Assembly: GCA_958009085.1 (NCBI GenBank)
Contig: OY253682.1
Span: forward strand, 124,001-188,000
DNA length: 64,000 nt
DNA from: Protoeuglena noctilucae
Taxonomy: Eukaryota
Reading direction: 5' to 3'
Part shown: piece after piece, positions 1 to 64,000 of the stretch
Position numbering within the stretch: the first letter of the stretch is position 1
Layout of the letters: the number at the start of each line of letters is the position of its first letter
Notes under the pieces: generated by a model
Told to the model about the DNA's origin: nothing
Database searches by the model: none
Seen by the model: the letters and a program-made list of their open reading frames with translations, nothing else
Translations under genes and position numbers: made by a program

Positions 1-2906
1 GTCCCCCTCGATGCCGTGCCCGGCCGCCCATCCCTTGATGGTCTTCTCGTTGGGCAGCACCACCGCCACCACGTACTTCTCCGACGGCTGCGAACAGGAT
101 CGCTTGAATTATTTACATCTTAGCCAGGTGCTAGCGCGTCTCCTCCGCCGCTGCGGGCCCTCACCTCTCCGTGGACGAACATCTGCTCCACCGCCGCGTT
201 CTTCTGCAAGACGGACTCCACGTACTGCAGGGGCGATTAAAGTGCATTGAGTAAGCACAACTACTGCACCAGGAGCTGCTGCAGTCGTTCCAAAAGCACC
301 GCATGTGATCAATCGGCTCCCTTGTCGCTCACCTCGGGTGCGATGTACTCCCCCTGCGCGAGCTTGAAGATGTTCTTGAGTCGGTCGATGATGCGGAGCG
401 CCCCGTTGCTCTGAATCTCCCCCACGTCGCCCGTGTGGAACCATCCGTCCCTGCGAGCACCACGCAACGCAGCGTTGCGGTCCAGCCCTAACGTGCTGCG
501 ATGTAGCCCTGCAAAACCCGACCAGCTCTTACTTGAGCGCGCTCTCCGTCTCTGTCTTGTCCTTGTAGTATCCCTGGAAGAGCCCCGTCCCGCGGATGAG
601 GATCTCCCCGCGCGGGGGGTCCCCCCGAGCGTCATAGTCCATCTCTGGCAGACTCTCAAGACAGAATTCGGTGCCAGGGGTCGGGAAACCGACCGTCCCG
701 AAGAAGTCCTACCACTCGGCGCCGATGAAGGACGCCGCGCACGTCTCTGCGCGGGGGGGCAGAGGGCAGAGGTGGGGGTGGGGGCGAGGGGAGCGCATGC
801 CATGGCATGCCACACGGTGCGACAGGATGTCCACCCCAGCAGCGATAACACTGTAAGCTGAGCCAGTGCATCGGTGATAGTCAAGATGCGACTGCAAAGC
901 TCTCCACAGCGCAGGCTGAGCCAGCGCACCTGGCAGCCCTTGCCAAAGCCCATTCCCTACCAGCCCTTACCGGAAAACCTTACCCCTCCCCCGCACCCTT
1001 GCTGGCACCCGTCACCCGTGAGCCCGTACCCTCATATCCCTGCCCATCCCTGCCCCCCTACCATCGCTCACCCGTAAGCCCGTACCCCTGCGCAAACTTG
1101 GCCCCCAGCGCCACACGCACGAACTCCTCGATGTGCGCGGGCATCGCCGCGGCGCCAGACACCACCACGCGCACCCGCCCGCCCAGCCTGGCGTGGATGT
1201 CAGAAAACGCCAGCCAGTCTGCCAGAGGCGAGGCGGTGTCCACGGGGAACCCCTCCATGAGGAAACTCCGTTTGCGCGAGAAGGCCCACTGGTAGACGGT
1301 GCGCCGCAGGACGCTCTTGCTGAGCTGCGACTGGACGGCCTGGTAGATGCGGTCGAAGATGCGAGGGACCCCGGGCAGCACAGTGGGCTGCAGCTTGGCC
1401 AGGTCATCCATCAAACCCCGCACGTGGCCCCGCCAGTACCCGATGGCGCATCCGCAGAAGGTCATCATGTCCTCGCAGGCCCGCTCGAAGATGTGGGCGA
1501 GCGGGAGATAGGAAATCATAACGTCGCCCGCCCACTCGATGTCCGCGCACTGCTTGGTCATGTGCATGAGCGAGAAGAGGACGTGCACGAGCGAGCGGTG
1601 CGTGAGCATGACGCCCTTGGGGTTGCCCGTGGTGCCCGACGTGTACATGATGGTCGACAGGTCGTCGGCGGAGGGCGGGTCCGGGGGGGCCGGAGACTCG
1701 TGGCCCTGCACCATAAACTCGCTGAAGGACGCTGCGTAGGGGGGAAAGAGAGAGTAATAAGTAAAGAACATGTGAGAGGCAAGGAACGCTGAGACTGTGC
1801 CATATCATAGAAGATACGCAACATTACAGCCAGCCAGGGCGGGCAGGCAAGCGTGTATCGGTGACTTACCCAAGCATGCACAAGCATGTGCAGGGGTGGT
1901 GCGTTATGTAAGGACCACGCATGCGCGCATCAGCAGTCTCTGCAATCTCTCACCGGTCCGCACATTCGTGGGGATCTTGGAGAGCTCTTCCTGCCCAGGC
2001 GCACCCCAGTGCACGACCACCGCCAGCCCCGACTTGGGCAGGGCGCCGGACAGGGCAGCGACCTTGGCGGCGGACACGAAGGCAGCCTTGGCCTCCGAAT
2101 GCTGAAGGATGTACTGCGCTGCTGTGGGACCCAGCGTGTCGTACACTGCGGGGGTGCGTGAGGTGGAGAGGTTGCTGTGGCTGAGGAGGCATTGCTGTGG
2201 CTGGGCGAGGTGTGATATGCCACAGCTGGGAGGTGGAGGTGTTGCTGTGGCTGAGCCGGGAGTGAAACGGCGACCAGCTTGGGTAAACCTGCGCGTGGGC
2301 TCACCGGGCACGCAGACGAGTCCCATGCGGTTGCAGGCCTGCATGGTCACCATCCACTCGGGGCTGTTGACCCCGTAGATGCACACCTGCGAGAGGCCGC
2401 TGCAACTTGTTTGCGTGGCTCTTGCGTGGCTCTTGCGCTGCAGTATAGAGGCGAAACGCATCGCGCTGCAGCCCCAGCGCCGCACCTTGTCGCCCTTCTT
2501 GAGCCCCGCCTTGCGCATCGCCGACCCAATCTGCTCCACCATTTGGAAGGCCTCTCCGTAAGAGTACCACTTGAAGCCCTCGTCATCGTTGGGACGATAC
2601 CCTGCACAAGTGCGCAGCAACACCCTTCTGCGAGTTATGCTCCAATGCATCGCGTAGATTATGCATCGGTGCAATAACTTTTTGCAGCCGCTGCTCACCG
2701 ACGAACTTTTGGTCCCGGAAGCGCTCGCAGGCGGACGAGAAGGTCTCCCAAAGCGTCTGGTGCTCCTTCACGCCCTTGAGGTGGACGGGGCCCTTCTCAG
2801 CCACCTCGAAATTGCCATATGCGGCCGACCGCGTCTTGGTGGCCGGCTCTACCTCGCCAATCCACCTGCGGGCCCCACGCATGCGCACGGGCGCGTCACG
2901 CATCAT
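1..2906 (-). CDS. LACS: Long-chain acyl-CoA synthetase, copy 1 (multi-exon; 3' end runs off window, first exon unresolved)
   Basis: Exons encode [14 protein letters not shown] (AMP-binding), [55 protein letters not shown] junctions join them in frame. Confidence 0.93.
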
Positions 2907-3440
2907 GCTCCGCTATCGAAGGCCGGGGGCGACGTGGACAAGCATGAAGCTGCTTACAAGAAGGCGATGTATTATAACATCCCAACTTCAGCCCCATAAC
3001 CGGCCCAGGGGCGTCGGTTGCTGGGCCAGCCCTACCGGCCCCTGCGACACTCGCCCTCCGCACCCTCGGCAGGCGCGGAAGGTCCAGTCCGCACATTCGC
3101 ATGCGATTTATGCGCTGTGTGACTTCGATGGCGACGCGCGCCCCTCGTCAAGCGGGCCGGGGCTCGACCTCGGTCCAGACGAGCGGGCTCACCATCGCGC
3201 CGGCGACGACGATATTCGCGGGCGGTATCGGTCGTACACTTGCGCGCGCAACCCACCTCGAGGGTCGTTGCGGGACGGAGGCCTCCATGGCTCGCTATCC
3301 TCAGCCTGGCCGTCTCGTAGCGAGGCGCTGGGCGAACAGTCCGACTTCAACGACGAGAGTGGCCGCGCAATGCTCAGTAACGCGGCTGCGGTCCTCCCGG
3401 CTGCACATCAATTTGCTGGTCTGGCGTCTGACGTGCCGGG

Positions 3441-6400
3441 TCACTTCCCGTACATGGCGTTGAGCTCCTTGAGGTACCTCTTCTTGAGCTGCGGCCGGCG
3501 CAGCTTGAACGTGGGCGTCATGAGGTCGTTCTCGACCGTGAAGGCCTCGGGCGTCACGTGGACCTTCTTGATCATCTCGAAGCCCCGCAGCTTGGCCTCC
3601 CGCCCCGTGGCCTCCAGCTCCTCCATCACCCACTTGTTGGCGGCCGGGTGGGCGCAAAGAGCGGCGAAGTCCCCCTCGATGCCGTTGGATGCGGCCCACT
3701 TCTTGATCGCGCCCTCGCTCGGCACCACCACCGCCACCACGTACGTCTCGGTGGACTGCAAGGGGGGTGGAGAGGGTGGCATTCGGTGTTCTGCAATGAG
3801 ATCATACCAGGTACATCTCCGTAGATTGCAAGGGGGGTGGAGAGGGTGGCACTGAGCGTTCTGCAGTGAGAGCATACCAGCTACGTCTCGGTGGACTGCA
3901 AGTGGTGGCAACAAGAGTGGCAGAAAGGGTGGGAAGGGTGGCAGTCGATGTCTGCAATGATAGCCGACTGGGGTGGCGAGGGTGATAAGGCAATACCAAT
4001 AGCAGGCTCACCTCCCCGTAGACGAAGATCTGGTCCATGTTGGTGTTCTTCTTGAGGGCCGCCTCCACCACCTCGCTCGACACGTACTCCCCCTGCGCCA
4101 GCTTGAACATGTTCTTGGCACGGTCGATGATCTTCAAGGCGCCGTTCTCCTGCACCTCGCCCACGTCGCCCGTGCGGAACCACTCCCCGCTGCGAGGGGT
4201 GGGGGAGGCAAGGGTGAGGGGGCACTGGTACAGGTGAGCGCATGAAAGTATGAAAGTGGTATGGTCGACAGTTGCAGCCAGGACCTCAAGCCAGGCACCC
4301 CCAGCCAACAGCAAACCTCAGCCCACGTAGCCCCACTCACGATCCCCCATGCATCTCACCTGAACGTCTCTGCCGTCTTGGCCTGGTCCTTGAAGTACCC
4401 CGCGAACACCCCCGGCCCACGGAGCAGGATCTCGCCCCTCGGGGGGTCCGCGGTCGCATTGTAGCCCATCTCCGGGAGGCTCTCCAGGCAGAACTCGGTG
4501 CCTGCCGTGGGGAACCCGGCCGTCTGGAAGAAGCCGTCCCAGACCTCGGCGTCGACGAAGGACGCCGCACACGTCTCTGTGAGGGGGATGGGGTGTGGGG
4601 TGGGGGGTGAGGGGTGCGGGAGAGGGTGAGGGTGAGGGCAGGGGGTGGAGGGTGGGGGGTGAGCGGTGAGGGTGAGGGAGGGGGTTGGTGAGGAGGGACG
4701 GGCGCGGAGGGGAGGAGGGTGAGGGGTGAGGAACGTGGATGGCAGGCATCCGTCACTCTTGAGCCCATACCCCTGCACCCACCCTTGACAACACCCTTCA
4801 CCCCTGCCCATGCATCATCCCTCACCCGTGGGGCCGTACCCCTGCACCCACTCTTAGCACCAGTCACCCAAACCCGTTCACCCCTTCCCATACACCATCT
4901 CACCTGTGAGCCCGTACCCCTGCACGAACTTGGCGCACATTGCGACACGCACGAACTCCTCCGTGTGCCTGGCGATAGGCGCCCCGCCGGAGACGATGAC
5001 GCGCACGCGGCCGCCGAGCAGCCCCTTGATCTTGGAGAAGACGATGGTGTCCGCCAGCCACGAGGCGGACTCGACCGGGGCCCCGTCCATCATGAAGGCC
5101 TTCTTGCGGGAGAAGAGCCAGTTGAAGAGGAGGCGGCGGAGGAGGCTCTGCTGCAGGCCCTGCTGCACGCGGGCGTAGATGCGGTCGAACACGCGGGGAA
5201 CGCCCAGGAGCATCGTGGGGCGGAGGGCTGCCAGGTCGTCCATCAGCCCCGCGATGTCGCCGCGCCAGTAGCCGATGGACCCCCCGACGTGCGTGAAGAG
5301 CTCCTCGTTGACCCGCTCGAAGATGTGGGCGAGGGGGAGGTAGGAGATGAGCACGTCGTCCTGGGTGAAGACGAGGTCGGCGCACTGGCGGCTGTGGCAG
5401 ATGAGGGAGTAGACGGTGTGGACGAGCGAGCGATGCGTGAGCATGACGCCCTTGGGGTCGCCCGTAGTGCCCGACGTGTACATGATGGTCGACAGGTCGT
5501 CGGCGGAGGGCGGGGTCGCAGGGGTCATGGACGCCTTGCCCTGCTCGATGAACTGGTCGCAGGAGGCTGCGGGGGGTGAGGGGGAGAATGGTGAGTGCTG
5601 TCATGGTGATCGTTGTCACGAGCAAGCGCAGTCGTGGGCGAGCGTCGTGCAGACGGAGGGTCCACAGCGACCGCACGCAGCACGCAGCACATTGCCTTTG
5701 ACAAGACTGTCTAGTACGAGCGTCACATCGCCAGCCACGCACCCGTCTTGAGCGTGGAGGGGACCTTGGCGATCTCCTCCGCGGACGCGCTGCCCCAGTA
5801 TACCACGGTGGTCACGCCCGTCTTGGGCAGAGCGGCGGCCAGGGCACCAAGCTTCTTAGAGGACACGAACACCGCCTTGGCCTCCGAGTGGCTCAGAATG
5901 TACTCGGCGGCGTTGGGGCCAAGTGACTCGTAGACTGGGGGGGTGGACAGAGGGAGGGACTGGTGGGTTGTGGGGCAGGGGACGGGGGAGGTGGGAGGAG
6001 TTGTGACGCAATGTGCAATACGCCTGGATGTGCATCCCATGCGGGGGCGCTCGCGTGGCACAGTCGGCATGCTATCAGTGCGTCATGTGACGTTGGCCCA
6101 GCGTGAGCGGCCGGTGCTGCATGGCTGCATGGCTCACCGGGCACGCAGACGAGGCCCATGCGGTTGCAAGCCTGCATGGCCATCAGCCACTCGGGGGCGT
6201 TGGATCCGAAGATGCCGACCTGCGGGGGAACTGCCGAGGGCGATTCTGCAGCGGGGCTGCGGGGACCGGGGCCGCGGGGCTGCCCCTGTCGCGCCCACCC
6301 ACCTTGTCGCCCTTTTTGACGCCAGCGGCCGCGAGCGCGGAGCCCAGGGCCTCAACCATGGCGAAGACCTCCGAGTACGTGAGCCACGTGTAGGGAGATG

Positions 6401-6673
6401 AGCCGTCCGCACGCTGTCCTGCGCGTGCGGGGAGAGGGGCGCCGTTGCGAGGCGTGAAGTTGGTCCACGACGTGCGGGCCGGCTCCCATCGGCGCCCCTG
6501 CGCGCACCGAGGTAGTTCCTGGGCCCATTCTTGGCGCAGGAGAGGCGGAAGTTGTCCCACAGCGTCTCCACGTCCGCGCCGGCCATGTGGATCGCGCCGT
6601 GCTTGGCGCACTCGTAGTTGGCGAACACCGGGGAGCGGTTGGCGGTCGCGGGGCCGACCTCCCCGACCCATCT
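3441..6673 (-). CDS. LACS: Long-chain acyl-CoA synthetase, copy 2 (tandem paralog; first exon upstream of 6673 unresolved)
   Basis: [51 protein letters not shown]-terminal ENDLMTPTFKLRRPQL then TGA at 3441-3443; intron positions largely shared with copy 1. Confidence 0.94.
3741..3901. repeat. ~70-bp tandem repeat (about 2.3 copies) spanning the LACS2 last 3' splice site
   Basis: Units start at 3741, 3811 and 3881 (tacgtctcggtggactgcaag...). Confidence 0.9.
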
Positions 6674-7638
6674 GCGGCAGGGACGGTCCGCGTGGGCTCC
6701 GATCGGCGGAATATCGGCGCGTCAGGGGCCATTGACAACCAGGGGCTCGCTGCACTCGTATGGCGCGCGATCCGCAGCTCTCTTGCAACGACAGGCTCGT
6801 TAATTGCGGCATCGTGAGGGAGCAGCGGTGTGCTGTTGACCAGCTCTCGCAGGCTCGACGGACGGAGCTCTTTCCTCCACCGTCGACGGCCCAGCGGGGC
6901 ATGCGGCAGCGAAACCGCCGTATCCATTTCAATTACAGGGGTTTGAGCGACAGGAGACGTCGCTGGACCTTGCAATGCGCCAGCCAGGACGGGGAGCCCT
7001 CGGGGCGAAAGGGGATGGGGAAAAGCGCCGTCCCCAGTGCCTCACCGCGGGAAGCCATCCGGCAGACGCCTGACCATCTTGCTTTGCTGCCCCTCGGAGC
7101 CCTGGGGCGCGGAAAAGGCGAGACTTTCCCAGCGGGCCTCGACGCACCGCGCTGTTTGTTGCGGACTGCAAGGTGCTGGCCTTCCCGTGCCCTGCTGGTC
7201 CGTTTTTTTGGTGCCAGTTGGGCCGGTGTTTGAATTGAGTTTAGTTCCCGCCATGAGACAGCCTCGTGTGGGCCTCGCGGGCCGCACTCGACTCCGTTGA
7301 CACGAGAAGTGCCTGGAACGCGTATGGTGCGGTCCCCATCGCTAGGCGAGTGAAAAGATATCGATATCCTCCGCTCCCGCGCACCGTTCGTCACAAAGCT
7401 GGTCGCGATTGATTTGACTATAAAATTGATGCCAAAAAGCTGTCCTTGGAACCTCCGAGGACCCATGGACGCGCGGGTTGGCCCGAGGAGGCGTTTACAG
7501 ACGCTCCCCGCACTCGCTTGCCCGTCTCGGCCTCTTGTGAGCATCCGACCGGCGATTCCATCCGTCCGTGCGTGCAGGACTGGAGCCCGCTTCACACATT
7601 CCCGCGCCGACGCGCGGAGAGGCCGGTGCGGAGCGAGG

Positions 7639-10600
7639 ATGGTCTCCATGACCGCCTCGGCCCTTGGGGCCGCGATCCTCACGAACGGCGTCCTCGCGGC
7701 CATCTTCCTCACCCTCTTCTCGGTGCTGAGGATCCTGCCGCAGACCAGGGACTTCTATCAGTCGCGCGTGCTGGTGGGCAGCCCCGGCAGTTACAGCCTG
7801 GCCCATCCCTGCGCCCCTGCGCCTCGCGGCCGCGTATCGCCGGCCCACACCCGTTCGCACCCTCTTCGCAGGCGAAGAGCGTGGTCCGGAGACCACCGCC
7901 GCTGCCCGTGGTCCCGTTCCTGCGGTCCCTGAGCCCGTTCGCGTGGCTCCCGACCCTCCTACGCATGAGCGAAGGCGAGCGCGCACCCGGAAACTAAGCT
8001 ATTCCTCCATTCCTCGCAACTGTTCATTCGCGAACCATTCCCGCGCCCCGCCTCGCCCCCAGACATGCTCGGCGACACGTCGGGCCTCGACTCGCTCCTC
8101 GCCGTCCGCATGCTGCGCTTCGGGCGCATCCTCTTCCTCGGCATCTCCGCCCTCTCCCTCGTCATCATCCTCCCCGCCAACCTCTCGGGCCACCAGGTCG
8201 CCGCCTTGGGTCTCAAGGACCTCGACCGCGCCTCGATCGCCAACGTCGCGGATGGCGCCACCGTCCTCTGGGCCCACGCCGTCTTCCTCTGCCTCGCCAC
8301 GCTCTTTACGCTCGCGCTCCTCGACCGATTCTCCACCGGGTCCGTCGCCCTGCGCCTCCGGTTCCAAGCCACAGAGCCCCCGGGGGGGCCGGGCACCACT
8401 GTGATGGTCAGCGACATGCCCGGCACGGCCGCCGGCACGCGCATCACGCGCGCCCTGAGCTACCTCGACACGGGTGCGTGGTTCATCCCCGCCTTCATTC
8501 GCCGACGCCTCATCGCCCGCCTCCGCGCCGCCGCTACGGCCGTCGCTAATGCCGCCGTCGCCGGACCTGCTGCCCGGCCCGCGGCCGCCCTCGACAGCGG
8601 CGCCAGCACCGGCGCGGGCCTCCTCCCGCGCGACCTGATGCTGTCTGGAGCCGCGGCGCGGCGCGCGGGGCGGGGGGTGCTGACGGGCGGGGCCGCTCCT
8701 GGCAAGAAGGAGGGCGGGGCGGTCAGCGGGTATGCCACCCCCGCGTCTGACCCGGGGCTGGCGCCTGACAAGGGTCCCTGGATCCACGTGCGCATCCTGC
8801 AGGGGGCAGTGGACCCGCCCAGCGGCGCGGGTGCGGGGGATGGGCCCACTGACGCGCTCCTGCCGCGGCTGCCGGAGGTGAGAGCATCGGGTGGTATGTG
8901 GAGACGGCGTGGCATACAGAGTGTGTGTTGGTTGTGAAAGTAAGGGGGAGTGGGACGGTACCTGTGGAGGGCCACAAGAGGGTGGGAGAACCATAGACGG
9001 GGGTTCCCAAGAGAACAATCATCGCAGCACAGCCCTGCCCACGGCACCACCCCCTCCCCTCTCAGGTGCGCATCATGCCCGGCGCCTGGGCCGAGTCGCA
9101 GAGCCTCCTGGCGGCCGGTCTTTCGTTTGAGGAGATGGCTCGCTTAGAGCTGTTGACCGTGTACGGCGAGGAGAGCGTCACCGAGGTGTCATTCGTCAAG
9201 GACGTCAAGACCCTCGAGGCATTGAACAAGGAGTTTGAGGCGCTTAAGCAGAGGGCGGAGGTGAGGGGGGTTTGGGGGGTGGGGGTGGAGTGTGCTAGCA
9301 GGGGGCGGAGGTGAGGCAGTGCAGTGCATGGGGGTGTATGAACACTCTAGCAGAGGGCGGAGGGCTGTGGGGGCAGAGCAGCTTTGACAGACATTCCAGT
9401 CACCACTACCCCATTGCCATACTCCCATCTTCTTTTATGCAGCTCACCATCGACATCTACGCCCAGCAAGTCTCGCGCAAGGCGGCCCTGCCCGACGGCA
9501 AGGAGTCCCTCATCAAGCCCCGGCGCACCAAGGTCATCGCGGCGCTGCTGGGCGACTGGGGCAAGGAGTTCGTCACCACCAGAGGCGGCAAGCGGTCCGC
9601 GACGGTCGACACGCTCGAGTATTGTGCCGCACGGGCGAGGTACCTGAAAACGCGTATCATGGCCGAGCAGGAGGCGTGCCGGGACAGGCCGAGCCCCACG
9701 GCTTTCGTCTCGTTCCGCACTCGCGAGGCCGCGGCCGTCGCTTCCCAGGTCATGCTCCACCATGACGTCGAGTACTGGCGCGCGGGCGTGGCGCCGAGGC
9801 CGCAGGAGGCGAGGGCGGGGAAGGGCGATGTGGGATGCGATGGCACTGTGATTGCATGGGCTGGTATGTGCTGATGGGTGCGCTGTGCTTAGTCCCGACT
9901 CTCAGACATGCGGGCCTGGCCACCAACTCACCCGCATCCCCACCCCCCACCCCCCCACAGATCCTCTGGCGCAATCTGCTCCTCCGCTCCTGGGAGATGA
10001 CCCTCCGCCGCTCCCTCATGACCGCCGCCTACATCCTCCTCATCGCCTTCTACGTCATCCCGGTCACCTTCGTCCAGGGTTTCTTGGACGTCAATCGATG
10101 GGTCAACAGCCACTGGCCGGTGCTGGGAGACGTATACCGCCTGCCTGCCCTGGAGGCCTTCCTGCAGGGATTCCTGCCCGGGTTCGCCATGGTGCTCTTC
10201 CTGATCATCCTGCCGCCTCTGCTGCGGTGGTGGGAGCGCATCGGGGGCGCAAAGTCCGTGTCGGCGGTCGAGACGGCGGTGGTCACCAAGCTCTTCTGGT
10301 TCCAGGTCAGTTGATGATCAGGATGATCAGTTGTGGTAGATGTCGAGTGGATAGCATTGGAAGACACGAGTAGACGGCATGGGTGACAGGTGAGCAGAGA
10401 CGGCCGTCGACACCAAGCTCTTCTGGTTTTAGGTCAGTTGATGGTCAGTTGTAGTGCATGTCGAGTAGATGTCGAGTGGATAGCACTGGATGTAGATGGT
10501 GCGGGTGACGGGTAAGCAGAGACGGCAGTGGTGACCGAGCTCATCGCTCGCTCGCTCGCTCTCACTCTCACTCATTCCCTCACTCACCCATCTCACTAAC

Positions 10601-12156
10601 TTTCCAGGTCGTCACCCTCTTCTTCTTCAACCTGGGCGTCTCTTCTCTCGCCAAGGAGTTCCAGTCCACACTCAAGCACCCCTCCACCCTCCCCGCCAAA
10701 CTTGCCAGCAACGTCCCAGGCACTTTCTCTTTCTTCACGTCGTACATGCTGGTCGTGTCGCTTGGTGGCAACGCCTCTCAGCTGTGCAACATCGTGGGGG
10801 GCATCCTTTTCTGGGTGTTCAACAAGCTCGCCCCCACGCAGCGGACAAAGGCACGGCTGCTCGAGGTGAGATGGGATGGGTGGGGGTGTGCGTGTTTGGG
10901 GGGGTTGATTGTGGGGGTGGCAGTGGCAGTGGCAGTGGCAGTGTGTCTTGCTGAGAGGGGCGTGCAGGCATGCGTGCGTGTATTCCAGAATCGCCCTTTC
11001 ACCCACACCCACTCTCGCTCTCTCTCAGTCTCTCTCATACACACCCTTTCCCTCTTGTTATCCCCAGAACACCACCTACAGCTTCTCCTCCCGCGTCCCC
11101 TCCCACTCCATCACCGTCCTCATCTGCCTCGCCTACGCGTTCGTCACCCCAGTGCTGCCGCTGGTGAGGCGACAACATGAGACATGCGGCGCGTGCTATG
11201 ATGCTGTCTTTGCATGTTCGTCACGCCCGTCCTGCCGCTGGTGAGGGACACACATGCTCCTGCGTGCATGGCAACATGGCAACACTCACTTACCCACAGT
11301 CACTTACTCCCCACTCCCCCACCCACCCACCCACCCACCACCCACTCATCCCCCCACCCCCCAGATCGGCCTGGTCTACATGTGCATGGCCACCGTCGAG
11401 ACCAAGTACGTCGTCGCCTACATGGCAACCTCCGCATTCGACACGGGCGGCGCAATGTGGCTCCAGTTCCGATCCCACGTCCTGTCCGCCGTGGTCATTC
11501 TGCAAATCCTCGCCATCGCCGTGCTCGGGCTGAAGAAGGCCGGGGGACCTGCGGGGCTCACGCTGGCCCTCCTGGTTTGCACGATCGTGTACTGGATCGT
11601 GGCGGGCCCGGCGGCGGCGCGTCCCGTGGCGACGACGGCGCTCAAGACGGCCCAGGACATCGACGCGCTGCAGGGGGAGTGTAAAGTGTCGCAGCCGGCA
11701 GTGGGGATGTACGTGCACCCTGGGATGCGGCTGAAGGGGGAGGACTTCGATGGGGTGGCGGAGGAGGCGGAGAGGATGCTGGCAGTCATGCAGGTGAGGG
11801 TGGAGTGGTGGGCGTGGTGGAGGAGGTGGGGAGACTGTGCAGGTAAGGCGGTGTGAGGGGCAGGCGATTGTGGGAGCAGCTAAGCGGGCACAGAGCGTGG
11901 ATGGGACGTTCAAGTGCGTTGCGGCTGAACTGCACCTGCAATCGCACATCACCCGCACCCTCGCGCCCCACTCCCTCCGCGCCCCACCCTCGCACCCACA
12001 TCGCACCACCCCTCGCACCCCTCCCCACCTCTTCCCACCCTCGTCACCCCTCAGGTGTACCACCAGGGCTCCGATGGCCGCCTCCAGGCCTTGGAGATGG
12101 TCCAGAGGGCAGAGCAGGCGAGGGCAGAGGGCGCCGTCATCGACGTGGTGGTCTGA
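7639..12156 (+). CDS. OSCA/CSC1/TMEM63 (ERD4-like) mechanosensitive Ca2+-permeable channel, multi-exon
   Basis: N-terminal TM (AIFLTLFSVLR), GLDSLLAVRMLRFG, AFVSFRT, APRPQE|ILWRNL, FYVIPVTFVQG, many TM segments; TGA at 12154-12156. Confidence 0.9.
10270..10545. repeat. ~125-bp tandem repeat containing the OSCA exon end and donor site
   Basis: gagacggc...accaagctcttctggtt..aggtcagttgatg at 10270 and 10397, partial copy at 10519. Confidence 0.88.
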
Positions 12157-12819
12157 GGGGATGGGCGCCGACGGTGGTGCAAGGATCGCGAAGGTATCAC
12201 GATCGATCCCTGCGGACCTCGTTGCCTCTGAGACTGACCTTACCCAGTGTCGCGTTCCGTGTTTGCCGTTTCTGGCTCTCTCCCTCGTCCCTCGTCTCTG
12301 GCAGGACGGCGCCAGTGCCGCACGCCAGCGACGATCCCTTTCCCTTTCCCCAGCCCACTCCCGAGTGCGAATGAGTTTCCCATACCAACAGGAGCTTTCC
12401 TATACCTGTGCCCTCTCCCTTCCCGTGCCCATCCAGTGCCCAGCTGTGTCCCTCGTTTGCCCCAGTGGCCCTGCCCAGTCGCATGTGCAAGATAGCACGC
12501 ATGGCATCGATGAAGGATGATGAGAGAACAGCAGCTGCGGAGCGATGGCTTCCATCTGCCACTGCCTCACCCGGTAAAATCGTCGCTTGAATGCCCGAGC
12601 TTGGCCGGGCACTGGCAGAGGACATACCCGTGCCGGAGTCGGCGTCGCGGCCATCTCCGCAGCGCAATATCGCATCGATGCCATCGCGACCACATCCAGA
12701 CACTGCCGCTGGCGCTGAACGAGGCTGCGTACTTACTTGGCGGGAATCCATTGGGAAGCATTCAAAGCTTGCTTTCCTGCGGGGCAACGAGACGCTAAAC
12801 ACCTGGCGGGTAAGAGGCG

Positions 12820-14445
12820 ATGGCTGCACGCGGGCTGTCCTCTTGCGCAACTGGGCGGGCGCCGTACATGTCCAAGCATCCGGTGCCGTGTAATTCGCAG
12901 GCATGCTCGGGCTTGGCCGTCACATCACCCCGCGTGGGTCCGGTCGCTCGCGCAGGGTGGGACGATCTGCCTGGGGAGCTGCATCGCGAGATCTTGCGGC
13001 TGGTGCCGCTGCGCGACGCGACGGCGGCGCGGGGGGTGTCGCGGAAGATGCGCGACGAGGTGGACGAGGTGTGGAGGGCGTGGGGCATCCGGGCCACGGC
13101 GGAAGACTGGCGGTGGGGCATACGCCGTCTTTTGGTCTATAGGGCGGGATAAGACTCAGTTGACCATGCCCCGCTGTTGGTATACGCGCATGACGGGTCC
13201 CACGCCCACCACTTGGCCAGCCTGTGGCTGTGGTGGCTGCCGGTGTTGGTGGCGGAAGGGCCAGACATCAATGGCATGTCGTGGACCGTGCATTGCCATC
13301 CGGAGATTGACCATTCACCGCTGATGGTGGCGGTGCGGGCGCGGCAGCCAGTGGGGCGCGGGGCAGACGGCAAGGTGGAGTGGGCGTACGCGCTGGGGGA
13401 CGAGGAGGTGGCGCGCATGGTGCGGGTGGCGGCAGGGAGGGGGGCGGACGTCAACCAGCGGCTTCGCCGCGCATTGCCACTGATGACCTACTGCGCTGTC
13501 CGGGGCTGCGTTTAGGCGGTGAAGGCGTGCCTGGCAGCAGGAGCGGATGTGGATGGACAAACTTGGTTCCACGAGATGGCGGGATGGACGGCGCTGGTGC
13601 ATGCCGGGCGTGGGGGTCACGAGGCGGTGGTGGAGACGCTGCTGGAGGCGGGGGCGACGGTCAAGGTCGGGCGCGACGACCGGGATCACACGTTGGCGGG
13701 GGTGTGCGATGGTCATCCGACGCCGGGCATCGTGAGACGGCTTGCGGAGCTGGGTGCAAGCGTGAGCGCAGTCGACCCGAGTGGGGTCCCGCCCCTCCAC
13801 TGCGCGGCGCGCCACGGCGAAGCGGCGGTGATGGAGGCCCTGGTGGATCTGGGGGCCAACGTGGCCAGCGTCGACGGCCAAGGAAGGAACGCGATGTATT
13901 ACGCGGCATCCGGGGAGGCCGTGCGGTTTCTGGCGGCACGAGGGTTGAGCATCCAGGGCGACGGTGTCCGCGACTCCCCGCTCCTGTGTGCGTGCTGTGA
14001 TGGCCACGTCGACGCCGTCCGCGCATTTGCGGAGCTGGGCGCGGACCTCAGCTATCAGGGAAAGAAAGGTAACACGGCGCTCCACTGCGCGGTGCAGTTC
14101 GCCCAAGAGGACGTGGCTGTGGCGATGGCGCGGGTGCTGCTGGCGGCGGGGGCGGACGTCAAGGCCGTGAATGACAAGGGCCAGTCGCCCCCGCACACGG
14201 TCGTTCACGCCGCGTGCGTGGACGTGCTGCTGGAGGGCGGGGCGGACCTGGAGGCGCGGGACTGGAAGGACAGGACGCCCATCTGCGTTGCGGAGCCCAA
14301 CTTGCCTTCCAATGCAAAGGTGGTGGTGCGGATGGCCGAACGCGGCGCGGACCTAGACAGCACGGGCGGGCAGCCGGGGCTGGTGAAGCTCCGCATGACG
14401 AAGCTGCGCCTGATCCCAGCACAGCCCCAGAGCCAGCCGGGCTGA
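12820..14445 (+). pseudogene. Intronless F-box plus ankyrin-repeat gene interrupted by two in-frame stops
   Basis: ORFs 12820-13152, 13177-13515 and 13519-14445 share one frame, separated by TAA and TAG; F-box-like WDDLPGELHREILRLVP; ankyrin repeats (GWTALVHA, PPLHCAARHG, GNTALHCAV). Confidence 0.75.
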
Positions 14446-15784
14446 CAGAGGGTGCCAGGTGGGGGCGTGGGGGAGGCACATCGCGCGTCACATTGTGCAT
14501 AGTACTATGCTGTGTGTGTGTGCCAGAAGTGGGCGCGGGAGGTGACAGGGTCGGGGCATCGGCTGCGGCTGTCGAAATACCATCAACTGAGCGACGTGTG
14601 CACACTCGCGCACACCTCGCCCTCGTCACTCGCTTGCCCTCGTCCTGCCCTGGCCACCCCGCCCCTGTCCTGCGCCCGCAGCCAGGGCAGCTGTCAGCGC
14701 TGGGCCTCGAGCGCTGCGGCCTCCAACCCCACGCCGAGGTGCAAGTCTCTCAGGTCCGCCGGGCCAAGCATGACAAGCTGATCGAGGAAAAGGTGGCAGG
14801 GCTCGTTTGACGGAGAGGCGGGGCGGCGGCAAGGCAAGCCAGGGGCCCTGGTGTCCTCGGGAGGGTCACGGGAACGACGGGGGCGATGGGGGTCACTGTG
14901 GATGGCGGGAGTGTTTTCAGAGTGTTTTGTTGGCACGTGCAGGGTGCGGTGCGTGCTTGTGGGCAAGGGCGTGAGACGTGTGCACGCCATGGCGTGGGAA
15001 GGATTGAAGAAGGACAAGAGAGGGTCATCGCTGGGATGCCAGCGCTGTGCCAGCCATGCCAGCCACTGCATGCCCTGTGCCCCAGGGTGCCCCACCTCGC
15101 CGCCCCTGACGTGGTTTGATCAACCGCGATCCATCCCTGCCTTGCGGCGTCTCATCCATTGGCCTGGGATGGCCCCGTCAACATACGGCAGGGGCATACC
15201 TCCTCGTCTTGCCCACTGCCACAGCCGCCCCGCACGCTGCACTCACGCAGGGCCAGGGACAAGACTGGGCTGGGCTGCGTGAGGCACGTTGCCTTGCCGT
15301 TTGACTGTGGCCGATACCAACTGCAAGCTGCAGCGCCACAGATCCCCGCCTCTGTGGCATGGCGAGACGTCACGCCGCCCGCAGCCCCAGCGCAGCCACC
15401 CGACGAGGCGGGCGGGCGGTGAGCTAAGCAGAGACGGGCCTAGGAGTCGTCACGGCTGGGGCACCGCATGTGGGGTCAGCCAGGCCCCTCGACGGGTGGG
15501 TTGGCAGGCGCCGGCGGGGCTGCCCTCACGCTGGCCTCACGTCAAGCCCTTTTCAAACAAGCTGCGTTGCGAGTGCGCCCACTCGATCAAAGAGTAGTCA
15601 ATCAAACAAGAGACATGGCGCATATGCCCCATGCATCCTGGCCCGCCATGGGTCCAGAAGGCTGTAGGCTTTAAGCTGCACTGCTCCAACGACGATGCGC
15701 AAGTCACTGGCCTGGCACCTTTGACCGTCCGGTCCGGTTCCCCCAGTCACCCACCGCACTCCAAGTGCCTCGCGACCAAGCCCC

Positions 15785-17858
15785 TCACCCGCTCCAAGAC
15801 ACCGACTCCCTACCAGCCCCCTCCGCCACCCCCGCTGTCCCATCTGCCACCCCCCCCGCCTCGACCTGCCCGCTAGCCCCCACATCTGCCACCCTCTCCG
15901 CCCCCGCTGCCCCACTTCCCCGGTAAACCGACACCTCCAGTCCGTCGGGCACGTCTTCTCGGAAATCAAACACGCTCTCCAGGAACTGGCTCTCGTAGCA
16001 CGATGACGACCTCACGTACTGGAGGTACGCCTGCATGCCGCCCTGGGCAAACACCCCCGCGTTGTCTGCCACCACGATAGCCCCCGGCGCCAGGTGCGGC
16101 TCGGCGGCTTTGAGGTACTCGAGAGTCTGCGGGAAGCGGGAAAGGGAATGAAAGGGGCGGTGGTGGGTGAAATTGGTGGGTGGCGAGGGAGGGGCAGAGC
16201 AGGGAGGTGGTGGGTCGTTGAGGGAGGGCAGAAGGAGGGAGGGAGCGCAGATAGTGCGGGGGCAGTGGTGGGTGGCGAGGGAGGGGAGAGGGAGGGCGCA
16301 GCTGGGGCGGTGGTGGTGACAGGGAGGGAACAGCGATGTCTCTCACCTCTTTCGGGGTGCCGTCCAGGAATAGGAAGTCAATCCTGGGCCCCTGCCACCC
16401 CCTGAGCGCATCCTGTGCCCGTCCGAGCCGCACGTCCACCCGCTCTCCCAACGGCACCAGTCGCGCTCCTTTGGCGTTTGCCGCCCCCTGGCTGGCCTGC
16501 CACAGGTACCGCTTGGCCACGAGCCACCATTGCAGGCTGCTCTCGAACGTCACCAGCCGCCGCAGACCCTGGCGCTGGCCCCTGCGGACTCAGTTAGGGT
16601 ACCCCCGCGTGTTGGAAACTGCGTGCCTGCCAGCGAGGACCTAGGACCTAGCACGACTCGACGGCTCGACAGCCATGCCTTGGATCGAGGACCTAGCAAG
16701 GCTTCACAGCTCAATGGTTCCCATGTCATGTTCCCATTTCATGGGAACCCTCTCTCCCATGTCCCGTCTTGCCTGGCATCGTCCTCCCTATCCAGTTCCT
16801 CCAACACTCGCGCAAAGAGGATAGCACTGTACCCGCACATGGTGCCGACCTCCACGGGGCACCGGGCCCGGCTGTCGCGCAAGAGCCGCTGCACAAGCAC
16901 ACCCTTCTGCAGGGAGCGGGAGGGAGTGCAACATGTCACGGGGACGCGAACGGGTCAGGCAGGGGTGCAGGGAGGGCTTGAGCTTAAACATCCCATCTCT
17001 GACATCGTTTGCCTCGTTAACATCATCAGCTTCAATGCCCAGTGACCCATGGCACCAAGGGGACATGCCTGGGGCCCGACGTAGGGCATGCCGTCCCTGC
17101 GCCCGAATCGGTCCAGCCGCCGCAATATCCAGTCATCGTCGACCTCCTTCAATCGAGACATGCGGTCGCCGTCCTGTAGAGAGGGCGGGGTTTCCAGACA
17201 CCATGACGACAACAAAGCGCTGCGATGGCGAGGGACCTGACATCGAGAGCTGTGGGCTGTTGGTTGTGGCTTTGCCCCTGTCCTGCCACTCGCCTCGTTC
17301 ACAAACACCTCCCGGTCCCCAAACTCAATCTGCGCCCGCACCACCCTCCGCCGCTGCTCTTTGCGCCGCACCGCCCCGCGCAGGTCGGCTGTGAGGAGCC
17401 CCGCGAACGCCACCGCCCCCGCCAGGTTAATCGCGGCGTTCTGCAGACCTGCGGGGGGTCTTGGCAACGAAGATATCTCAGGCAGGGGCGTCAGCAGTGC
17501 ACGCACCACACGAAACCACACGCACTGCTCGCTGCTCGCATCGCGTGTGGCAGAGCAGCCATGCCTGGCCGCGGTGCACGCACGCACCGCCATCGCCGAG
17601 GAGGGTGAGCCCGGTGCCGACGAGGCAGGAGGCGGCTGAGCCACCCAGCAACACCACGCGGATGGGACGCGGCAAGAAGTAGTCGACGAAGGTCCGCGAG
17701 TCCTTCAGCTCATCCTCCAACGCCTCCCTCTCGCTCCGGTCGGGATTTCCCGCACGCGGCACTCGGCCACGCGCCCGCGCGGGCAGCGCTCGCGCTCGGC
17801 CAACGGGAGGCACCGGCAACGCACGTGGCCCCGTGCAGCGCAAAACACGCGCTCCCAT
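15785..17858 (-). CDS. Catechol-O-methyltransferase-like SAM methyltransferase with N-terminal transit-peptide-like and two-TM region
   Basis: MPYVGPQ|KG, VEVGTMCGYSAI, IDFLFLDG, LAPGAIVVADN, YLQYVR, DGLEVSVY; upstream hydrophobic segments VVLLGGSAASCLVGTGL and NAAINLAGAVAFAGLL. Confidence 0.85.
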
Positions 17859-18888
17859 GCCGTGCTGTCGGGCCCAGCGTCACGGTATGCGCGAATCTGA
17901 GCCAGCGGGTCCCCGGGGCTCGATGGATTTATGAAAACGCAGTAACCTCGGGATGCCCTCTGTAGGAGGCATCCGTTTGAGTCGTGAAGCCCCCTCCGTT
18001 GCATCTCCGCCCATCCATCAGCAACCGAGAGTTAGCGTAGAGCGATCGTAGCATCTGTATGCTTTCCACGACCCGCGCAAGCTTCGATCTCCCGACAAAG
18101 CCGCTTTTCGGCCAGGTGAGGGGATTACACGGGCCAGGGGGCTTGCCGACACGATGAGATCGACGTCTTGTGACCATGCTGCGGGAATCAGGCCTCGGGG
18201 GCCGCCCCGCCAGGGGTGCTTTCAAAACCGGCGCCGCGGCGCGTTCGCGTGCCGGGGAGTCGTTGCTGCGGGTCGCTTTTGACGACACCGACGCCGAATC
18301 CGCGCTTGGTGTTGGGCGCGCGTGGGCCGGGCCGTTGCAAATATCTTTTTGGAAAACTATCTCGGCGAGGCCCCCGAGGCCCCCCGGCGCCCCGGTCCGA
18401 GGCCTTGACTGCAATACTTGTTTTCGTTTTCGCGGTGTCGGGTGGGCTGGCCCCGGTGGCGCCCGCTTTCCGAGGCTGGCGGCTTCACCGCGTCAGAACG
18501 GGCGCTCCGAGCCTTGTTGACGCCGCTCGCCTCGTCGGGGTCCCTCGAAACGCACCCTCCGTTCGCGCATGCGCCGCGCGCGCCCCTCCTGGTTGGTCTG
18601 CGGGTCCGTCGACGCTGGTCTCGCTCCGCCCCTTTTCTCGAACGAATCGTGACGCGCGCGCGCCCCCGCCATCGCGTATTGGACATAATGCATGTTTCCC
18701 ACGCATCCTGGCCCGCGATGGGGCCCGATGGCTCTGCAGGCGCGTCGGTAAGTGTACCGGGACCTCGGAGCCGGCTCTCTGCGTCGCCGGACGCGCGCGC
18801 GTCATCGCTCGCCATTGGTGCTTTTGTTTTCGCTCGCCGCGCCGCGAGATGGGCCCCCGCCCGCTTCCCCGTCGCTCCAGTCCCACCG

Positions 18889-20144
18889 ATGCCTCCCCGC
18901 CTGCAGGCCCGCGCCCTCAAGACGGCCCGCCGGGAGGGCCTCGCCATCGTCGTCCCCTTCCCTGCGGGGAGCTCCCTCCGCGACGAAGGCCCCGACATGC
19001 GGCCGAATTGCTCCATGCTCTTCGACCTCGAGATGATAAAGAGGGCGCCAACGAGGACGCGCTCGACTCGTGGGGCGGCAACACGGACAGGCGAGGCCCG
19101 CACACTGGGGCTCCCTCGCGCCGGGCGTGCCCACCGCGCGGTCCCTCCCAGCGACCTCCTCCGACGTGTGTATTCCGCAGCACCGCCGACGGTCTCTTCG
19201 GCGCGGCCCAGGACCCGGACGTGCGCGCAGCCCTCGTCCAGCGTGGCCCGCTCGAGCTCTATGTGGAGCGTCAGTGCGGCAGCGCCCGCTCGGACCTGGC
19301 CGCCCTCGCCTCGCGCATCTCTGCCGCTGGGCTCGCCGTCTCCGTCCGCCGGGGCTCGCCGCCCGCTGCGCCGTGCGACTTCCTGCGCCACCTGCGCCAC
19401 ACCAGCCTCCGCGTCCGCGCGAGCCCTCGCGTCGCCCAGGCCCTCGGCTGCGGCTGCCTCGGCGCCCCGGACGTCATCGTCGACCCCGCGTTCCGCGAGC
19501 AGTTCCTCCTGCCCCTGGCGGACGCCGCCTACGACGCCGTTCTGGTGAGCAAGACGCATGCCGCGCGCGCCCCACTGCTGCCGCGCCACCCACCTCGCGC
19601 TACCCGCACGCGCCGAGTCCAAGTCCGATTCCCGGCATCTTCGCTCCCCGCGCGCAGGATGCCGTGCCCGAGGTGTTCGTGGGCACCACCGCGACCCTCA
19701 CTGCGGTCGTGGCCGCGCTGTGCAAGAAGGTGGCGAGCGTGTTTGCAGCGCACGGCGTGCCGCTCCCGCCCTGGCGCCACGAGGATGCCGTGCTGTCCAA
19801 GTGGATGCCCCGCGCGGGCGAGGAGCGGAGCTGGTTTGAGGACGATTTTGTCGAGGTGAGAAGGAACATTGTATGTATTCGACAAGCCATAGCTGGGGCT
19901 GTCTATCTGTTGCCATACTACCAGCACGACTCCGTCACAGCAGTTTGGAGGCCATAAAGCATCGTGCCGCCTAGGCCATCCCTGCTACTGCTCCACTCGT
20001 CACGCCCCCACCCACCCCTGCCGCTGCCCTCGTCACGTCCCCCACCGACCCTGCCCAGCCTCTCCATGCCCACAGGGGAAGGAGAAGGAGGTCGCCACCC
20101 GCGAACACTCCTCCGCCGAGCGCGACGCCTTCCGAGACCGCTAG
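18889..20144 (+). CDS. DUF506 (plant PD-(D/E)XK-like) family protein; start uncertain
   Basis: IVDPAFREQF, VPEVFVGT, GVPLPPWR...LSKW motifs; spliced frame ends at TAG 20142-20144. Confidence 0.85.
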
Positions 20145-21182
20145 GGCTCCCGCGCCTCAGACAACTACACCCTCGTGCCTCCAATGCGCGCTTGACCCGG
20201 CGTGCCTGGCCAAGCAGACACGCGGCGTCGATGTGGCGGGCCATCCCCTACCCCCAAAAGCCCGAGGGGTCTGCCACCCCCTCCGACCTGCTCCTTAGAC
20301 CGAGGGGTGTGCTGCCCGTGAGCGGCGTGCCCCCGTGTCGTGGCCTGACTGACTGCAGGCCACACCCGAGGCGCCCGGCCTCCCCAGACCCCCGTTCCCA
20401 CCCAGGGTTCCCTACGCAAGGGTTCCCCCATCCAACCGCCCTCGCGGCGCCTGCTACGCTGCGACAGGCTCTTGTGAGCCTACTTGAGCCATTCATTTCA
20501 TGCTGTGTTCCCTTGGGTCGCTGCCGCCCGTGCCTGATGCCTGGTGCCGGCGGTGCGCCTTTTGTGTCATGGCTGGTAGGGATTTCTGCAAGTCTGTATG
20601 TGCATGTGCCCTGGTCGCACGCTGGCTTGCCTCCCCTCGTTTCCTTTCCGCTCCTTCCCCCTGAGAGAGGTTGCTTGCATCCCTACATGTGCCGCTCCCG
20701 CTGCCTCACCGCAGCGCGGCGTGGGTGAGAAGCGCCTGTGTTCCGTGCATTCTTGGTCGAGACAGGACACTTGCATTAGCGGTTGCCGCGTCCTCCTCGC
20801 TTCTCGCATTTCGCTAGCTGACGCTCGCCCTCGGCGCGGCGTGCGCACGGCGGTGCCACCGCCGCGCGCCCCGCCCATGACCCTAGGCCGGGTTCGCCCC
20901 ACTGGGGTGCCTCGCTGCTACCCTACCGCGGTGCCGCGCCCCTTGCTGGGTCACCCGGATGCTTACCCCTTGCCTCGACTCAGACTGCCGCCCCAGAGCG
21001 GCGGTCGCTAGTGAGGCCGCCTGGAGACACTGCCCCGTGCAGCGCTCCTGCACATGCGTTGCCGGAGAGCGGGCCTGACCGATCCGCCTCACTCCCTGAG
21101 AGTTTGAGTTTGCTCTTTGCCTCGGCTCCGGCCACGTCCCCAGAGCCCACGCTCGCTGCTTAGCGCCCTGTTGTGCCCTGAG

Positions 21183-24100
21183 CTAGCAGTAATAGCATCC
21201 GTGCACCACGCCACTCCCTGCGACGCTGCCCCGGCCAACAGTGGGCCGAGGCGGGCGGTTGCTGCCGCTGCTGGGGTCCCATACCCCAATCAGCGCTCTG
21301 ACGTTTCGGGTCGGTACCCGCGGCCTGCGCCGCGATGCTCCAACATAGCTAGGCGCCTCTGAGCCCCTTAGACGTTGCTTGGGCGAGCTGCGACCGACGC
21401 AGACCCGCGCCTTGCCCTCTGCCGCTGCCTGGGACGCTGTGACGGGCGTCCGCACGAGCGGCGGGGGCGAGGCGTGCTCTGCGTCGCGCACCGCTGCGAC
21501 ACGAGATTTGAACGTCCTGCTGTCTCGCTGGCTGCGCTACCTCAAATCGGCACTGCGCCACTGCTGCTGCTAGCACTGCTGGCGGAACAAACACCACCAG
21601 GGGTGACACAAACACATCGCACATCGCAACATAGGTTGCGGGTTGCAAATTGCGGATCGTTGGCTACCCTGCTAGCTTCCCTACCCCCCCGTGGCTCCCG
21701 ATGACAGCGGCTGCGCTGCGCTGAGTTGCCCGGCGGCCTCCATAGCGGCGTCACGAGCGTCCGAGGCACCGCGCTGCGTGGGCCGGGCATACCGGGGTGG
21801 GGTTGGCGAGGGGGGCATGCGCAAGACGGGGCCATGCAGTAGGGTGGCACAAGGGATGCCAATGGCACAGGGAGGATGGAGGTGAGTGTAAGTACAGGAG
21901 AGAGCAACGCATCGCGTGGTCATCGCCTCACCAGACCTCTGGGCAGCTGCACCAGAGCCTCCCTCCTCCCCACGCCACGGCCGGCCCACACCGTCCCCGC
22001 TACCCACGGCGCGACCCCCGCGGACCCGCTCGCCCTCGCCAGCGCCGCCACGTCAGCGTTAGGGGCGTCGGGACCGACGCGGGCGCGCACATCGCTCGCC
22101 CACGCTCGCACTGCGGGGGAAGCATGGCCGTCGTGTGCCATCCCACACAGCAACGTCTTCAAAAGGTTGTCAGGCAAACCGCAACGCACGCGGCCCGGAC
22201 CTGAGCACGCCATGGCGTGTGCTGCGGTGTCCGATGCCGCGTCGCTGGCACCGACACTGGCACTGGCACGCCCGGCTGACCGGCACGTGGCTGCGTCCCC
22301 ATGCACCACCATCGCCCTGTCTGCCGTCTCCGGCGCCAGTCCACCCCCGCCTCCCCCACGCATTGCAGCTGCGGTGTCGTCGAGTTGCCCTGGCGACAGG
22401 GCCCGTGCCAGGGCGACCAGAGTCCTCGCATCGACGGACACGTGGCCGTGCATGAGGAACACGAGAATCACGGGATGCGCCTGGAAGCACGCCATGGTGA
22501 CGGGGACCCCAGGTACCTGGGTGGGGTGGCGACACGAGAGATGGGGTGGAAGTCACCATGAGACGTGGGTGTTGGAGTCAGCAGTAGTAGTGTGACACTG
22601 CCTACAAGTGTGCGTCTCAGTACAACTCTGACTCTGACTCTGACTGTGCCTAGCACTGTGCCTAACATCGACCCCAGCATGGCAGCCGCCGCGTCTTACC
22701 GCGCTCGTTGACGACTCTGCCACACCGCTGCTACCAGGGTCCGCCGCCCCAGGTCCCCCAATCCCCAGCCACAGGTGAGGAAGCAGGACATCCGCATGGC
22801 TTTTATCCGAACCCCCCGGCTGCGAAGGCGGGGCGGCAGGAGATTGGTCACGGGACGATGGCAGATGTGGGAATAGGGCAAGCACAGCGGCTGAGAGCAT
22901 TGGGACTCACCGCGCCGTTCCCACCGCCGTCCCCCTCCGGTCCCTGCCGACCCCACCCCGCGGCCTCGCCCGTAACATCCACCGTGGCGCATGTCCCCGA
23001 CAGCACTGCCGCCTGCACTGCGCCGCGCCCCGCATCGCATCGCACCCACGCCTCCGGGCGCACTGCGTCGTCGGGGCGCGCAAGCGTCCGCGTCGCGGGG
23101 CGGGGCTTCGGAACGCCCGCGGGAGTCGAAGGGCCGGGCTGGAGGGGGGCTGGGGATGGCGCGGACGGGGCGACGTTGGGCGACGGGGACGGGCCGGTGG
23201 CTCGGCGGGGCGTGGGCGGCTGGAGGAGGCGCTGGAAGGCGCCCGCGAGGGTATTGGGCGCGGCGGAGGAAGCTGAGGCGCGCGGGGCGCCGGCTGGGGA
23301 GGCTGGCGGGAGGAGACGTGCGTGGTGGAGGAGCGCGTGCATCGCGGATGTGTCCTGGGGTGCGAGGGTGGTGGCAGCCACGCCGTCTGAGAGCGGAGCG
23401 GGAATGGCTTTATCTCAGTCACCTCATGAGAGGTGGCGAGAGGAGGGCAGGGTGCGTGTCAGTCACAACTGGGTTGTCGCATCACATGGCATCGTGCAAC
23501 GCGCACCGGGAGCGAAGGCGGCCGCGGCTGCGACGCTGACGACGTCGTTCTCCACCGCGCACGCGACGAGGGATTGCGCCGCGAGGGCCGCGCGGTCGGT
23601 CAGCCGGGCTGCGGGGGCCGCGGCGCGTGCCACGAAGGCAGATCGGACCGAGGCGCCCGCCGGGGACCGCGGAGGCGCCGCCAGGTCCCCCGCCAGGACG
23701 CGCAGCACTCTTTGGGCCGCCTGGCACAGTGCGGCTCGGCCCGCGTCGTCCGCATCGGTGAGGAACTCCGGCAATGGGCCCAGAAGCATCAGCAGCACCC
23801 GCGACAGCTGGGTCGACCAGTCGGAGAGCACGGGCAACACGGCCTCCCGTGGCACGTGCGTCCCGGGCCAGTCCTCGCGCGACAGCTGCGGGCGCGGCGG
23901 GCCGGGGCGGTGCGCAGCGCGGACGCGGAACGGAGCGACGTCACTGTGCAGCTCGGTGCGGGACTCACCACGGCGACCCAGACGGAAGCTCGGACGTTCC
24001 TCACGCACCAATATCGCTTGCTCGTCACGGCCGCTCGCTCCCTCCCGCCCGGGTCGAACGTCCCCATGAACGCGGACGCTGCGGGCACGACGCACGCGTG

Positions 24101-24340
24101 CTCGGCGCCCCCACCCCGCGACTGCGGGCGTCATGGCACCCAGCAGCTGCGGCTTACCTGCACGTGCAAAACCCAGCGACTGGAGCACAGCGCCATCGGC
24201 CAGATCCGCGGGAAACACCCCAACAAGCGCCTCGGCCTCCCGCCCCTCCTCTTGGCCGCGGGCATCGTCCCAGATAATCACGTGCAGCGACTGCGGGAAG
24301 TTATGCGAGCACTCGTCATCGCCCTTGCCGACAAAGGGGA
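21183..24340 (-). CDS. Hypothetical multi-exon protein (Ala/Leu-rich, possibly helical); ends uncertain
   Basis: Coding-like ORFs 23463-24281, 22848-23381, 21920-22495 and 21183-21491 with plausible splice signals; no family motif recognised. Confidence 0.45.
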
Positions 24341-24777
24341 GCTACTGGGGGGCACTGCGGCCTGCGCTCAGGATGGACCACCGCTCTGCGCGCGTTCGAC
24401 CGCCAATGGGCCGCATAATCGAGCCCGTACTTTCGATGCTGCCAGGCACAGCCCGATGATGGGCAAGAGAGCCTGAAATCGGAGCTGTCGACTGCAAAAC
24501 TGCAAACCTGGGCGTCACGCCGGTTCCCGTGCTCCCGATTGGGGGTATCGCCGGGCGGGGACGGCACGCCAGCCCTCCTCAGGTGTTCAAGTGATCGTCT
24601 AACAGCCAATCTCACCATTTATGCCCTCCTCCCATGGAACCCGACATGCGCGAGAAGGTTGCGACGGCGCGCGGGCTGTCCGTGAAACATACGCATCTGG
24701 AGCCCCATCGCGCACCCCATCGTCGACGAGCCAGCTGGTCTGACCGGGGATGAGAACCTAGGTTCTCTGTGAGACAC

Positions 24778-24930
24778 CATCGGGAAAACCCGGCGATTTG
24801 ACGTCACTCGGATCAGAAGGATCGCGGGAATCACTGGATTCATCCCAGTGATCCCCGGGAATCGCCGGGATCATCCCCGTGATCCCGGCGATCCCCGCCA
24901 CTGCCGCAGTGATCCCAGCGATCCCGGGCC
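24778..24930. repeat. Left terminal/subterminal GATC-rich repeat array
   Basis: Multiple gggatcatccc/gtgatccc/cgatccc units. Confidence 0.8.
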
Positions 24931-25469
24931 GCGGCCCTGACGCGCGTGCGCGCCCCCGCGTTTGCTCAGGGGGCTCGAGAGGAGGCGGAGAGACCGCACA
25001 TTTGCTAGTTGGTGCTAATGACTGCCTCGGAGGCCCCTCTCGCGTCCTAAAGCTTGCTCCAGCATGCAGACGGGGGCCGTCGACGCATCCGGGGTCCGCT
25101 TCCCCTGCGCCGCCGCTGTTCAACGTGAGATGTCCATATCTATGCGATGAGCGGGAGCTCGCGGGCTCGCCGGGCCCCCGGGGGCGCCGGGGAGGTCCCC
25201 GTGCTCGACCAGGCCTACCGCCGCCGCGGCCGCGATCGGGCACGCAGCGCTTGGCCTATGGATTGAGGTGACCTAAATCTCGCTAGCTGCGGCGCCTTTG
25301 CCGGCTACGCCGCACGGAGGTGGCTGCTGCGTGGGAGGTGAGCCGTCCCCGCCGTCATGGCGCTGCGGATGGGGGCGCGGGGCTGGCTTCGGAGAATTAT
25401 CTCGATACAGATGACATCGCCGGCGTCGGGGACCTGGCACCGCGAGCATCGGGGAGCTCCTGGGGTCAC

Positions 25470-28400
25470 CTACTCCTCGCCGCCGCTGGCGTGGTGCTCC
25501 CAGACCTGCTGCACGTGGCCGCAGTGAAGAAGCTTCCCAGCAACTTTCACGGCGTGAAGCTGCCGCCGAAGGTTGCGGAGGGGCACGCACTTCAGAGCCT
25601 CGCCCTCCGCAGGCTCCAGGAGCGACAGCTGGGGAGGCTGCAGCGCTCCCAGGTTGGTGTAGAACGACAAGCACTGGTTGGACAGGTACCTCAGGTCGCA
25701 TGGGGCCCTGTGCACCGGGGCCACCAGGGCGCAGAGGAAGGTCCCGGCACCGGAGCTGGTCTTCGCCTCAACCCCGCACACGACCCTGCCCGTCTGCAGC
25801 GTGCCCCTGTCCGGGAGGTACTCGACGAAGGACAGGGTCTCGTCGGTGGCGACGATCCTGGCCCGGTCCCCGCTGGCCGTCCCGATCTCGACCGTGGAGG
25901 TCAGCGCGACCTCGCCCAAGACGTGGCAGGGAAGCCCCGCGCCCTTGAGGGCGTTCAGGAGGTCCGCCTTAGAAACGAAGTCTTCCGCGCGTCCCTCGCT
26001 GCACAGGTCGTTCTTCTTCAGGACGGTCTTCACGCCCTTCACTTGGTCCTCGGGCTGGGACGGGACCGGCTGCTCCGCCCTCGCCCGGCTCTTGATGACG
26101 GAGGCCGCCCTCTGAGAGATGACGCTGGTGCTCGCCTGCGACAGGGCTCGGGGGTCAGTCCAGCGCGGCTCAGCATGGCACGCGGGTCGAGCGCCGTGCG
26201 ACCGCATCGAGACGTGTGAGTCGCAAGAAACGCGTCCTGCGTGGGCTTCCCCGCGTCGCCTACGCTGGGCGGCGCTTCTTGCCTGTACCTGCACGTCGCC
26301 CTTGCCGTTCGTGCGCGCGTTGGCAATGGGCTTGTGCATGCGCTCGGCGTCGTTCATGCTGCCCAACATGATGGAGCCGTTCCTCGCCACCACTGCAGGG
26401 AAATGCGAAAGCGCGTGGCACTTCTGGCTGTTCTCGATCTTGCTGAAGAGGGGCTTCTCCGTGCGGACGATTTCGTGGCCACGCAGCAGCGTCTTGAGCA
26501 CGACCTGCGGCGACACGGCAGCGACAAGGCTTCCAGAGTGAGTAAGGGGCAGCGAACGATGGGGCTGGTGTTGGAGAAGGCCTCACGTGGAGGACCTTGT
26601 TCAGCTGCGCGTCCGCCGCCTGCGCCCCTGCGATGGTGGCGCTCTCCAGGGACCATTCGGCATAGAGCTGAAGGCATGCCAGGGCTACGGCCACGAGCCC
26701 AACCCTCTCGTCGTGCACGTCTTTGCTGCCCGTAGGCTCTGCAAGGGATGTGGTGGTGGGGAAACACTCCCGGGGTTCCCCGGCCCGCATCGCGATACCC
26801 GCAGCTCCTCCCGATGCCCTCGCAGCGCTGACTGTCGGCCTCGCCTCGAGAGAAGAGCTCGACGAGGGCGAAAGGCAGAGCTTGGATCAAGAACCTCGCC
26901 TCGTACGCCTTTATCTTCCCAAACGGGTCCACGAGGCTCAGCACGATCTGGAAGGTCTCGCCCCACGGACGGGCGTGGATCCATGCCAGGGCCTGCGCTC
27001 CACCCACACGACGATGGACATGCCAGGTGAATACCGAGCAGCTGCGGCGCCACTGCAGGCAACGCACGCCATTGCCTGACCTGCAGCTCACCTTGGCATC
27101 CGCAATGATCGATGCGAACGCAGCCAAGAGGGCGTTTGCCTTTGTCGCAGACTCTCCCGCTGCCGCGTTGTTGTAGAGGACGGTCAGTATGCAGAAGGGA
27201 ACAGTCTTGCCCAACATTCCCAGTTCCACGGTGTGCATGGGGTCAGGTGCTTGGCCCTGATACAAGTCCGACCCGAACTCGTCCCAGTACGACAGGGCAG
27301 GAACCACAGGATGAATTTTGCTCTCCCTGGCTTGTTCGTTGGCCCTGGCCGTCCCCACGTCCCTCCTCAAGCGCAGGATGTGCTGCACCTGGAGGCGATG
27401 CAGCGCGACGGTGCGAGGCGTGCGGCAGTCATCCTGGAGGCACAGCGGGCACGACCTGACGGCCAGCGTGGACGAGTTGGCCATCATGTCGTTCAGCTGC
27501 GCCGCCAAGACGGGAAAGACGATGACTCTCCCGACGTCGGGGAGGGTCATCCACACCCCACCGGACCTCGCCACGCCAATCAGCTGCCGGTCCACGGCAG
27601 CCAGCCGCCGCTGGATGGCCTCTCTGTTGTTCAGGTCTGCCTGTGACCCCGGAGTGATCCCGGACACCTGCGGGGGCCTCGAGCGACAACTCATACACGC
27701 GGCGTGGTGGTGGACGTGTGGGCTGCAACGCCGGCAATCCTCCTCTCGCCTTCATGGACTCGACGGTGGCCACGGTTCGCGGCGTCCCTGTCCTCACGGC
27801 CTTGCAAGGCGACAGGAGGTGCATGTGGATGGGCGTCGTCGATGCGCCCTTGGTCATCTCCACCCCGTTGATGCTGTACGCGACGGGCACGAGGAGCAGC
27901 CGGGCGTGCAGCTCGGGGCGGACTTTGCCAGCGACAGCCTCGGCGATGTCGCTATACCCCTTCGCCCGGGAGAAGGTGAGCTTCTCGTGGATGCTGGGAT
28001 GCGTCTCATGTGGTCTCGCCCGCGCCTGGCGTGACCGTTCCCGTGCCTCGCTGAAGTCTCGCATCAACTAAACGAGCGTCTTGGGCTTGATCTGCTCCGC
28101 GTGCACCAGCATGTCCCTCAGCACCGTTATCGTTTGGTAGATGATGGTTGTGCTGCCCTCCTCTTGCAAAACCTGCAGGCCGTGCGTGCACTGGTTGGCG
28201 TCAGCCCCCTCGGCCGCGTCCGAGGCCCTCGACACAAGCGGCACCGCGGCGTGACGCACCTCGTACTGGCCATGGATGCTGTTGAGTGAGGTGTGGAACG
28301 TGCGGTGGGAGCGCCCGAGGTCGAGAAGGTCGTCGCGGATGTCGGGGCGCAGCTTCACGAAGCAATCGAAATGCGCTGCCGTCAGCGATGCCATGAACTG

Positions 28401-29060
28401 CGCCCCTGCTTCAAGTTGGCTCAGGTACTCATCGTCACTGTCCCTGCTCCTGGCCCGCCATGCCTCCAGGTCCTCCGGCAGCTTCAGCGGTTCGTACTCC
28501 CCGGGCGCAGGAAGGTAGGAGACTCCAGGAGCGTCCTCTTGGGGCGCATCATGCGCTCCGGCGCTCTCGGGCGGTTCACCCCTCTCCGAGTCAATGTCCA
28601 CGTCCATGTCCACGTCCGTGTCGGCGTAGTGGAGCCACGCGAGTCCTACATCTTCGCTCTCGCCATCACTGCCCGCAGCAACGTCCGCCGTCCCGTCTTC
28701 CTCCCGCAGTTCTTGGTCTGGTCCCGCGCTGGCGCTGTCGCGTGCCAGCCCGTCCGAGCCTCGCAGAGACGGAGAGACATAGTGTTCGTGTGGGGCGGCG
28801 GGGCGGGGTGCTTCCTGGCGGCTCTCCTCGCCATACCTCCAGCCCCACAGCGCAGGGCATCTTTGCTGATGCCGGGCGAGCTTGGCCGGGGTATCGAATT
28901 GCGTTCCACACGCGTCGCATTCGAGCATGGTGAGCTGCAGCTCAGGTTGCGATGCAGGGTTCAAGGCGGGCATGGTGAGGGCGTGGAAGCGGAGGTGAGG
29001 AAAGTCCAGCGCGCGCTCTGTGGGTCGGGCAGGCTCAGGGGTCGTCAGTCCTCCAGGCAA
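25470..29060 (-). pseudogene. Plavaka-type DDE transposase with introns, an in-frame TAG and a probable catalytic D-to-N change
   Basis: C2H2-like CDACGTQFDTPAKLARHQQRC; LVPVAYSING; GVWMTLPDVGRVIVFPVLAAQLND..CPLC; DPMHTVELG; KCHALSHF..G..AERMH..TN; TAG at 28068-28070 is in frame between two ORFs. Confidence 0.78.
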
Positions 29061-30179
29061 GCGGGGGTGGATTGCAGGGCTGCAGCGACAGCACCGCGCA
29101 CAGGCGAGGCTCGGCGCTGCTGGTGCGAACAGCGCTGGATCATCGTCCCTCTCTAGGGTGAGAGTGCAGCCTGCTGCTGAGCCATCTGCGAGGTGTGCTG
29201 ACGTGGCTGGGGAGGGGAGGGGCCAGCTCCCGTGAGGTGAGATGCAGCATACGCATGACTAGATCAGGTCGGACATTGTCGCTGTCCCCGAGGTGCGCGG
29301 TTGGTCTGCTGCGCTACCGGTGGGGTCTGCGACACGGTCAGGTGTGCAAGGGGGGGTTGGTTGGCTGGGAGGGACGAAGGGCTGGTCCGCCAGCGTGGTA
29401 TCTCTGTACTTGCTAACTGTACCTGGCACCGTGCCTGCACTCTCTCACCCCGAGACTGACTCTAACTTCGCCTAACAAGCACGCAGGCGCACGTGCCACC
29501 TCGTCCCAAGTTCCGGCGCTGGTCGGGTGCTGGCCGGGCCCGCCATGGCTCGTCCGCCGACCCATGCCCCTTGTCTGTCGTCTGGCGTCCGCGGCGCCCC
29601 GCAGCGGTGGTCATCGACTCCTGGGGCGGCCGTCGGCACGGCGGAGTCGCGCACGCCACCATCTCCCGAGTGCCTGGCCCGAGTGCCGGAGCGCCGCTCC
29701 CCGATGGAGCGGCAGCGTCCGGAACAAGCGGTCGGTGCCTCTGGCGGTGGTCGCTGCGCGCTCCCGTCGCGCCTGCGGCCGCCCGAGTCCGGCTGCATGT
29801 GCGTGCATGAGTGCGTTGCCTAGAGCGTCACGGATGGTCATGTAACCTCGGCGTAGGGATTGAAATACCAATAGCTACGCTAGGGAGCGATTACGGGCCG
29901 AACGGAGCCCCCCGGGCCGCGCGGGCCCCGGAGCGCGCGTGCCCAAAAGATGCGTCCGATCGCGATCAAGATAGGTCTGATCGCGGCCGAGAAGGAAGAT
30001 AGGCGGCGGGATAGCCTCGGCTAACGCTTCCGGCGCCGCTGCGCTCCCGAGTGGGCCCCGCTCCCCGCGATCCCCGACCACGACGAAATGCCGCGAAACT
30101 GCTCCCAGCGGCCTCTCGCATCCCGGGTGCGCCGTGGCCGTAACCGCGCCGCGTAAAACGGCCTCCCCAGGGAGATCGG

Positions 30180-30391
30180 GCGCGCGGCTGGAATCACTGG
30201 GCTCAATGAGGGTTTACATTACAGTCTGTGTCGTCAGTGGGATCACTGGGATGATCCCTCCGATACCCCGGGATCAGCGGGATGATCCCCACGATTCCTG
30301 GGTATCACGGGGATGATCCTACTGACGCCAGACTCGCGGTTTTCCCGATGACCCTGAGGCCGGAGATCGCGGGGATCGCGGCTGTCTCGGG
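30180..30391. repeat. Right terminal/subterminal GATC-rich repeat array, inverted relative to the left array
   Basis: gggatcactgggatgatccc, gggatcagcgggatgatccc, gtatcacggggatgatcc. Confidence 0.8.
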
Positions 30392-30991
30392 CAAATAATC
30401 TACTCCGCTGTAAATCTCTGCCCCTCACGACACCGGAACAGCGGGAGGAGTCGTCCTCCCCCACTTCACGGCCCAGGTGTGCGGTTGGCGTAAACGAGTT
30501 TGCCTTCGTGGCTTCCAGTGGCCATCGCGAGGGCGAATTGCAGCGCTGAGGTTTCGAGCGGGCGCACATCTCTGCGGGAGAGCGCAGAGACCCTCGAGGC
30601 CGTTTGCGTGCGACCCGGTGGCCCGTACCCCAGATCGCGCGCCTGTTATTCCGCCGTTTGCGTCGGATTCCCGGGAAGGGGCCCGCAACGGCATGGGACC
30701 TCGGTCACGCCAAAGCCGCCCCCGGCATTGTCGATCGCCGGCGCTTTGAGGCGCCGGGGCCCTCGGAGTGCTCATAGAGAATGCAATTTCACCCGTCCGA
30801 GTGGCGGATGCTGGAATTCCTGTAACAACTTCTGTTTCCGCCCCGAAAGTGGCCGCGGCACCGCCTGCTCATGCCCTGCCCGCGCCCGCCGTCCGCGATG
30901 GGCAGTTGATGTTGCGGTCGCAGGCCGGATGACGGGCGGGCGCCCCCACCGCCGCGGGGCCTAAAGGCCCACAGGCACCCTGCCGTGCCCC

Positions 30992-33451
30992 ATGGCTTCG
31001 GAGCCTACCTGGGTGCCCAAGGCCCGGCAATTACGGCCCCGCAGCCTCTTCGCCGGGGACTACGAATCTGAGGACTCTGCCGCCCCTTCGCCGGCCCCGG
31101 GGCCGCGCCCGGAGGTGAGGGCTGCGGCCTTGCCAGGGTGCAAGGCCGAGGTTGCCCCCGGCCACGTGGCTCCGCCGCGAGCGCGCCGCCGGTGCCGTTG
31201 CCCTCCGAAGCAAAGCCCCACTTGCGCCGGATCGCAGGCGCAGCGAGCCAGCCAGGTCCGGCGCGACATTTTGGTGCATGCCGGGTACAAGCCCCCCCGG
31301 GATGGGCACAAGGCGAGGCGGCCCCGCGCGCGCGACGCCGATCCCGCGACATCCCCGCGATCCGCTGACGCTCCTCCGCCCCGCTCCGGCCGCAGTGCGA
31401 GCGCTGCGACAGCGCCAGGGGCTCCGGGCAGCTGATCTGCTCGGGATGTGCCACGTTCCTGTGCCCCCTCTGCTGCCTCGGCCCCAAGTGCGACGGCGTG
31501 GTCTGCGACGAATGCCAGACGTCCGTCTGCTGGCAATGCGCCAGCGCGCCCACGGTGCTTGCCAAGCTCAACGCGTCGCTCTGCTCGGCCTGCCCGGCCG
31601 TCACCGAGGCCTGGAGGATGGGATTCTGGCAGGAGTTCCTCCGCGCCCACATCGTCGCCATCGAGGCGGACGGCCGCGCGTCCCACGACTCCGCGTTCCC
31701 GTCGCTGCCCAACGACTCGACTGCCGCTAACAGCCCCTGCCGCCCGCCCCGGCCCAACGCGCGCCACACGCCCAGGGAAACAGAGGAGGTGAATACAGGG
31801 TTGCCGATGCGGGGTTTTGTTGACTGCATAACTCATCGGCAGACGAGGCTTGCCTTGGACAAGCCTGCAGACGATGGGGAGCGGGTAAGGGCCTTTACCA
31901 ACCACCTTGTGGGCCTTTCTCCCGCAGACCGTGGCGTTACTCTGCGAGGAGGACAGCCTCGGCGACGTGGACGGTCGCGAGGGCTGCGCGGACGCGGTGG
32001 CGTGCAGCCGGACGGCCGAAGGGCCGACGGTCTGGGCGGTCGCAGCCCAGGCTCCCGGCGCCGGTTGCGCACCCGACTCGCAGGCGGCGGAGGAGGACCA
32101 GATCGTGCGTTCGATTCTCAGCGGCGCAGGCGAGCACGGCAGGCCCGCCGCGCACCCGCCCATACCCACACCACTCGCCGCCTGCGACCCTGCCCTCCCC
32201 GCGCCCCCGCCGCAGGCACCGTCCCGTCCGCCGCGCACGTGATGTGCCTGCTGCGCGACGCGCGGGAGAGCTGGGTGTTCGCGGCCAGCCCCGCGGCCCG
32301 CATGATGTCGGCCCAGTCAGCGAGGTCCAGTTCGGGCGCCACCTCCCCCGGGCTCTTGCAGATGATGCAGGCGATGGGCACCCGGTGGATGTCCGCCGGG
32401 CCCTCGGCGCACTCGAACTCCCTCGCCCCCGACAGCAGCTCCCCGACTCAATACGGCCGGCGGCTCTCGCGCGGACTGGTGCGGAGCGCCAAGGGACCCC
32501 CACCGGACATCCCACGGTCCGGCAGCCTCAGCCTGATCGGGGCGTCCGCGATGCGCGCGGCCGACGGCGCAGGCACCGCTCGGTGAGACCCGCCGCGCCT
32601 GGCCACGCCTCGCCGCGTCATGCCAACACAGCCGCCCGCTGCTGATGATGGGCCAACGACGCATGACTGACCACTCCCACCCTCGCCGCAGCAACCCCGC
32701 GTTCGCTCACCCCGAGAGAGGCGCGATGGGCCACGACGGGCGGGGGACTGGCTCCTGGGGTGACCTGGCAGCTTTGCACCCGGCCACATCGACGGGCGAT
32801 GCGGGGGGCTCCGGGCAGGCGGCTGACGAGGAGCTGTGGGGCGGGGGCGTTGCATGGGACCAGGGCCCGCGGTCGCAACCGACGGGAGTGACGCTGGCGT
32901 GGGGCGCGGTGCCACCGATGGCGGACGCGAGCGCTTTCATGTACGGCGATGGTCTGCCTGACCGCCCGACGAGCGCCGGCACGGGGGTCCTCCGCACGGT
33001 CCGCGACGGCCGCGCGACTCTGGAGCTGGTGCCGGAGTCGCCCTCGGGGGACAAGGACGGGATCCTGGCCACTCACAGCGCGCAAGGGGCCTTCCGAAGC
33101 CACCTGGCCTATGCCTGGGGTAGGGCCGAGGGCGACGGGGCCCCGCGGCAGTCCCCCGGCGTCCGCAAGTCGCGCAGCGTGACGTGGGAGACCGGGCGGG
33201 GCGGCGCGCGCGAGGTTGGCGCGGGGCTGCGGGTGTTGCCGCCGATGAGCGCGGCGTCGTCGCGGCCCAAGAGCGCCGGGCTGCCCGGGCACGGCACCAA
33301 GCGCCTCATGGCTTTGTCGCAGTCCCCCGGGGGATCTCTGGAGCAGGAGGGCGGCCGGGCGGGCGGGGGATGGTCGTCGATGGATGGGGCGGACGGCCCG
33401 GGTGGCGCGACATCGTCTGCGGGGAAGCGGTTCCGGCCAAGCGCCTCGTGA
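30992..33451 (+). CDS. Hypothetical multi-exon protein with a Cys-rich (zinc-binding-like) segment
   Basis: ATG at 30992; exon from ~31432 encodes CSGCATFLCPLCC..CDGVVCDECQTSVCWQC..CSAC; later exons join via plausible splice sites; TGA ends at 33451. Confidence 0.55.
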
Positions 33452-34143
33452 GATGCCGCGATCTGCGATCTCCTTAAGGTGCTGCGGTCTGCGGTCCCTG
33501 TGAGGTGCCGCGATCTGTGGGCCTCGTGAGGGGCGCGATCCGTGCCCCCCGGCGACGTGCGGTTTCGGGATTCTCGTTAATAAGGGACCTCTGGCCCACT
33601 GCCAGGCTGGGACCTGGCGTGGCCGGTGCATCGTCTGTCGTTTTCCGCTGTTTTTTGCCACGCTCACTCTCGGATGCTCTCCCACCGCCTCTGCATTGGC
33701 ACGGGCCTTCGGCCCTCTCTCCGAGTCCCTACCTGCGTCATGGATGCCACACATGGTGCGTGACATGTGGTTTGCGGTTCTGGTTTCGTGCTTTGGCGAT
33801 CCCTAGCTTCTTAGTTTCCTAGCAACTGCGGGAAGGGCTCTGCACCCTCTTCTCGTGGCCCCACTTTGTCTAGCGACGTTTTGGGTTACCTCCGCGTCCG
33901 CATTTCCTACTCCTGCATTCGGTGCAAGTGATGTTTTGTGCCATGCCGCGCTTGAAGGGAATAAAACAACTGGCGGCGTCTGGCGCGTGTCTGGACTCTG
34001 CTGCGCCGCGGAGGGCCGCTGGTCCCGCAGTCCTGCAGAACGTTGACTTGTCTCACCGGCAGTTGCCGCGGGATCCCGCTTGCGTGCTCGGAGCTGACAT
34101 TCTCACACCCGAACCCGCAGCCACGCTCCTGCCGCGCCTGGGC

Positions 34144-37100
34144 ATGGTTGCGGGTACGCAGTCATCGCCGCAGAGTCGGGAGGATGACGATGCACTGGCT
34201 GCCAAGCGCAATGGGCGCGGGGAGGAGGCCAGGTGCGATACTGCACGTGCCATCCAATTGGGGCTCGTTCTGCGCGCCCATGACCGTCCATCTGAGCGCC
34301 CGACGCGTCCACATCGCTGTTGACTTTGTCTCTGTCCGGAACGCGGCGCCTGCGGATTCTTCAACTGCCCGCCTGCTTCCCATCCTGCGCCTTTTGTTGC
34401 GTGACGCAGGGACGCCCAATCCTCCGAACGGTCGCACCGCGTGACGTCTCCGTCCAGGTCTCGGTCCCGTTCTCGAGCCCTGTCCCGCGACGGGCGCTCG
34501 AGGAGCCCGAGCGGGAGCGATGGGGGCCGCTCGCGGTCGCATGGCCGCTCTGCTAGTGAGCACGGCGAAGCGATGCGATTTTCGCAGCCGCGCTCATCGG
34601 GGAGGGTCTCCTCTATGCGCGAGTTAGAGGAAGGGGAGATCATGGACGTTGACGAGGTGAACGGGGGAGACAGCGTGATTTTGGGCCATGTTCGGCCGCG
34701 ATGGACGCAACAGGCGTTTGTAACCGTACGTTTTTCTAACCATTATGCGCCGCTTTGTGCGACAGGACCATGCGGGCGGCCGGGCCCGCCGCGGGGAGGA
34801 CGGCACGGACGCTTCCGCTTCAGGGAGCTCTCGCTCCGTTTCGCGGTCGCGTTCCCCGTCCGGGCACCGCGATTCGTCCCGTTCACGCTCGCGATCCGTC
34901 GCCAGTCGGCGGGAGGGCCGGCCGGAGCCGTCCGCGCGTGACGGCAGCGGGGCGAAGGCAAGGTCCGGTCGGGCAGATGCGGAGGCCGGGGCGCGGCCGT
35001 CAGAGAGCGAGCGTGCGGGTGAGGGAGACGACGATCGAGAGGAGGGCGAGATGGACGAAGCAGAGGTGGAGCGTGGGGGCGGGGCGGGGGCGCGGGCGAG
35101 CAAGGGGAGGCCGGAGGAGGGCGGGGTGCAGGAGAGGGAGAGGGAGAGAGAGAGAGAGAGGGAGGGGGGCAGTGAGAGGGGGCGTGAGAGGGAGCGCGAG
35201 AAAGAGAGGGAGAGGGAGAAGGAGAGGGGGCGGGACAGGGAGCGGGAGCGGGGGAGGGAGCGGGGTGAGGGGGAGCGAGACCGGAGTGGGAGGGGGAGGG
35301 AGAGGGAGAGGGAGAGGGAGAGAGAGAGGGAGAGGGCTGAGCGTGATAAGGGAAGGGAGAGGGAGAGGGGCGGGCGGGAGAGGGAGAGAGACAGGGAGAG
35401 GGAGAGGGGGAGAGATGCGGGGGGTGGGCGGGAGCGAGAGCGAGAGCGAGATCGGGACAGAGATAGGGAGCGAGAGAGAGACAGGGGGCGAGAGAGGGGT
35501 CCGCTTCGTAGTCGCGATGGCGACAGGGGCCGTGGCGACGTTGGCGGCGACCGGGGTGGTCGCCGCGAGCGTGACTGGGATTGGGGTCGGGACGTGGGGC
35601 CGAGGGACAGGGTTAGAGACCGTGAGCGGGGCTGGGATCGAGATAGGGAGAGAGATAGGGACAGGGACCATCGGGGCAGAGACAGGGACCGGGAGAGGGA
35701 GAGGGGCGTCAAGCGGCGTCGCGAGGAGGGAGGGACGGAGACGCCCAGCGTGGAGGAGGGGGCGGTGGCGGCCAAGCTGGCGATGGCACTGGAGGGAGGG
35801 GGCGATCCGGAGGCGGAGGAGGCGGAGAGGAGGAGGGAGGAGCGGCGGAGGAGACTGGAGGCGATCAAGGCCAAGCACGGGGGGGGAGCAGAGGGGCCGG
35901 GGGCGGCGGCGGAGGGGGTGGTAGAGGCGGGTGCGGGGGCGGCGGCGGGAGCAGCGGAGGGGGGAACAGCGGCGGGGACGGTGGCAGGAGTGGCGGGGTT
36001 GGCAGGTGGGGTGGCGGGAGCAGCGGGGGGTGCGGCGGGAGGGGCGGGGGTGGCAGCAGCGGGAGCACCATCCGGCGCGGGGAGGGAAGCAGTGGGAACG
36101 CTTAACGGCGAGGGTGTGGCGGAAGGGGACGTGGATCTGGAGAGAGACGCGTGGGCAGCGACGGCGGGGGCCGACCTGTTTGTGAGGCGGGTGGCGGAGG
36201 CCCCCGGTGGTGGCGAGGGTGACGGTGCGGCGCAGGCGGCGGCGGCGGCGGCGGTGGAGGTGGATATGTTCGGCGCGACGCCGGTGGGGGCGGCGGGGCC
36301 TGGGCCGGGGGATGCGGCGGGGGTGGCGGGCGTGGGTGCGGGTGCGGGCGGCGGGCAGGGTCTAGTGGATAACTACGACGACGCGGAGGGTTATTACAAG
36401 TGGCGCACGGGGGAGATGCTCGCGGGGCGGTACGAGGTGTTCGCGGCGCACGGGAAGGGCGTGTTTGGGTCGGTGCTACGCGCGCGCGACCACAAGTCGC
36501 ACGCGCTCACGCTCGGCGGGCAGCGACCGGAGGTGGCGATCAAGATGGCTCGCGCGAACGACACGATGTACAAGCAGGCGCAGTCGGAGCGCGCGGTGCT
36601 GGCCAAGCTGGCGCAGACGGACCCGGAGAACCGGGCTCACTGCATCCGGATGCTCGATTATTTCGAATACCGCGGCCACGCGTGTTTGGTATTCGAGAGC
36701 ATGGACATGAACCTGCGCACGCTGGTGCGGAAGTTCGGCCGGGACATCGGTCTGTCGCTGCAGGCGGTGCGCGCTTACGCCATTCAGCTCCTCTTCGCTT
36801 TGCGGCATCTCCGCCAGAACGGGATCCTGCACGCGGACATCAAGCCCGACAACATCCTCGTGTCCGCGGACCGCAGCGTCATTAAGATCTGCGACTTCGG
36901 CAGCGCACTGTTCGGGTGAGGGGGAGGGGCAGGGGGCAGAGTGTTGTGTGCAGGGTGGCAGGGTGGGTGTGCCTGGTCGGGCTTGGCTGTGAGGAGGGAC
37001 TGTGACGATACGGGGCACTTGGATAGACACGGGAAGGCTGTGCGTGCGATGTACGCAGCTCAGCACGCGCAGCGACAGGGCACCGACCCTCTCCTGCGGT

Positions 37101-38363
37101 GTCCACATGCCATTTCCACTCCACAGCAGCAGCCGCGACACGACCCTCTCTCACCACCAATCAGCCCCATCCTCGCCCTCACTGTCCTCACCAGCACCCA
37201 CCTCACCCACCTCACCCTCACCCCCGCAGCGGCGACAACGACGTCACCCCCTACCTCGTCTCCCGCTACCACCACCTCACCACTAACACTCACCCCTCCT
37301 CTCCCCCACTGCAGTGGCGACAACGACATCACCCCCTACCTCGTCTCCCGCTACTACCGGCCCCCCGAGGTCATCCTGGGCCTCCGCTACGACCATCCAA
37401 TGGATATGTGGGCCGTGGCGTGCGTCCTATACGAGCTCTACACCGGCCGCATCTTGTTTCAAGGCCGTAGTAACAACGAGATGCTCTCTCAGTTCCAGGA
37501 CCTCAAAGGGCCTTTTCCGAAGAAGATGCTCCGAAAGGCCGCGTTCCGGGACCACCACTTCGAGGGGGAGCCGCACTTTGCATTTTGGTGAGCGGAGGGG
37601 GGTTGAGGGTTGGGGGTGAGGGGGGGGGTGGTAGAGGGTGGGGGGAGGGGGTGGGGTGGTGAGGGTGGCTTAGTAGTCAGGTTGGGGTGAAAACTATCCA
37701 TGGATGTCGATGGGCAAGGCAGCATGCTGAGCCCCGTCTTGCCCCTGCGAACCCTCTCGCACCCCTTCACCTCACCCCAGCGTCATCGACAGCGACCCCA
37801 CTTCCCAATGCGTTACCCATGCGAATCCTCCCAAACCCCCACCCCCCCAGTGTCATTGAGAGCGACCCGACCACCGGCGAGCCCCGTCGCCGCGTGGTGC
37901 CCAGCCCGGCCGCCAAGGAGACGATGAGGGACCGGCTGGCCGCCATGGGGACGCAGGGGAACCGGAAGATGATGCTGGCGCTGGCGGACCTGCTCGACAA
38001 GGTGGGGGTGTTGGGGTGGTGGGGTGGATGGGGTGTTAGGGGGTGGGGTGTTCGTGGATATGAGCATGGACTGGATCCCAACAGGCACATGGTGTAATTC
38101 CTCTCTTTATTTTTTCTGTTCCCATCTCACGATATCAATCTCCGCAGATGCTGTCGTTGGACCCTGACAAGCGCATCACGGTGTCCCAGGCGCTGCGCCA
38201 CCCCTTTATCACGGGGGTGCTGGCGCCCAGGCCAGAGAAGGAGAAGGATAAGGGTAAGGCGGGGGGTGCGGGGGCGGGTGTGGCTGGCAAGGCGTGCCGG
38301 GCGAGAGGGGTGGCGACGATGGGAATTGCGTTGGCGTTTGGAGGGACAGGTGGCGAGATTTGA
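34144..38363 (+). CDS. PRPF4B: Pre-mRNA processing factor 4 kinase with long RS/RE/RD-rich N-terminus
   Basis: DNYDDAEGYY, GKGVFGSV, HADIKPDNIL, ICDFGSA, NDITPYLVSRYYRPPE, KGPFPKKMLRK, LDPDKRITVSQALRHPFI. Confidence 0.95.
35125..35705 (+). repeat. Coding purine-rich low-complexity tract (RE/RD dipeptides) in PRP4K
   Basis: (gagagg)n-like sequence translating to REREREGRDRDR. Confidence 0.85.
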
Positions 38364-39153
38364 AGTAACAAGAAGTAACAAGATGGGGAGCCGTGCGATG
38401 TGGGGATACAGTTATGTTGTGGTCGTAACATGCACAGCCTTGGGTCGCTTGAATCGTGAGAGCGAGGTGGCTGTGTGTGCGAGTTGAGTGGTGGGTGCGC
38501 AGGGGACAGGGCATGTAGTTGGCTTCCGAGGCGAGGGAGGTGTTGAAAAACACCGTAGTAGTTGGTGAAGACGAGTAGATCAAGGGTGCTTCACTGCTGG
38601 TCGTGGTGGCGACCACCGATGCACCCTGGGGGCGCCAAGGTGGGGCGGGTGTGGTGAGAGGAGGGGCTGTAGATGACACCAACTACTACATCAGTAACTA
38701 CTATGTCAGTTGCCATAAGGTGCTGTATTATATTGGGTGACACAGGTCAGCGACGCTGACGGCGGTAGCCTAAACGTTGTTTCGCCCTCCCTGGATGCGC
38801 GGCCGCCACCGTGACACGTCCATGCATGAAGGGGAGAGCCAGGTCGCTCTGGCCACCGCATCATGCCGCAGCCACCATGGAGAGACGGCCTGGCTCAGAG
38901 GGGTGGCAGGGGGGGGACACGAGGAGGCACATACAAAAGCCTCACCCAAAGGACGGGCAGCCCGGTCGCACTCACGTCACGGCGCGTCTTGCATCCGCAC
39001 CGTCCCACCGCGTCTCGCACCAACACCGCCATCCCTGAGTGTCCCTGAGTGCGCGAGAGGACACGGCAGCGATGAGAGACGTCCCAACCGGGCCACGAAT
39101 GCGACCCGCTGAGAGGCGGACACGCGACACGCTTGGATGTGCGTCGCGTGCGT

Positions 39154-39318
39154 GCGTGTGCGGCGCCTGATTTGCGCCTGCGACCCGACCCCCATGGTGA
39201 ATGTCAGTACCAGTGGGGGCGCGCAGGCACATGCTTAGGGCGCCGCGAGTGCGTCTGCGGTGCCCTGATTAGCGGCCGTCACGGGCCGAGGCCTCGGGCC
39301 GCGCGATTTTCGGCACCG
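39154..39318 (-). ncRNA. Box H/ACA snoRNA, two hairpins; 5' pocket fits LSU CUUGAUU-U-UGAUUUUC, 3' pocket orphan
   Basis: Stems CGGUGCC/GGCACCG and GCGGCGCC/GGCGCCGC; pocket GAAAAUC...AAUCAG 14 nt from AGA; terminal ACA at 39157-39159. Confidence 0.75.
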
Positions 39319-39479
39319 GAAGGGGCGTGGGGCAAAGTTGGCGACAAAGGGGATAGCCCAGATGACGACAGCACAGCAAACCTAGTTGCAAATGGTGAGC
39401 CGGCATGGTAACAACCGTGAGCCCTAACCGCGCATGACACGAACACCTTCATGCACAAAACAACCCATAAAACCCAAAA

Positions 39480-39583
39480 CCCTCGAGGCCTCAGACCCTT
39501 AGATTCGCCATCAGATTGCGCTCAGGTGCACTTTCGAGCTCTTAGGTCTAGCGTGCGGGTTTTTTCATCAGCGGCCTCGAGGG
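39480..39583 (-). ncRNA. Box C/D snoRNA; D guide AUCUAAGGGU fits 18S GCCCUUAGAU
   Basis: 11-bp terminal stem CCCUCGAGGCC/GGCCUCGAGGG; C box UGAUGA (39565-39570), D' CUGA (39522-39525), D CUGA (39491-39494). Confidence 0.85.
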
Positions 39584-39917
39584 TGGGGGTGGGGGTGGGG
39601 TGGAAAGGAAGGTGGGGGTGTGGGGGGCTGGGCTATGTAACTCATCTGAGCAATGCATGGCATGCTGCGGCCACCGACTTGCATAACATGATGTGTCTCA
39701 CCTGGGGCGGCTGGGGTGGCTGGGCAGCTTGATGGTGAGCTTCAAGTTAGGCAGCTTGGCGTGCGCCACCACTGTAGCAGTGGAGCTGGGCCTCTTGCCT
39801 GAGTTGATGCCTGCACCTGGGGGAGGGAGGGACAAAGGAGCGTTGCTTTCTCAAGCGCAGCAGTGTGCTCGCGACAGGCCGAGCGCGGCTGGGCGCAACT
39901 GGGCTAGGATGCGCGTG

Positions 39918-40073
39918 GCGTGTGCAGCCATCAATTCGCCGGCCCTCAGGGGGATCGGGCAGGCGACTCAACAGGCCCGCTTGGATGTATGCCCTATGGG
40001 GCCCCCACTGGCGCAAGGGCGGCCCCAAAGATGCCGCCTTGGGGACGCCGGCGCCGTGGGGGAAGTACGGGCA
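39918..40073 (-). ncRNA. Box H/ACA snoRNA; 3' pocket is snR36/SNORA36-like (18S UUAAUU-U-GACUCAACA), 5' pocket fits 18S GGGGC-U-CGAAG
   Basis: Pockets UGUUGAGU...AAUUGA and CUUC...GCCCC, each 13-14 nt from an ACA; terminal ACA at 39921-39923. Confidence 0.8.
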
Positions 40074-40220
40074 GTTTGGCGACTTAGCGCAGAAACAAGA
40101 GAGCATTCGAAAGCAAATGGCAGTGGAAAGCGGAGGCGAGAAGGAGGTAGGTGGGGAAGCTGCAGCATGGCGGCATGCGTGGGATCCATGATATACAAGA
40201 GTGGGAAACAAAACACGGCC

Positions 40221-40320
40221 CCGTGCTCGGCGCTTCTTAGAGGGTATACTTTTTTTGATCCCCACGGGCCGGAGCCCACTCGGAGGATTGACAGATAAAA
40301 AGTGGGTCGTCACGGCACGG
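40221..40320 (-). ncRNA. Dual-guide box C/D snoRNA (U61/SNORD61-like D guide plus snoR14-like D' guide)
   Basis: Stem CCGUGC/GCACGG; C box GUGACGA; D' guide AUCUGUCAAUCCU+CCGA (18S AGGAUUGACAGAU); D guide CCCUCUAAGAAGC-G+CCGA (18S GCUUCUUAGAGGG). Confidence 0.9.
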
Positions 40321-40363
40321 GGCTTGGGGTGAAGGCGGAACAGGCAAACGAGGTGTCAACAAA

Positions 40364-40449
40364 GGCTCTCGGGAAGGACCCATTTCCAAATCACTCGGGT
40401 CATACGGCACTTCCTATACAGCGTAAAGGGTTTCTCTCGTCCTCGAGCC
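40364..40449 (-). ncRNA. U49: Box C/D snoRNA U49 (SNORD49) homolog
   Basis: Stem GGCUC/GAGCC; C box AGGACGA; signature guide AUAGGAAGUGCCGU followed by D' AUGA; D box CCGA. Confidence 0.85.
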
Positions 40450-40660
40450 GCGGGCGCGCAGGGACAGGGGTTTGCAACTGGAAAGGATGCACTCAGGGAA
40501 ACAGGACCCGCGTGCTGCTTGACCCCAGTGGGTGGCTCACCTGACGCTGGCGTAGTGAGTGAAATTCGGACCCTTGACATCGACCGTGGCAGCTCGAGAT
40601 GGTAGACGGTAGGCATGCTCAGCGTCCGCCTGTCAGCTACGTCCTGCGTGGGAGAAATAC

Positions 40661-40802
40661 AGATGTCATGGCTGATAACGGCACTGGCAACAGCCACGGC
40701 GGGGCTTGGCCAGCTTCCTGGGCCAAGGGGTTTGGTCTGCGCAATTTTCTGGACTCCCTGTGTCATCAGCCGGGGCCTGCACAGGTCGTGGCAAAACTGC
40801 GC
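40661..40802 (-). ncRNA. Box H/ACA snoRNA candidate, possibly U65/snR34/snoR2-related
   Basis: Hairpin GCGCAGUUUU/AAAAUUGCGC, canonical H box AGACCA (40733-40738), 3' stem CGUGGCUG/CAGCCAUG then ACA; CAAGC, GCCAG and GUUAUC are complementary to LSU GAUAACUGGCUUG. Confidence 0.6.
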
Positions 40803-40837
40803 GCGAGAACCGCTGTTGCGGCGCTCCCCACCTAGCA

Positions 40838-40924
40838 ACATCTCGACCAAAAGAGGGCGAGCGGCGGTCGATCCACTGCACGTGCCTGCGGCGAGTTGAA
40901 GAGCGAGGCTCTTCATCCCGATGT
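40838..40924 (-). ncRNA. Orphan box C/D snoRNA candidate
   Basis: Stem ACAUC/GAUGU; C-like GGGAUGA; D-like UCGA; no convincing target recognised. Confidence 0.45.
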
Positions 40925-40958
40925 CCCCGCGCGAGCGCGAGATTGAAAGGAGATGTTG

Positions 40959-41096
40959 AGATGTCTGCGGTGCTTGACACCGGCGGGGCCACGGACGGGG
41001 CAACGCCAGCAACACGACTGCAAAAAAGCTCTCGCACACGAGACAGGGACACGTGCCCTACGGCGAAGCGGCCGTGCCCGGGGTGAGGATGTGTGC
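40959..41096 (-). ncRNA. Box H/ACA snoRNA; 3' pocket snR35/SNORA13-like (18S UUUGAC-U-CAACACG), 5' pocket fits 18S AGACA-U-AGUGAGGAU
   Basis: Pockets CGUGUU...GUCAAG 14 nt from ACA (40962-40964) and AUCCUCAC...UGUCU about 14 nt from AGA (41030-41032). Confidence 0.85.
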
Positions 41097-41269
41097 TGCG
41101 CCGGCGCCGGCGGGCGGAGCGAGGCGCGGGGGGCGCCGGAGCGGCGCACACGCACCTGGGACGATTCCGGTCCACGTCACCCCTGCTGGCGCCGCCTGCG
41201 GGGGCCGGGGAGGCCGGAAGAGGTCGCATCGGTATGAAAAGAGATTGAACTTTCCACTCCCATGAGAGG

Positions 41270-41412
41270 AAGTGTACCAGCGAGACAGGTCAGTGCGCAC
41301 CCACGAAAAGCGGCGTGCACTGGTTTTTGATCTGGTTTCCTGCTCTAAGCCCCCACTGACAGCGCGCCGCAGATTGCGGTCTGCGGACGCCAACGCCTCT
41401 AAATAGGGGCTA
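41270..41412 (-). ncRNA. Box H/ACA snoRNA domain; 3' pocket snR42-like (LSU GAGACAGGU-U-AGUUUU), 5' pocket fits LSU AUGAC-U-GAACGCCUCUAA
   Basis: Stem AGCCCC/GGGGCU, H box AGAGCA (41341-41346), stem ACCAG/CUGGU then ACA (41273-41275); pocket spacing 14-15 nt. Confidence 0.85.
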
Positions 41413-41821
41413 GCGTCTCCCGGCCTCGGCCGGCGGCAGGGACGGCCCACCGGCCGCCGCCGGCCCCGGGACTCGCACCGACGGCGCGGCGGGTCCCCGG
41501 CGCCGGTCCCTGCCTAAGACGATGTTCATCAAACGCATCGCACGCCGGGCATCTCTGAAGGGCGGCTGCCTCACCTCTTTGGCGCTCCGAGGCCCGCCGA
41601 CATCACGGGCGGGGCCCGCGACGGGCTCGGACGACGCTCATGATTAGGGACTTCAGGTAACCCCGCGTGGCGGGCTCTCAAGGGGGGGCGACCGATGACA
41701 CGGCCAGCCTGGCGAGGGTATTCCCCGCAGCCTACCCTCAGCGCGCGGGCGCTTAGCCCCGCTCGCCCGCTCCCGACCCCCCTTTCCAAACCCAACGGGT
41801 AGGCGCCGTCCGCTGGGAGAG

Positions 41822-43183
41822 ATGGATCAGACCGAGAGGGCCTACCAAAAGCAGGTGGGCGGCGGGCCCAGGGATGCTCGGGGGCGCCCCGAGAGCCGCT
41901 CCCGGGGGATCGCGGCGACGAATGCGCCGAGGCGACCCTCCTCCACCCGCAGGTGGGGGTGAACGTGGGCTTCCGCAAGCCCACGAAGAGGGTGCCGGGC
42001 AAGTATGGCCTGAGGTACTACAAGAACGTGGGGCTGGGCTTCTCTACGCCCAAGGAGGCCATCGAAGGTGGGGCGCGCGTCACCGTGGCGCCGGCGTCGC
42101 GCTGGGTCCCCGGTCCTGGCGCCTGTCGCTCCGCGCCGGTTTTCGATGGTGCCTTGCGGTTTCTTTACCTTATTCGCCTCCCAGCGTATCTCCTTGAGCG
42201 CTCTGGGACGCGCGCCGGGCCCTGGACGAGGCCAGAGCGCTTCCAGGGTCCGGGCATGCCCGGCAGGCCCATTTGGTTGCCCGTGCAGCCGCCAGGATGC
42301 ACTGGGGATGCCGCGGTCTGCTCGGGCGGCCCGACTTGCGACCTGGGGGGCCGGAGGACGGCCACGGCCATCCCACGCGTCCCTGGCCCGCTGCTGGGAT
42401 TTCCTGGCCTGTTGTCAGGGGTTTGGCCGCTCCCCGAATGACCTTACTTGTCGTTTGTCCCGAGACCATGCGCGGCGCCCCGTGTCCGCGGCTTTGAGGC
42501 GCAGGGAGTCTCGCCGTAGGCTGGCCAGCCGACCGGCTCTGTGGCTGCGCGACTTTCGCGCCGGTGCTCGCATCGCCGTGCTCCCTGACCTTCGCTGTGC
42601 GCCTCACGTATCTGGACGCCGCTGCGTGCCCCCCGCAGGGAAGTACATCGACAAGAAGTGCCCCTTCACCGGCAACGTGTCCATCCGCGGCCGCATCATG
42701 ACGGGGGTGGTCAAGTCGACCAAGATGAACCGCACCATCATCGTGAAGAGGTGCGGGCGCGCGGGGCCGCCCGGCCACGGCGACGGCCGGGGCTCTTGGG
42801 GCGCTGCGAGGGCTGCGAGCGTCGGCTGACCTCTCTCCGACCACCGCGCACCTGCCTTCGCACCGCAGGGAGTATTTCCACTTCGTCCGGAAGTACCAGC
42901 GGTACGAGAAGCGCCACTCCAACACCCCCGCGCACGTCTCGCCGTGTTTCCGTGTGCGTGAGGGCGACACGGTCACCATCGGGGAGTGCCGGCCGCTGTC
43001 CAAGGTGCGTCTTTGCATCTGCTGCGCAGTTCCGGTCACCGGCCGGAGCTCCAGGAGCGCACGGACGCTGCACATGCATGCATCGACCGCTCTCCGGTGT
43101 CGTGGCTCCCGCAGACGGTCCGCTTCAACGTGCTCCGCGTGACGCCCGCCTCGGGCGCCAAGAAGGGCTTCTCCGGCTTCTGA
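41822..43183 (+). CDS. RPS11: 40S ribosomal protein S11 (uS17), 5 exons
   Basis: [11 protein letters not shown]|...[38 protein letters not shown]...|...[31 protein letters not shown]...F then TGA. Confidence 0.97.
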
Positions 43184-44117
43184 AGACGCCGCCGTGGCGT
43201 CGCCGGCGCGCCGGCCTGCAGGCCGCGAGTGCACGCGGCGCGCCGTGGTCGGTCGCTGCAGCGGCCTGCGGCAGGCCTCGCCGGCGCGCGTCCCTGCGCG
43301 CGGTCGTGCCAATCCACGACGTCCTCTCCCCGGGCGCCGTTTCGCTGGTCCGTTCTTGCCCTGCGCTCCTAGCACCGTCTTGAACTCATGTGCCGACTTG
43401 GCAGGCTCAAGACACGAGTGTCCGTCCTCGCCGTGTGGTGTGGGACTGCTTGAGGATGGAGAGCTGGCGCCTGCGCCGTTTATGAGCCGGGTGCAACTTG
43501 GCAGACACATCCTGGGGCAGCACAGGCTCTTACCAGAGCCTGGTAAGCGGCACATGACCCACAACCGATGGAATTGATGACAGCGATCGCAAAGAGGTTG
43601 CAGAACCGCATCTGTCGAGCTCCGGCGGTGCAGGGCTGCCCCACACACTTGCACGCTCCCCAGCAGCCCACAGGCTTCGACGCTCGGCGTCTGCAGCGCC
43701 CATACGTTCCGTAATCGTCGTATCTTGCACATGATAGCTGGCTGAGCGTCAGCCGACCGGTGGATGTGCCGCGCTTTCAACCACGCGCAGCGCTTCGTGC
43801 GGCCCTGGCTCCGGCGGTGCCTTTATTGCGGACTTGTCTAGTCTACGAGAGCGCTGTTACATAAGCTTGGTGAGCGCGTCGAAGGCCGTGTCGCTTGCTG
43901 CTGCTTCAGCGTCGAGGGCCCTCCACGTAGGGCGCCCAGGAGAGCCCCTGCCCCTCCCTACGAGGCCTGCATCGATCGCGCATGAATCGCGATAGCTTTT
44001 TTGTACATTTGCAGGTTGCGAGGGCAGGACGACTGCCCACCTCGCGCGCTACCCCAGCCGCGGGCCCCCGTCTCGCGCTCGGTTGAGCCTGATGGCCCCC
44101 GCGCGGCGTCGGGCGGC

Positions 44118-47100
44118 ATGACCGGCATGCAGCAGGGCGCGGATTCGGGCCCACCGGCCCTTGAACTGGAGTACGTGGCGGGTCTCACGGCCCACAGCGC
44201 GGGATGCGTGGCGCTCCACCCCTCTACCAGGTACGACCCTTTCGTTTGCAGCGCTGGGGCCTTCGCTAGCTTCCCATCCCGCGGCGCTCGGCCTCTGCGT
44301 AGGTTTTAAAAACGCTCGTTCCGCACCGCAGCCTCCTGGCCTTCACGGCCGGCACCGTCGTGGTCCTATACGATTGGCGCGCTGACCACCAGCGGGCCTT
44401 CCTGCAGTCACCGGAGGGGCTGTCCGTGGCTTGCGTGGCCTTCTCCAGCGACGGGAGGCACCTCGCGGCGGGCCTCGTCGGGTCAGCGCCGTCCGTGCCC
44501 GTCTGGGATGTCGCGACAGGCGAGCAGATGGCCCGTGTGCATACATGCATGCAGTGGGAACGTGCTGGGCCGTGTGCCGTGCGTCAAGGGCCACGAGCGC
44601 CGCGTATAGTCCCATCGAACACAGCGCTCGTGGCTCCCCCGCACACTATCCCGCGCACTCGCTTGCCCCCAACACGCACGAACAACAGACGCCCCACGTC
44701 GCTGTGCCGTGGTCGCAGGGGAGTTGATGGTGGAGCTGCACGGCCACGCCCACAGGCGAGTGACCCGCAATCTATGTCGTGTTTACAAGAACCCGCTTGC
44801 ATCGCCACGCGGCCGGCACGGTGCGCTTTCAGGTCACCCACCCATATTGCGTGCCCCTCCACGCCACGCAAGCAGCACCCGCCCCTGCTTATCCCCGCAG
44901 CGTGCGCCACGTCGCCTTCTCGGCGAACGACGCCTATCTGCTGACGGTGGGCACCAAACAGGACGGCACGGTCGCAGTGTGGAACTGGCGATCCGGCACA
45001 CGCCTCGCATCGTACCGCCCGCCCTTCCCCGTCAAGTGAGAGCCCACGCGGGCAATGCGGCAATGGATTCGACACCCTCTGCTAACATGGGTCGATAACC
45101 CGAGACCTCGTCTACTTGACACGCTTGTTGCTGTGCATGTACAGCAGGCCGCCACGCCTCCCTTGCACACCATTCCACCAACGCCCTCACCACCACCTCA
45201 CCTCTCGCAACCGACCCATCCCGCACAGGTGCGCGACGTTCGTGCCCTTTGCCGGCGTGGACGCCAACCCCGTGCAGTTCGTGCTGGGGGGCCGCGGACG
45301 TGCTGTGCTGTGCCACGTGGGGATCAACGGTGCAGTCACGGAGGCCCCCGTCAAGACAGGGAGCGTGTCGTTCAAGGCTGTAGGTGCGGCGGGGTGTGTG
45401 GTGCAATCCTGTCACCTTTATTGCGCTCTTGTGCAGGAGACTCACTGGGAGGCTCTGGGCTCACCACTGCACCGTACCACCCCAGTACCACTCCTGTACC
45501 ACCCCTGCACCACCCCTGCACTGTACCACCCCACCACCACCATACCACCCCTGCACCACTCCACCCCACCACCACCCCATACCCCCCCGCAGTGGGCGCC
45601 GCCCGAGCCCTCCCAGCCCCGCCGACCCCGAGTGACTCTTTGGACGCCGCTCAGACCTTCTCGTGCTACTTGGCCACTACGGAGGGCACTCTGCTGGCCC
45701 TGAAGCCCTCTGCGACCGCCACGAGCAAGTGGGTGCGGCTGAAGGCCCCCAGGGCGATGTGCGTAGTTGCTTCGGCCACGGTGGTGGCCTGTGGATGCGC
45801 CGGGGGGGTCGTGAGGCTGTTCCGGGCCAACACGCTGCAGTACCTGGTGAGATGGGGATGAGTTCAGCAGACACTGGTGTCGGGGCACACACAGGCATCT
45901 CGCACGCACGCACGCACCCTCCGTTCTCAATACACCCAAAATCTCACCCACACACACCAACCCTCCCCTCCCCCTCTGCAGACCAGCCTCCCCCGTCCCT
46001 CCGACGACCCCTCGGTCCCCGTGGCCCGCCTAGAGACCCTGGATGGCTCCAAGGGAGGGACCAACGCCGCAGACGCACCGGACGTCGTGGCCCTGTCATT
46101 CGGCCGAACGGGGGGCGATTCTGACACCGACCCTGGCACCAACTCTGGCACCAACTCTAACATGGGGACTGGCACCCATTCAAGCGCCGGCTCTGGCGCG
46201 TTCCTGGCGGCGGCGTACGCCGACCGTAGCGTGCGTGTGTGGGACGTCTCTGCGTTGCCAACCGCCTCGCTGTTGCGTGTTATCCCCGGTCACGCGGGTG
46301 GGGTGTGGGGCGTGGCGTGCCAGCCTGGGTGGACGGCCAACGGCGGTTGCCGGGTAGCTACGTGCGCGGCAGACGGGACGCTGCGGCTGTGGGAGCTGGG
46401 ACCCGGGCCTGGGGGAGCTGGGGCGGGAATGGGGGCGGCGTGGCACATGCGGCCGGCGGGGGTGGTGGTGGCGAGCACGGGGGCGCTGGAGCTGTCGCGG
46501 GGGTCGCGGGGGTCGTGGGAGGGGCGAGGGACGGCGCCGGCGCTGGGGATGCGCGCGCTGGGGTGAGCGAGGGGGGTGGCGGAGGATGTGGGTGTGCTGT
46601 TGCATGACACAAATGGCACATCTGCATGCATGCACCTACTCATTCGCACATTGACGCACCGCAACCCCCGCTGCCACCCCCACTGCCATCCCCACTGCCA
46701 CCCCCACCCCAACCCTCACCCCCACTTCCACCCCTCACCCCCACTCCTCCCCTCAGTTGGTCCCCCCGCGGCGACCAGGTGGCCCTCGGCGACACGGGCG
46801 GCAACTTGCACGTGGTCGACCTGACTCATGGCGCCAGACGCGTGACTCATCTGCTGGCCCACGACGACGCGGTGTTGGGGGTCGACTTCGACAGTGACCC
46901 TGGGATCGACCCGAACCGGCCGGCGCTCGCGGTGAGCTCGCAGTTAGGGGGTATGAAGATGGGGTTGATGTGATTTGATGGGTTTGAAAGGGAACTCATT
47001 GAGTGTGAGTGATGCTAGTGTCGGTGGGCAAGGGTGCTGTGGGGTGGTGTTTCTCTCCACACCACACCACTACCCCCTCTCTCCCCAGCCTACCACCCAC

Positions 47101-50100
47101 TACCCCCCCTCCCCACCACTCGTCTCCCCACCCTCCCCACTCTTCCCACCCCTCCCGACCCTCCCCACCATCCCCACCCCTCACCCCCTTCCCCACCCTT
47201 CCCATCCCCCCAACCCCTCACGCACCCTCCCCACCTTCTTCATCCCTCACCCTCCCGACCCCTCCCCACCCCCCCCCCCAACCCCTCATGCACCCTCCCC
47301 ACCCCCCCAGACGGCCGGCAAGGACGGCCTGGTGCACCTCTACGCCCGCTGCCGCGACGGATTCCGACTCATAGACACCGTGGATGCCCACGAGGGCCCC
47401 GTGACTGCCGTGCGTTTCCTGGGGAACGGCACCTTAGCGACATGTGGTGCGGACGGGCGGCTTTGCGTGTGGGGTTTGCCGGGGTGCGAGGGCCGCGGTC
47501 GGCTGGAGCTGCTGGGGCTGGAGAGGACGGAGGATGGCACGGCACTGTTCGACGTGGCGGGGGAGCCGAGCGGGCAGTACGCTCTGACGGGTGAGGGGGG
47601 TGGTGGGGTGGGGTTGTGGTGGAGTGGGGTGGCCATGAAGTGAGGTGGTGGAGTGAAGTGGGCAGTACGCGCTCACGGGTGAGGATGGGTGGAGAGGAAT
47701 GAGGTGGTGGGTGGTGGAGTGGGGTTGAGGTGTAGTGGAGATGCATGGCACGTTGCAGGGTCGCATCGTTACGCATCACTCCTGCTAAGCACCTACCTAT
47801 CCCATTCCCTCCATCCACTTGTCACTCCCCCACCCGCAGTGGGCCGCGCGTGCGTGCTGGGCGTGTGGGACGTGGGGGGTGCAGGCCCTGTGGGGGAACA
47901 CGACTTGGAGGAAGCAGGGGGGTGGCCCCTGCAAGTGCGGTGCGACCCGGGGGGTGTCGTGGCAGTCACGGCACATGCAGACGGGCGCGTCTGCGTGACT
48001 GACTCTGCGTCAGGGCAAGCGCTGGCCGTGGGGCGGGCGCATGGGGATGTGGCGGCGGCAGTGGCGGTGACGGCGGGCGGGGGCAGGGTGGTGTCCGGGG
48101 GGGCGGACGGGGTCGTGGCGGTGTGGCGGCTGCCAGAGGTGAGGGGCGGTGGGTGGGTGGTGGGGTGCGTTGGGCTGGTGGGGTAGGGTGGTGGGGTAAT
48201 GGGTAATTGGGTGGTTGTTTGGGCTGCTGCGTTGCAGATTTGCGGTTGTGTTGAGGATGGTGGATTATCAATGAAGTCCTCTTGCTCCGCCTCTCTGCCC
48301 CAGGCGGTCGCCCGGCTGAGCTGGGAGCGGTCGCGAGCGGCGGGCCCAGGGCCGCTCACAGCAGCCGAGGAGGTGCAAGTGTCGATCGACATGGTGGGAG
48401 GCATCCAGGCGTTGGTTGATACGGGGGTGGGGAGAGATGGTGCTGCGGGGCAGCGGGGGAGGGAGGTGGGAGAGGGGGAGGCGGAGGGCGGGCGTGTGGC
48501 TAAGCAAGCGAGGGGGCAGGGCGACGCGGACGTTCACTCGAGCGCGGGGGTGGCCCGGTGGGCAGAGGTGCGTGGAGTGGGGCGTGGTGGTGGTGGTGGT
48601 GGTGTGTGGGGCACTGACGTTTGGCATGGCAAGCGGGGGTGTCGCTGTTAGGGCACCGTCGTTGTGTTACCAGTGCTGTGTGGATGGGAGCGGAGAGCAC
48701 GGGACGACCTTTGACAGGCAAACCCCCGCCCCCGCCTGCCCCCGCAGTCCCTCCGCGACACGCCCCGACTGGCGCCTGACGTCAGTCAGGGTAAACCCCT
48801 CCAGGTCGTCTCCGTGGATTTCTCCGCGGCGCTGTCCGCGGCAGACGCAGAGATGGGCGACGGAGCATTACCTGAGAACATCTCAGCTATCGCCACCCAC
48901 TCAGCCCCAACTGACCCCACGCCAGTAGCGCTGGCACTGACGACCACGCTCGACACCAACGCATTGTCACAGTCGCATTCTGACGCACGGGAACGTGTGT
49001 CCGTGACCCTGTCTGTCGCTGACCAGCGCCCGGCTGAGATCTCGGGCAATGAGGTGGGGGCTGGGAGCCGGGAGGGTGCGGGTGCGGGTGAGGGTGAGGG
49101 TGACAGCAGGGGTGGCAGTGAGGGTGGGCGAGGGGATGGGCTGCAGGCGTCTGGGAGTGTGGGTCGAGGTGGATGGGAGGGGGTGGATGGGGCGGTGGTG
49201 GAGAGCCTGGGTGTGACGTTGGCTGGAGGGGAAGGGCTGCGAGAGAGGGAAGAGGAGGGGCGTGGGGAGATTGTGAGAGAGGGAGAGGGTGTGAGGGAAG
49301 GAGAGGGTGCAGAGGAGGGTGGGATTGAGATGGGTGGGGGTTCGTTGATGAAAACGATACGAGGGGGTATGGGTATGGGCGGCCTGGGCTCCTTTGCAAT
49401 GGGGGCAGTGGCAGATGGGGCGGCAGTGGGCGGGGGTGCGAGTGCCGAGGGCGACGGTGGTGGGCTGGAAAGGGGGAAGGACACGGGTCTGTCAGATACA
49501 ACGGAAGCGGCGGGTGCGGGTGGCAGTGCGGGTGGGGGTGCGGGTGCGGGTGCGCATGCAAGTGCGTTGGGGCAGGGCAGTGGCAGTGCCTTGGAAAGAG
49601 GTCATCGCCGGGATTCGATGCCTGGCAGTCCCGGCGCCGAGGACGACGACGATTGGTCGATGGAAGACGCATCCACCGAAAGACACAGCGGCTTGACCAA
49701 CTCCGCCATCACCGCTGCCGGCCGTGCCACCCCTATGTCCGGCGAGGGGTCCTATCTAGACGAAACGTCCCACGCGACCGGACAGTCATCGCCCGCGGGC
49801 GCTCCCGCGACTGACTACGCAACTGGCAGTGACACTGACGGGGACAGCGGGGTGCCCGCGCCCACCCCGAGCCCCGACCCCGTCGTCGCATCCCATCAGC
49901 ACCACCATTTGAGGGGCAACCATGCCCGCGCCGCGCTGGCCGCGTCCTCGCTCGCGTTGCAGCATATCGAGGACATCTCTGCGTCGGGGGTTGACGGGGC
50001 GACGGGGCAGGGCGTGAACAGCGGTGCATGGCTGGGTGCGGATGTCACGTGGGGTGGGGTGGGGGCAAGCAGCAGGTCCAGCCTCTCGCAGCAGTTCCGG

Positions 50101-53100
50101 AGCCGGCGGTCGGGAGCGGGGAGGGAGTGGGATCTGGCGGCGGCGAGCGCGGGGAAGGGGGAGGTGGGGGGCGAGGGGCGAGGGGCGGGTGCCAAGGGGA
50201 CAGGCAAGGCGGGGCTTGCCCATTTGAAATCCAGGGTAGCTGAGGCGTCGCGGGCGATCCTAGCGCGGCGGCCGGCGAGCGCGGGTGCGGGGGGAATGGC
50301 TGGGGCGGGAATGGGTGGCAAGGAGAGTGGGCTTGGCGTTGCAAGGGATGACGAGGACGCGCCGCCGGAGCCGGAAGTCTCCGTCTGGAGCCCCCACACG
50401 AGCGTTTCTGGCAACAGTGCTCTGCACGAGTCAGGGCCCGGTGCTGGCGGTGGTGTTGACGCGAGTGCAGGGTCGATATCCACTGGGCCATACAACACAG
50501 TCGGTCCGGCGCCTTCGGTGTGGCCGACGCATGCGGGAATCGACTCGGTTGCGAGCTCTGCCGCAGCGGGGTACCTCCCGGTGTTTCCTGCGCCACGCGT
50601 AGGGCCGGGCGAAACGCCAGTGGCGCACGCCAGAGGGGTGCTGGGGATGCAGAAGCTCAGGGACGGGCGGGTGCGGCTCAGCGGTGGCCGGCCGGGGCGT
50701 GGGGCGGGGGATGAGGGCGGGGTGGCTGGGAAGGGCGAGGGCGGGGCAGGGGGCGAGGATGGCGCTGAGCAGGGGTCTACAGAGCAGGGGCCAGGCCTTG
50801 TGGGGTCTGCGGCGGGGCAGTCGGTGCCCGCGCAGGTGTCCGCGCGTCTGGCGGCGCTGGACACTGACGCCACTGGGCGGGCGGTGCGGGGTGACAGCAT
50901 TGTCAGTGGTGATGGCGGTGGTGGGGGTGGGGTGGCGACCGGGGCAGTGCTTGCTGGGGTGTCCTCGGCCCCCCCCACCGTGGCTGCGACGCCGGGGCTG
51001 GGGTGGGAGGAGAGCGGGGTGGATGGCGGGCATGCTGCGACGGTGGGTGACTCTGTGGATGGGGGGGTGCCACCAGGACCAACGCCGAGTGTTGACCCGA
51101 CGTTCAACTGGAGCGCCCCGCGCCGCGAGGCGAGCGACGCGCGTTCGAGTCTCGAGGAGGCCTCCATGGCGCGCGGAATCGGGTGGAGCAATCGGTCGAG
51201 CGCGGACGGTGGCGCGGAGGCGGGGGCGGATGTGGCCGGGTCGGCATTTGCATCGCCCCGCAGCCAGACGGGCAGCCGCGGCGACGCCCGTGAGGCCATG
51301 GACGTTGGGGAAGCGAGCGTGGGGGAGGTGTCGTTTCAGGACATGGCCGGGCGCGGGGGTGGGCTGGACGAGGGTGGTGCGGGGGGTGGGGTGTTGTCGG
51401 GCGCCGCGAGCGTGGGTCAGCGGAGCTCAGCTGCGGAGGAAAGCGACGGGGGAGAGGAGGCGGCGCCGTCGCGACACGGCAGTCGTTTCTTCAAAGCGCT
51501 TAACACCCTCGCGCTGAGGACCAGGCGGGCGCTGGGGGGCAGGCGGGCGGGGGGCGAGAAGCAGGCAGGGGCGGGGGCGGGGGTGGGTGGGAATGGGGGT
51601 GGTAAGGGAGGTTCTGAAAGCGCAGCGGTGCCCCGCAAGACCTCCGCGCACGAGAGCAGCGCGACTGGGCCGGGCGGCGCGGGGGTGCTGGGCCGGCGGG
51701 TGGCGCATGAGCGGGGGCGTCACGGGTCGGGTGACCTGGCCCTTGTGATGGGGTCCGGTGGGTCACTGGCGACCGTCTCGCGGTCTCCGGGATCGGTCGC
51801 GTCGACGGTATCCGCGTCGCTACCCTCCGCTGTGTTCCGGAGCGGCGGGGTGGGTCCCGGGCCGGTGCGCAAAACCAAGGCACGGCCGGTGGGGCCCTCA
51901 GTGCAAAGCCCCGGTGAAACCGGGGCCGCGGCACGCAAGGTATCCGCGGGGGACGCACAGAGCGCCGCGCCGCTGGGTCCCGCGGAGTCGATGAGTGAAG
52001 GGGAGGAGGCTGGGGGCGGGGCGGGGGGCGCGGGAGGGTCCGGCAAAGTGCGACGGAGGTCGGGGTCCGGGACGGCGGTGCCGGTGCAGAGTTTCATGCA
52101 GCGATTGCTGTTCGGGGAATTGCCAGATTCCGAGGATCGGGGAGGCAGCGGGGACGGCGGGGAGGAGGGCAAGGCTGCAGGGGTGGCAGCGGGGGTGGCG
52201 GTGGCAGCGGGGGCGGTGGGTGCGGGCGCGGGCGCGGTGCCGGGGCCAGCAAGCGGAGTGGCGAACGCGGCTGTTAATGAGCGCGGGCGCCCCCGCTCCG
52301 CTCCCGCGGTGCCACCCCGCCTGCCGCGGCCGCCCTCGCCCCTCCGCCGGTCCCAGCCCACAGCGGCGACCATCCCCGAAGAGGCTGAGGCTGAGGTGGA
52401 TGTGGAGGGAACGCCGCACAGCGCATTGGAGCTGTCCACCAGCAGCATGCGGACGGGGGAGCTGGTGGCGGGGGCGGAGGGTGCGCTGGACACCCCCCCT
52501 GGTTTGGCGATGCGTGATCTGGCACCCACGCTGCGAGCGGCGGTGGGGGCGATGGACCGTGCCCTTCAGCTGCCCGCGGGGGCGTGGGGGTCGCCGGGGC
52601 GGCCGGGCGCGGCGACGCTGGCGGGGCTGCTGCAGGTGGTGGGGGAGAGGGCGGGGTTGCTGCGGGCGCGGGTGGTGGGGGGCGGGCGGGAGGGGTGGCG
52701 TGGGGTGGGGTGGAGGAGCACGGAGGAAGGTGAGGGGCAGCGATGGGGTGTTGTTTGGGATCACCATCGGGGTCTTCATGCGTTATCATCATCTTAGATG
52801 ATGATAAGCAATGAGTAGTACTTACTACATCTCAGTATAACTGTCTGTGCGCTGCCAACCCCCACCACCACCCATCCCCACGCCCCACCCCACTCCACCA
52901 CTCCCACTCACCCACCCACCCCCGCACCCCATCGCATTGCAGAGGAAGACGCCTCGCCCTCCCCCGCCCGCTGGGGCATCTGGACGTCTCTGTTCGGGTC
53001 AGGCAGAGTGGAGGCTGCCACGCCAGAACCCGACAAGACGCGGCTGCCTTCCTTCTCAGATGGCATCGTGGGGGAGGCAGGTGAGATGGGGATATTTGGG

Positions 53101-56100
53101 AATATATACATAGAGATCAGTAGATAGTAATACTAGTAATACTATTGATGGCATCGTGGGGGAGGCTGGTGAGAAGGGAACTGATAGGGACTGAACGATA
53201 GTAGTAGCATTGCTATATTGTAATGGAATGCACCCCACCGCAATTACCCACACCCACTTCACTCCCACCACCTCTACCCACTCCCCTTCTCCCTCCCCGC
53301 AGGCTCCCCTCAAGGCCCAGACACCGACTCTGCCCCGAGCGCATCCCACAGCCCATCACCCACCGCCGCACACCGCCAAAGCCCCACCCATGCCGACGGC
53401 GACACTCACAGCGACACCCAGGACCCCCCGTCTCCGTCATCCCCGATCGATTTATTCGTGGATGTACCCTCCCGACTGGATATGGTCAGTTTCTGGCGGG
53501 GGCGGGAGGAGGGAGAGGGTGCTGGGGAGGGTGCGAGCGGTGGGGCGTGGTTGCGGGGGCAGGGTGAGGGAGCGGAGGGGAGCGGGGAGAGGGAGCTGGG
53601 GGACAACGAGGGCGGGGGTGAGAGGGGAGCAAAGGGGGCGGTTGGCGGGACGGGCGAGGGGGGGCACGGCAGTGGGAGGGAGGGAGAGAGCGAGAGGGGC
53701 GGTGCGATGTGGCAGGGTGGCGATGGGAGGGGCGGGGCGAGGGGCGTGGACAGGCGTGGTGGCGCGGAGGGCGTGGCGATGGCGCTGTGGCGGAGCGGGG
53801 TGCTGGCGGCGGCGCCTGGGACGGAGGCGTGGGCGGTAGCAGTGAGCGCGGTAGAGGCGGCGATGGGAGGGACATCTGAGGACGGCGGGGCTGGGGTTGC
53901 CCTGCCTCTGAGCACCCAGGTTATGCCCCAGAGCCCCCAGAGTCGGGCGGGTGGGGCTGGGGTGGGCGGGGCTGGGGTTGGTGGGGTGGGGGTGGGGTCA
54001 GGTGAAGGTGAGGGAGGGGGGTGGGTGGTGGGGGGTGCGTGGTTGTAATGGTTGTATTGATTGTGATCGTTGCTGTCACTAAAAGTGTTTGCTTTCCTTG
54101 ACATTGCAGGCTGTGGTGATGGTGCTGGGTTGGAGTCGACTGTTGGCAGCAGCTCTGGGGGCGGGGATGGGGATGGGGAGGGCTTGCGAACGGCAGCCGA
54201 TGGGAGCGGAAGGGATGGGAGGGAGACGGGTGTTGTGGACAGTGGGAGCGAGGGATTGGGAGAGGAGAGGAGTTTGGGAGGGCAGTTGGGTGGTGACAGG
54301 ACAGGCGCAACGGAGGGGGTTGCTGGGACTCATGACGACGTTGCTGGGACTCATGACGACGTGGGTAGGGTTGGTGAGGGGTCAACCTGTGAGGGTGCCA
54401 ATGAGGGTGCTGATAAGGGTGGCAGTGGGGGCGGCAAAGGGGATAGCAGTGGGGGTGATGGTGGGGATGGCAATGAGGGTGGCAGTGGGGGTGGCAGTGA
54501 GGGTGCCGATAAGGGCATTGGTGGGGGTGCCAATGAGGGGCTCGTGGATGGTGCCCGTAAGGGTGACGTGGGGTCCAGCACAGGCCCAACGGAAGGGCCG
54601 GCGTCGAGAGAAGCAGAAACATTTGCTGACCACCCCCCTGGTCCTAGCCACTCCCCTGCATCCAACCACCAACCTGCACCCAGCCACCCCTCCGGCCCTA
54701 GCCACCCCTCTGGTGCTAGCCACCCAACCTCACCTGGCCACACCCCTGCACTCAATCACCCACCCTCACCTGCCCCTGCCCCTGCCTCCTCGTCACGATC
54801 TGCGTCTGAGGCGTCGTGGGCTGAGAGCGATGTGCATGGGGACCCATGCCAGGAGATGGGGACGGCATTGGGGATAGAAACCGGGGTGGAGGTGCCTTGG
54901 GAGGGGGCGGGGATGGGTGGTGGTGGGGGTGCGGTGGAGGGCAGGGTGGGGGTGGTGGGCGAGGGTGGGGAGACTGGGAGTGGCAGTGGTGGTGCTGAGG
55001 GCGGGGTGGAGATGGGTGGGGAGGCGGGAGGCGGTGAGGGTGTCAGTGCAGCAGTGGCGACCGTGGAGGTGGCTCCAGAGGAACAGGCGCCAGTGGGGTC
55101 GCAGGGAGAGGTGCATGAAACCTCGACCAAAGCCGCGCCAGACGTGCCATGTGACTGCGCAGTGGCTGGGACGTCGGTTGCAGCGGCGTCGCACCAGCCC
55201 CCATCGACAGCCCCGGCCCCGGACGCCCCGAAGGGGGAGGCCTTGCTCACTGGGGTCGAAACCTTGACGTCGTCCCCTGGCGAGGCGTCCCCGGGGATCG
55301 AACCCTTAACGTCTCCGTCCACGCACCGTGCCGACCCTCCCACGGGGGCACCTGAAGAGCCCAGGACAGTCTCCATGGCTCCTGCAGCCCCGCTGGTCCC
55401 TGACGGTGGCTCAGACCGGCAGTCCAACGCTGCTGGGGTGCACTCGGAGGGTGCAGGGGTTGAGGGAGCAGTGACGGGGGCAGTGGCAGGGGCGGTGGCA
55501 GGGGCGGTGGCTGGGCATGATACTGGGGCAGGGTTGGAGGCGGCAGCTGGGTCGGAAAGGGGGGTGTTGGTAGCGGAGGGGGACTCCGGCCATGGCGACG
55601 ACGTGCATGGGGGGGTGGGTGGCGAGGGAGGGGCGGGGAGCGAGGGGTGGGAGGAGGTGGCGGATGAGACGGCAGTGGGTGAGGAGAGCGGCAGTGAGGG
55701 GGCGGAGGAGGTGGTGGATGAGACAGGGGTGGGGAGTGAGGGGAGCGAGGGCGGTGGGGCGGATGAAGTGGCGTCGGGGGACGGCGGTTGGGTGGTGGAT
55801 GGCGAGGGGAACGACGAGGACGCTGTGAGCGACGTGGAGAGTCAAGAGGAGGGTGGGGACGATGGTGCGGGTGTAGCAAGCTCATCAATTGCAGAGGAGG
55901 GGGCGTGCGAGGTGGAGGTGGAGGTAGAGGGTGGGGCGCGGGGCGCTGGAGATGGGGGGTCGCAGGCGAGGGTGGGGGTCGATGAGAGGGCAGGGACATC
56001 CCCGTCGTCCGCGGCTGACGTCGCGGCGGGCTTAGCCGGGCGCGAGGTGCGTCGTTTGGAGTCTCACGCGTTCGACATGGACACGAGCGACGACGAGGCG

Positions 56101-56166
56101 CCGTCAAGTAGTGCCATGACGCGGGGTGCCAGTGAGGTGGAGGCGGCGGGCGTGGGGGGTGCGTAA
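44118..56166 (+). CDS. MAPKBP1/WDR62-like WD40-repeat protein with very long Gly/Ser/Glu-rich disordered C-terminus
   Basis: LELEYVAGLT, AGTVVVLYD, VAFSSDGRHLAAG, TVGTKQDGTVAVWNW, YADRSVRVWD, TCAADGTLRLW, AGKDGLVHLY, SGGADGVVAVWRLP; large exons 48814-52660 and 54110-56166; 3' structure less certain. Confidence 0.8.
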
Positions 56167-56530
56167 AATTGGGTTTGTGTGGAGGGCATGAGAGGCGAAC
56201 ATGCGATGGATGATTGCCGGAACCTTGTCCCGTGACGTGCACCGTGCACTGTATGTTGTTTCCTACCCTCGTGTGTGTGATCACGTATCAGCAAGGACCG
56301 TTTGAAAGGATGTAGGGCGTACGCTGCCAGTGCAGCGCTGCAGTGCCGCTCGCGGTGGCGTAAAGGAGGCGCGCCGGCAGTGGGAAGGAAGGAAGGGAGG
56401 GAGGTAGTCTATGCGCGAGTGAGCAAGCAAAGCCAGTCGACAGTTGAGACCGGGTGACTATCAGACAGGGCAGAACGGACGCCTGCGAGTCGGTGCGCAG
56501 CCGAATGCACGGCCCGGCGCGATTAGAACG

Positions 56531-57674
56531 TCACACCAACTGCACGGCGCCGATGCCGGGGATCTTCTCGCGGAGCTTCTGGCTGACGGCGACACGCACG
56601 GTCATGACCTGGGCGGCTGGGCCCGTAATCTGGATCTTGACGATAGGGCCGTCGATCGAGACGAGCTTGAGCTCCCCGCCGCCCGTCCCCACGAGGTACG
56701 GCCGGATCTCGTCCAGCGTCCGCTCCACGTTCTGCGTGTTGCCAGCGGAGCAGACGTCATTGGACACGTATACGCCTCCGCGCGCAGCCACAACCTCAAC
56801 ATCAACATCTATAAGTCATTTTGATGCCCGCGCGGCGCGCGCCTCGCCTCGTCCGTTAACTCCAGGCCCTCCAGCTCCGGCTCCACTTGCTGCACCTCCA
56901 GGATCTCAGGGATGCGCTCCATCAGCTTCCGCTCGATGCCCATACGCATCGTCACCGTACTCGACGGGCAAGACCCGCACGCGCCCTGCAGCTGCAGCTT
57001 GACCACTGCAGGAGGGGCGGATGCGGGGCGCGTCGCGTTGTCCGCCCTCGCCGCGAAGCAGGCGGCCCTCGCGGCAGGGGCCCAAGCTCACCCAAGCCGT
57101 CAATCTCTATCAGCTCCACGTTCCCGCCGTCGGCCATCAGATACGGGCGGACCTCGTCCAAAACCAGCTCCACGTTCTCCTCCGTCAGCTCCAGCGTCTC
57201 GCCCTCCACCAGCGCCCGGCACGCGGGAGGTCCTGCGAGGCAGAGGAATTGCATTCGCTCGATGACGGACGGGACAAGGCCCAAGGCGGCTCAGCCGCCG
57301 GCGCGAGGCTCCGAGACGACCGGACCAGCAAAACATAACGCAAGGGCGCCGCGGGGGACGCGCCAGGGCTTACAGCGAAGCGGACGTAAGGACAGGACGA
57401 CGTGGATATTGGAAGTATCGCACGCGCGCAGGGCGGGGTCTCGTAACGAGCGCTCTCCGGGCGGGGGGACAAGGAGCCAGGGATAGCGTCCGGACACGGG
57501 CGCAGGTCCCGTCCAGAACTCGCCTCGACGAACGACCCTCTGTAGATGCCGGTGATGCGCCCTTTGCGGCGAAGGGAGGAGGCGGAGGGGCGCCCGGACC
57601 CTGGGCGTACCTGCCCATCCTCGGGCGACGAGCGCGGGCGCGGCGCGGACGCACGCGCAGGCGACGTTAGCCAT
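56531..57674 (-). CDS. NFU: Plastid NFU-type Fe-S cluster scaffold with two NifU domains
   Basis: [41 protein letters not shown], second domain [19 protein letters not shown]; transit-peptide-like N-terminus. Confidence 0.93.
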
Positions 57675-57952
57675 ATCCTCCCAATCACGGAGCTCTCAAA
57701 GGAATCGACTGGGTATGGACGGAGAAACGGATCCCTCGATGCCCAGGACACGCACAGCTGTCGGACGGATATGTTGTTCGCAACTGTCGGCTCAAGAGGT
57801 GCCGCACGCGGGGAAGGCGAGAAACCCTGTTCCGACAAGAGGTGTTGCTGGCGCACGGCGCCACATTCCTCGCGCGCTGCGTTATCTGGGGATGCCTGAT
57901 GCAAGAAGGACTCGACAGGCCAGCCGGGGCAGCGGATTTCAGTGCAAGCACC

Positions 57953-59494
57953 ATGGAGGAGGAGACGGGGGGCGGCATGCCCATGATGCGGGTGCCCAGG
58001 CAGGAGGAGTACTTTGACAGGGAGCATGTGAGCACCGTCTCATCTCCGACCTTGCAGCGGGGCTACCATCGCGCTCTCCCCGCAACGGGGAGCCTCCCCG
58101 CCCTCGTCATGCGCAGGTCCTGGGCCGGGACGCGACCAGCGTCTTCCCTTCGCTGGCGACGAAGTGGCAGAAGACAACGGGGATGCCGATGATGGACCCG
58201 GAGCAGGTCGAGCGCATCCTGGGCACCCAGTCCAAGTTTGTTTCCGGTGTGCCGCCCTCCGCTGCCCGCGCCCGCGCGCCAGCGTCCCGCCAATCGCCCT
58301 CCGTCGCACCTGTGACACCGTGCGCTGCCGCAGAGTCCGAGCTGCGGGAGATTCGCGCGCAGCGGGAGGACCGAGAGGCCGCCGAAGCGCCGGCACCCGT
58401 GAAGTCGCTGGCGGAGCAGCTGGAGGAGCACAAGAAGGCCAAGGAGGCGGCGATGGCGGAGCGGGACAAGATCATGCGTAAGGGGAAGAACCGGCCGCTG
58501 ACCGAGGTGGGGACCCGCACCTCGCAGTGAGCGTTGGGCGCGTCGCAGGGCTGAGCATGCGCGAAATGTCATTGCCCCGGAGGTGCACTCACTAGAGCAG
58601 GCGACGCTCGCTGCAGGACGAGCTGGAGTTTATTGAGCGGCTGGAGGACACGGCGGGGGACGCGGAGCGGGAGCTGCGCCTCGCGGAGAAACGTGCTATG
58701 GCCGCGTTCCAGGCGGCGCGAGTGCAGAGGAGCGAGGCTGCGGGGGCGGAGGCGGAGGACGCGGGGACGAGTGGGTGAGTGGCGGCTGCGGCGTGGGCCA
58801 TTGGTGGGCGGAGGATGGAGGCACGCAATGCCGGAGCGTGTTTTGCATGAGGAGTCCTTGCATGCTCTTTGCACAGAGCATGGGAAGTGTTAATCGACTC
58901 CGCCAGCTTTTGGCTCCGCCATCCATGACTCGATTTACATCCCCTGCTTCGTTGCAGAGCGTCCGTCTCTGCCGCTGCGAGGGCCGCATCGCCCCTGGCA
59001 CCCGCACTGGCGCCCGCTGGCAAGAAGGGGCCAGCGAGGGCAAGGGTGGCTGCCAAGCGCAAGTACAAGACAGGACCGGGCGCCGACGCCTCATCGTCCA
59101 GGGAAACGGAGCGGGAAGGGATGGGGGGTGACGGGGCAGGGGTGCGGGAGCAGGGAGCGGTGCAGGGGCAGGGAGCAGTGCAGTCGTCAGACGGGGGCCG
59201 GCTGGCAGAGGTGAGAGATGGGGCAGTGCAATGGCTGCGCCAGGGCAGCGCAAGATGCAGGGCAGGGGAGTACGGAGTCTAGGACAGAGCTGTCGTTGCA
59301 AGGGCGGCGATGGGGCTGGCAAATTGCACGTTTTGGGCTCAAAGCTACAACAATTACCACTGCCCCCTTCATCGCAGGAGTCTCATGGGGCGGGTGCAGG
59401 CGGCAGGGTGGGGGTGGCGCCGGGTGGGGGCGGGGATGACCCTGGCGGCCTGGGGGTGCTGACGGGGTACGGCAGCTCGAGCGAAAGCGATTGA
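57953..59494 (+). CDS. FAM192A/NIP30/PSME3IP1-like nuclear protein
   Basis: SKFVSESEL, KSLAEQLEEHKKAKE, RPLTE|DELEFI, C-terminal LGVLTGYGSSSESD then TGA. Confidence 0.78.
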
Positions 59495-61280
59495 TGGTAT
59501 CTATTAGTATCTGTCATGGTTCCCTGAGGGTTAGAGAGCAGGAACGAGACAAGCCGTTGTCACGACAGTGTGCTAGCACCAGCGCCTTCTTGCTCTGCTC
59601 CTTCCTTTGCACCTGTAGATTTCTGTCGAACCGTTTTTCTCGATTGGATGTTCTCAAACGCCGTTCACCTTCAATTGCTTTACCGTGCAAGGCCACTAAA
59701 ACGTCTGCCCAGCTGCAGCCAGGAGACGTCGCAAGGGGCCATGGGGGCTACAGAGAGGCGTCGAGCGGAGTGCAAAGCTCGAGAGAGACCACATGAGAGC
59801 CGGCCACTGCCCCGAGGGGCGGTGGGACCTCGTGGCGCCCCCGCGACGCAGCGTCCCGTCAGAGCGGGGCAGTCGCTGAGCGGCCGTGGCTGGCCGAGGG
59901 GCGGTGGTCTGTGGCGATCGGCGACGGCGGGAAAGGGCGGGCCTGGGATCGACGCGGAGAGACCCGAGGCGGGCGCCCGAGGACGGCTACGAGGGGCGAC
60001 GAGGATGCTCCTCGCGTGCCAGTGACACCGCGGGATGTGGCTGGAAACGCGGCAGGCTGCGTGAGAGCGGCGCTCTGGCCGCGGCGCCGCCGGGAGGCGA
60101 CGTGGCGATGTGGCCGGGCTGAGGTTGCCGGGCGCTGAGCTCGGAGCTCGGGCGGTGGCCAGCACGAAGGCAGCAAAGCCAGGAGCGGAACGGAAGGCAA
60201 TGAGGCATGGAGCGCAGGCACGTCTAGGGCGCATCATGCAATGCGCAGGCAACTCCAGAGGCATCCACGGGCATGGAACATGGGACTAGGATGGGCGGGG
60301 CAATGGGAGGGGAAGCGAGGGGAGGGAAAAGCGCACGCTGCCGGCGGACAGCGCGCACGCCGCTGAAGTGGGTCGAGTGGGCCCTCTATGCTAGAGACGC
60401 TGCGAACCCAGTCGCGCTCTGGGCGCTACGGCGGCGGGGAAGGGAGGTGGACACAGGGCCGCCGCACATGCAACGGGGCGCTGTGCAGGGAAGAGGGGCC
60501 AAAGAAGGGTGGGTAGGGCCCCAGGTGCACGCACGCACGTGCTCAAGGAAAGCCGCGCGGGCCGGGAGTGGGTCCCGCGGGCCGCAACGCTGGCGCCAGG
60601 CGCAGCCGCGCCGTTGCGCAGGGCGCGCCAACGCGCATAGGCGCGCTCGCCGTCAGACGACGGCGTAGGAAAACAGGGTACCGCAAACGTGCGTGGTGGT
60701 GGCCCGGGGGCTGTTGTGAAAGGGAAGGGGGGCTAGGCGCGAGAGGGCGCGCCGCGCGACTAGGGCGGACGGGCGAAGGGTCGCTTCGCACCATCACGGC
60801 TAGAGACGGGGCCTCTGGGGAGGCTGCATGAGGGCAACGACAGGGCAGCTAGGCCTGGGACGGAGAGGTTCTCCAGGCGGTGAAAGGGAAAGGCAAGGCG
60901 CCCGTCGGGATTGGGGCTAGCCGGGCGTCGCGAGCAGGCTATTGCGGTGGGCCCGCCGCATGGCACCGGCGCTAGGGCAAAGGTCGCAGGGCAGCCGGGC
61001 CCGCGGAGTTGGGCCGGCGCTGGAGACGGGGGAAGGAGTAACGTGGACGAGGGCAACAGAGGAAGAGAGGGCGCGCAGAGGGGACGCGCCGCTGCGCTCG
61101 CCGCGCCTGTGGTGTGCGGGGAGGGGCGACCTCCCGAGGGTTGCAGGCGCGCGTGAGGGAATGGGAGTGGCCGGAAAGGGGCCGCGATGGGGCGGCGCGC
61201 TCGCGGGAAAACCGACGGTCCGCCCGGAGGCTAGGGGCAGGCTAGGCGAGCGCGCGGGTGCGCCGGGATGGAGTGGCATC

Positions 61281-63279
61281 TCACGCCGACTCCTTGACCA
61301 TCTTGCTGATCCTCTTGAGGATTTCCATGGTCACTTCCACGGAAAGGTCGATGGCAAGGGCCTGCGGGCGGGGCGGCAGGCGCAAGGGTCAAGGGTCATG
61401 CAATGCATCCCCATGTTGCGCGTGGGCGTGTGGGCTGGCTGCAGCAGGTGGCTGGCCCTCGCGGCACGCGGCGGCTCGTCACCTGCACCGTCGCGTAGTC
61501 CGCGGGCGGGTAGTTGAGGCATGCGTTGCCGCGCTGACCCCGGCAACCGACGGCCATGACGTCATGGGCCCTCGCAGCCAGGGCGGGGGTCGGGAAGCTC
61601 CCCAAATAGAGTTGCTTCCCGTCGTGCCTGAGAAGGGAGCGAGAGGGCGCGGTGATCGTTGGTGGCAGTCCCGCTGTGCCAGCCGCCTGTCAAGATGAGA
61701 TGGGTCGTGTGGCGAGCGTTGGGTCGCGTGATGCGCATGCGACTGCGCAGAACGCTCACCAGAGGTGCCCCTCGTACATGGCGGTGCGCCGGTGGAAGGT
61801 AACGCCGCGGAAGCTGCGGGGGCGGGCAGGGACGAGCGCATGCCGTGAGGCTGAGCACAGTACACGCTTGCGAGGCACAGTCCGGGATTATGTAAAAGCG
61901 ACATCAATCATAAATCAAACGCAATGCCCCGACTCGTTTCGTTGCCACACACCGCCGCCCGTACTTGCGCCACATGCCGCACAGCCCAGCCCAGCCCAGC
62001 CCACGCGCACCCGCACCTGCCCTTGCGCTTGGCAAATTCGGCGTGCGTCGTGGCACGCGTGCGGAGGACCTCAGGGTCAGACAGCATGACGCGGCAGCAC
62101 TCGTGGAGCAGAGCCTCGCGCGCCGCCTCGTCGACGGGCTCGGGCACGGCCGGGGCAGCCGGGGCAACCTGCAGGTGCGTTGGTGCACACATCAGACATC
62201 GGTTGGGTGGGGCGGTGTGCCAGGGACATGCAAGTCGCGAGAATGAGGGCAGTCAGATGCAAGTGAGATGCGCCGCAATGCCGGGCGGCCGTCAACGAGG
62301 CAGGCTATCTCTCAACCAAACACACACTTGAAATAGCAGTGGCGCGCAGGCGTACATTGCACGCGGCAATCACCTGCGGGATCGCCGCCCACGCCCCCGG
62401 GACCTGGCGCGCGGCGGAACGGGCGATCGGCTCGACGGAAGACACCGCCACCACCGGGCTGGAGGCCGGGGCGACCGTCCCATAGCACGGGGCCACGGGC
62501 GCGACCATTGCATGTGCGACGGCGGGCTGGGCGGGGATGTCCATTACGACCGGCGGCGGAGTGAGGATGCGCGGGGCCGACGCGGGGGCCCGGGGCTCCC
62601 CGGCGACCATGAGCTGGTCCGCTGGGGCAGCGAAGAGCGAGGGCAGGGCCGCGAACGGGTCGTTCTCTGCGCACTCCGGCGTGGGCGCGCTGGTCCGGCG
62701 AGACTTGCCCTCCCGTGCTCCATGGAAGGCCGCGAAAGAGTCGAGGTCGATGGACTGCGGGGAAGTTACGGGGCCAACTGATCAAGTCGCTCTCGCCGGC
62801 CGTCCCCGCCTACTCCCGCAGGCGCTCAACTCCCGCGCCTGCCGCGCAGGTAGAGTGGATCTTCGGAAACTCACAGGTGGCCGCTTCTTGGCTCCGGCGG
62901 GCGACAGGGCGGGGCTGCCGTCCACAGAGACGGCAGTGCTCTCGGCAAGCTTATCCTCCGCGATGCTCCACATCTGCGTCTCCTCGCCGCTGCCAACGGC
63001 ATCCGGAGAGCCGCAGAGCGCGCGCGAGTAGGGCGCGGCGGGCGCTAGCGCCGGGTCCGCGAAGAGCGAGGCGTCCTTTGCAGCGGGCGCTGGAGGGGCG
63101 AGGAACCGCGCCACGTCGGGGTAGCGAGGCGCCGCGGAGGTGTGCGCCATGTTGAGAGAGGAGTCTTCAAGCAGGGAAGTCGCCGTGAAGAGCAAGTCGT
63201 CGGCGGCATCGACCGGGGTCGCCCCGAAGGTCTCGGCCCATTCAAGAAGCCCGTCGTCGAAGTGCAGGCCGTCTGCCAT
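61281..63279 (-). CDS. AP2-domain transcription factor (one AP2 domain seen)
   Basis: FRGVTFHRRTAMYEGHLW|...KQLYLGSFPTPALAARAHDVMA...RG...LNYP, followed by EILKRISK; ATG at 63279. Confidence 0.85.
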
Positions 63280-64000
63280 GGTTGCGCCCGTCAGATTGGA
63301 CTGCGGGAGAGGGGAAGTGCAGGAGAAGGCGTCGTTCCCGCGCAGCGCGGCCCTGAGGTAAACGCACCGCGACCCTCCGTTTTCGGCAAGCCCCCGGAGC
63401 GCAAACGGGCGGGCGCGCGGCCAGTTCAGGGCCGAAAATAAACTCCTGACGCAACTATGGCGACCGCAGCGGCCAGAGGGGCTGCGCGGGGCCCAAGATG
63501 AGGGGTCCGGACCGCGCGCCCAAGGGGAACGTCGACGGGGGGCGCGGCCAGGTCCAGCGGGGGAGATGAGGGGTAAAGACTGCGACTTCGCGTCTCGCGT
63601 GGCCCGAGGCGCGCCGCCTGGGGCGCTCCAGCGCTCGCCCCGCACGGGCACGGAGAGGCTCCGCTCGCGGCATCTCGAGGTCGTGTTAAGATAAGGAAAC
63701 CACAGGGGCATGGGAAATCCGCGCCTCAGCAGCGCGCGGGGCGGCCCGGTCCGGCCCGCGGGCGCCCCAACGACCCGCGACCCGATGGCCATCCGGAGCG
63801 CGGGGCAGCGGTAGAGTGGAAACGTGATAAGTGGGCGGTGACCCGCAAACGACCGGGACGCCGGCCCTGCCCAGACAAAGGTGCGGGAAGGTGGTCCCAG
63901 CGGGGCGTGCGGGCGCGCGGGCATCTGACTCCCTCGCGTCGTCCAGCGACAGGAGTAGATGAGATCTCTCGAGCCTCACCCTCGCTGGAGCAGCTGCGTG

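What the first reader, a model, noticed from the sequence alone, without database searches (positions are those of the whole stretch)
1012..53174. Recurrent splice-junction 'echoes': introns carry degenerate copies of their own exon boundary
Seen in at least eight introns of five genes, at 56-127 bp spacing: LACS1 1012-1031 vs 1068-1087; LACS2 3741/3811/3881 and 4753/4821 vs 4899; OSCA 10270/10397/10519 and 11139 vs 11216; PRP4K 37226 vs 37311; WD40 47572 vs 47660 and 53059 vs 53147. Each repeats 20-45 nt of exon, usually with the GT or AG site. Inference: short tandem duplications are tolerated when they straddle a splice site because the extra copy is absorbed into the intron. That would be a route to intron growth, intron sliding and cryptic alternative splice sites, and the density here looks unusually high.
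Basis: partly seen in the sequence, partly recalled or inferred. Interest (0 to 1): 0.78.

Follow-up and report, generated by a model that had tools for sequence, protein, structure and literature searches.

The report
Splice-junction tandem repeats inside algal introns
About one in nine introns in this stretch of a marine green-alga-like genome contains decayed tandem copies of its own exon-intron border, a kind of repeat already described in lancelets and in some human genes, and here it looks like a harmless by-product of frequent short tandem duplication.

Summary
All eight reported echoes are in the sequence, and an unbiased test found two more (9261 and 37775). A 38-nt junction probe finds a copy (score >=15) in its own intron at 10 of 174 junctions, against 4 of 14,964 comparisons with other introns (Fisher 3e-17).

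Independently assembled DNA contigs of another run are identical across the six echoes in 1-20000. RNA contigs use the outermost copy there: the first donor or the last acceptor.

Under uniform placement of 50-127 bp tandem duplications, 56-59% of those that leave the mRNA intact should straddle a junction; I observed 10 of 17. Duplications inside exons are depleted (5 seen, about 22 expected), and 4 of the 5 have periods that are multiples of three. Every intact echo site tested (11) would give a frameshift or a stop if used.

The kind is already described: amphioxus 'mirages' and human minisatellites spanning an exon-intron border (F7 IVS7 and others). Whether the density is unusual among genomes, and whether intron sliding or echo-site use occurs, was not tested. 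Interest is modest.

The parts
1012..1087 (-). LACS1 donor echo. Used donor at 1071|1072 (real copy 1068-1087). One echo at 1012-1031 inside the intron (about 748-1071), period 56. Echo donor hexamer has G5 changed to C.
   Evidence: An RNA contig piece starts exactly at 1072. A DNA contig of run X5 is identical over 1-1637. The intron's acceptor was placed by paralogue alignment.
3736..3945 (-). LACS2 acceptor echo. 70-nt unit, real copy 3736-3805 (20 nt of exon plus 50 nt of intron 3' end). Echo units at 3806-3875 (AG lost) and 3876-3902 (AG kept) lie upstream in intron 3756-4011.
   Evidence: TRF gives 2.4 copies at 83%. The RNA joint 3755/4012 appears in three RNA runs.
4714..4930 (-). LACS2 donor echo. 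Used donor at 4903|4904. Echoes at 4821-4852 and 4752-4783 (periods 78 and 69) lie in intron 4577-4903. Both keep GT.
   Evidence: The RNA joint 4576/4904 appears in three RNA runs, and X5 DNA is identical over 3597-5496.
9247..9366 (+). Used donor at 9260|9261. Echoes near 9298-9317 (GT kept) and 9349-9362 (GT lost), period about 50, in intron 9261-9440.
   Evidence: Junction test score 17; sequence. RNA contig arithmetic gives a 195-nt exon 9066-9260.
10270..10545 (+). OSCA donor echo. Unit of about 125 nt in 2.2 copies: 10270-10396 (36 nt of exon plus 91 nt of intron), 10397-10518 and 10519-10545. Lies in intron 10306-10607.
   Evidence: Pfam RSN1_7TM positions 1-100 and 101-184 abut across the intron. 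RNA contig length fits exactly: 347+258+95=700.
11139..11292 (+). OSCA donor echo. Real copy 11139-11169 (25 nt of exon plus GTGAGG). Echo at 11216-11246, period 77, in intron 11164-11364.
   Evidence: and the same RNA arithmetic.
37210..37358 (+). PRP4-kinase acceptor echo. Echo at 37210-37273 (20 nt of intron end plus 44 nt exon-like). Real copy at 37295-37358, period 85, in intron 36916-37314.
   Evidence: The Pkinase profile runs 3-145 then 154-212 across the intron. Best PDB match is PRP4 kinase, E 3.5e-52. No RNA was laid here.
37751..37874 (+). Echo near 37775-37798, real copy near 37845-37868, spacing 70-72, in intron 37588-37850. This is the weakest case (score 15).
   Evidence: The intron comes from my gene model only.
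47572..47747 (+). WD40-gene donor echo. Real copy 47572-47596 (19 nt of exon plus GTGAGG). Echo at 47660-47684, period 88, in intron 47591-47839.
   Evidence: Both flanking exons have WD40 Pfam hits. No RNA was laid here.
53059..53234 (+). Donor echo in a low-complexity gene (my model 48271-56163). Real copy 53059-53090, echo 53147-53178, period 88, in predicted intron 53081-53320. The spacer is AT-rich.
   Evidence: Exon status rests on coding potential only; no Pfam hit.

Best explanation
The echoes are small, decaying minisatellites of 2-3 units with a 50-127 bp period. In each, the outermost unit spans an exon-intron border. This is the structure called a 'mirage' in amphioxus and known in humans as a VNTR spanning an exon/intron border.

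Origin (inferred): short tandem duplications arise all along genes, by replication slippage, unequal exchange or break repair. I cannot tell which.

Filtering (supported by counts): a duplication inside an exon usually breaks the frame and is lost. One inside an intron is harmless. One that straddles a donor or acceptor is also harmless, provided the spliceosome keeps using the copy that is contiguous with the exon. That is the first of tandem donors or the last of tandem acceptors. The spare copy then becomes intron sequence.

Outcome (shown by anatomy): the intron lengthens by one period per event, and the spare copy then decays. Because introns here are short (median 144 nt) relative to the duplication length, more than half of all tolerated duplications must straddle a border. 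That is why the echoes look dense.

The echo sites are potential cryptic splice sites, but none would yield a productive mRNA.
For: - Real and local: 10/174 own-intron matches against 4/14,964 with other introns. Far-offset controls are near zero.
- Whole-unit tandem structure in the clearest cases: a 70-nt unit at 83%, and a 125-nt unit whose intron-derived part is 71% identical.
- Not an artefact of one assembly: contigs of run X5 show 0 differences over 1-1637, 3597-5496 and 5485-11306.
- The outer copy is used. RNA joints 3755/4012 and 4576/4904 appear in three RNA runs. OSCA contig lengths fit the first-copy donors at 9260, 10305 and 11163 exactly. Pfam profile positions are continuous across the echo introns of OSCA and PRP4K.
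- The neutral placement model predicts a straddling fraction of 0.56-0.59. I observed 10/17 = 0.59 (binomial p 0.8-1.0).
- Exon-internal duplications: 5 observed against about 22 expected (Poisson 2e-5). Four of the 5 have periods divisible by three.
- Using any of the 11 intact echo sites would cause a frameshift or an in-frame stop.
- The same structure is documented elsewhere, with splicing at the authentic site: F7 IVS7 and four other human genes (PMC1557585, passages), and amphioxus globin, Adh3, TnC and PGBD5 (PMC3087553 and PMC3902484, passages).
Against: - Unit alignments show exon-derived columns 86% identical (264/306) but intron-derived columns only 61% (421/694). This exceeds the 2:1 divergence ratio that simple neutral decay predicts. 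At 53059 the contrast is 27/28 against 56%. Ascertainment (I detect echoes by their junction part) and indel-prone intron sequence can explain much of this, but I did not simulate it.
- Two old paralogues both carry an echo at the homologous donor. LACS1 and LACS2 share 63.5% of amino acids, and their four-fold sites are 55.7% identical against 40.6% expected if saturated. The LACS1 echo shares derived bases after the GT with LACS2 echo 3. The chance of a second hit at that junction is roughly 10/176.
- The counts are small, and they rest on an approximate home-made gene model for 20001-64000.
- RNA evidence comes from contigs, which hide minor isoforms. 27 joints were not shown.
- Copy-number polymorphism, a hallmark of minisatellites, was not seen and could not be tested.
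Confidence: 0.78

Rival explanations
1. The echoes are kept by selection or by repeated gene conversion. For example, they could act as extra U1-binding or intron-definition elements, as decoys, or as switches to unproductive (NMD-targeted) splicing.
For: - The exon-derived part plus splice motif is much better preserved than the rest of the unit: 86% vs 61% overall, and 27/28 vs 56% at 53059.
- 6 of 9 donor echoes keep a hexamer as good as the real one.
- The echo is present at the homologous donor of the old paralogues LACS1 and LACS2, with shared bases after the GT.
- A 72-nt stretch just left of the window matches LACS2 3597-3668 at 70/72. This suggests conversion between the paralogues (tables 3 and 5).
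Against: - The number of straddling repeats is just what neutral placement predicts.
- 3 of 14 copies have lost the GT or AG.
- No echo-site joint appears among the RNA joints shown.
- All echo-site products would be out of frame or stopped.
- Detection through the junction part inflates its apparent conservation.
- There is no orthologue evidence.
Confidence: 0.1
2. A mutational process aimed at splice junctions makes the copies. Examples are breaks at R-loops or G-quadruplexes near the G-rich intron starts, repaired with templated insertions of nearby sequence.
For: - Introns here are rich in G-runs.
- In several echoes only 20-35 nt around the junction are clearly alike, while the spacer aligns poorly.
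- The event recurs at the homologous LACS junction.
Against: - There is no excess of straddling over intron-internal repeats.
- Every exon-derived copy runs contiguously through the junction. The only exon-to-intron match not already counted as an echo (53884, score 16, left unclassified) is a low-complexity hit abutting a predicted junction. This is as expected for tandem units and not for templated patches.
- The best-preserved cases are whole-unit tandem repeats.
- At 53059 a second short match, displaced by 14 nt (spacing 74 vs 88), suggests the spacers are homologous but have acquired indels.
Confidence: 0.06
3. Assembly or haplotype artefact: the echoes are mis-joined alleles or collapsed reads.
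For: The window may derive from a metagenome sample. Short tandem repeats are a classic assembly hazard. The amphioxus paper notes one mis-assembled mirage.
Against: - Logan contigs of a separately sequenced, organism-labelled run (X5, another study) match with 0 differences and 0 gaps across the six echoes in 1-20000.
- The copies differ from each other by 5-40%, so they are not collapsed identical reads.
Confidence: 0.02
4. The repeats are relics of intron birth, either by Rogers-type tandem duplication of an exonic AGGT or by insertion of a mobile 'introner' with target-site duplication.
For: Tandem duplication is an accepted route of intron gain (PMC3443670, PMC2891723, passages). The amphioxus authors propose intron gain from mirages.
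Against: - In the Rogers model the intron's 3' end should copy the upstream exon's end, and the intron's start should copy the downstream exon. Here the copy repeats the same-side border and includes intron-only sequence, so the intron pre-existed.
- An all-against-all BLAST of the 88 introns gave 3 hits between different introns, involving 2 intron pairs, all of them short matches in simple G- or GA-rich sequence. There is no introner family.
Confidence: 0.02
5. Chance similarity in G+C-rich, low-complexity sequence.
For: Base composition is 67% G+C and TRF lists 260 rows of short repeats.
Against: Far-offset and other-intron controls are essentially empty (Fisher 3e-17).
Confidence: 0.01

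Closest known systems
[quoted passage not shown]
   Same: Both are tandem units that span an exon-intron border. Both 5' and 3' borders are affected. Unit sizes are similar (10-160 bp there, 50-127 bp here). Many but not all units keep AG/GT. Regular splicing is undisturbed. Several genes are affected, and the amphioxus authors suggest a general phenomenon. Sources: PMC3087553 and PMC3902484, passages read.
   Different: The amphioxus clusters have 3-6 units at 81-100% identity and differ between haplotypes. Here there are only 2-3 units, they are much more decayed (exon-derived 86%, intron-derived 61%), and no copy-number variation was seen or testable. The host here is a green-alga-like protist, not an animal. 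The original Adh3 paper was not read; it is cited only through PMC3087553.
Human minisatellites whose first unit spans an exon-intron boundary: F7 IVS7 37-bp VNTR, and also IFI6 (6-16), CBS, LMNB2 and PDGF
   Same: The authentic donor is followed by reiterated pseudo-donors. In F7, LMNB2 and PDGF only the most upstream donor is used, as in the donor echoes with RNA support here (PMC1557585, passages).
   Different: The human arrays have 5-25 near-identical units and are polymorphic. Only donors are described. In IFI6 and CBS some pseudo-sites are used. Here the copies are few and diverged, acceptors are affected too, and many genes in one 64-kb stretch are involved.
[quoted passage not shown] 2011; Gao and Lynch 2009; Drosophila cases in Lehmann et al. 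2010)
   Same: The same mutational input, a short intragenic tandem duplication, with the splice machinery hiding the extra copy (PMC3443670 and PMC2891723, passages).
   Different: That model creates a new intron from exon sequence. Here an existing intron is lengthened and no new intron position is created. Gao and Lynch 2009 could not be opened and is known to me only from a reference list and recall.
Tandem repeats enriched near intron ends in green algae (Chlamydomonas, Volvox)
   Same: Introns are the compartment richest in repeats, and the repeats pile up toward the intron-exon junctions (PMC3887541, abstract and passages).
   Different: In the passages I read, that survey concerns repeats inside introns, mostly short motifs such as GT/AC. 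It does not describe units that include exon sequence.

Membership tests
Mirage / minisatellite spanning an exon-intron border | Head-to-tail repeat whose outermost unit contains the authentic exon-intron junction | tested here: met
   Ten junctions. Junction positions come from RNA joints, RNA arithmetic, Pfam continuity or my gene model.
Mirage / minisatellite spanning an exon-intron border | Inner units reiterate the splice signal (pseudo-sites) | tested here: met
   GT or AG is kept in 11 of 14 echo copies. 6 of 9 donor echoes keep an equally good hexamer.
Mirage / minisatellite spanning an exon-intron border | Normal mRNA is made from the authentic (outermost) site | tested here: met
   Direct RNA joints support two junctions. 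RNA contig arithmetic supports three, and a piece end supports one. Pfam continuity supports PRP4K. The three remaining junctions (37851, 47590, 53080) have no such check. Minor isoforms cannot be excluded.
Mirage / minisatellite spanning an exon-intron border | Copy-number instability or polymorphism between alleles | not testable with these tools
   Run X5 shows no indel over 1-20000. Metagenome scans found no homologous locus.
Mirage / minisatellite spanning an exon-intron border | Units highly similar over their whole length (81-100% in amphioxus; identical in F7) | tested here: not met
   Only 2-3 units are present. Exon-derived columns are 86% identical and intron-derived columns 61%. 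I read these as old, decayed members.
Rogers-type intron gain by tandem duplication | The intron equals the segment between duplicated AGGT sites, so the intron's end copies the upstream exon's end and its start copies the downstream exon | tested here: not met
   The echoes repeat the same-side border and carry intron-only sequence.
Introners (transposon-derived introns) | Many introns share one element sequence | tested here: not met
   An all-vs-all BLAST of 88 introns gave 3 hits between different introns (2 intron pairs), all short matches in simple G- or GA-rich sequence.

The most novel reading that the evidence does not exclude
The junction copies are not neutral debris. Their exon-like part plus splice motif is held similar to the real border, by selection or by short-tract conversion from the constrained exon. 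It could then serve as extra U1 landing sites or decoys that shape intron definition, or as a switch to unproductive splicing. This would explain why that part is far better preserved than the rest of the unit, and why two ancient LACS paralogues both carry a copy at the same donor.
Probability: 0.1. Interest if true: 0.7.

Novelty: new member of a known kind. Interest (0 to 1): 0.3.

Why it matters
The window offers a compact natural data set: ten cases in 64 kb, covering both donors and acceptors. It bears on two long-standing questions.

1. How does the spliceosome choose among equivalent tandem splice sites? The outermost copy wins here, as in human F7.

2. How do short introns grow? Here they grow one duplication period at a time.

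The window also shows that a high density of such structures needs no special mechanism when introns are short and tandem duplication is frequent. In seven literature searches I found no report of exon-border-spanning repeats in an alga. A genome-wide survey in this organism would extend the 'mirage' phenomenon beyond animals. It is not a new kind of biology.

Tried and rejected
- The whole genome is not held, so no genome-wide test was possible.
- Orthologue comparison failed. The search for related loci with the LACS2 exon protein in metagenome contigs gave no confirmed relative. A 25-base exact pattern found one contig (L001), which shares only a 29-nt chance match.
- My first gene-finder passes under- or over-predicted. 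The final set still mis-set some borders, which I replaced from RNA or paralogue evidence.
- The earlier-findings index held nothing on this genome or on similar structures.
- Gao and Lynch 2009 is not held.
- The joint table of read laying was cut (27 joints not shown), so absence of echo-site joints is not evidence of absence.
- I considered a long target-site duplication around an inserted AT-rich piece at 53081-53146. I dropped it because the two spacers share a displaced short match and no terminal inverted repeats frame it.
- I considered templated-insertion repair. I ranked it low because all exon-derived copies run through the junction.

Full report
WHAT THE WINDOW IS

The window is 67% G+C and holds intron-rich nuclear genes. 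The LACS2 exon protein has its best named matches in green algae at only 55-63% identity, all carrying Pfam PF00501 and named long-chain acyl-CoA synthetase. The same DNA is held by marine metagenome runs, marine metatranscriptome runs and runs labelled with one coded organism. No whole genome is held.

- LACS.
- OSCA-type channel: RSN1_7TM and PHM7_cyt.
- PRP4 kinase: best solved relative PRP4 homolog, E 3.5e-52.
- WD40.

The gene carrying the 53059 echo has no Pfam hit. In my models it is separate from the WD40 gene.

CHECKING THE OBSERVATION

All eight echoes are in the sequence and are found by the repeat tools.

An annotation-free scan looked for ungapped, non-microsatellite matches at spacing 30-300. 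It gave 21 hits at score >=16, against 0, 0, 2, 0, 0 at five far offsets. At score >=15 it gave 46 hits in 23 loci, against 1, 1, 3, 1, 0, 0 hits at six far offsets.

GENE MODELS

RNA contigs laid on 1-20000 give exact joints for eight LACS2 introns and four others. One of these is a GC-AG intron at 19091-19180.

For the rest I wrote a small codon-bias and splice-site dynamic-programming gene finder. Its first pass recovered 8 of 8 RNA-defined LACS2 introns. The later pass mis-set two of them, and I replaced those with the RNA coordinates.

The final set has 88 introns, with median length 144 nt. Twelve come from RNA joints. Six more, in OSCA and LACS1, were confirmed or corrected by RNA contig arithmetic or paralogue alignment. 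The rest are predictions.

For each junction I took 30 nt of exon plus 8 nt of intron. I searched the intron itself and, as a control, every other intron.

At score >=15, 10 of 174 junctions match their own intron, against 4 of 14,964 comparisons with other introns (Fisher 3e-17). Two of the four control hits are LACS1/LACS2 cross-hits.

The first is the donor of intron 9261-9440, with three copies at a period of about 50. The second is the acceptor of intron 37588-37850, with spacing 70-72.

NOT AN ARTEFACT

Contigs assembled independently from run X5 come from another study and carry an organism label. They match with no differences and no gaps over 1-1637, 3597-5496 and 5485-11306. These stretches cover the six echoes in the laid region. 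The four echoes beyond 20000 were not checked in this way.

WHICH COPY IS USED

Joints 3755/4012 and 4576/4904 appear in three RNA runs. So the last acceptor copy and the first donor copy are used in LACS2.

In OSCA, one RNA contig has exactly 700 nt between its pieces ending at 9806 and starting at 11364. This equals 347+258+95 nt for exons bounded by the first-copy donors at 10305 and 11163. Use of an echo donor would add 127 or 77 nt.

The 195-nt exon 9066-9260 likewise fits the first-copy donor at 9260. An RNA piece begins exactly at 1072 in LACS1.

Pfam profile positions abut across the echo introns: RSN1_7TM 1-100 then 101-184, and Pkinase 3-145 then 154-212.

In all ten cases the geometry is the same. 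Donor echoes lie downstream of the used donor, and acceptor echoes lie upstream of the used acceptor.

ANATOMY

Periods are 50-127 nt, with 2-3 copies. The exon-derived part is 14-44 nt long (14 at the new 9261 echo). GT or AG is kept in 11 of 14 echo copies.

The clearest cases are whole-unit tandem repeats:
- The LACS2 acceptor: a 70-nt unit at 83%.
- OSCA 10270: its intron-derived part is 71% identical over 93 columns.

Extra units make up about 250 of 302 nt of intron 10306-10607 and 140 of 256 nt of intron 3756-4011. So intron growth by this route is directly visible.

If any of the 11 intact echo sites were used, the mRNA would gain 50-147 nt. It would then be frameshifted or would meet an in-frame stop (the 9261 period is 50, corrected by eye).

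IS A SPECIAL MECHANISM NEEDED?

I classed the 23 local-repeat loci, plus the 9261 echo, against the gene models:
- 10 straddle a junction.
- 7 lie wholly inside introns.
- 5 lie inside exons.
- 3 lie in unannotated DNA.
- 1 weak exon/intron hit was left unclassed.

Two merged loci were counted both as straddling and as internal.

I placed units of the observed lengths uniformly along genes. I counted as tolerated only those wholly in an intron, or those crossing one junction with at least 15 nt of exon. On that basis 56-59% of tolerated events should straddle a junction. I observed 10 of 17, or 59%.

Scaled to those 17, about 22 exon-internal events would be expected without selection. Five are seen (Poisson 2e-5), and four of the five have periods divisible by three.

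This is the signature of an even mutational input filtered by reading-frame selection. The echo density follows from short introns plus frequent short tandem duplication.

WHAT DOES NOT FIT NEATLY

Across 13 unit alignments, exon-derived columns are 86% identical (264/306) and intron-derived columns 61% (421/694). Neutral decay predicts only about a twofold difference in divergence, because only the real exon copy is constrained.

Detection through the junction part inflates its identity, and G-rich intron sequence is prone to indels. Together these may account for the gap, but I did not simulate this.

At 53059 the contrast is extreme: 27/28 against 56%. A displaced short match suggests the spacers are homologous but have acquired indels.

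LACS1 and LACS2 are old paralogues. They share 63.5% of amino acids, and their four-fold sites are 55.7% identical against 40.6% expected if saturated. Yet both carry an echo at the homologous donor. The LACS1 echo shares bases after the GT with LACS2 echo 3.

This could reflect independent recurrence (chance roughly 10/176), conversion between the neighbouring paralogues, or maintenance by selection. In favour of conversion, a 72-nt stretch just outside the window start matches LACS2 3597-3668 at 70/72.

RIVALS

- Chance and assembly artefact are excluded by the controls above.
- Rogers-type intron birth predicts that the intron end copies the upstream exon end. The echoes instead repeat the same-side border and include intron-only sequence.
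- An introner family is excluded for this window. An all-against-all BLAST of the 88 introns gave only 3 hits between different introns, involving 2 intron pairs, all short matches in simple G- or GA-rich sequence.
- A junction-directed break-repair process and functional maintenance remain possible at low odds.

WHAT IS KNOWN

The structure is in print.

Borensztajn et al. 2006 (PMC1557585; abstract, introduction and discussion passages) describe the human F7 intron 7 minisatellite. Its first 37-bp unit spans the exon 7 border, so 4-8 identical pseudo-donors follow the authentic donor, and only the most upstream one is used. The paper lists IFI6, CBS, LMNB2 and PDGF as further cases.

Ebner et al. 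2010 (PMC3087553; passages) describe 'mirages' in amphioxus globin genes. [quoted passage not shown] Splicing is undisturbed, and Adh3 and other loci are cited. The PGBD5 paper adds imperfect 60- and 108-bp examples (PMC3902484, one passage).

Tandem duplication as a source of new introns is reviewed in PMC3443670 and PMC2891723 (passages). In Chlamydomonas and Volvox, tandem repeats are densest in introns and toward the intron-exon junctions (PMC3887541, abstract and passages).

Seven searches turned up no report of border-spanning repeats in an alga. Supplements were not consulted.

VERDICT

The structure is a decayed, low-copy member of a known kind (mirage, or border-spanning minisatellite), in a lineage where my searches found no report of it. 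Its density needs no special mechanism.

Intron sliding, echo-site use and comparison with other genomes remain untested.

Noticed in passing
window 24827-24886 and 30239-30298: Two 60-nt arms, each built of 31-bp sub-repeats, are 80% complementary and lie 5.35 kb apart. They bracket a multi-exon minus-strand gene model (25473-28973). This may be a DNA transposon with sub-terminal repeats. Its three long ORFs have no Pfam hit.
   Followed up: partly
window 12674-14007 (gene 13516-14445): Word depth in DNA run X5 is about 2400-2860 here, against about 100-175 in most of the rest of the laid stretch. The region overlaps an ankyrin-repeat gene (Pfam Ank_2, E 2e-31). This probably reflects a multi-copy family or repeat.
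   Followed up: partly
window 19091-19180 and 9809-9960: GC-AG introns. The first is read from an RNA joint after a 3-nt shift. The second is inferred from RNA contig arithmetic. My model predicts four more GC donors among 88 introns, which is more than the usual share of about 1% (recalled figure).
   Followed up: partly
window 1-7100 and just left of position 1: LACS1 and LACS2 are tandem paralogues with 63.5% amino-acid identity over the 219 aligned residues of the large exon. A DNA contig running off the window start carries 72 nt that match LACS2 3597-3668 at 70/72. This hints at a gene-conversion tract between the paralogues.
   Followed up: partly
window 35131-35500: A long GA-rich, 6/12/18-periodic tract (TRF 47 copies) lies inside the predicted N-terminal Arg/Glu/Ser-rich region of the PRP4-kinase gene. 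It appears to be coding low-complexity sequence, not intron.
   Followed up: no
window 3334-3400 (minus strand): The LACS2 transcript ends at 3334 with a poly(A) loose end. I saw neither the green-algal TGTAA motif nor AATAAA just upstream. This was by eye only, and both motif names are recalled.
   Followed up: no
window 2160-2255 (minus-strand LACS1 intron 2146-2304): A purely intronic repeat in three copies (spacing about 70 between the outer ones) near the 3' end of the intron. It is an example of the intron-internal class used as the comparison group.
   Followed up: yes

Follow-up and report, generated by a model that had tools for sequence, protein, structure and literature searches.

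A cluster of guide snoRNA genes head-to-head with RPS11 in a marine green alga, probably carried in introns of a non-coding transcript

What does the interval between the PRP4-kinase gene and the ribosomal protein gene RPS11 encode in this marine green alga, given that no open reading frame (ORF) with a family or homologue was found there? An earlier note, made from the DNA letters, had described the gap as ORF-poor and had placed in it a minus-strand snoRNA host with four C/D-type and five H/ACA-type elements. Here, analysing the locus within a 64-kb window (the whole stretch of DNA under study), we find that the gap holds at least six genes for rRNA-modification guide snoRNAs, all on the minus strand of 39155–41410. 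These comprise two box C/D and four H/ACA RNAs, that is, six of the nine elements claimed; two further C/D elements and one H/ACA element were not confirmed. The cluster is genuine and its arrangement is of a familiar kind, and the snoRNAs probably sit in introns of a non-coding host transcript.

Both flanking genes are on the plus strand. The PRP4-kinase gene was recognized with a best E value of 3.6e-52 and RPS11 (uS17; 41822–43396, ATG at 41822–41824) through its exon at 42870–43001, which matches uS17 chains with E = 3.5e-22. Two spliced RPS11 joints (42748/42867 and 43002/43113) and a loose poly(A) end at 43396 are present in one RNA run, X10. The snoRNA cluster is arranged head-to-head with this gene, as had been proposed. 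RNA cover of the host reaches upstream to 41706, and the divergent stretch from there to the RPS11 start codon (41707–41821) is a candidate shared promoter.

Box C/D RNAs and their 18S guides

A scan of both strands of the window for relaxed box pairs closed by a terminal stem of 4 bp or more yielded 18 candidates. The element termed CD1 accounts for two of these, one nested in the other (stems of 12 and 4 bp), and CD2 for one (9 bp); among the remaining 15, elsewhere in the window, no stem exceeds 6 bp. The reference rRNA came from a soil or other eukaryote rather than from this alga, and the occurrence of targets was counted over 112 rDNA loci.

CD2 (40218–40323, minus strand) has a C box GTGACGA (40313–40307), a D′ box CCGA (40283–40280) and a D box CCGA (40230–40227), degenerate boxes in which CCGA twice replaces CUGA; its fold has a z score of −2.37. 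The D′ guide forms 13 Watson–Crick base pairs with the 18S sequence AGGATTGACAGAT and the D guide 13 bp with 18S GCTTCTTAGAGGG, the targets being present in 20 and 22 of the 112 rDNA loci, and the fifth-nucleotide rule puts both marks on a U. By our own calculation, the chance expectation for 13-mer matches in 5.5 kb of rRNA is about 2e-4; under G–U-tolerant scoring, the guide scores were reached by 7/300 and 1/300 shuffles. The same guide words occur in Ostreococcus tauri on two RNAs, Ot-CDsno90 (SNORD110/At-snoR14) and Ot-CDsno24 (SNORD61/At-snoU61), which CD2 unites on one. On this complementarity, CD2 is a predicted double guide that would direct 2′-O-methylation of two 18S uridines, at the SNORD110/At-snoR14 and SNORD61/U61 sites.

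CD1 (39479–39584, minus strand) is framed by the longest terminal stem in the window and carries C TGATGA (39570–39565), D′ CTGA (39525–39522), C′ TGATGG (39513–39508) and D CTGA (39494–39491); its fold (z = −3.87) was reached by 0/200 shuffles. The D guide pairs with 18S GCCCTTAGAT over only 10 bp (9 Watson–Crick and one G–U), a target found in 28 rDNA loci, with a score that 41/300 shuffles reached and that is not significant alone. The uridine that it predicts is the one tabulated for Ot-CDsno16 (18S.U1412, At-snoR19). The D′ guide has no match in rRNA. CD1 has the form of a proper C/D RNA, but of its two guides one is an orphan and the other, to the snoR19-type 18S uridine, is weak.

H/ACA RNAs and their guide pockets

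Four units with the order hairpin–hinge–hairpin–ACA lie on the minus strand, at 41410–41270 (I1b), 41098–40959 (I2a), 40075–39918 (I3c) and 39320–39155 (I4). Pockets were fixed from the stems and targets sought in locus L048, whose rDNA is complete. Five of the eight pockets find targets, at scores reached by 0, 0, 0, 4 and 6 of 200 shuffles, statistics that rest on pockets fixed after the first scan had been seen, since an unconstrained H/ACA scan was no better than decoys (83 versus 79 hits; in a second comparison, 82 hits versus 57–89 over 20 shuffles, the highest decoy scores reaching 15.5). The claimed spacing of 13–15 nt, measured from pocket to box, holds in these five.

The 3′ pocket of I1b (H box AGAGCA 41346–41341, ACA 41275–41273; fold z −2.14) matches the snR42-type 25S site and its 5′ pocket a site close to where 25S ends on the 3′ side; the conserved large-subunit targets are TGAGACAGGT-TA-GTTTT and GGC-TG-AACGCCTCTAAG, and either score was reached by 0/200 shuffled rRNAs. 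Compared with the sequence given for Ot-HAsno120 in the O. tauri supplement (PMC7671301), I1b shows no difference over the final 20 nt of its 3′ hairpin, ACA included; Ot-HAsno120 is tabulated as 25S.U2807, SNORA26/snR42 (Bousquet et al. 2020, PMC7671301).

I2a (H box AGAGCT 41032–41027, ACA 40964–40962) folds no better than shuffles (z only −0.52) and is the best snoRNA-type Rfam match at the locus, scoring 28.4 bits (E 0.0044 for 3.8 kb searched) against snoR134, a family whose gathering score is 40. Its 3′ pocket pairs with 18S TTTGAC-TC-AACACGG, the snR35/ACA13 site, through 13 pairs, two of them G–U; the target is in 20/112 rDNA loci and the score was reached by 4/200 shuffles.

In I3c (hinge ATACATCC 39990–39983, ACA 39923–39921), the minimum-energy fold is the canonical hairpin–hinge–hairpin–tail (z = −3.38, 0/200 shuffles). 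The snR36-type 18S site TTAATT-TG-ACTCAACA (20/112 loci; 0/200 shuffles) fits the 3′ pocket, and the guide word TGTTGAGT, together with a similar hinge, also occurs in Ot-HAsno84 (18S.U1158, snR36), which like Ot-HAsno120 was detected experimentally; the 5′ pocket has no rRNA target. I4 (H-like AGACGC 39256–39251, ACA 39159–39157) likewise folds at minimum energy into two pocketed hairpins with hinge and ACA tail (z = −3.91, 0/200 shuffles). Its fixed pockets find no rRNA target, and shifted ones give fungal-type or weak matches only. Both I3c and I4 lack the last A of ANANNA in their hinge boxes. We consider I4 a probable H/ACA RNA, whereas the pockets of I1b, I2a and I3c match the snR42, snR35/ACA13 and snR36 sites, respectively, and would be expected to guide pseudouridylation there, I1b additionally at its second 25S site.

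Among the six guide names given by the earlier note, snoR14/SNORD110, U61, snR35/SNORA13, snR36 and snR42 are borne out by rDNA and published tables; a U49 guide, sought at the locus by guide/rRNA complementarity, was not found. Five other stretches (41545–41411, 40949–40800, 40800–40655, 40489–40340 and 39480–39335) are not supported as snoRNAs, having folds no better than shuffles (z from −1.77 to +0.71) and neither canonical boxes nor conserved rRNA complementarity. A search against Rfam, which the earlier note had suggested, gave no hit at gathering thresholds in the whole window; besides snoR134, sub-threshold scores were 20.7 against a gathering score of 64 for SNORD110 and 19.4 against 45 for snoR64.

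The empty Rfam result bears on whether such folds and boxes arise by chance in 67% G+C sequence, with no functional small RNA behind them. G+C-rich DNA folds easily, 87 of the 622 ACA triplets on the minus strand pass the geometry filter and the open H/ACA scan fails to beat decoys. Chance is nevertheless a highly improbable explanation, already disfavoured by the two perfect 13-nt guides to known methylation sites that CD2 carries within a single C/D frame closed by a 9-bp stem, by the 20-nt identity of I1b with an experimentally detected O. tauri snoRNA, by three pockets that match named pseudouridylation sites (0–4 of 200 shuffles) and by reproducible RNA cover.

RNA cover and the proposed host transcript

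Contigs from three RNA runs were available, and the locus is covered in two metatranscriptomes from different samples, X9 and X10. I1b is covered over 100% (X9) and 72% (X10) of its length, I2a over 97% and 100% in the two runs and I4 over 69% (X9) and 100% (X10). The two runs cover the same patches, which contain these three RNAs, with an overlap of 639 nt that 10/5000 permutations reached. CD1, CD2 and I3c have no contig cover in X9 or X10, and 38000–39100 and 39500–40880 hold no RNA contigs. The contigs carry no strand information, and X9 also includes an unspliced RPS11 contig (42650–42969), so some DNA or pre-mRNA must have entered that library. That the RNA is of the minus strand, is spliced and processed as set out below and is perhaps co-regulated with RPS11 we infer.

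GT..AG introns can be placed exactly at the junctions proposed earlier (41574/41196, 41155/40644, 40540/39817 and 39701/39109), all on the minus strand. Proposed exon 1 (41575–41706) ends in the donor AAAGAG/GTGAGG at 41575/41574. Intron 1 (41196–41574, 379 nt, acceptor CCCCCGCAG/G) contains I1b and is followed by a 40-nt exon 2 (41156–41195, donor TCCCAG/GTGCGT), then by intron 2 (40644–41155, 512 nt, acceptor TCTCCCACGCAG/G), containing I2a, and a 103-nt exon 3 (40541–40643, donor CGTCAG/GTGAGC). Intron 3 (39817–40540, 724 nt, acceptor CCCTCCCCCAG/G) contains CD2 and I3c; beyond a 115-nt exon 4 (39702–39816, donor CCCCAG/GTGAGA), intron 4 (39109–39701, 593 nt, acceptor GCCTCTCAG/C) contains CD1 and I4. 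The proposed last exon (38890–39108) begins after the AG at 39110–39109.

An ORF of 134 codons, beginning with ATG, runs through proposed exons 3–5, its tail in the last exon, and could mark a protein-coding host with the snoRNAs as ordinary intronic passengers. We hold this to be very unlikely. ORFs of such length turn up in 206/2000 shuffles, 44% of the 316 genomic windows of 813 nt contain one, and GC3 is 0.72 as against 0.88–1.0 in PRP4K and RPS11. A search of its largest unbroken part found no Pfam family, and the protein collection contains no homologue among proteins of near its length or longer. The exons are without coding signal, and the ORF looks like a chance product.

Whether the introns are used is a separate matter, on which the RNA contigs and the splice sites point in different directions. 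A single polycistronic precursor, left unspliced, might yield the same six snoRNAs, as in plant and Ostreococcus intergenic clusters: endonucleases would cut within the spacers to free the units, exonucleases would trim them, and the GT..AG sites would go unused or be used only now and then. Every RNA contig at the locus is collinear with the genome, the borders exon 1/intron 1, exon 2/intron 2 and intron 4/exon 5 are crossed, and no splice joint of the host appears in the three runs. Exon 1 is covered unspliced by an X9 contig (41502–41706) and an X10 contig (41309–41632); proposed exons 3 and 4 have no covering contig. In O. tauri, moreover, clusters account for 49 of the 131 snoRNAs; 10 of the 12 clusters are intergenic, and the 72 intronic snoRNAs without exception have protein-coding hosts (PMC7671301). 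The relatives of four guides of the present locus (Ot-HAsno120, Ot-HAsno84 and Ot-CDsno24) belong to intergenic clusters.

Low-depth metatranscriptome contigs drop rare forms, however, so the absent joints are weak evidence. One X9 contig (40963–41195) ends exactly at the first base of exon 2, a weak hint only. The motif AGGT[GA][AC]G, which describes a strong donor, has 23 occurrences on this strand in the whole window; the four that lie in the 3.5 kb of 38500–42000 coincide exactly with the four proposed donors. All four read AG/GTG, as do the two RNA-proven RPS11 donors, and each is paired with a pyrimidine-rich YAG acceptor, matching the organism's proven introns; none of the supported snoRNAs falls within a proposed exon. 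We therefore regard an unspliced precursor as a serious but less likely alternative, and favour, with some confidence, six snoRNAs on a minus-strand transcript, most likely a non-coding host that carries them in its four GT..AG introns.

Such a host transcript would start within about 120–250 bp of the RPS11 start codon, extend in the direction of the PRP4-kinase 3′ end and carry at least six snoRNAs, one each in introns 1 and 2 and two each in introns 3 and 4. Splicing and debranching would release the intron RNA, which exonucleases would then trim back as far as the bound core proteins, the two-snoRNA introns needing an extra cut between units; the short exons would simply be discarded.

Relation to known snoRNA clusters

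Non-coding snoRNA hosts of the UHG/GAS5 type are known from mammals, and the hosts of intronic clusters in rice, Drosophila and Chlamydomonas are mostly protein-coding. The host proposed here resembles the UHG/GAS5-type hosts and those of Neurospora crassa in having several introns, intronic snoRNAs and exons with short unconserved ORFs (159–267 bp in N. crassa clusters I–V; PMC2780460). In classical UHG/GAS5-type hosts each intron carries a single snoRNA and cDNA demonstrates the splicing, whereas here two introns would carry two and splicing is predicted.

With the O. tauri set (PMC7671301), the locus shares the snR42-type 25S, snR36-type 18S, SNORD110/snoR14, U61 and snoR19 guide functions and the mixing of C/D and H/ACA genes within one cluster. 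The five relatives are scattered over four loci in O. tauri (clusters 2, 7 and 11, a nucleoporin gene and a SAS10 gene) and lie at one locus here; the exons here look non-coding, unlike the O. tauri intronic hosts. The O. tauri tables list no snR35-type guide (PMC7671301). Its Arabidopsis counterpart is AtsnoR134 (RF01430, about 144 nt), whose pocket 2 is the snR35/ACA13 equivalent for an 18S uridine (Kim et al. 2010, PMC2875012) and which sits in independent polycistronic clusters with U36, U38, snoR6 and snoR97 (PMC2875012). The 140-nt I2a aligns end to end with the model and has the same 3′-pocket target, but its score lies below gathering and its 5′ pocket predicts a different 18S site. 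Rice, Drosophila and Chlamydomonas intronic clusters, as cited in PMC2780460 and PMC7671301, hold several snoRNAs of both classes per intron, as proposed here.

Guide RNAs in the gap between PRP4K and RPS11

The supported snoRNAs lie on the minus strand within 39155-41410 of the window (G+C content, 67%), in the gap between a PRP4-type kinase gene upstream (PRP4K; a Pkinase domain whose best solved relatives are named PRP4 homolog, E 3.6e-52) and RPS11/uS17 downstream, which has its ATG at 41822-41824, an exon at 42870-43001 that scores E 3.5e-22, and spliced joints and a poly(A) end in RNA contigs. Because both neighbours are encoded on the plus strand, minus-strand genes in this interval stand head-to-head with RPS11, as the earlier note had placed them, and tail-to-tail with the kinase gene. 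The stretch is present in marine metagenome runs and in runs of one coded organism. Sequence that the snoRNAs have in common with those of Ostreococcus suggests that the source may be a Mamiellophyceae-like green alga. We regard it as very likely that this is a real snoRNA cluster and that targets were correctly named for five of the six guide names proposed in that note.

Targets were sought in rDNA fetched from metagenome contigs with a 5.8S primer; of six long loci checked by Rfam, L048 is a complete 18S-5.8S-LSU unit and the other five are partial, a reference that does not come from this organism. A 17-nt 18S motif found at eight loci in viral contigs, none with rRNA, was set aside as chance hits.

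At curated gathering thresholds, Rfam returns no match in the whole 64 kb and hence none for U49 or U61, an outcome that the earlier note had listed as refuting its reading. Short, fast-evolving snoRNAs are seldom reached by Rfam models in a distant alga, so this absence carries little weight when compared with the guide analysis. A search of 3.8 kb in E-value mode gives eight matches with E ≤10, the relevant ones all on the minus strand: snoR134 (RF01430, H/ACA; 41098-40959, 28.4 bits versus a gathering threshold of 40, E 0.0044, full model length), SNORD110 (RF00610; 40318-40272, 20.7 bits versus 64, E 1) and snoR64 (RF00267; 39579-39484, 19.4 bits versus 45, E 6.3). As these scores fall below gathering, we speak of functional equivalents and not of family members by Rfam rules. 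The top E value belongs to Fibro-purF, a bacterial cis-regulatory motif (40232-40307, minus strand; 28.8 bits versus 60, E 0.00041), which overlaps the box C/D RNA CD2 and is most plausibly a false positive produced by an internal hairpin of that snoRNA.

Box C/D snoRNAs are stable RNAs, about 70-120 nt long, that associate with fibrillarin, Nop56, Nop58 and Snu13. Such RNAs were defined by a C box (RUGAUGA) near the 5′ end and a D box (CUGA) near the 3′ end joined by a terminal stem, and their guides by at least 10 nt upstream of D or D′ that are complementary to rRNA, with the fifth paired nucleotide a known methylated site. In a search of the window on both strands, 18 relaxed candidates combine a terminal stem with a C box and, 45-230 nt downstream of it, a D box: two nested at CD1 (stems of 12 and 4 bp), one at CD2 (9 bp) and 15 elsewhere (4-6 bp).

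CD2 (40323-40218) has the box-and-stem form of a C/D RNA, with boxes GTGACGA and CCGA each one change from consensus, and folds better than shuffles (z -2.37). Its D′ guide forms 13 Watson-Crick base pairs with 18S AGGATTGACAGAT and its D guide 13 with 18S GCTTCTTAGAGGG, targets present in 20 and 22, respectively, of 112 oriented rDNA loci, most of which are short pieces without that part of 18S. In both guides a U stands opposite the fifth guide position. With G-U pairs tolerated, the scores are reached in 7 of 300 (D′) and 1 of 300 (D) shuffled rRNAs; the calculated chance expectation for perfect 13-mers in 5.5 kb of rRNA is about 2e-4. The same guide words occur in the Ostreococcus tauri RNAs Ot-CDsno90, tabulated as SNORD110/At-snoR14 (18S Um1202), and Ot-CDsno24, tabulated as SNORD61/At-snoU61 (18S U1348) (PMC7671301), which bears out the names snoR14 and U61 and places both guides on one RNA.

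CD1 (39584-39479), the second box C/D RNA, has boxes cTGATGA and CTGA and a fold z of -3.87. The duplex of its D guide with 18S GCCCTTAGAT (28 loci) is just 10 bp long, and its score, reached in 41 of 300 shuffles, is not significant alone; the predicted methylation site is the U attributed to Ot-CDsno16, the At-snoR19 equivalent (PMC7671301). Its D′ guide is without a match in the fetched rRNA. The proposed U49 guide was found neither among the guides of CD1 and CD2 nor among 10-mers complementary to rDNA. These 10-mers number 17 versus 20 and 18 versus 12 on the two strands, with nothing new of 13 nt or more in a conserved place, and the box and guide scans give no further C/D RNA at the locus. 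Separately, 13 nt at 41652-41640 (minus strand, proposed exon 1) are perfectly complementary to a sequence in five fetched rDNA loci; there is no C/D frame around them, and about 0.3 such matches are expected by chance.

H/ACA RNAs and their pseudouridylation pockets

H/ACA RNAs were defined by a hairpin, a hinge (H box ANANNA), a second hairpin and an ACA three nucleotides from the 3′ end, with a two-part pocket that pairs with rRNA on either side of an unpaired U and lies 14-16 nt from the H or ACA box. Four units were considered. I1b (AGAGCA and ACA) and I2a (AGAGCT and ACA) have this shape, and I3c and I4 (39320-39155) have two-hairpin minimum-energy folds with hinge boxes ACATCC and AGACGC that lack the last A. 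The folds of I3c (z -3.38) and I4 (z -3.91) are equalled by none of 200 shuffles each; that of I2a (z -0.52) is no better than shuffles.

With every ACA and ANANNA-like box included, an open scan gave 83 hits versus 79 with decoys, and 82 versus 57-89 in 20 shuffles, and the geometry filter alone passes 87 of 622 ACA triplets on the minus strand, not above background. Both were therefore dropped as evidence and fixed pockets used instead. With pockets fixed from the stems of the four units, in part after the open-scan results had been viewed, five of eight have targets in the complete rDNA unit, with box spacings of 13-15 nt and scores reached by 0-6 of 200 shuffles. The 3′ pocket of I1b matches LSU TGAGACAGGT-TA-GTTTT and its 5′ pocket LSU GGC-TG-AACGCCTCTAAG (each in 6 of 112 loci; 0 of 200 shuffles), the 3′ pocket of I3c matches SSU TTAATT-TG-ACTCAACA (20 of 112 loci; 0 of 200), and the 3′ and 5′ pockets of I2a match SSU TTTGAC-TC-AACACGG (20 of 112 loci; 4 of 200) and SSU GGGACAG-TC-GGGG (9 of 112 loci; 6 of 200). 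Neither fixed pocket of I4 has an rRNA target in the complete unit. Shifts of at most 3 nt in the 5′ pocket of I3c and in both pockets of I4 brought up nothing beyond weak or fungal-type matches, and these pockets were assigned no target.

Comparison with described RNAs points to the same targets. The final 20 nt of I1b, up to and including the ACA, occur unchanged in Ot-HAsno120 as printed, listed as 25S.U2807, SNORA26/snR42 (PMC7671301); the guide word TGTTGAGT of I3c recurs in Ot-HAsno84, which also has a similar hinge and is assigned to 18S.U1158, snR36 (PMC7671301); and I2a is the snoR134 match of the E-value search, pocket 2 of Arabidopsis snoR134 being the snR35/ACA13 equivalent (PMC2875012). 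Pockets and relatives together uphold the names snR42, snR36 and snR35/SNORA13. Used as a probe, the 20-nt I1b word had no match in viral contigs; a single match in a Nitrospiraceae MAG (L123, 6001-6020), roughly what chance would give in 596 billion bases, was discarded, so the probe yielded no locus for comparison. Six further guide words had no match in the O. tauri supplement.

Six of the nine snoRNAs originally claimed are thus supported; the remainder are not, since the candidate stretches for them (41545-41411, 40949-40800, 40800-40655, 40489-40340 and 39480-39335) have fold z scores from -1.77 to +0.71 and no canonical boxes. The first of these (minus strand, intron 1) folds into a branched hairpin with very high G+C content (-78 kcal/mol, z -1.42); it has no snoRNA boxes and is covered by X10 RNA contigs.

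The proposed host gene and its RNA cover

The four proposed minus-strand introns (1, 41196..41574; 2, 40644..41155; 3, 39817..40540; 4, 39109..39701) are bounded by GT..AG pairs exactly where the earlier note had put them (41574/41196, 41155/40644, 40540/39817 and 39701/39109). Their donors are AG|GTGAGG, AG|GTGCGT, AG|GTGAGC and AG|GTGAGA, with pyrimidine-rich YAG acceptors, and resemble those of the RNA-proven RPS11 introns (AG|GTGCGG and AG|GTGCGT). The minus strand has 23 strong donors in 64 kb, of which four fall in 38500-42000 (about 1.3 expected by calculation), and these are exactly the four of the host. All six supported snoRNAs lie within the proposed introns: introns 1 and 2 contain a single one, introns 3 and 4 a pair. 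The latter two introns each hold one C/D and one H/ACA unit rather than the single snoRNA per intron of the UHG/GAS5 type, an arrangement that fits the intronic-cluster variant of such a host. Between CD2 and I3c in intron 3 lies a 130-nt pyrimidine-rich, nearly unstructured spacer (40215-40085, minus strand; -12.1 kcal/mol), where the additional cleavage required by an intron with two snoRNAs might take place.

When the proposed exons are joined, a 134-codon ORF runs over exons 3-5. Among 2,000 shuffles, 206 contain an ORF of at least this length, as do 44% of 316 size-matched genomic windows; GC3 in the ORF is 0.72 versus 0.88-1.0 in neighbour genes, and its largest unbroken part (exon 5) has no Pfam family and no homologue at near or longer lengths. 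By these measures, the exons are without a conserved or functional ORF, as in hosts of the UHG/GAS5 type.

RNA contigs from two metatranscriptome runs (X9 and X10; different samples of one study, with no strand shown) lie on 39105-39441, 40885-41195 and 41219-41706, with none on 38000-39100 or 39500-40880; a third run has RPS11 pieces only. The patches of X9 and X10 overlap by 639 nt, as much as is reached in 10 of 5,000 random placements. They cover I1b, I2a and I4 by 69-100%, and I3c, CD1 and CD2 by 0%; contigs of short RNAs are not expected from such libraries. An X9 RPS11 contig (42650-42969, plus strand) keeps a 118-nt intron that is spliced out in X10, so pre-mRNA or some DNA is present in the X9 library.

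No host joint or host poly(A) end is seen in the RNA contigs, and all pieces at the host locus are collinear with the DNA (two RPS11 joints are seen, in X10), as an unspliced polycistron would give. We consider this main rival rather unlikely when weighed with the set of strong donors and the confinement of all six snoRNAs to the proposed introns. A non-coding host divergent from RPS11 probably carries the cluster in its introns, with RNA cover reaching 41706 and the RPS11 ATG at 41822. This geometry is that of a candidate bidirectional promoter pair, a class defined by co-expression and by divergent start sites no more than a few hundred bp apart. A shared divergent promoter would place the guide RNAs and a ribosomal protein under one control. 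One X9 contig (40963-41195) has one end precisely on the initial base of proposed exon 2, and its other end stops 4 nt before the predicted 3′ terminus of I2a; its end at 41195 could be an assembly-graph branch between spliced and unspliced forms, a processing intermediate or a coincidence, being a single, coincidence-prone observation.

snoRNA gene organization in green algae

Of the 131 snoRNAs of O. tauri, 72 are encoded in introns, every one of them within a protein-coding host, and 49 form 12 clusters that are mostly intergenic (PMC7671301). Only these two arrangements are reported from Ostreococcus, whereas the present locus has a putative non-coding spliced host. The guides that share this one locus have their relatives at four separate O. 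tauri loci, which implies a regrouping between lineages. Mammals have UHG-like non-coding hosts whose exons are spliced. Such hosts are also documented in Neurospora (PMC2780460), and several snoRNAs per intron are cited for rice, Drosophila and Chlamydomonas in PMC2780460 and PMC7671301. A limited full-text literature search found no Micromonas snoRNA catalogue and no non-coding snoRNA host from the Mamiellophyceae. Tentatively, and with slightly less than even confidence, we propose for this prasinophyte-grade green alga a spliced, truly non-coding host that combines the throw-away exons of animal and fungal UHG with the plant-type several snoRNAs per intron, shares a divergent promoter of ≤250 bp with RPS11 and gathers in one locus the guides of four Ostreococcus loci.

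Clustered rRNA-modification guides beside ribosome-related genes are, as biology, what is expected, and the value of the locus is modest, chiefly for annotation and for tracing how snoRNA gene organization has evolved in green algae. It adds six or so snoRNA genes with named rRNA targets to a marine picoalga, one of the guides matching the 18S site that carries the hypermodified pseudouridine in other eukaryotes, and offers a concrete place to ask whether the earliest-branching green algae have snoRNA hosts that are spliced and non-coding. For annotation, the gap between PRP4K and RPS11 is not empty, and the 134-codon ORF should not be called a gene. In the neighbouring kinase gene, the N-terminal half of the ORF (34724-36300, plus strand) consists of long Arg/Ser, Arg/Glu and Arg/Asp dipeptide repeats (an RS-like domain), and the opposite strand reads as Ser/Leu/Pro repeats that give rise to long spurious ORFs.

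Follow-up and report, generated by a model that had tools for sequence, protein, structure and literature searches.

A box H/ACA snoRNA with two LSU rRNA guides in a putative first intron of Protoeuglena noctilucae

Introduction

Where motifs of the C/D type occur on both sides of a box H/ACA unit, one must ask whether all of these elements belong to a single RNA. This question is raised by a locus on the minus strand of Protoeuglena noctilucae (GCA_958009085.1 OY253682.1:124001-188000; the whole stretch analysed, 64,000 nucleotides, is called the window here), in which a two-hairpin H/ACA unit lies between a C-box-like motif and a D-like motif. A preliminary description of the locus took these elements together as one candidate composite C/D-H/ACA RNA carrying three rRNA guides. 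In the present analysis, we consider the H/ACA unit and its C/D-like surroundings separately, with respect to fold, rRNA complementarity, conservation among metagenome relatives and coverage in RNA libraries. We regard it as highly probable that positions 41270-41412 of the minus strand encode a conventional intronic box H/ACA snoRNA that guides modification of LSU rRNA, and that its C/D-like surroundings are ordinary intron flank.

Anatomy of the H/ACA Unit

The preliminary description had recognised a complete two-hairpin H/ACA unit at 41270-41412, and the fold, the H box, the ACA box and the spacing of the pockets all agree with it. The parts of this unit are as follows, in the order of transcription.

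41270 to 41412, minus strand: box H/ACA snoRNA of ~141-143 nt, comprising hairpin 1, H box, hairpin 2, and ACA plus 3 nt
41392 to 41401, minus strand: 5' pocket strand of hairpin 1, UAGAGGCGUU, pairing with LSU AACGCCUCUA over 10 bp
41357 to 41360, minus strand: 3' pocket strand of hairpin 1, GUCA, pairing with LSU UGAC, 14 nt before the H box
41341 to 41346, minus strand: H box AGAGCA (fits ANANNA), between the hairpins, by direct reading
41323 to 41327, minus strand: 5' pocket strand of hairpin 2, AAAAC, pairing with LSU GUUUU
41281 to 41290, minus strand: 3' pocket strand of hairpin 2, ACCUGUCUCG, pairing with LSU UGAGACAGGU by 9 Watson-Crick pairs and 1 G-U
41273 to 41275, minus strand: ACA box, then 3 nt (CUU), by direct reading

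Hairpin 1 begins with a 9-bp lower stem, which is followed by the pocket and the upper stem. The lower stem of hairpin 2 is ACCAG/CUGGU, and the ACA (41275-41273) stands directly after CUGGU, with three nucleotides beyond it. This placement of the ACA is constant in the orthologs, but it is fixed there by the search pattern, and the 3' end of the RNA is itself a prediction. The terminal loops of the two hairpins are CCGCAA and GCUUUUCGUG. As a rule, 14-16 nt separate the target uridine of an H/ACA guide from the box, H or ACA, that follows. The 3' pocket strands start 14 nt upstream of the H box in hairpin 1 and 15 nt upstream of the ACA box in hairpin 2, the latter distance being made up of the pocket strand and the 5-nt lower stem. 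When folded, a 151-nt stretch around the core yields the two hairpins at -64.3 kcal/mol (z -2.55), a value reached by 3 of 200 shuffled sequences. Given this z, together with the rRNA targets and the covarying orthologs described below, the H/ACA unit stands beyond what chance would provide.

At gathering thresholds, Rfam returned no matches anywhere in the window, whether to snRNAs or to other families. With E values of up to 10, searches of 40900-41900 and of 41262-41420 assigned no H/ACA family to the core, and produced for it only spurious hits such as DnaX, M23 and similar families. Since even these permissive searches gave no H/ACA match, the RNA lies outside every curated family; it is a new, uncurated box H/ACA snoRNA that carries two LSU guides. 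Nor was a paralog found within the window, where BLAST of intron 1 against the remaining sequence returned the self-match and short matches of 10-17 nt only.

LSU rRNA Targets of the Two Pockets

For the rRNA side of the comparison, eukaryotic LSU sequences were drawn from public contigs. The pocket pattern of hairpin 2 retrieved 37 loci from a viral-contig collection, of which two carried LSU fragments according to Rfam, and a 29-nt stretch from one of these fragments identified 41 eukaryotic rDNA contigs, present as contaminants in bacterial and archaeal assemblies. Three complete LSUs are included among the 41 (L188, at 3103 bits, L184 and L202). Other probes of the viral contigs were less productive: an LSU 5' primer gave 4 loci, only one of them with LSU (103 nt), a second LSU primer gave none, and the target motif of hairpin 1 gave 43 loci, none of which was rRNA.

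The target motif of hairpin 2 lies inside sequence that Rfam scores as eukaryotic LSU, at 126.8 bits in one contig (L014) and at the above 3103 bits in L188. Here hairpin 2 pairs over 10 bp (UGAGACAGGU, with one G-U) and 5 bp (GUUUU), on the two sides of an unpaired UA. Hairpin 1 pairs over 4 bp (UGAC) and 10 bp (AACGCCUCUA) around an unpaired UG, for a total of 14 pairs against the 15 of hairpin 2. In 33 of the 41 LSU 3' loci, the site of hairpin 1 is found 131-134 nt downstream of that of hairpin 2. A 13-nt core of the hairpin 1 target, CTGAACGCCTCTA, is present in 34 of these loci and the full 16-nt target in 15. By virtue of these pairings and of the matches at the rDNA loci, both pockets are accounted for by the 3' domain of LSU rRNA, and the earlier proposal that both pseudouridylation guides fit LSU rRNA stands, with 15 and 14 bp at sites ~135 nt apart. 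We take the hairpin 2 site to correspond to the region beside A2602/2605-2606 of E. coli 23S rRNA; its uridine would presumably be the counterpart of the yeast pseudouridine for which snR42 is the guide, and we assume that it adjoins the peptidyl-transferase centre.

Relatives and Covariation

A metagenome scan was performed with 18 nt of hairpin 2 as the query (3' pocket strand, lower stem and ACA), and returned 82 loci. Hairpin 2 recurs in 63 of these, which form 13 sequence groups: 52 loci with a recognisable hairpin 2 fall into 12 groups, and a thirteenth consists of 11 further loci that have a long insertion in the upper stem, with the lower stem and pocket as in the window. The other 19 loci appear unrelated. 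On the 5' side of hairpin 2, CCAG and AAACCA are invariant in all 18 aligned representatives, and both elements were outside the search pattern. In the upper stem, 93% of cells in the 18-sequence alignment pair, vs. 24-56% when the partner strand is slid, and changes on both sides are seen in 6 of the 10 pairs; the observed covariation score was matched by none of 500 shuffles. The check on relatives that the preliminary description had called for thus finds a covarying upper stem in hairpin 2, among distant metagenome relatives and on the basis of 18 sequences.

When the 52 loci were compared with the window by BLAST, similarity was restricted to 41266-41335. The relatives are accordingly distant ones, as it is only hairpin 2 that aligns. 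While the 3' hairpin is kept, the 5' hairpins vary among groups, and only one locus found (L063) shares both pocket pairs with the window. This locus has the 5' pocket strand of hairpin 1, UAGAGGCGUU, and the same 14-nt spacing. Its hairpin 1 stems, for which it is the only comparator, are of wholly different sequence yet still pair.

The Host Gene and its Intron Tails

Three features of the surrounding gene are needed for what follows.

41196 to 41574, minus strand: putative intron 1 (GUGAGG ... CGCAG), 379 nt, by direct reading
41098 to 40959, minus strand: H/ACA snoRNA of intron 2, scoring 28.4 bits with Rfam snoR134 (threshold 40)
41241 to 41249, minus strand: 9-mer UUCAAUCUC, overlapping the proposed methylation guide, with its only other window copy at 40939-40947

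The location of the H/ACA unit in intron 1 of a host gene, as had been described, is supported by direct reading, in which this looks like a first intron. Exon 2 is 40 nt long, and exons 1 and 2, when joined by direct reading, contain a short ORF only. Further downstream, the host gene holds additional H/ACA-like units and a clear C/D snoRNA (39586-39475). Exons for ribosomal protein S11 (Pfam Ribosomal_S17_N) are found on the plus strand from ~41995, which, given the minus-strand placement of the host gene, arranges the two genes head to head.

Two marine metatranscriptome runs from one study contain 62-68% of the sampled words of 41190-41580. Contigs assembled at a depth of 3-5 cover 41309-41632, 41219-41451, 41502-41706, 40963-41195 and 40885-41133. 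The first of these spans the predicted 5' splice site together with the C box, and the second spans the ACA box and CCGA. No spliced joint occurs among the contigs of either run at this depth. One contig has its end precisely at 41195, where exon 2 is predicted to begin; this is a weak hint of the 3' splice site. The interval 39481-40884 is without contigs in both runs, and run X7 yielded no contig whatever, though such gaps are not evidence of absence. The bridging contigs fit precursor RNA or DNA carry-over as their source; they are no proof of transcription, and are uninformative as to mature ends or a ~310-nt species.

The tails of introns 1 and 2 have features in common that invite a separate explanation. 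The 3' end of the H/ACA unit lies 73 nt from the end of intron 1, and by direct reading the tail between snoRNA and predicted 3' splice site measures 72-73 nt in both introns. Each tail carries one copy of UUCAAUCUC, at 44 and 53 nt before the respective predicted splice sites. The 9-mer occurs twice in the 64 kb (both strands), compared to an expectation of 0.11, and two copies were reached in none of 100 shuffles; each copy lies 3' of the H/ACA snoRNA in one of these two introns, within its flank, and a one-mismatch copy of the overlapping 10-mer UCUCUUUUCA adjoins the second. It is conceivable, albeit rather doubtful, that this pyrimidine-rich element acts as a signal at the level of the intron. 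Candidates for such a role are a branch-site region, an element for snoRNP assembly or processing, or the remnant of a tandem duplication of an H/ACA snoRNA together with its intron tail, any of which is compatible with a plain H/ACA snoRNA in intron 1. Against a signal, the motif has a copy number of only two, it is missing from the much shorter tail of the putative third H/ACA intron, and it is not seen in the flanks of the orthologs.

C/D-Like Motifs in the Intron Flanks

The elements that had been assigned to a C/D wrapper around the H/ACA unit are the following.

41526 to 41532, minus strand: C-box-like UUGAUGA towards the 5' end of the intron, regarded as a chance occurrence
41413 to 41525, minus strand: GC-rich 5' intron segment (described as a multi-stem domain), without sign of selected structure
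41235 to 41244, minus strand: proposed methylation guide UCUCUUUUCA, complementary to the Rfam LSU consensus at about model positions 377-386, at chance level
41229 to 41232, minus strand: D-like CCGA (the canonical form is CUGA), by direct reading

Read together with the H/ACA unit, they would make up one ~310-nt composite C/D-H/ACA RNA (41537 to 41224), specific to this lineage, similar to U85 in layout, and directed at rRNA by a methylation guide and two pseudouridylation pockets, with UUGAUGA and CCGA forming a kink-turn. We consider such an RNA very improbable. The C-box-like motif has a perfect UGAUGA core with U at the R position of RUGAUGA. Alone among the C/D elements, the TGATGA core is uncommon by itself, occurring 17 times in 128,000 positions (64 kb, both strands), and the chance of one copy in the 161-nt 5' flank, as calculated from this base rate, is ~2%. 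Of the three minus-strand copies in the host gene, one is part of an H/ACA-like stem at 40768; chance copies therefore do arise in this gene. The motifs UUGAUGA (41532-41526) and CCGA (41232-41229) are indeed found on the minus strand where they had been reported. The D box, however, is not the canonical one, as the 3' flank of the H/ACA unit has no CUGA and only CCGA. A terminal stem is possible beside the boxes, and was already conceded to be weak: the best version has 4 bp (2 Watson-Crick and 2 G-U) at a 2-nt offset, and at least 4 bp were obtained in 44% of 5000 shuffles. By comparison, 12 Watson-Crick pairs close the terminal stem of the host gene's genuine C/D snoRNA (39586-39475). Internal C'/D' boxes that flank the H/ACA insertion are a defining feature of U85-type composites, and between the C box and the H/ACA unit there is neither a CUGA nor a second UGAUGA with which to form them. 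U85-type scaRNAs also have a CAB box (ugAG) in the terminal loops of their H/ACA hairpins, as described in PMC4041459, and UGAG is found in neither hairpin loop here.

The third guide had been proposed on the basis of UCUCUUUUCA. The 10-mer is present at its reported place, ends 2 nt upstream of CCGA such that the +5 spacing rule for box D is satisfied, and matches the Rfam LSU consensus. Its length, however, is at chance level: when the 73-nt 3' flank was shuffled 300 times, perfect rRNA complements of at least 10 nt arose in 29-34% of cases, and the real flanks hold other complements of 11 and 12 nt to a reference rRNA. The 12-nt complement is located just downstream of the C box and matches L188 only, within a stretch specific to that LSU; it was set aside as chance. 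Of the three complete LSUs, not one contains an exact target for the 10-mer, and two have one mismatch at the homologous site. The 10-mer itself is in none of the ortholog loci that extend far enough. It also overlaps the 9-mer shared with intron 2, an intron that has no TGATGA. As a control, the genuine C/D snoRNA of the host gene perfectly matches a conserved SSU site over only 9 nt; complementarity length is thus a poor discriminator, and the boxes and stem weigh more.

With respect to conservation, TGATGA was absent at -330 to -135 in all 52 ortholog loci and in the 11 further loci, two of which were too short. The C box and the guide are likewise missing from L063, the locus with both H/ACA guides, in which a 5' splice-site-like GGUAAGU occurs only ~30 nt upstream of the H/ACA unit. 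We also considered whether L063 might be a composite in its own right, in view of a UGAAGA at -236 and CUGA at +62 and +70, near the spacing in the window. This candidate was rejected, with stems of 2-3 bp, an unrelated guide, and the GGUAAGU between its would-be C box and the H/ACA unit. Failure to find the C and D boxes in relatives had been named beforehand as an outcome that would count against the composite, and this is the outcome among distant relatives; a lineage-specific composite would escape detection, because all of the relatives found are distant. In the RNA libraries, contigs cover the whole of the proposed composite, though they extend past both of its ends, and one overruns the 5' end by 95 nt into exon 1. 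Taken together, the C/D parts around the H/ACA core look no better than chance: the D box departs from the canonical form, shuffles often give as good a stem, C'/D' boxes are lacking, and neither C box nor guide is present in the ortholog loci that extend far enough. Neither the wrapping of the unit by C and D boxes nor the triple-guide hybrid built upon it is sustained, the latter failing on the D box, stem, C'/D' boxes, CAB box and conservation alike.

The GC-rich segment between the C box and the H/ACA unit provides no further argument for a composite. Its fold is no better than that of shuffled versions (z -1.41; 21 of 200 do as well), the GC content being 72-74%, and it resembles neither the flanks of the orthologs nor the remainder of the window. 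Two GC stems had been quoted for it. In the first, GGCAGGGAC (41514-41506) does oppose GUCCCUGCC (41442-41434) on the minus strand at the reported place. In the second, the partner was misread by one base: CCGGGGAC faces GUCCCGGGG and not GUCCCCGG, and the helix is consequently imperfect.

A related idea, that an ancient LSU-directed H/ACA snoRNA has in this lineage become wrapped in a degenerate C/D motif to give a ~310-nt nucleolar hybrid, strikes us as even less probable. If true, fibrillarin and Cbf5 would be bound to one RNA, which would direct two pseudouridines and one 2'-O-methylation in LSU rRNA. Such an RNA would be without precedent both as a C/D-H/ACA composite aimed at rRNA and as one from outside animals, and would imply that composite C/D-H/ACA RNAs are not confined to the modification of snRNAs in Cajal bodies, but the evidence does not favour it. 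Least likely of all is that intron 1 encodes, besides the H/ACA snoRNA, a second RNA of ~110-130 nt that is C/D-like or otherwise structured. This RNA would run through the GC-rich segment, with the C box (41532) at one end and a second CCGA (~41425) at the other, and a CCCGGC/GCCGGG helix would close it. In its favour, there is the C-box core, this CCGA does lie ~105 nt downstream of it by direct reading, a 6-bp GC helix is possible between 41549-41544 and the bases just after the second CCGA, and several snoRNAs per intron are known from Chlamydomonas (as cited in PMC7671301). Against it, the segment has no CUGA, no Rfam match, no similar ortholog flank and a fold at the z of -1.41 given above, the helix is 11 nt from the C box and of a kind expected at this GC content, and the GGCAGGGAC/GUCCCUGCC stem would sequester the supposed guide.

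Proposed Processing and Modification

For the conventional H/ACA snoRNA, a simple pathway can be outlined by analogy with other intronic guides. Once intron 1 of the multi-snoRNA host gene has been spliced out, debranching would free the RNA (~141-143 nt, from 41412 to 41270 on the minus strand), and exonucleases would probably trim it back as far as the Cbf5/Nop10/Nhp2/Gar1 proteins bound to it. Hairpin 2 would then direct pseudouridylation in the LSU 3' domain, at the second U of ...GAGACAGGU-U-A-GUUUU..., and hairpin 1 would do so ~135 nt further 3', at the U of ...UGAC-U-G-AACGCCUCUA.... The GC-rich segment, UGAUGA, CCGA and the 10-nt rRNA complementarity would all be intron flank and fall outside the mature RNA. 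The anatomy of the unit, the complementarity of its pockets and the conservation and covariation of hairpin 2 are direct observations; by this analogy we infer the processing route, the protein partners and the actual modification of both uridines.

As such, the finding is a routine annotation, that of a dual-guide H/ACA snoRNA without an Rfam family, whose host gene adjoins a ribosomal protein gene. It nevertheless defines a widely conserved 3' hairpin, represented in 13 metagenome groups and aimed at an LSU uridine, and the alignment of hairpin 2 could be the starting point of a new covariance model, to be used on genomes of algae and protists.

Comparison with Known Systems

Human U85 (SCARNA10) is the obvious counterpart for the composite that had been proposed. 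Similar to U85 are the order of elements, i.e., a C-box-like motif, a two-hairpin H/ACA domain, a complementary stretch and an xxGA motif, as well as the overall length of ~310 nt. Unlike U85, the RNA of the window has no UGAG loops, no canonical D box and no C'/D' boxes; moreover, its C/D parts are unconserved, its stem is at chance level, and its complementarity is to rRNA rather than snRNA.

The host gene has several partial parallels. Animals possess non-coding snoRNA host genes of the UHG/GAS5 type, which the putative host gene resembles in having short ORFs only across its first exons. Its apparent succession of short exons, and introns that each seem to carry a snoRNA, also recall the intronic snoRNA clusters of green algae and plants, with at least two H/ACA snoRNAs and one C/D snoRNA in the present case. 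The neighbouring snoRNA of intron 2 resembles plant snoR134 (Rfam RF01430). Polycistronic snoRNA clusters are described for algae in PMC7671301, whereas the host gene here appears to have one snoRNA per intron.

The closest correspondence is with the canonical intronic box H/ACA guides, with which the RNA shares the hairpin-hinge-hairpin-tail architecture, an H box of the form ANANNA, an ACA placed 3 nt before the predicted end, two-part pockets spaced 14-15 nt from their boxes, LSU targets, and residence in an intron of a host gene. It departs from the canonical families in that it matches none of those in Rfam at E values of up to 10. It departs from its own relatives in its combination of two guides, which, among the loci found, is common to the window and L063 alone; the other groups pair the same 3' hairpin with other 5' hairpins. 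Lineages that combine one conserved 3' hairpin with differing 5' hairpins in this manner offer an example of the modular shuffling of H/ACA guides.

Additional snoRNAs in and Around the Host Gene

Beyond the snoRNA of putative intron 1 (the first H/ACA snoRNA), the window holds further snoRNA-like units on the minus strand, together with protein-coding segments:

39475-39586, minus strand: clear box C/D snoRNA
~40660-40880, minus strand: probable third H/ACA snoRNA
40959-41098, minus strand: second H/ACA snoRNA, in the intron that follows that of the first
~41995-42069 and ~42638-42700, plus strand: Ribosomal_S17_N exons (ribosomal protein S11/uS17), by family match
1061-1804 and 4881-5600, minus strand: two AMP-binding ORF segments (Pfam, E 5e-43 and 2e-42)

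The box C/D snoRNA possesses UGAUGA, internal CUGA boxes and a terminal CUGA, closed by a perfect terminal stem of 12 bp, and the guide upstream of its box D matches a conserved SSU rRNA site, CCCUUAGAU, perfectly over 9 nt (reference L188, a genome contig). The probable third H/ACA snoRNA is marked by a 10-bp stem (GGCUGAUGAC/GUUAUCAGCC), after which come AUGACA and 3 further nt. A TGATGA at 40768 falls within this very stem, and C-box-like hexamers therefore arise by chance within the host gene. Additional H/ACA-like units may be present at ~40240-40480 and ~39200-39330.

The first and second H/ACA snoRNAs end at nearly equal distances from their predicted 3' splice sites (73 and 72 nt, respectively). 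Their 3' flanks also hold one copy each of the 9-mer UUCAAUCUC, which occurs just twice in the window (41241-41249 and 40939-40947, minus strand) where 0.11 copies would be expected; it could represent a branch-region signal, a processing signal or the trace of a duplication.

Genomic Neighborhood and Sequence Variation

The S11/uS17 exons and the snoRNA host gene are arranged head-to-head, which suggests that the two genes have a bidirectional promoter in common at ~41710-41990. Elsewhere in the window, both AMP-binding ORF segments match an identical portion of the Pfam family, suggesting a tandem duplication of acyl/AMP-ligase genes.

Two contigs from a run of the organism's own data (X3) break at 40257-40260, inside the host gene, each leaving 21-30 loose nucleotides that do not resemble the window; a polymorphic insertion/deletion or a repeat boundary may lie here. 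Separately, one contig of a marine metatranscriptome run (X2; depth ~3) has a plus-strand T for C at 41421. This position precedes the 5' end of the first H/ACA snoRNA by 9-11 nt, and the difference may reflect strain variation or error.

Eukaryotic rRNA in Public Contigs

Eukaryotic LSU rRNA was found on at least 41 genome contigs (L167-L207) labelled as bacterial or archaeal isolates or MAGs, with Streptomyces, Arthrobacter and Halorubrum among the titles of the matches listed; these entries are contaminated public assemblies. In three of the matches listed (L184, L188 and L202) the rDNA unit is complete and contains group I introns. A viral contig of 3711 nt (L014) carries eukaryotic LSU rRNA in its first ~130 nt, the remainder being AT-rich and unrelated, and is either chimeric or a case of an rRNA fragment carried by a virus.

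Metagenomic Orthologs and a Plant snoRNA Family

In six metagenome ortholog loci (L043, L044, L049, L052, L065 and L079), a 5' splice-site-like GGUGCGU lies upstream of the H/ACA unit and comes after the apparent end of a coding exon, while ~60-130 nt downstream of the ACA stands a second conserved block (...CACCCCGGGCGGUG...GUCCCAAGUC...) that is probably another clustered snoRNA. For the second H/ACA snoRNA of the window, the top Rfam match is plant snoR134 (RF01430), below threshold at 28.4 bits vs. 40 (E 0.0012), with an alignment that spans the full length of the model.
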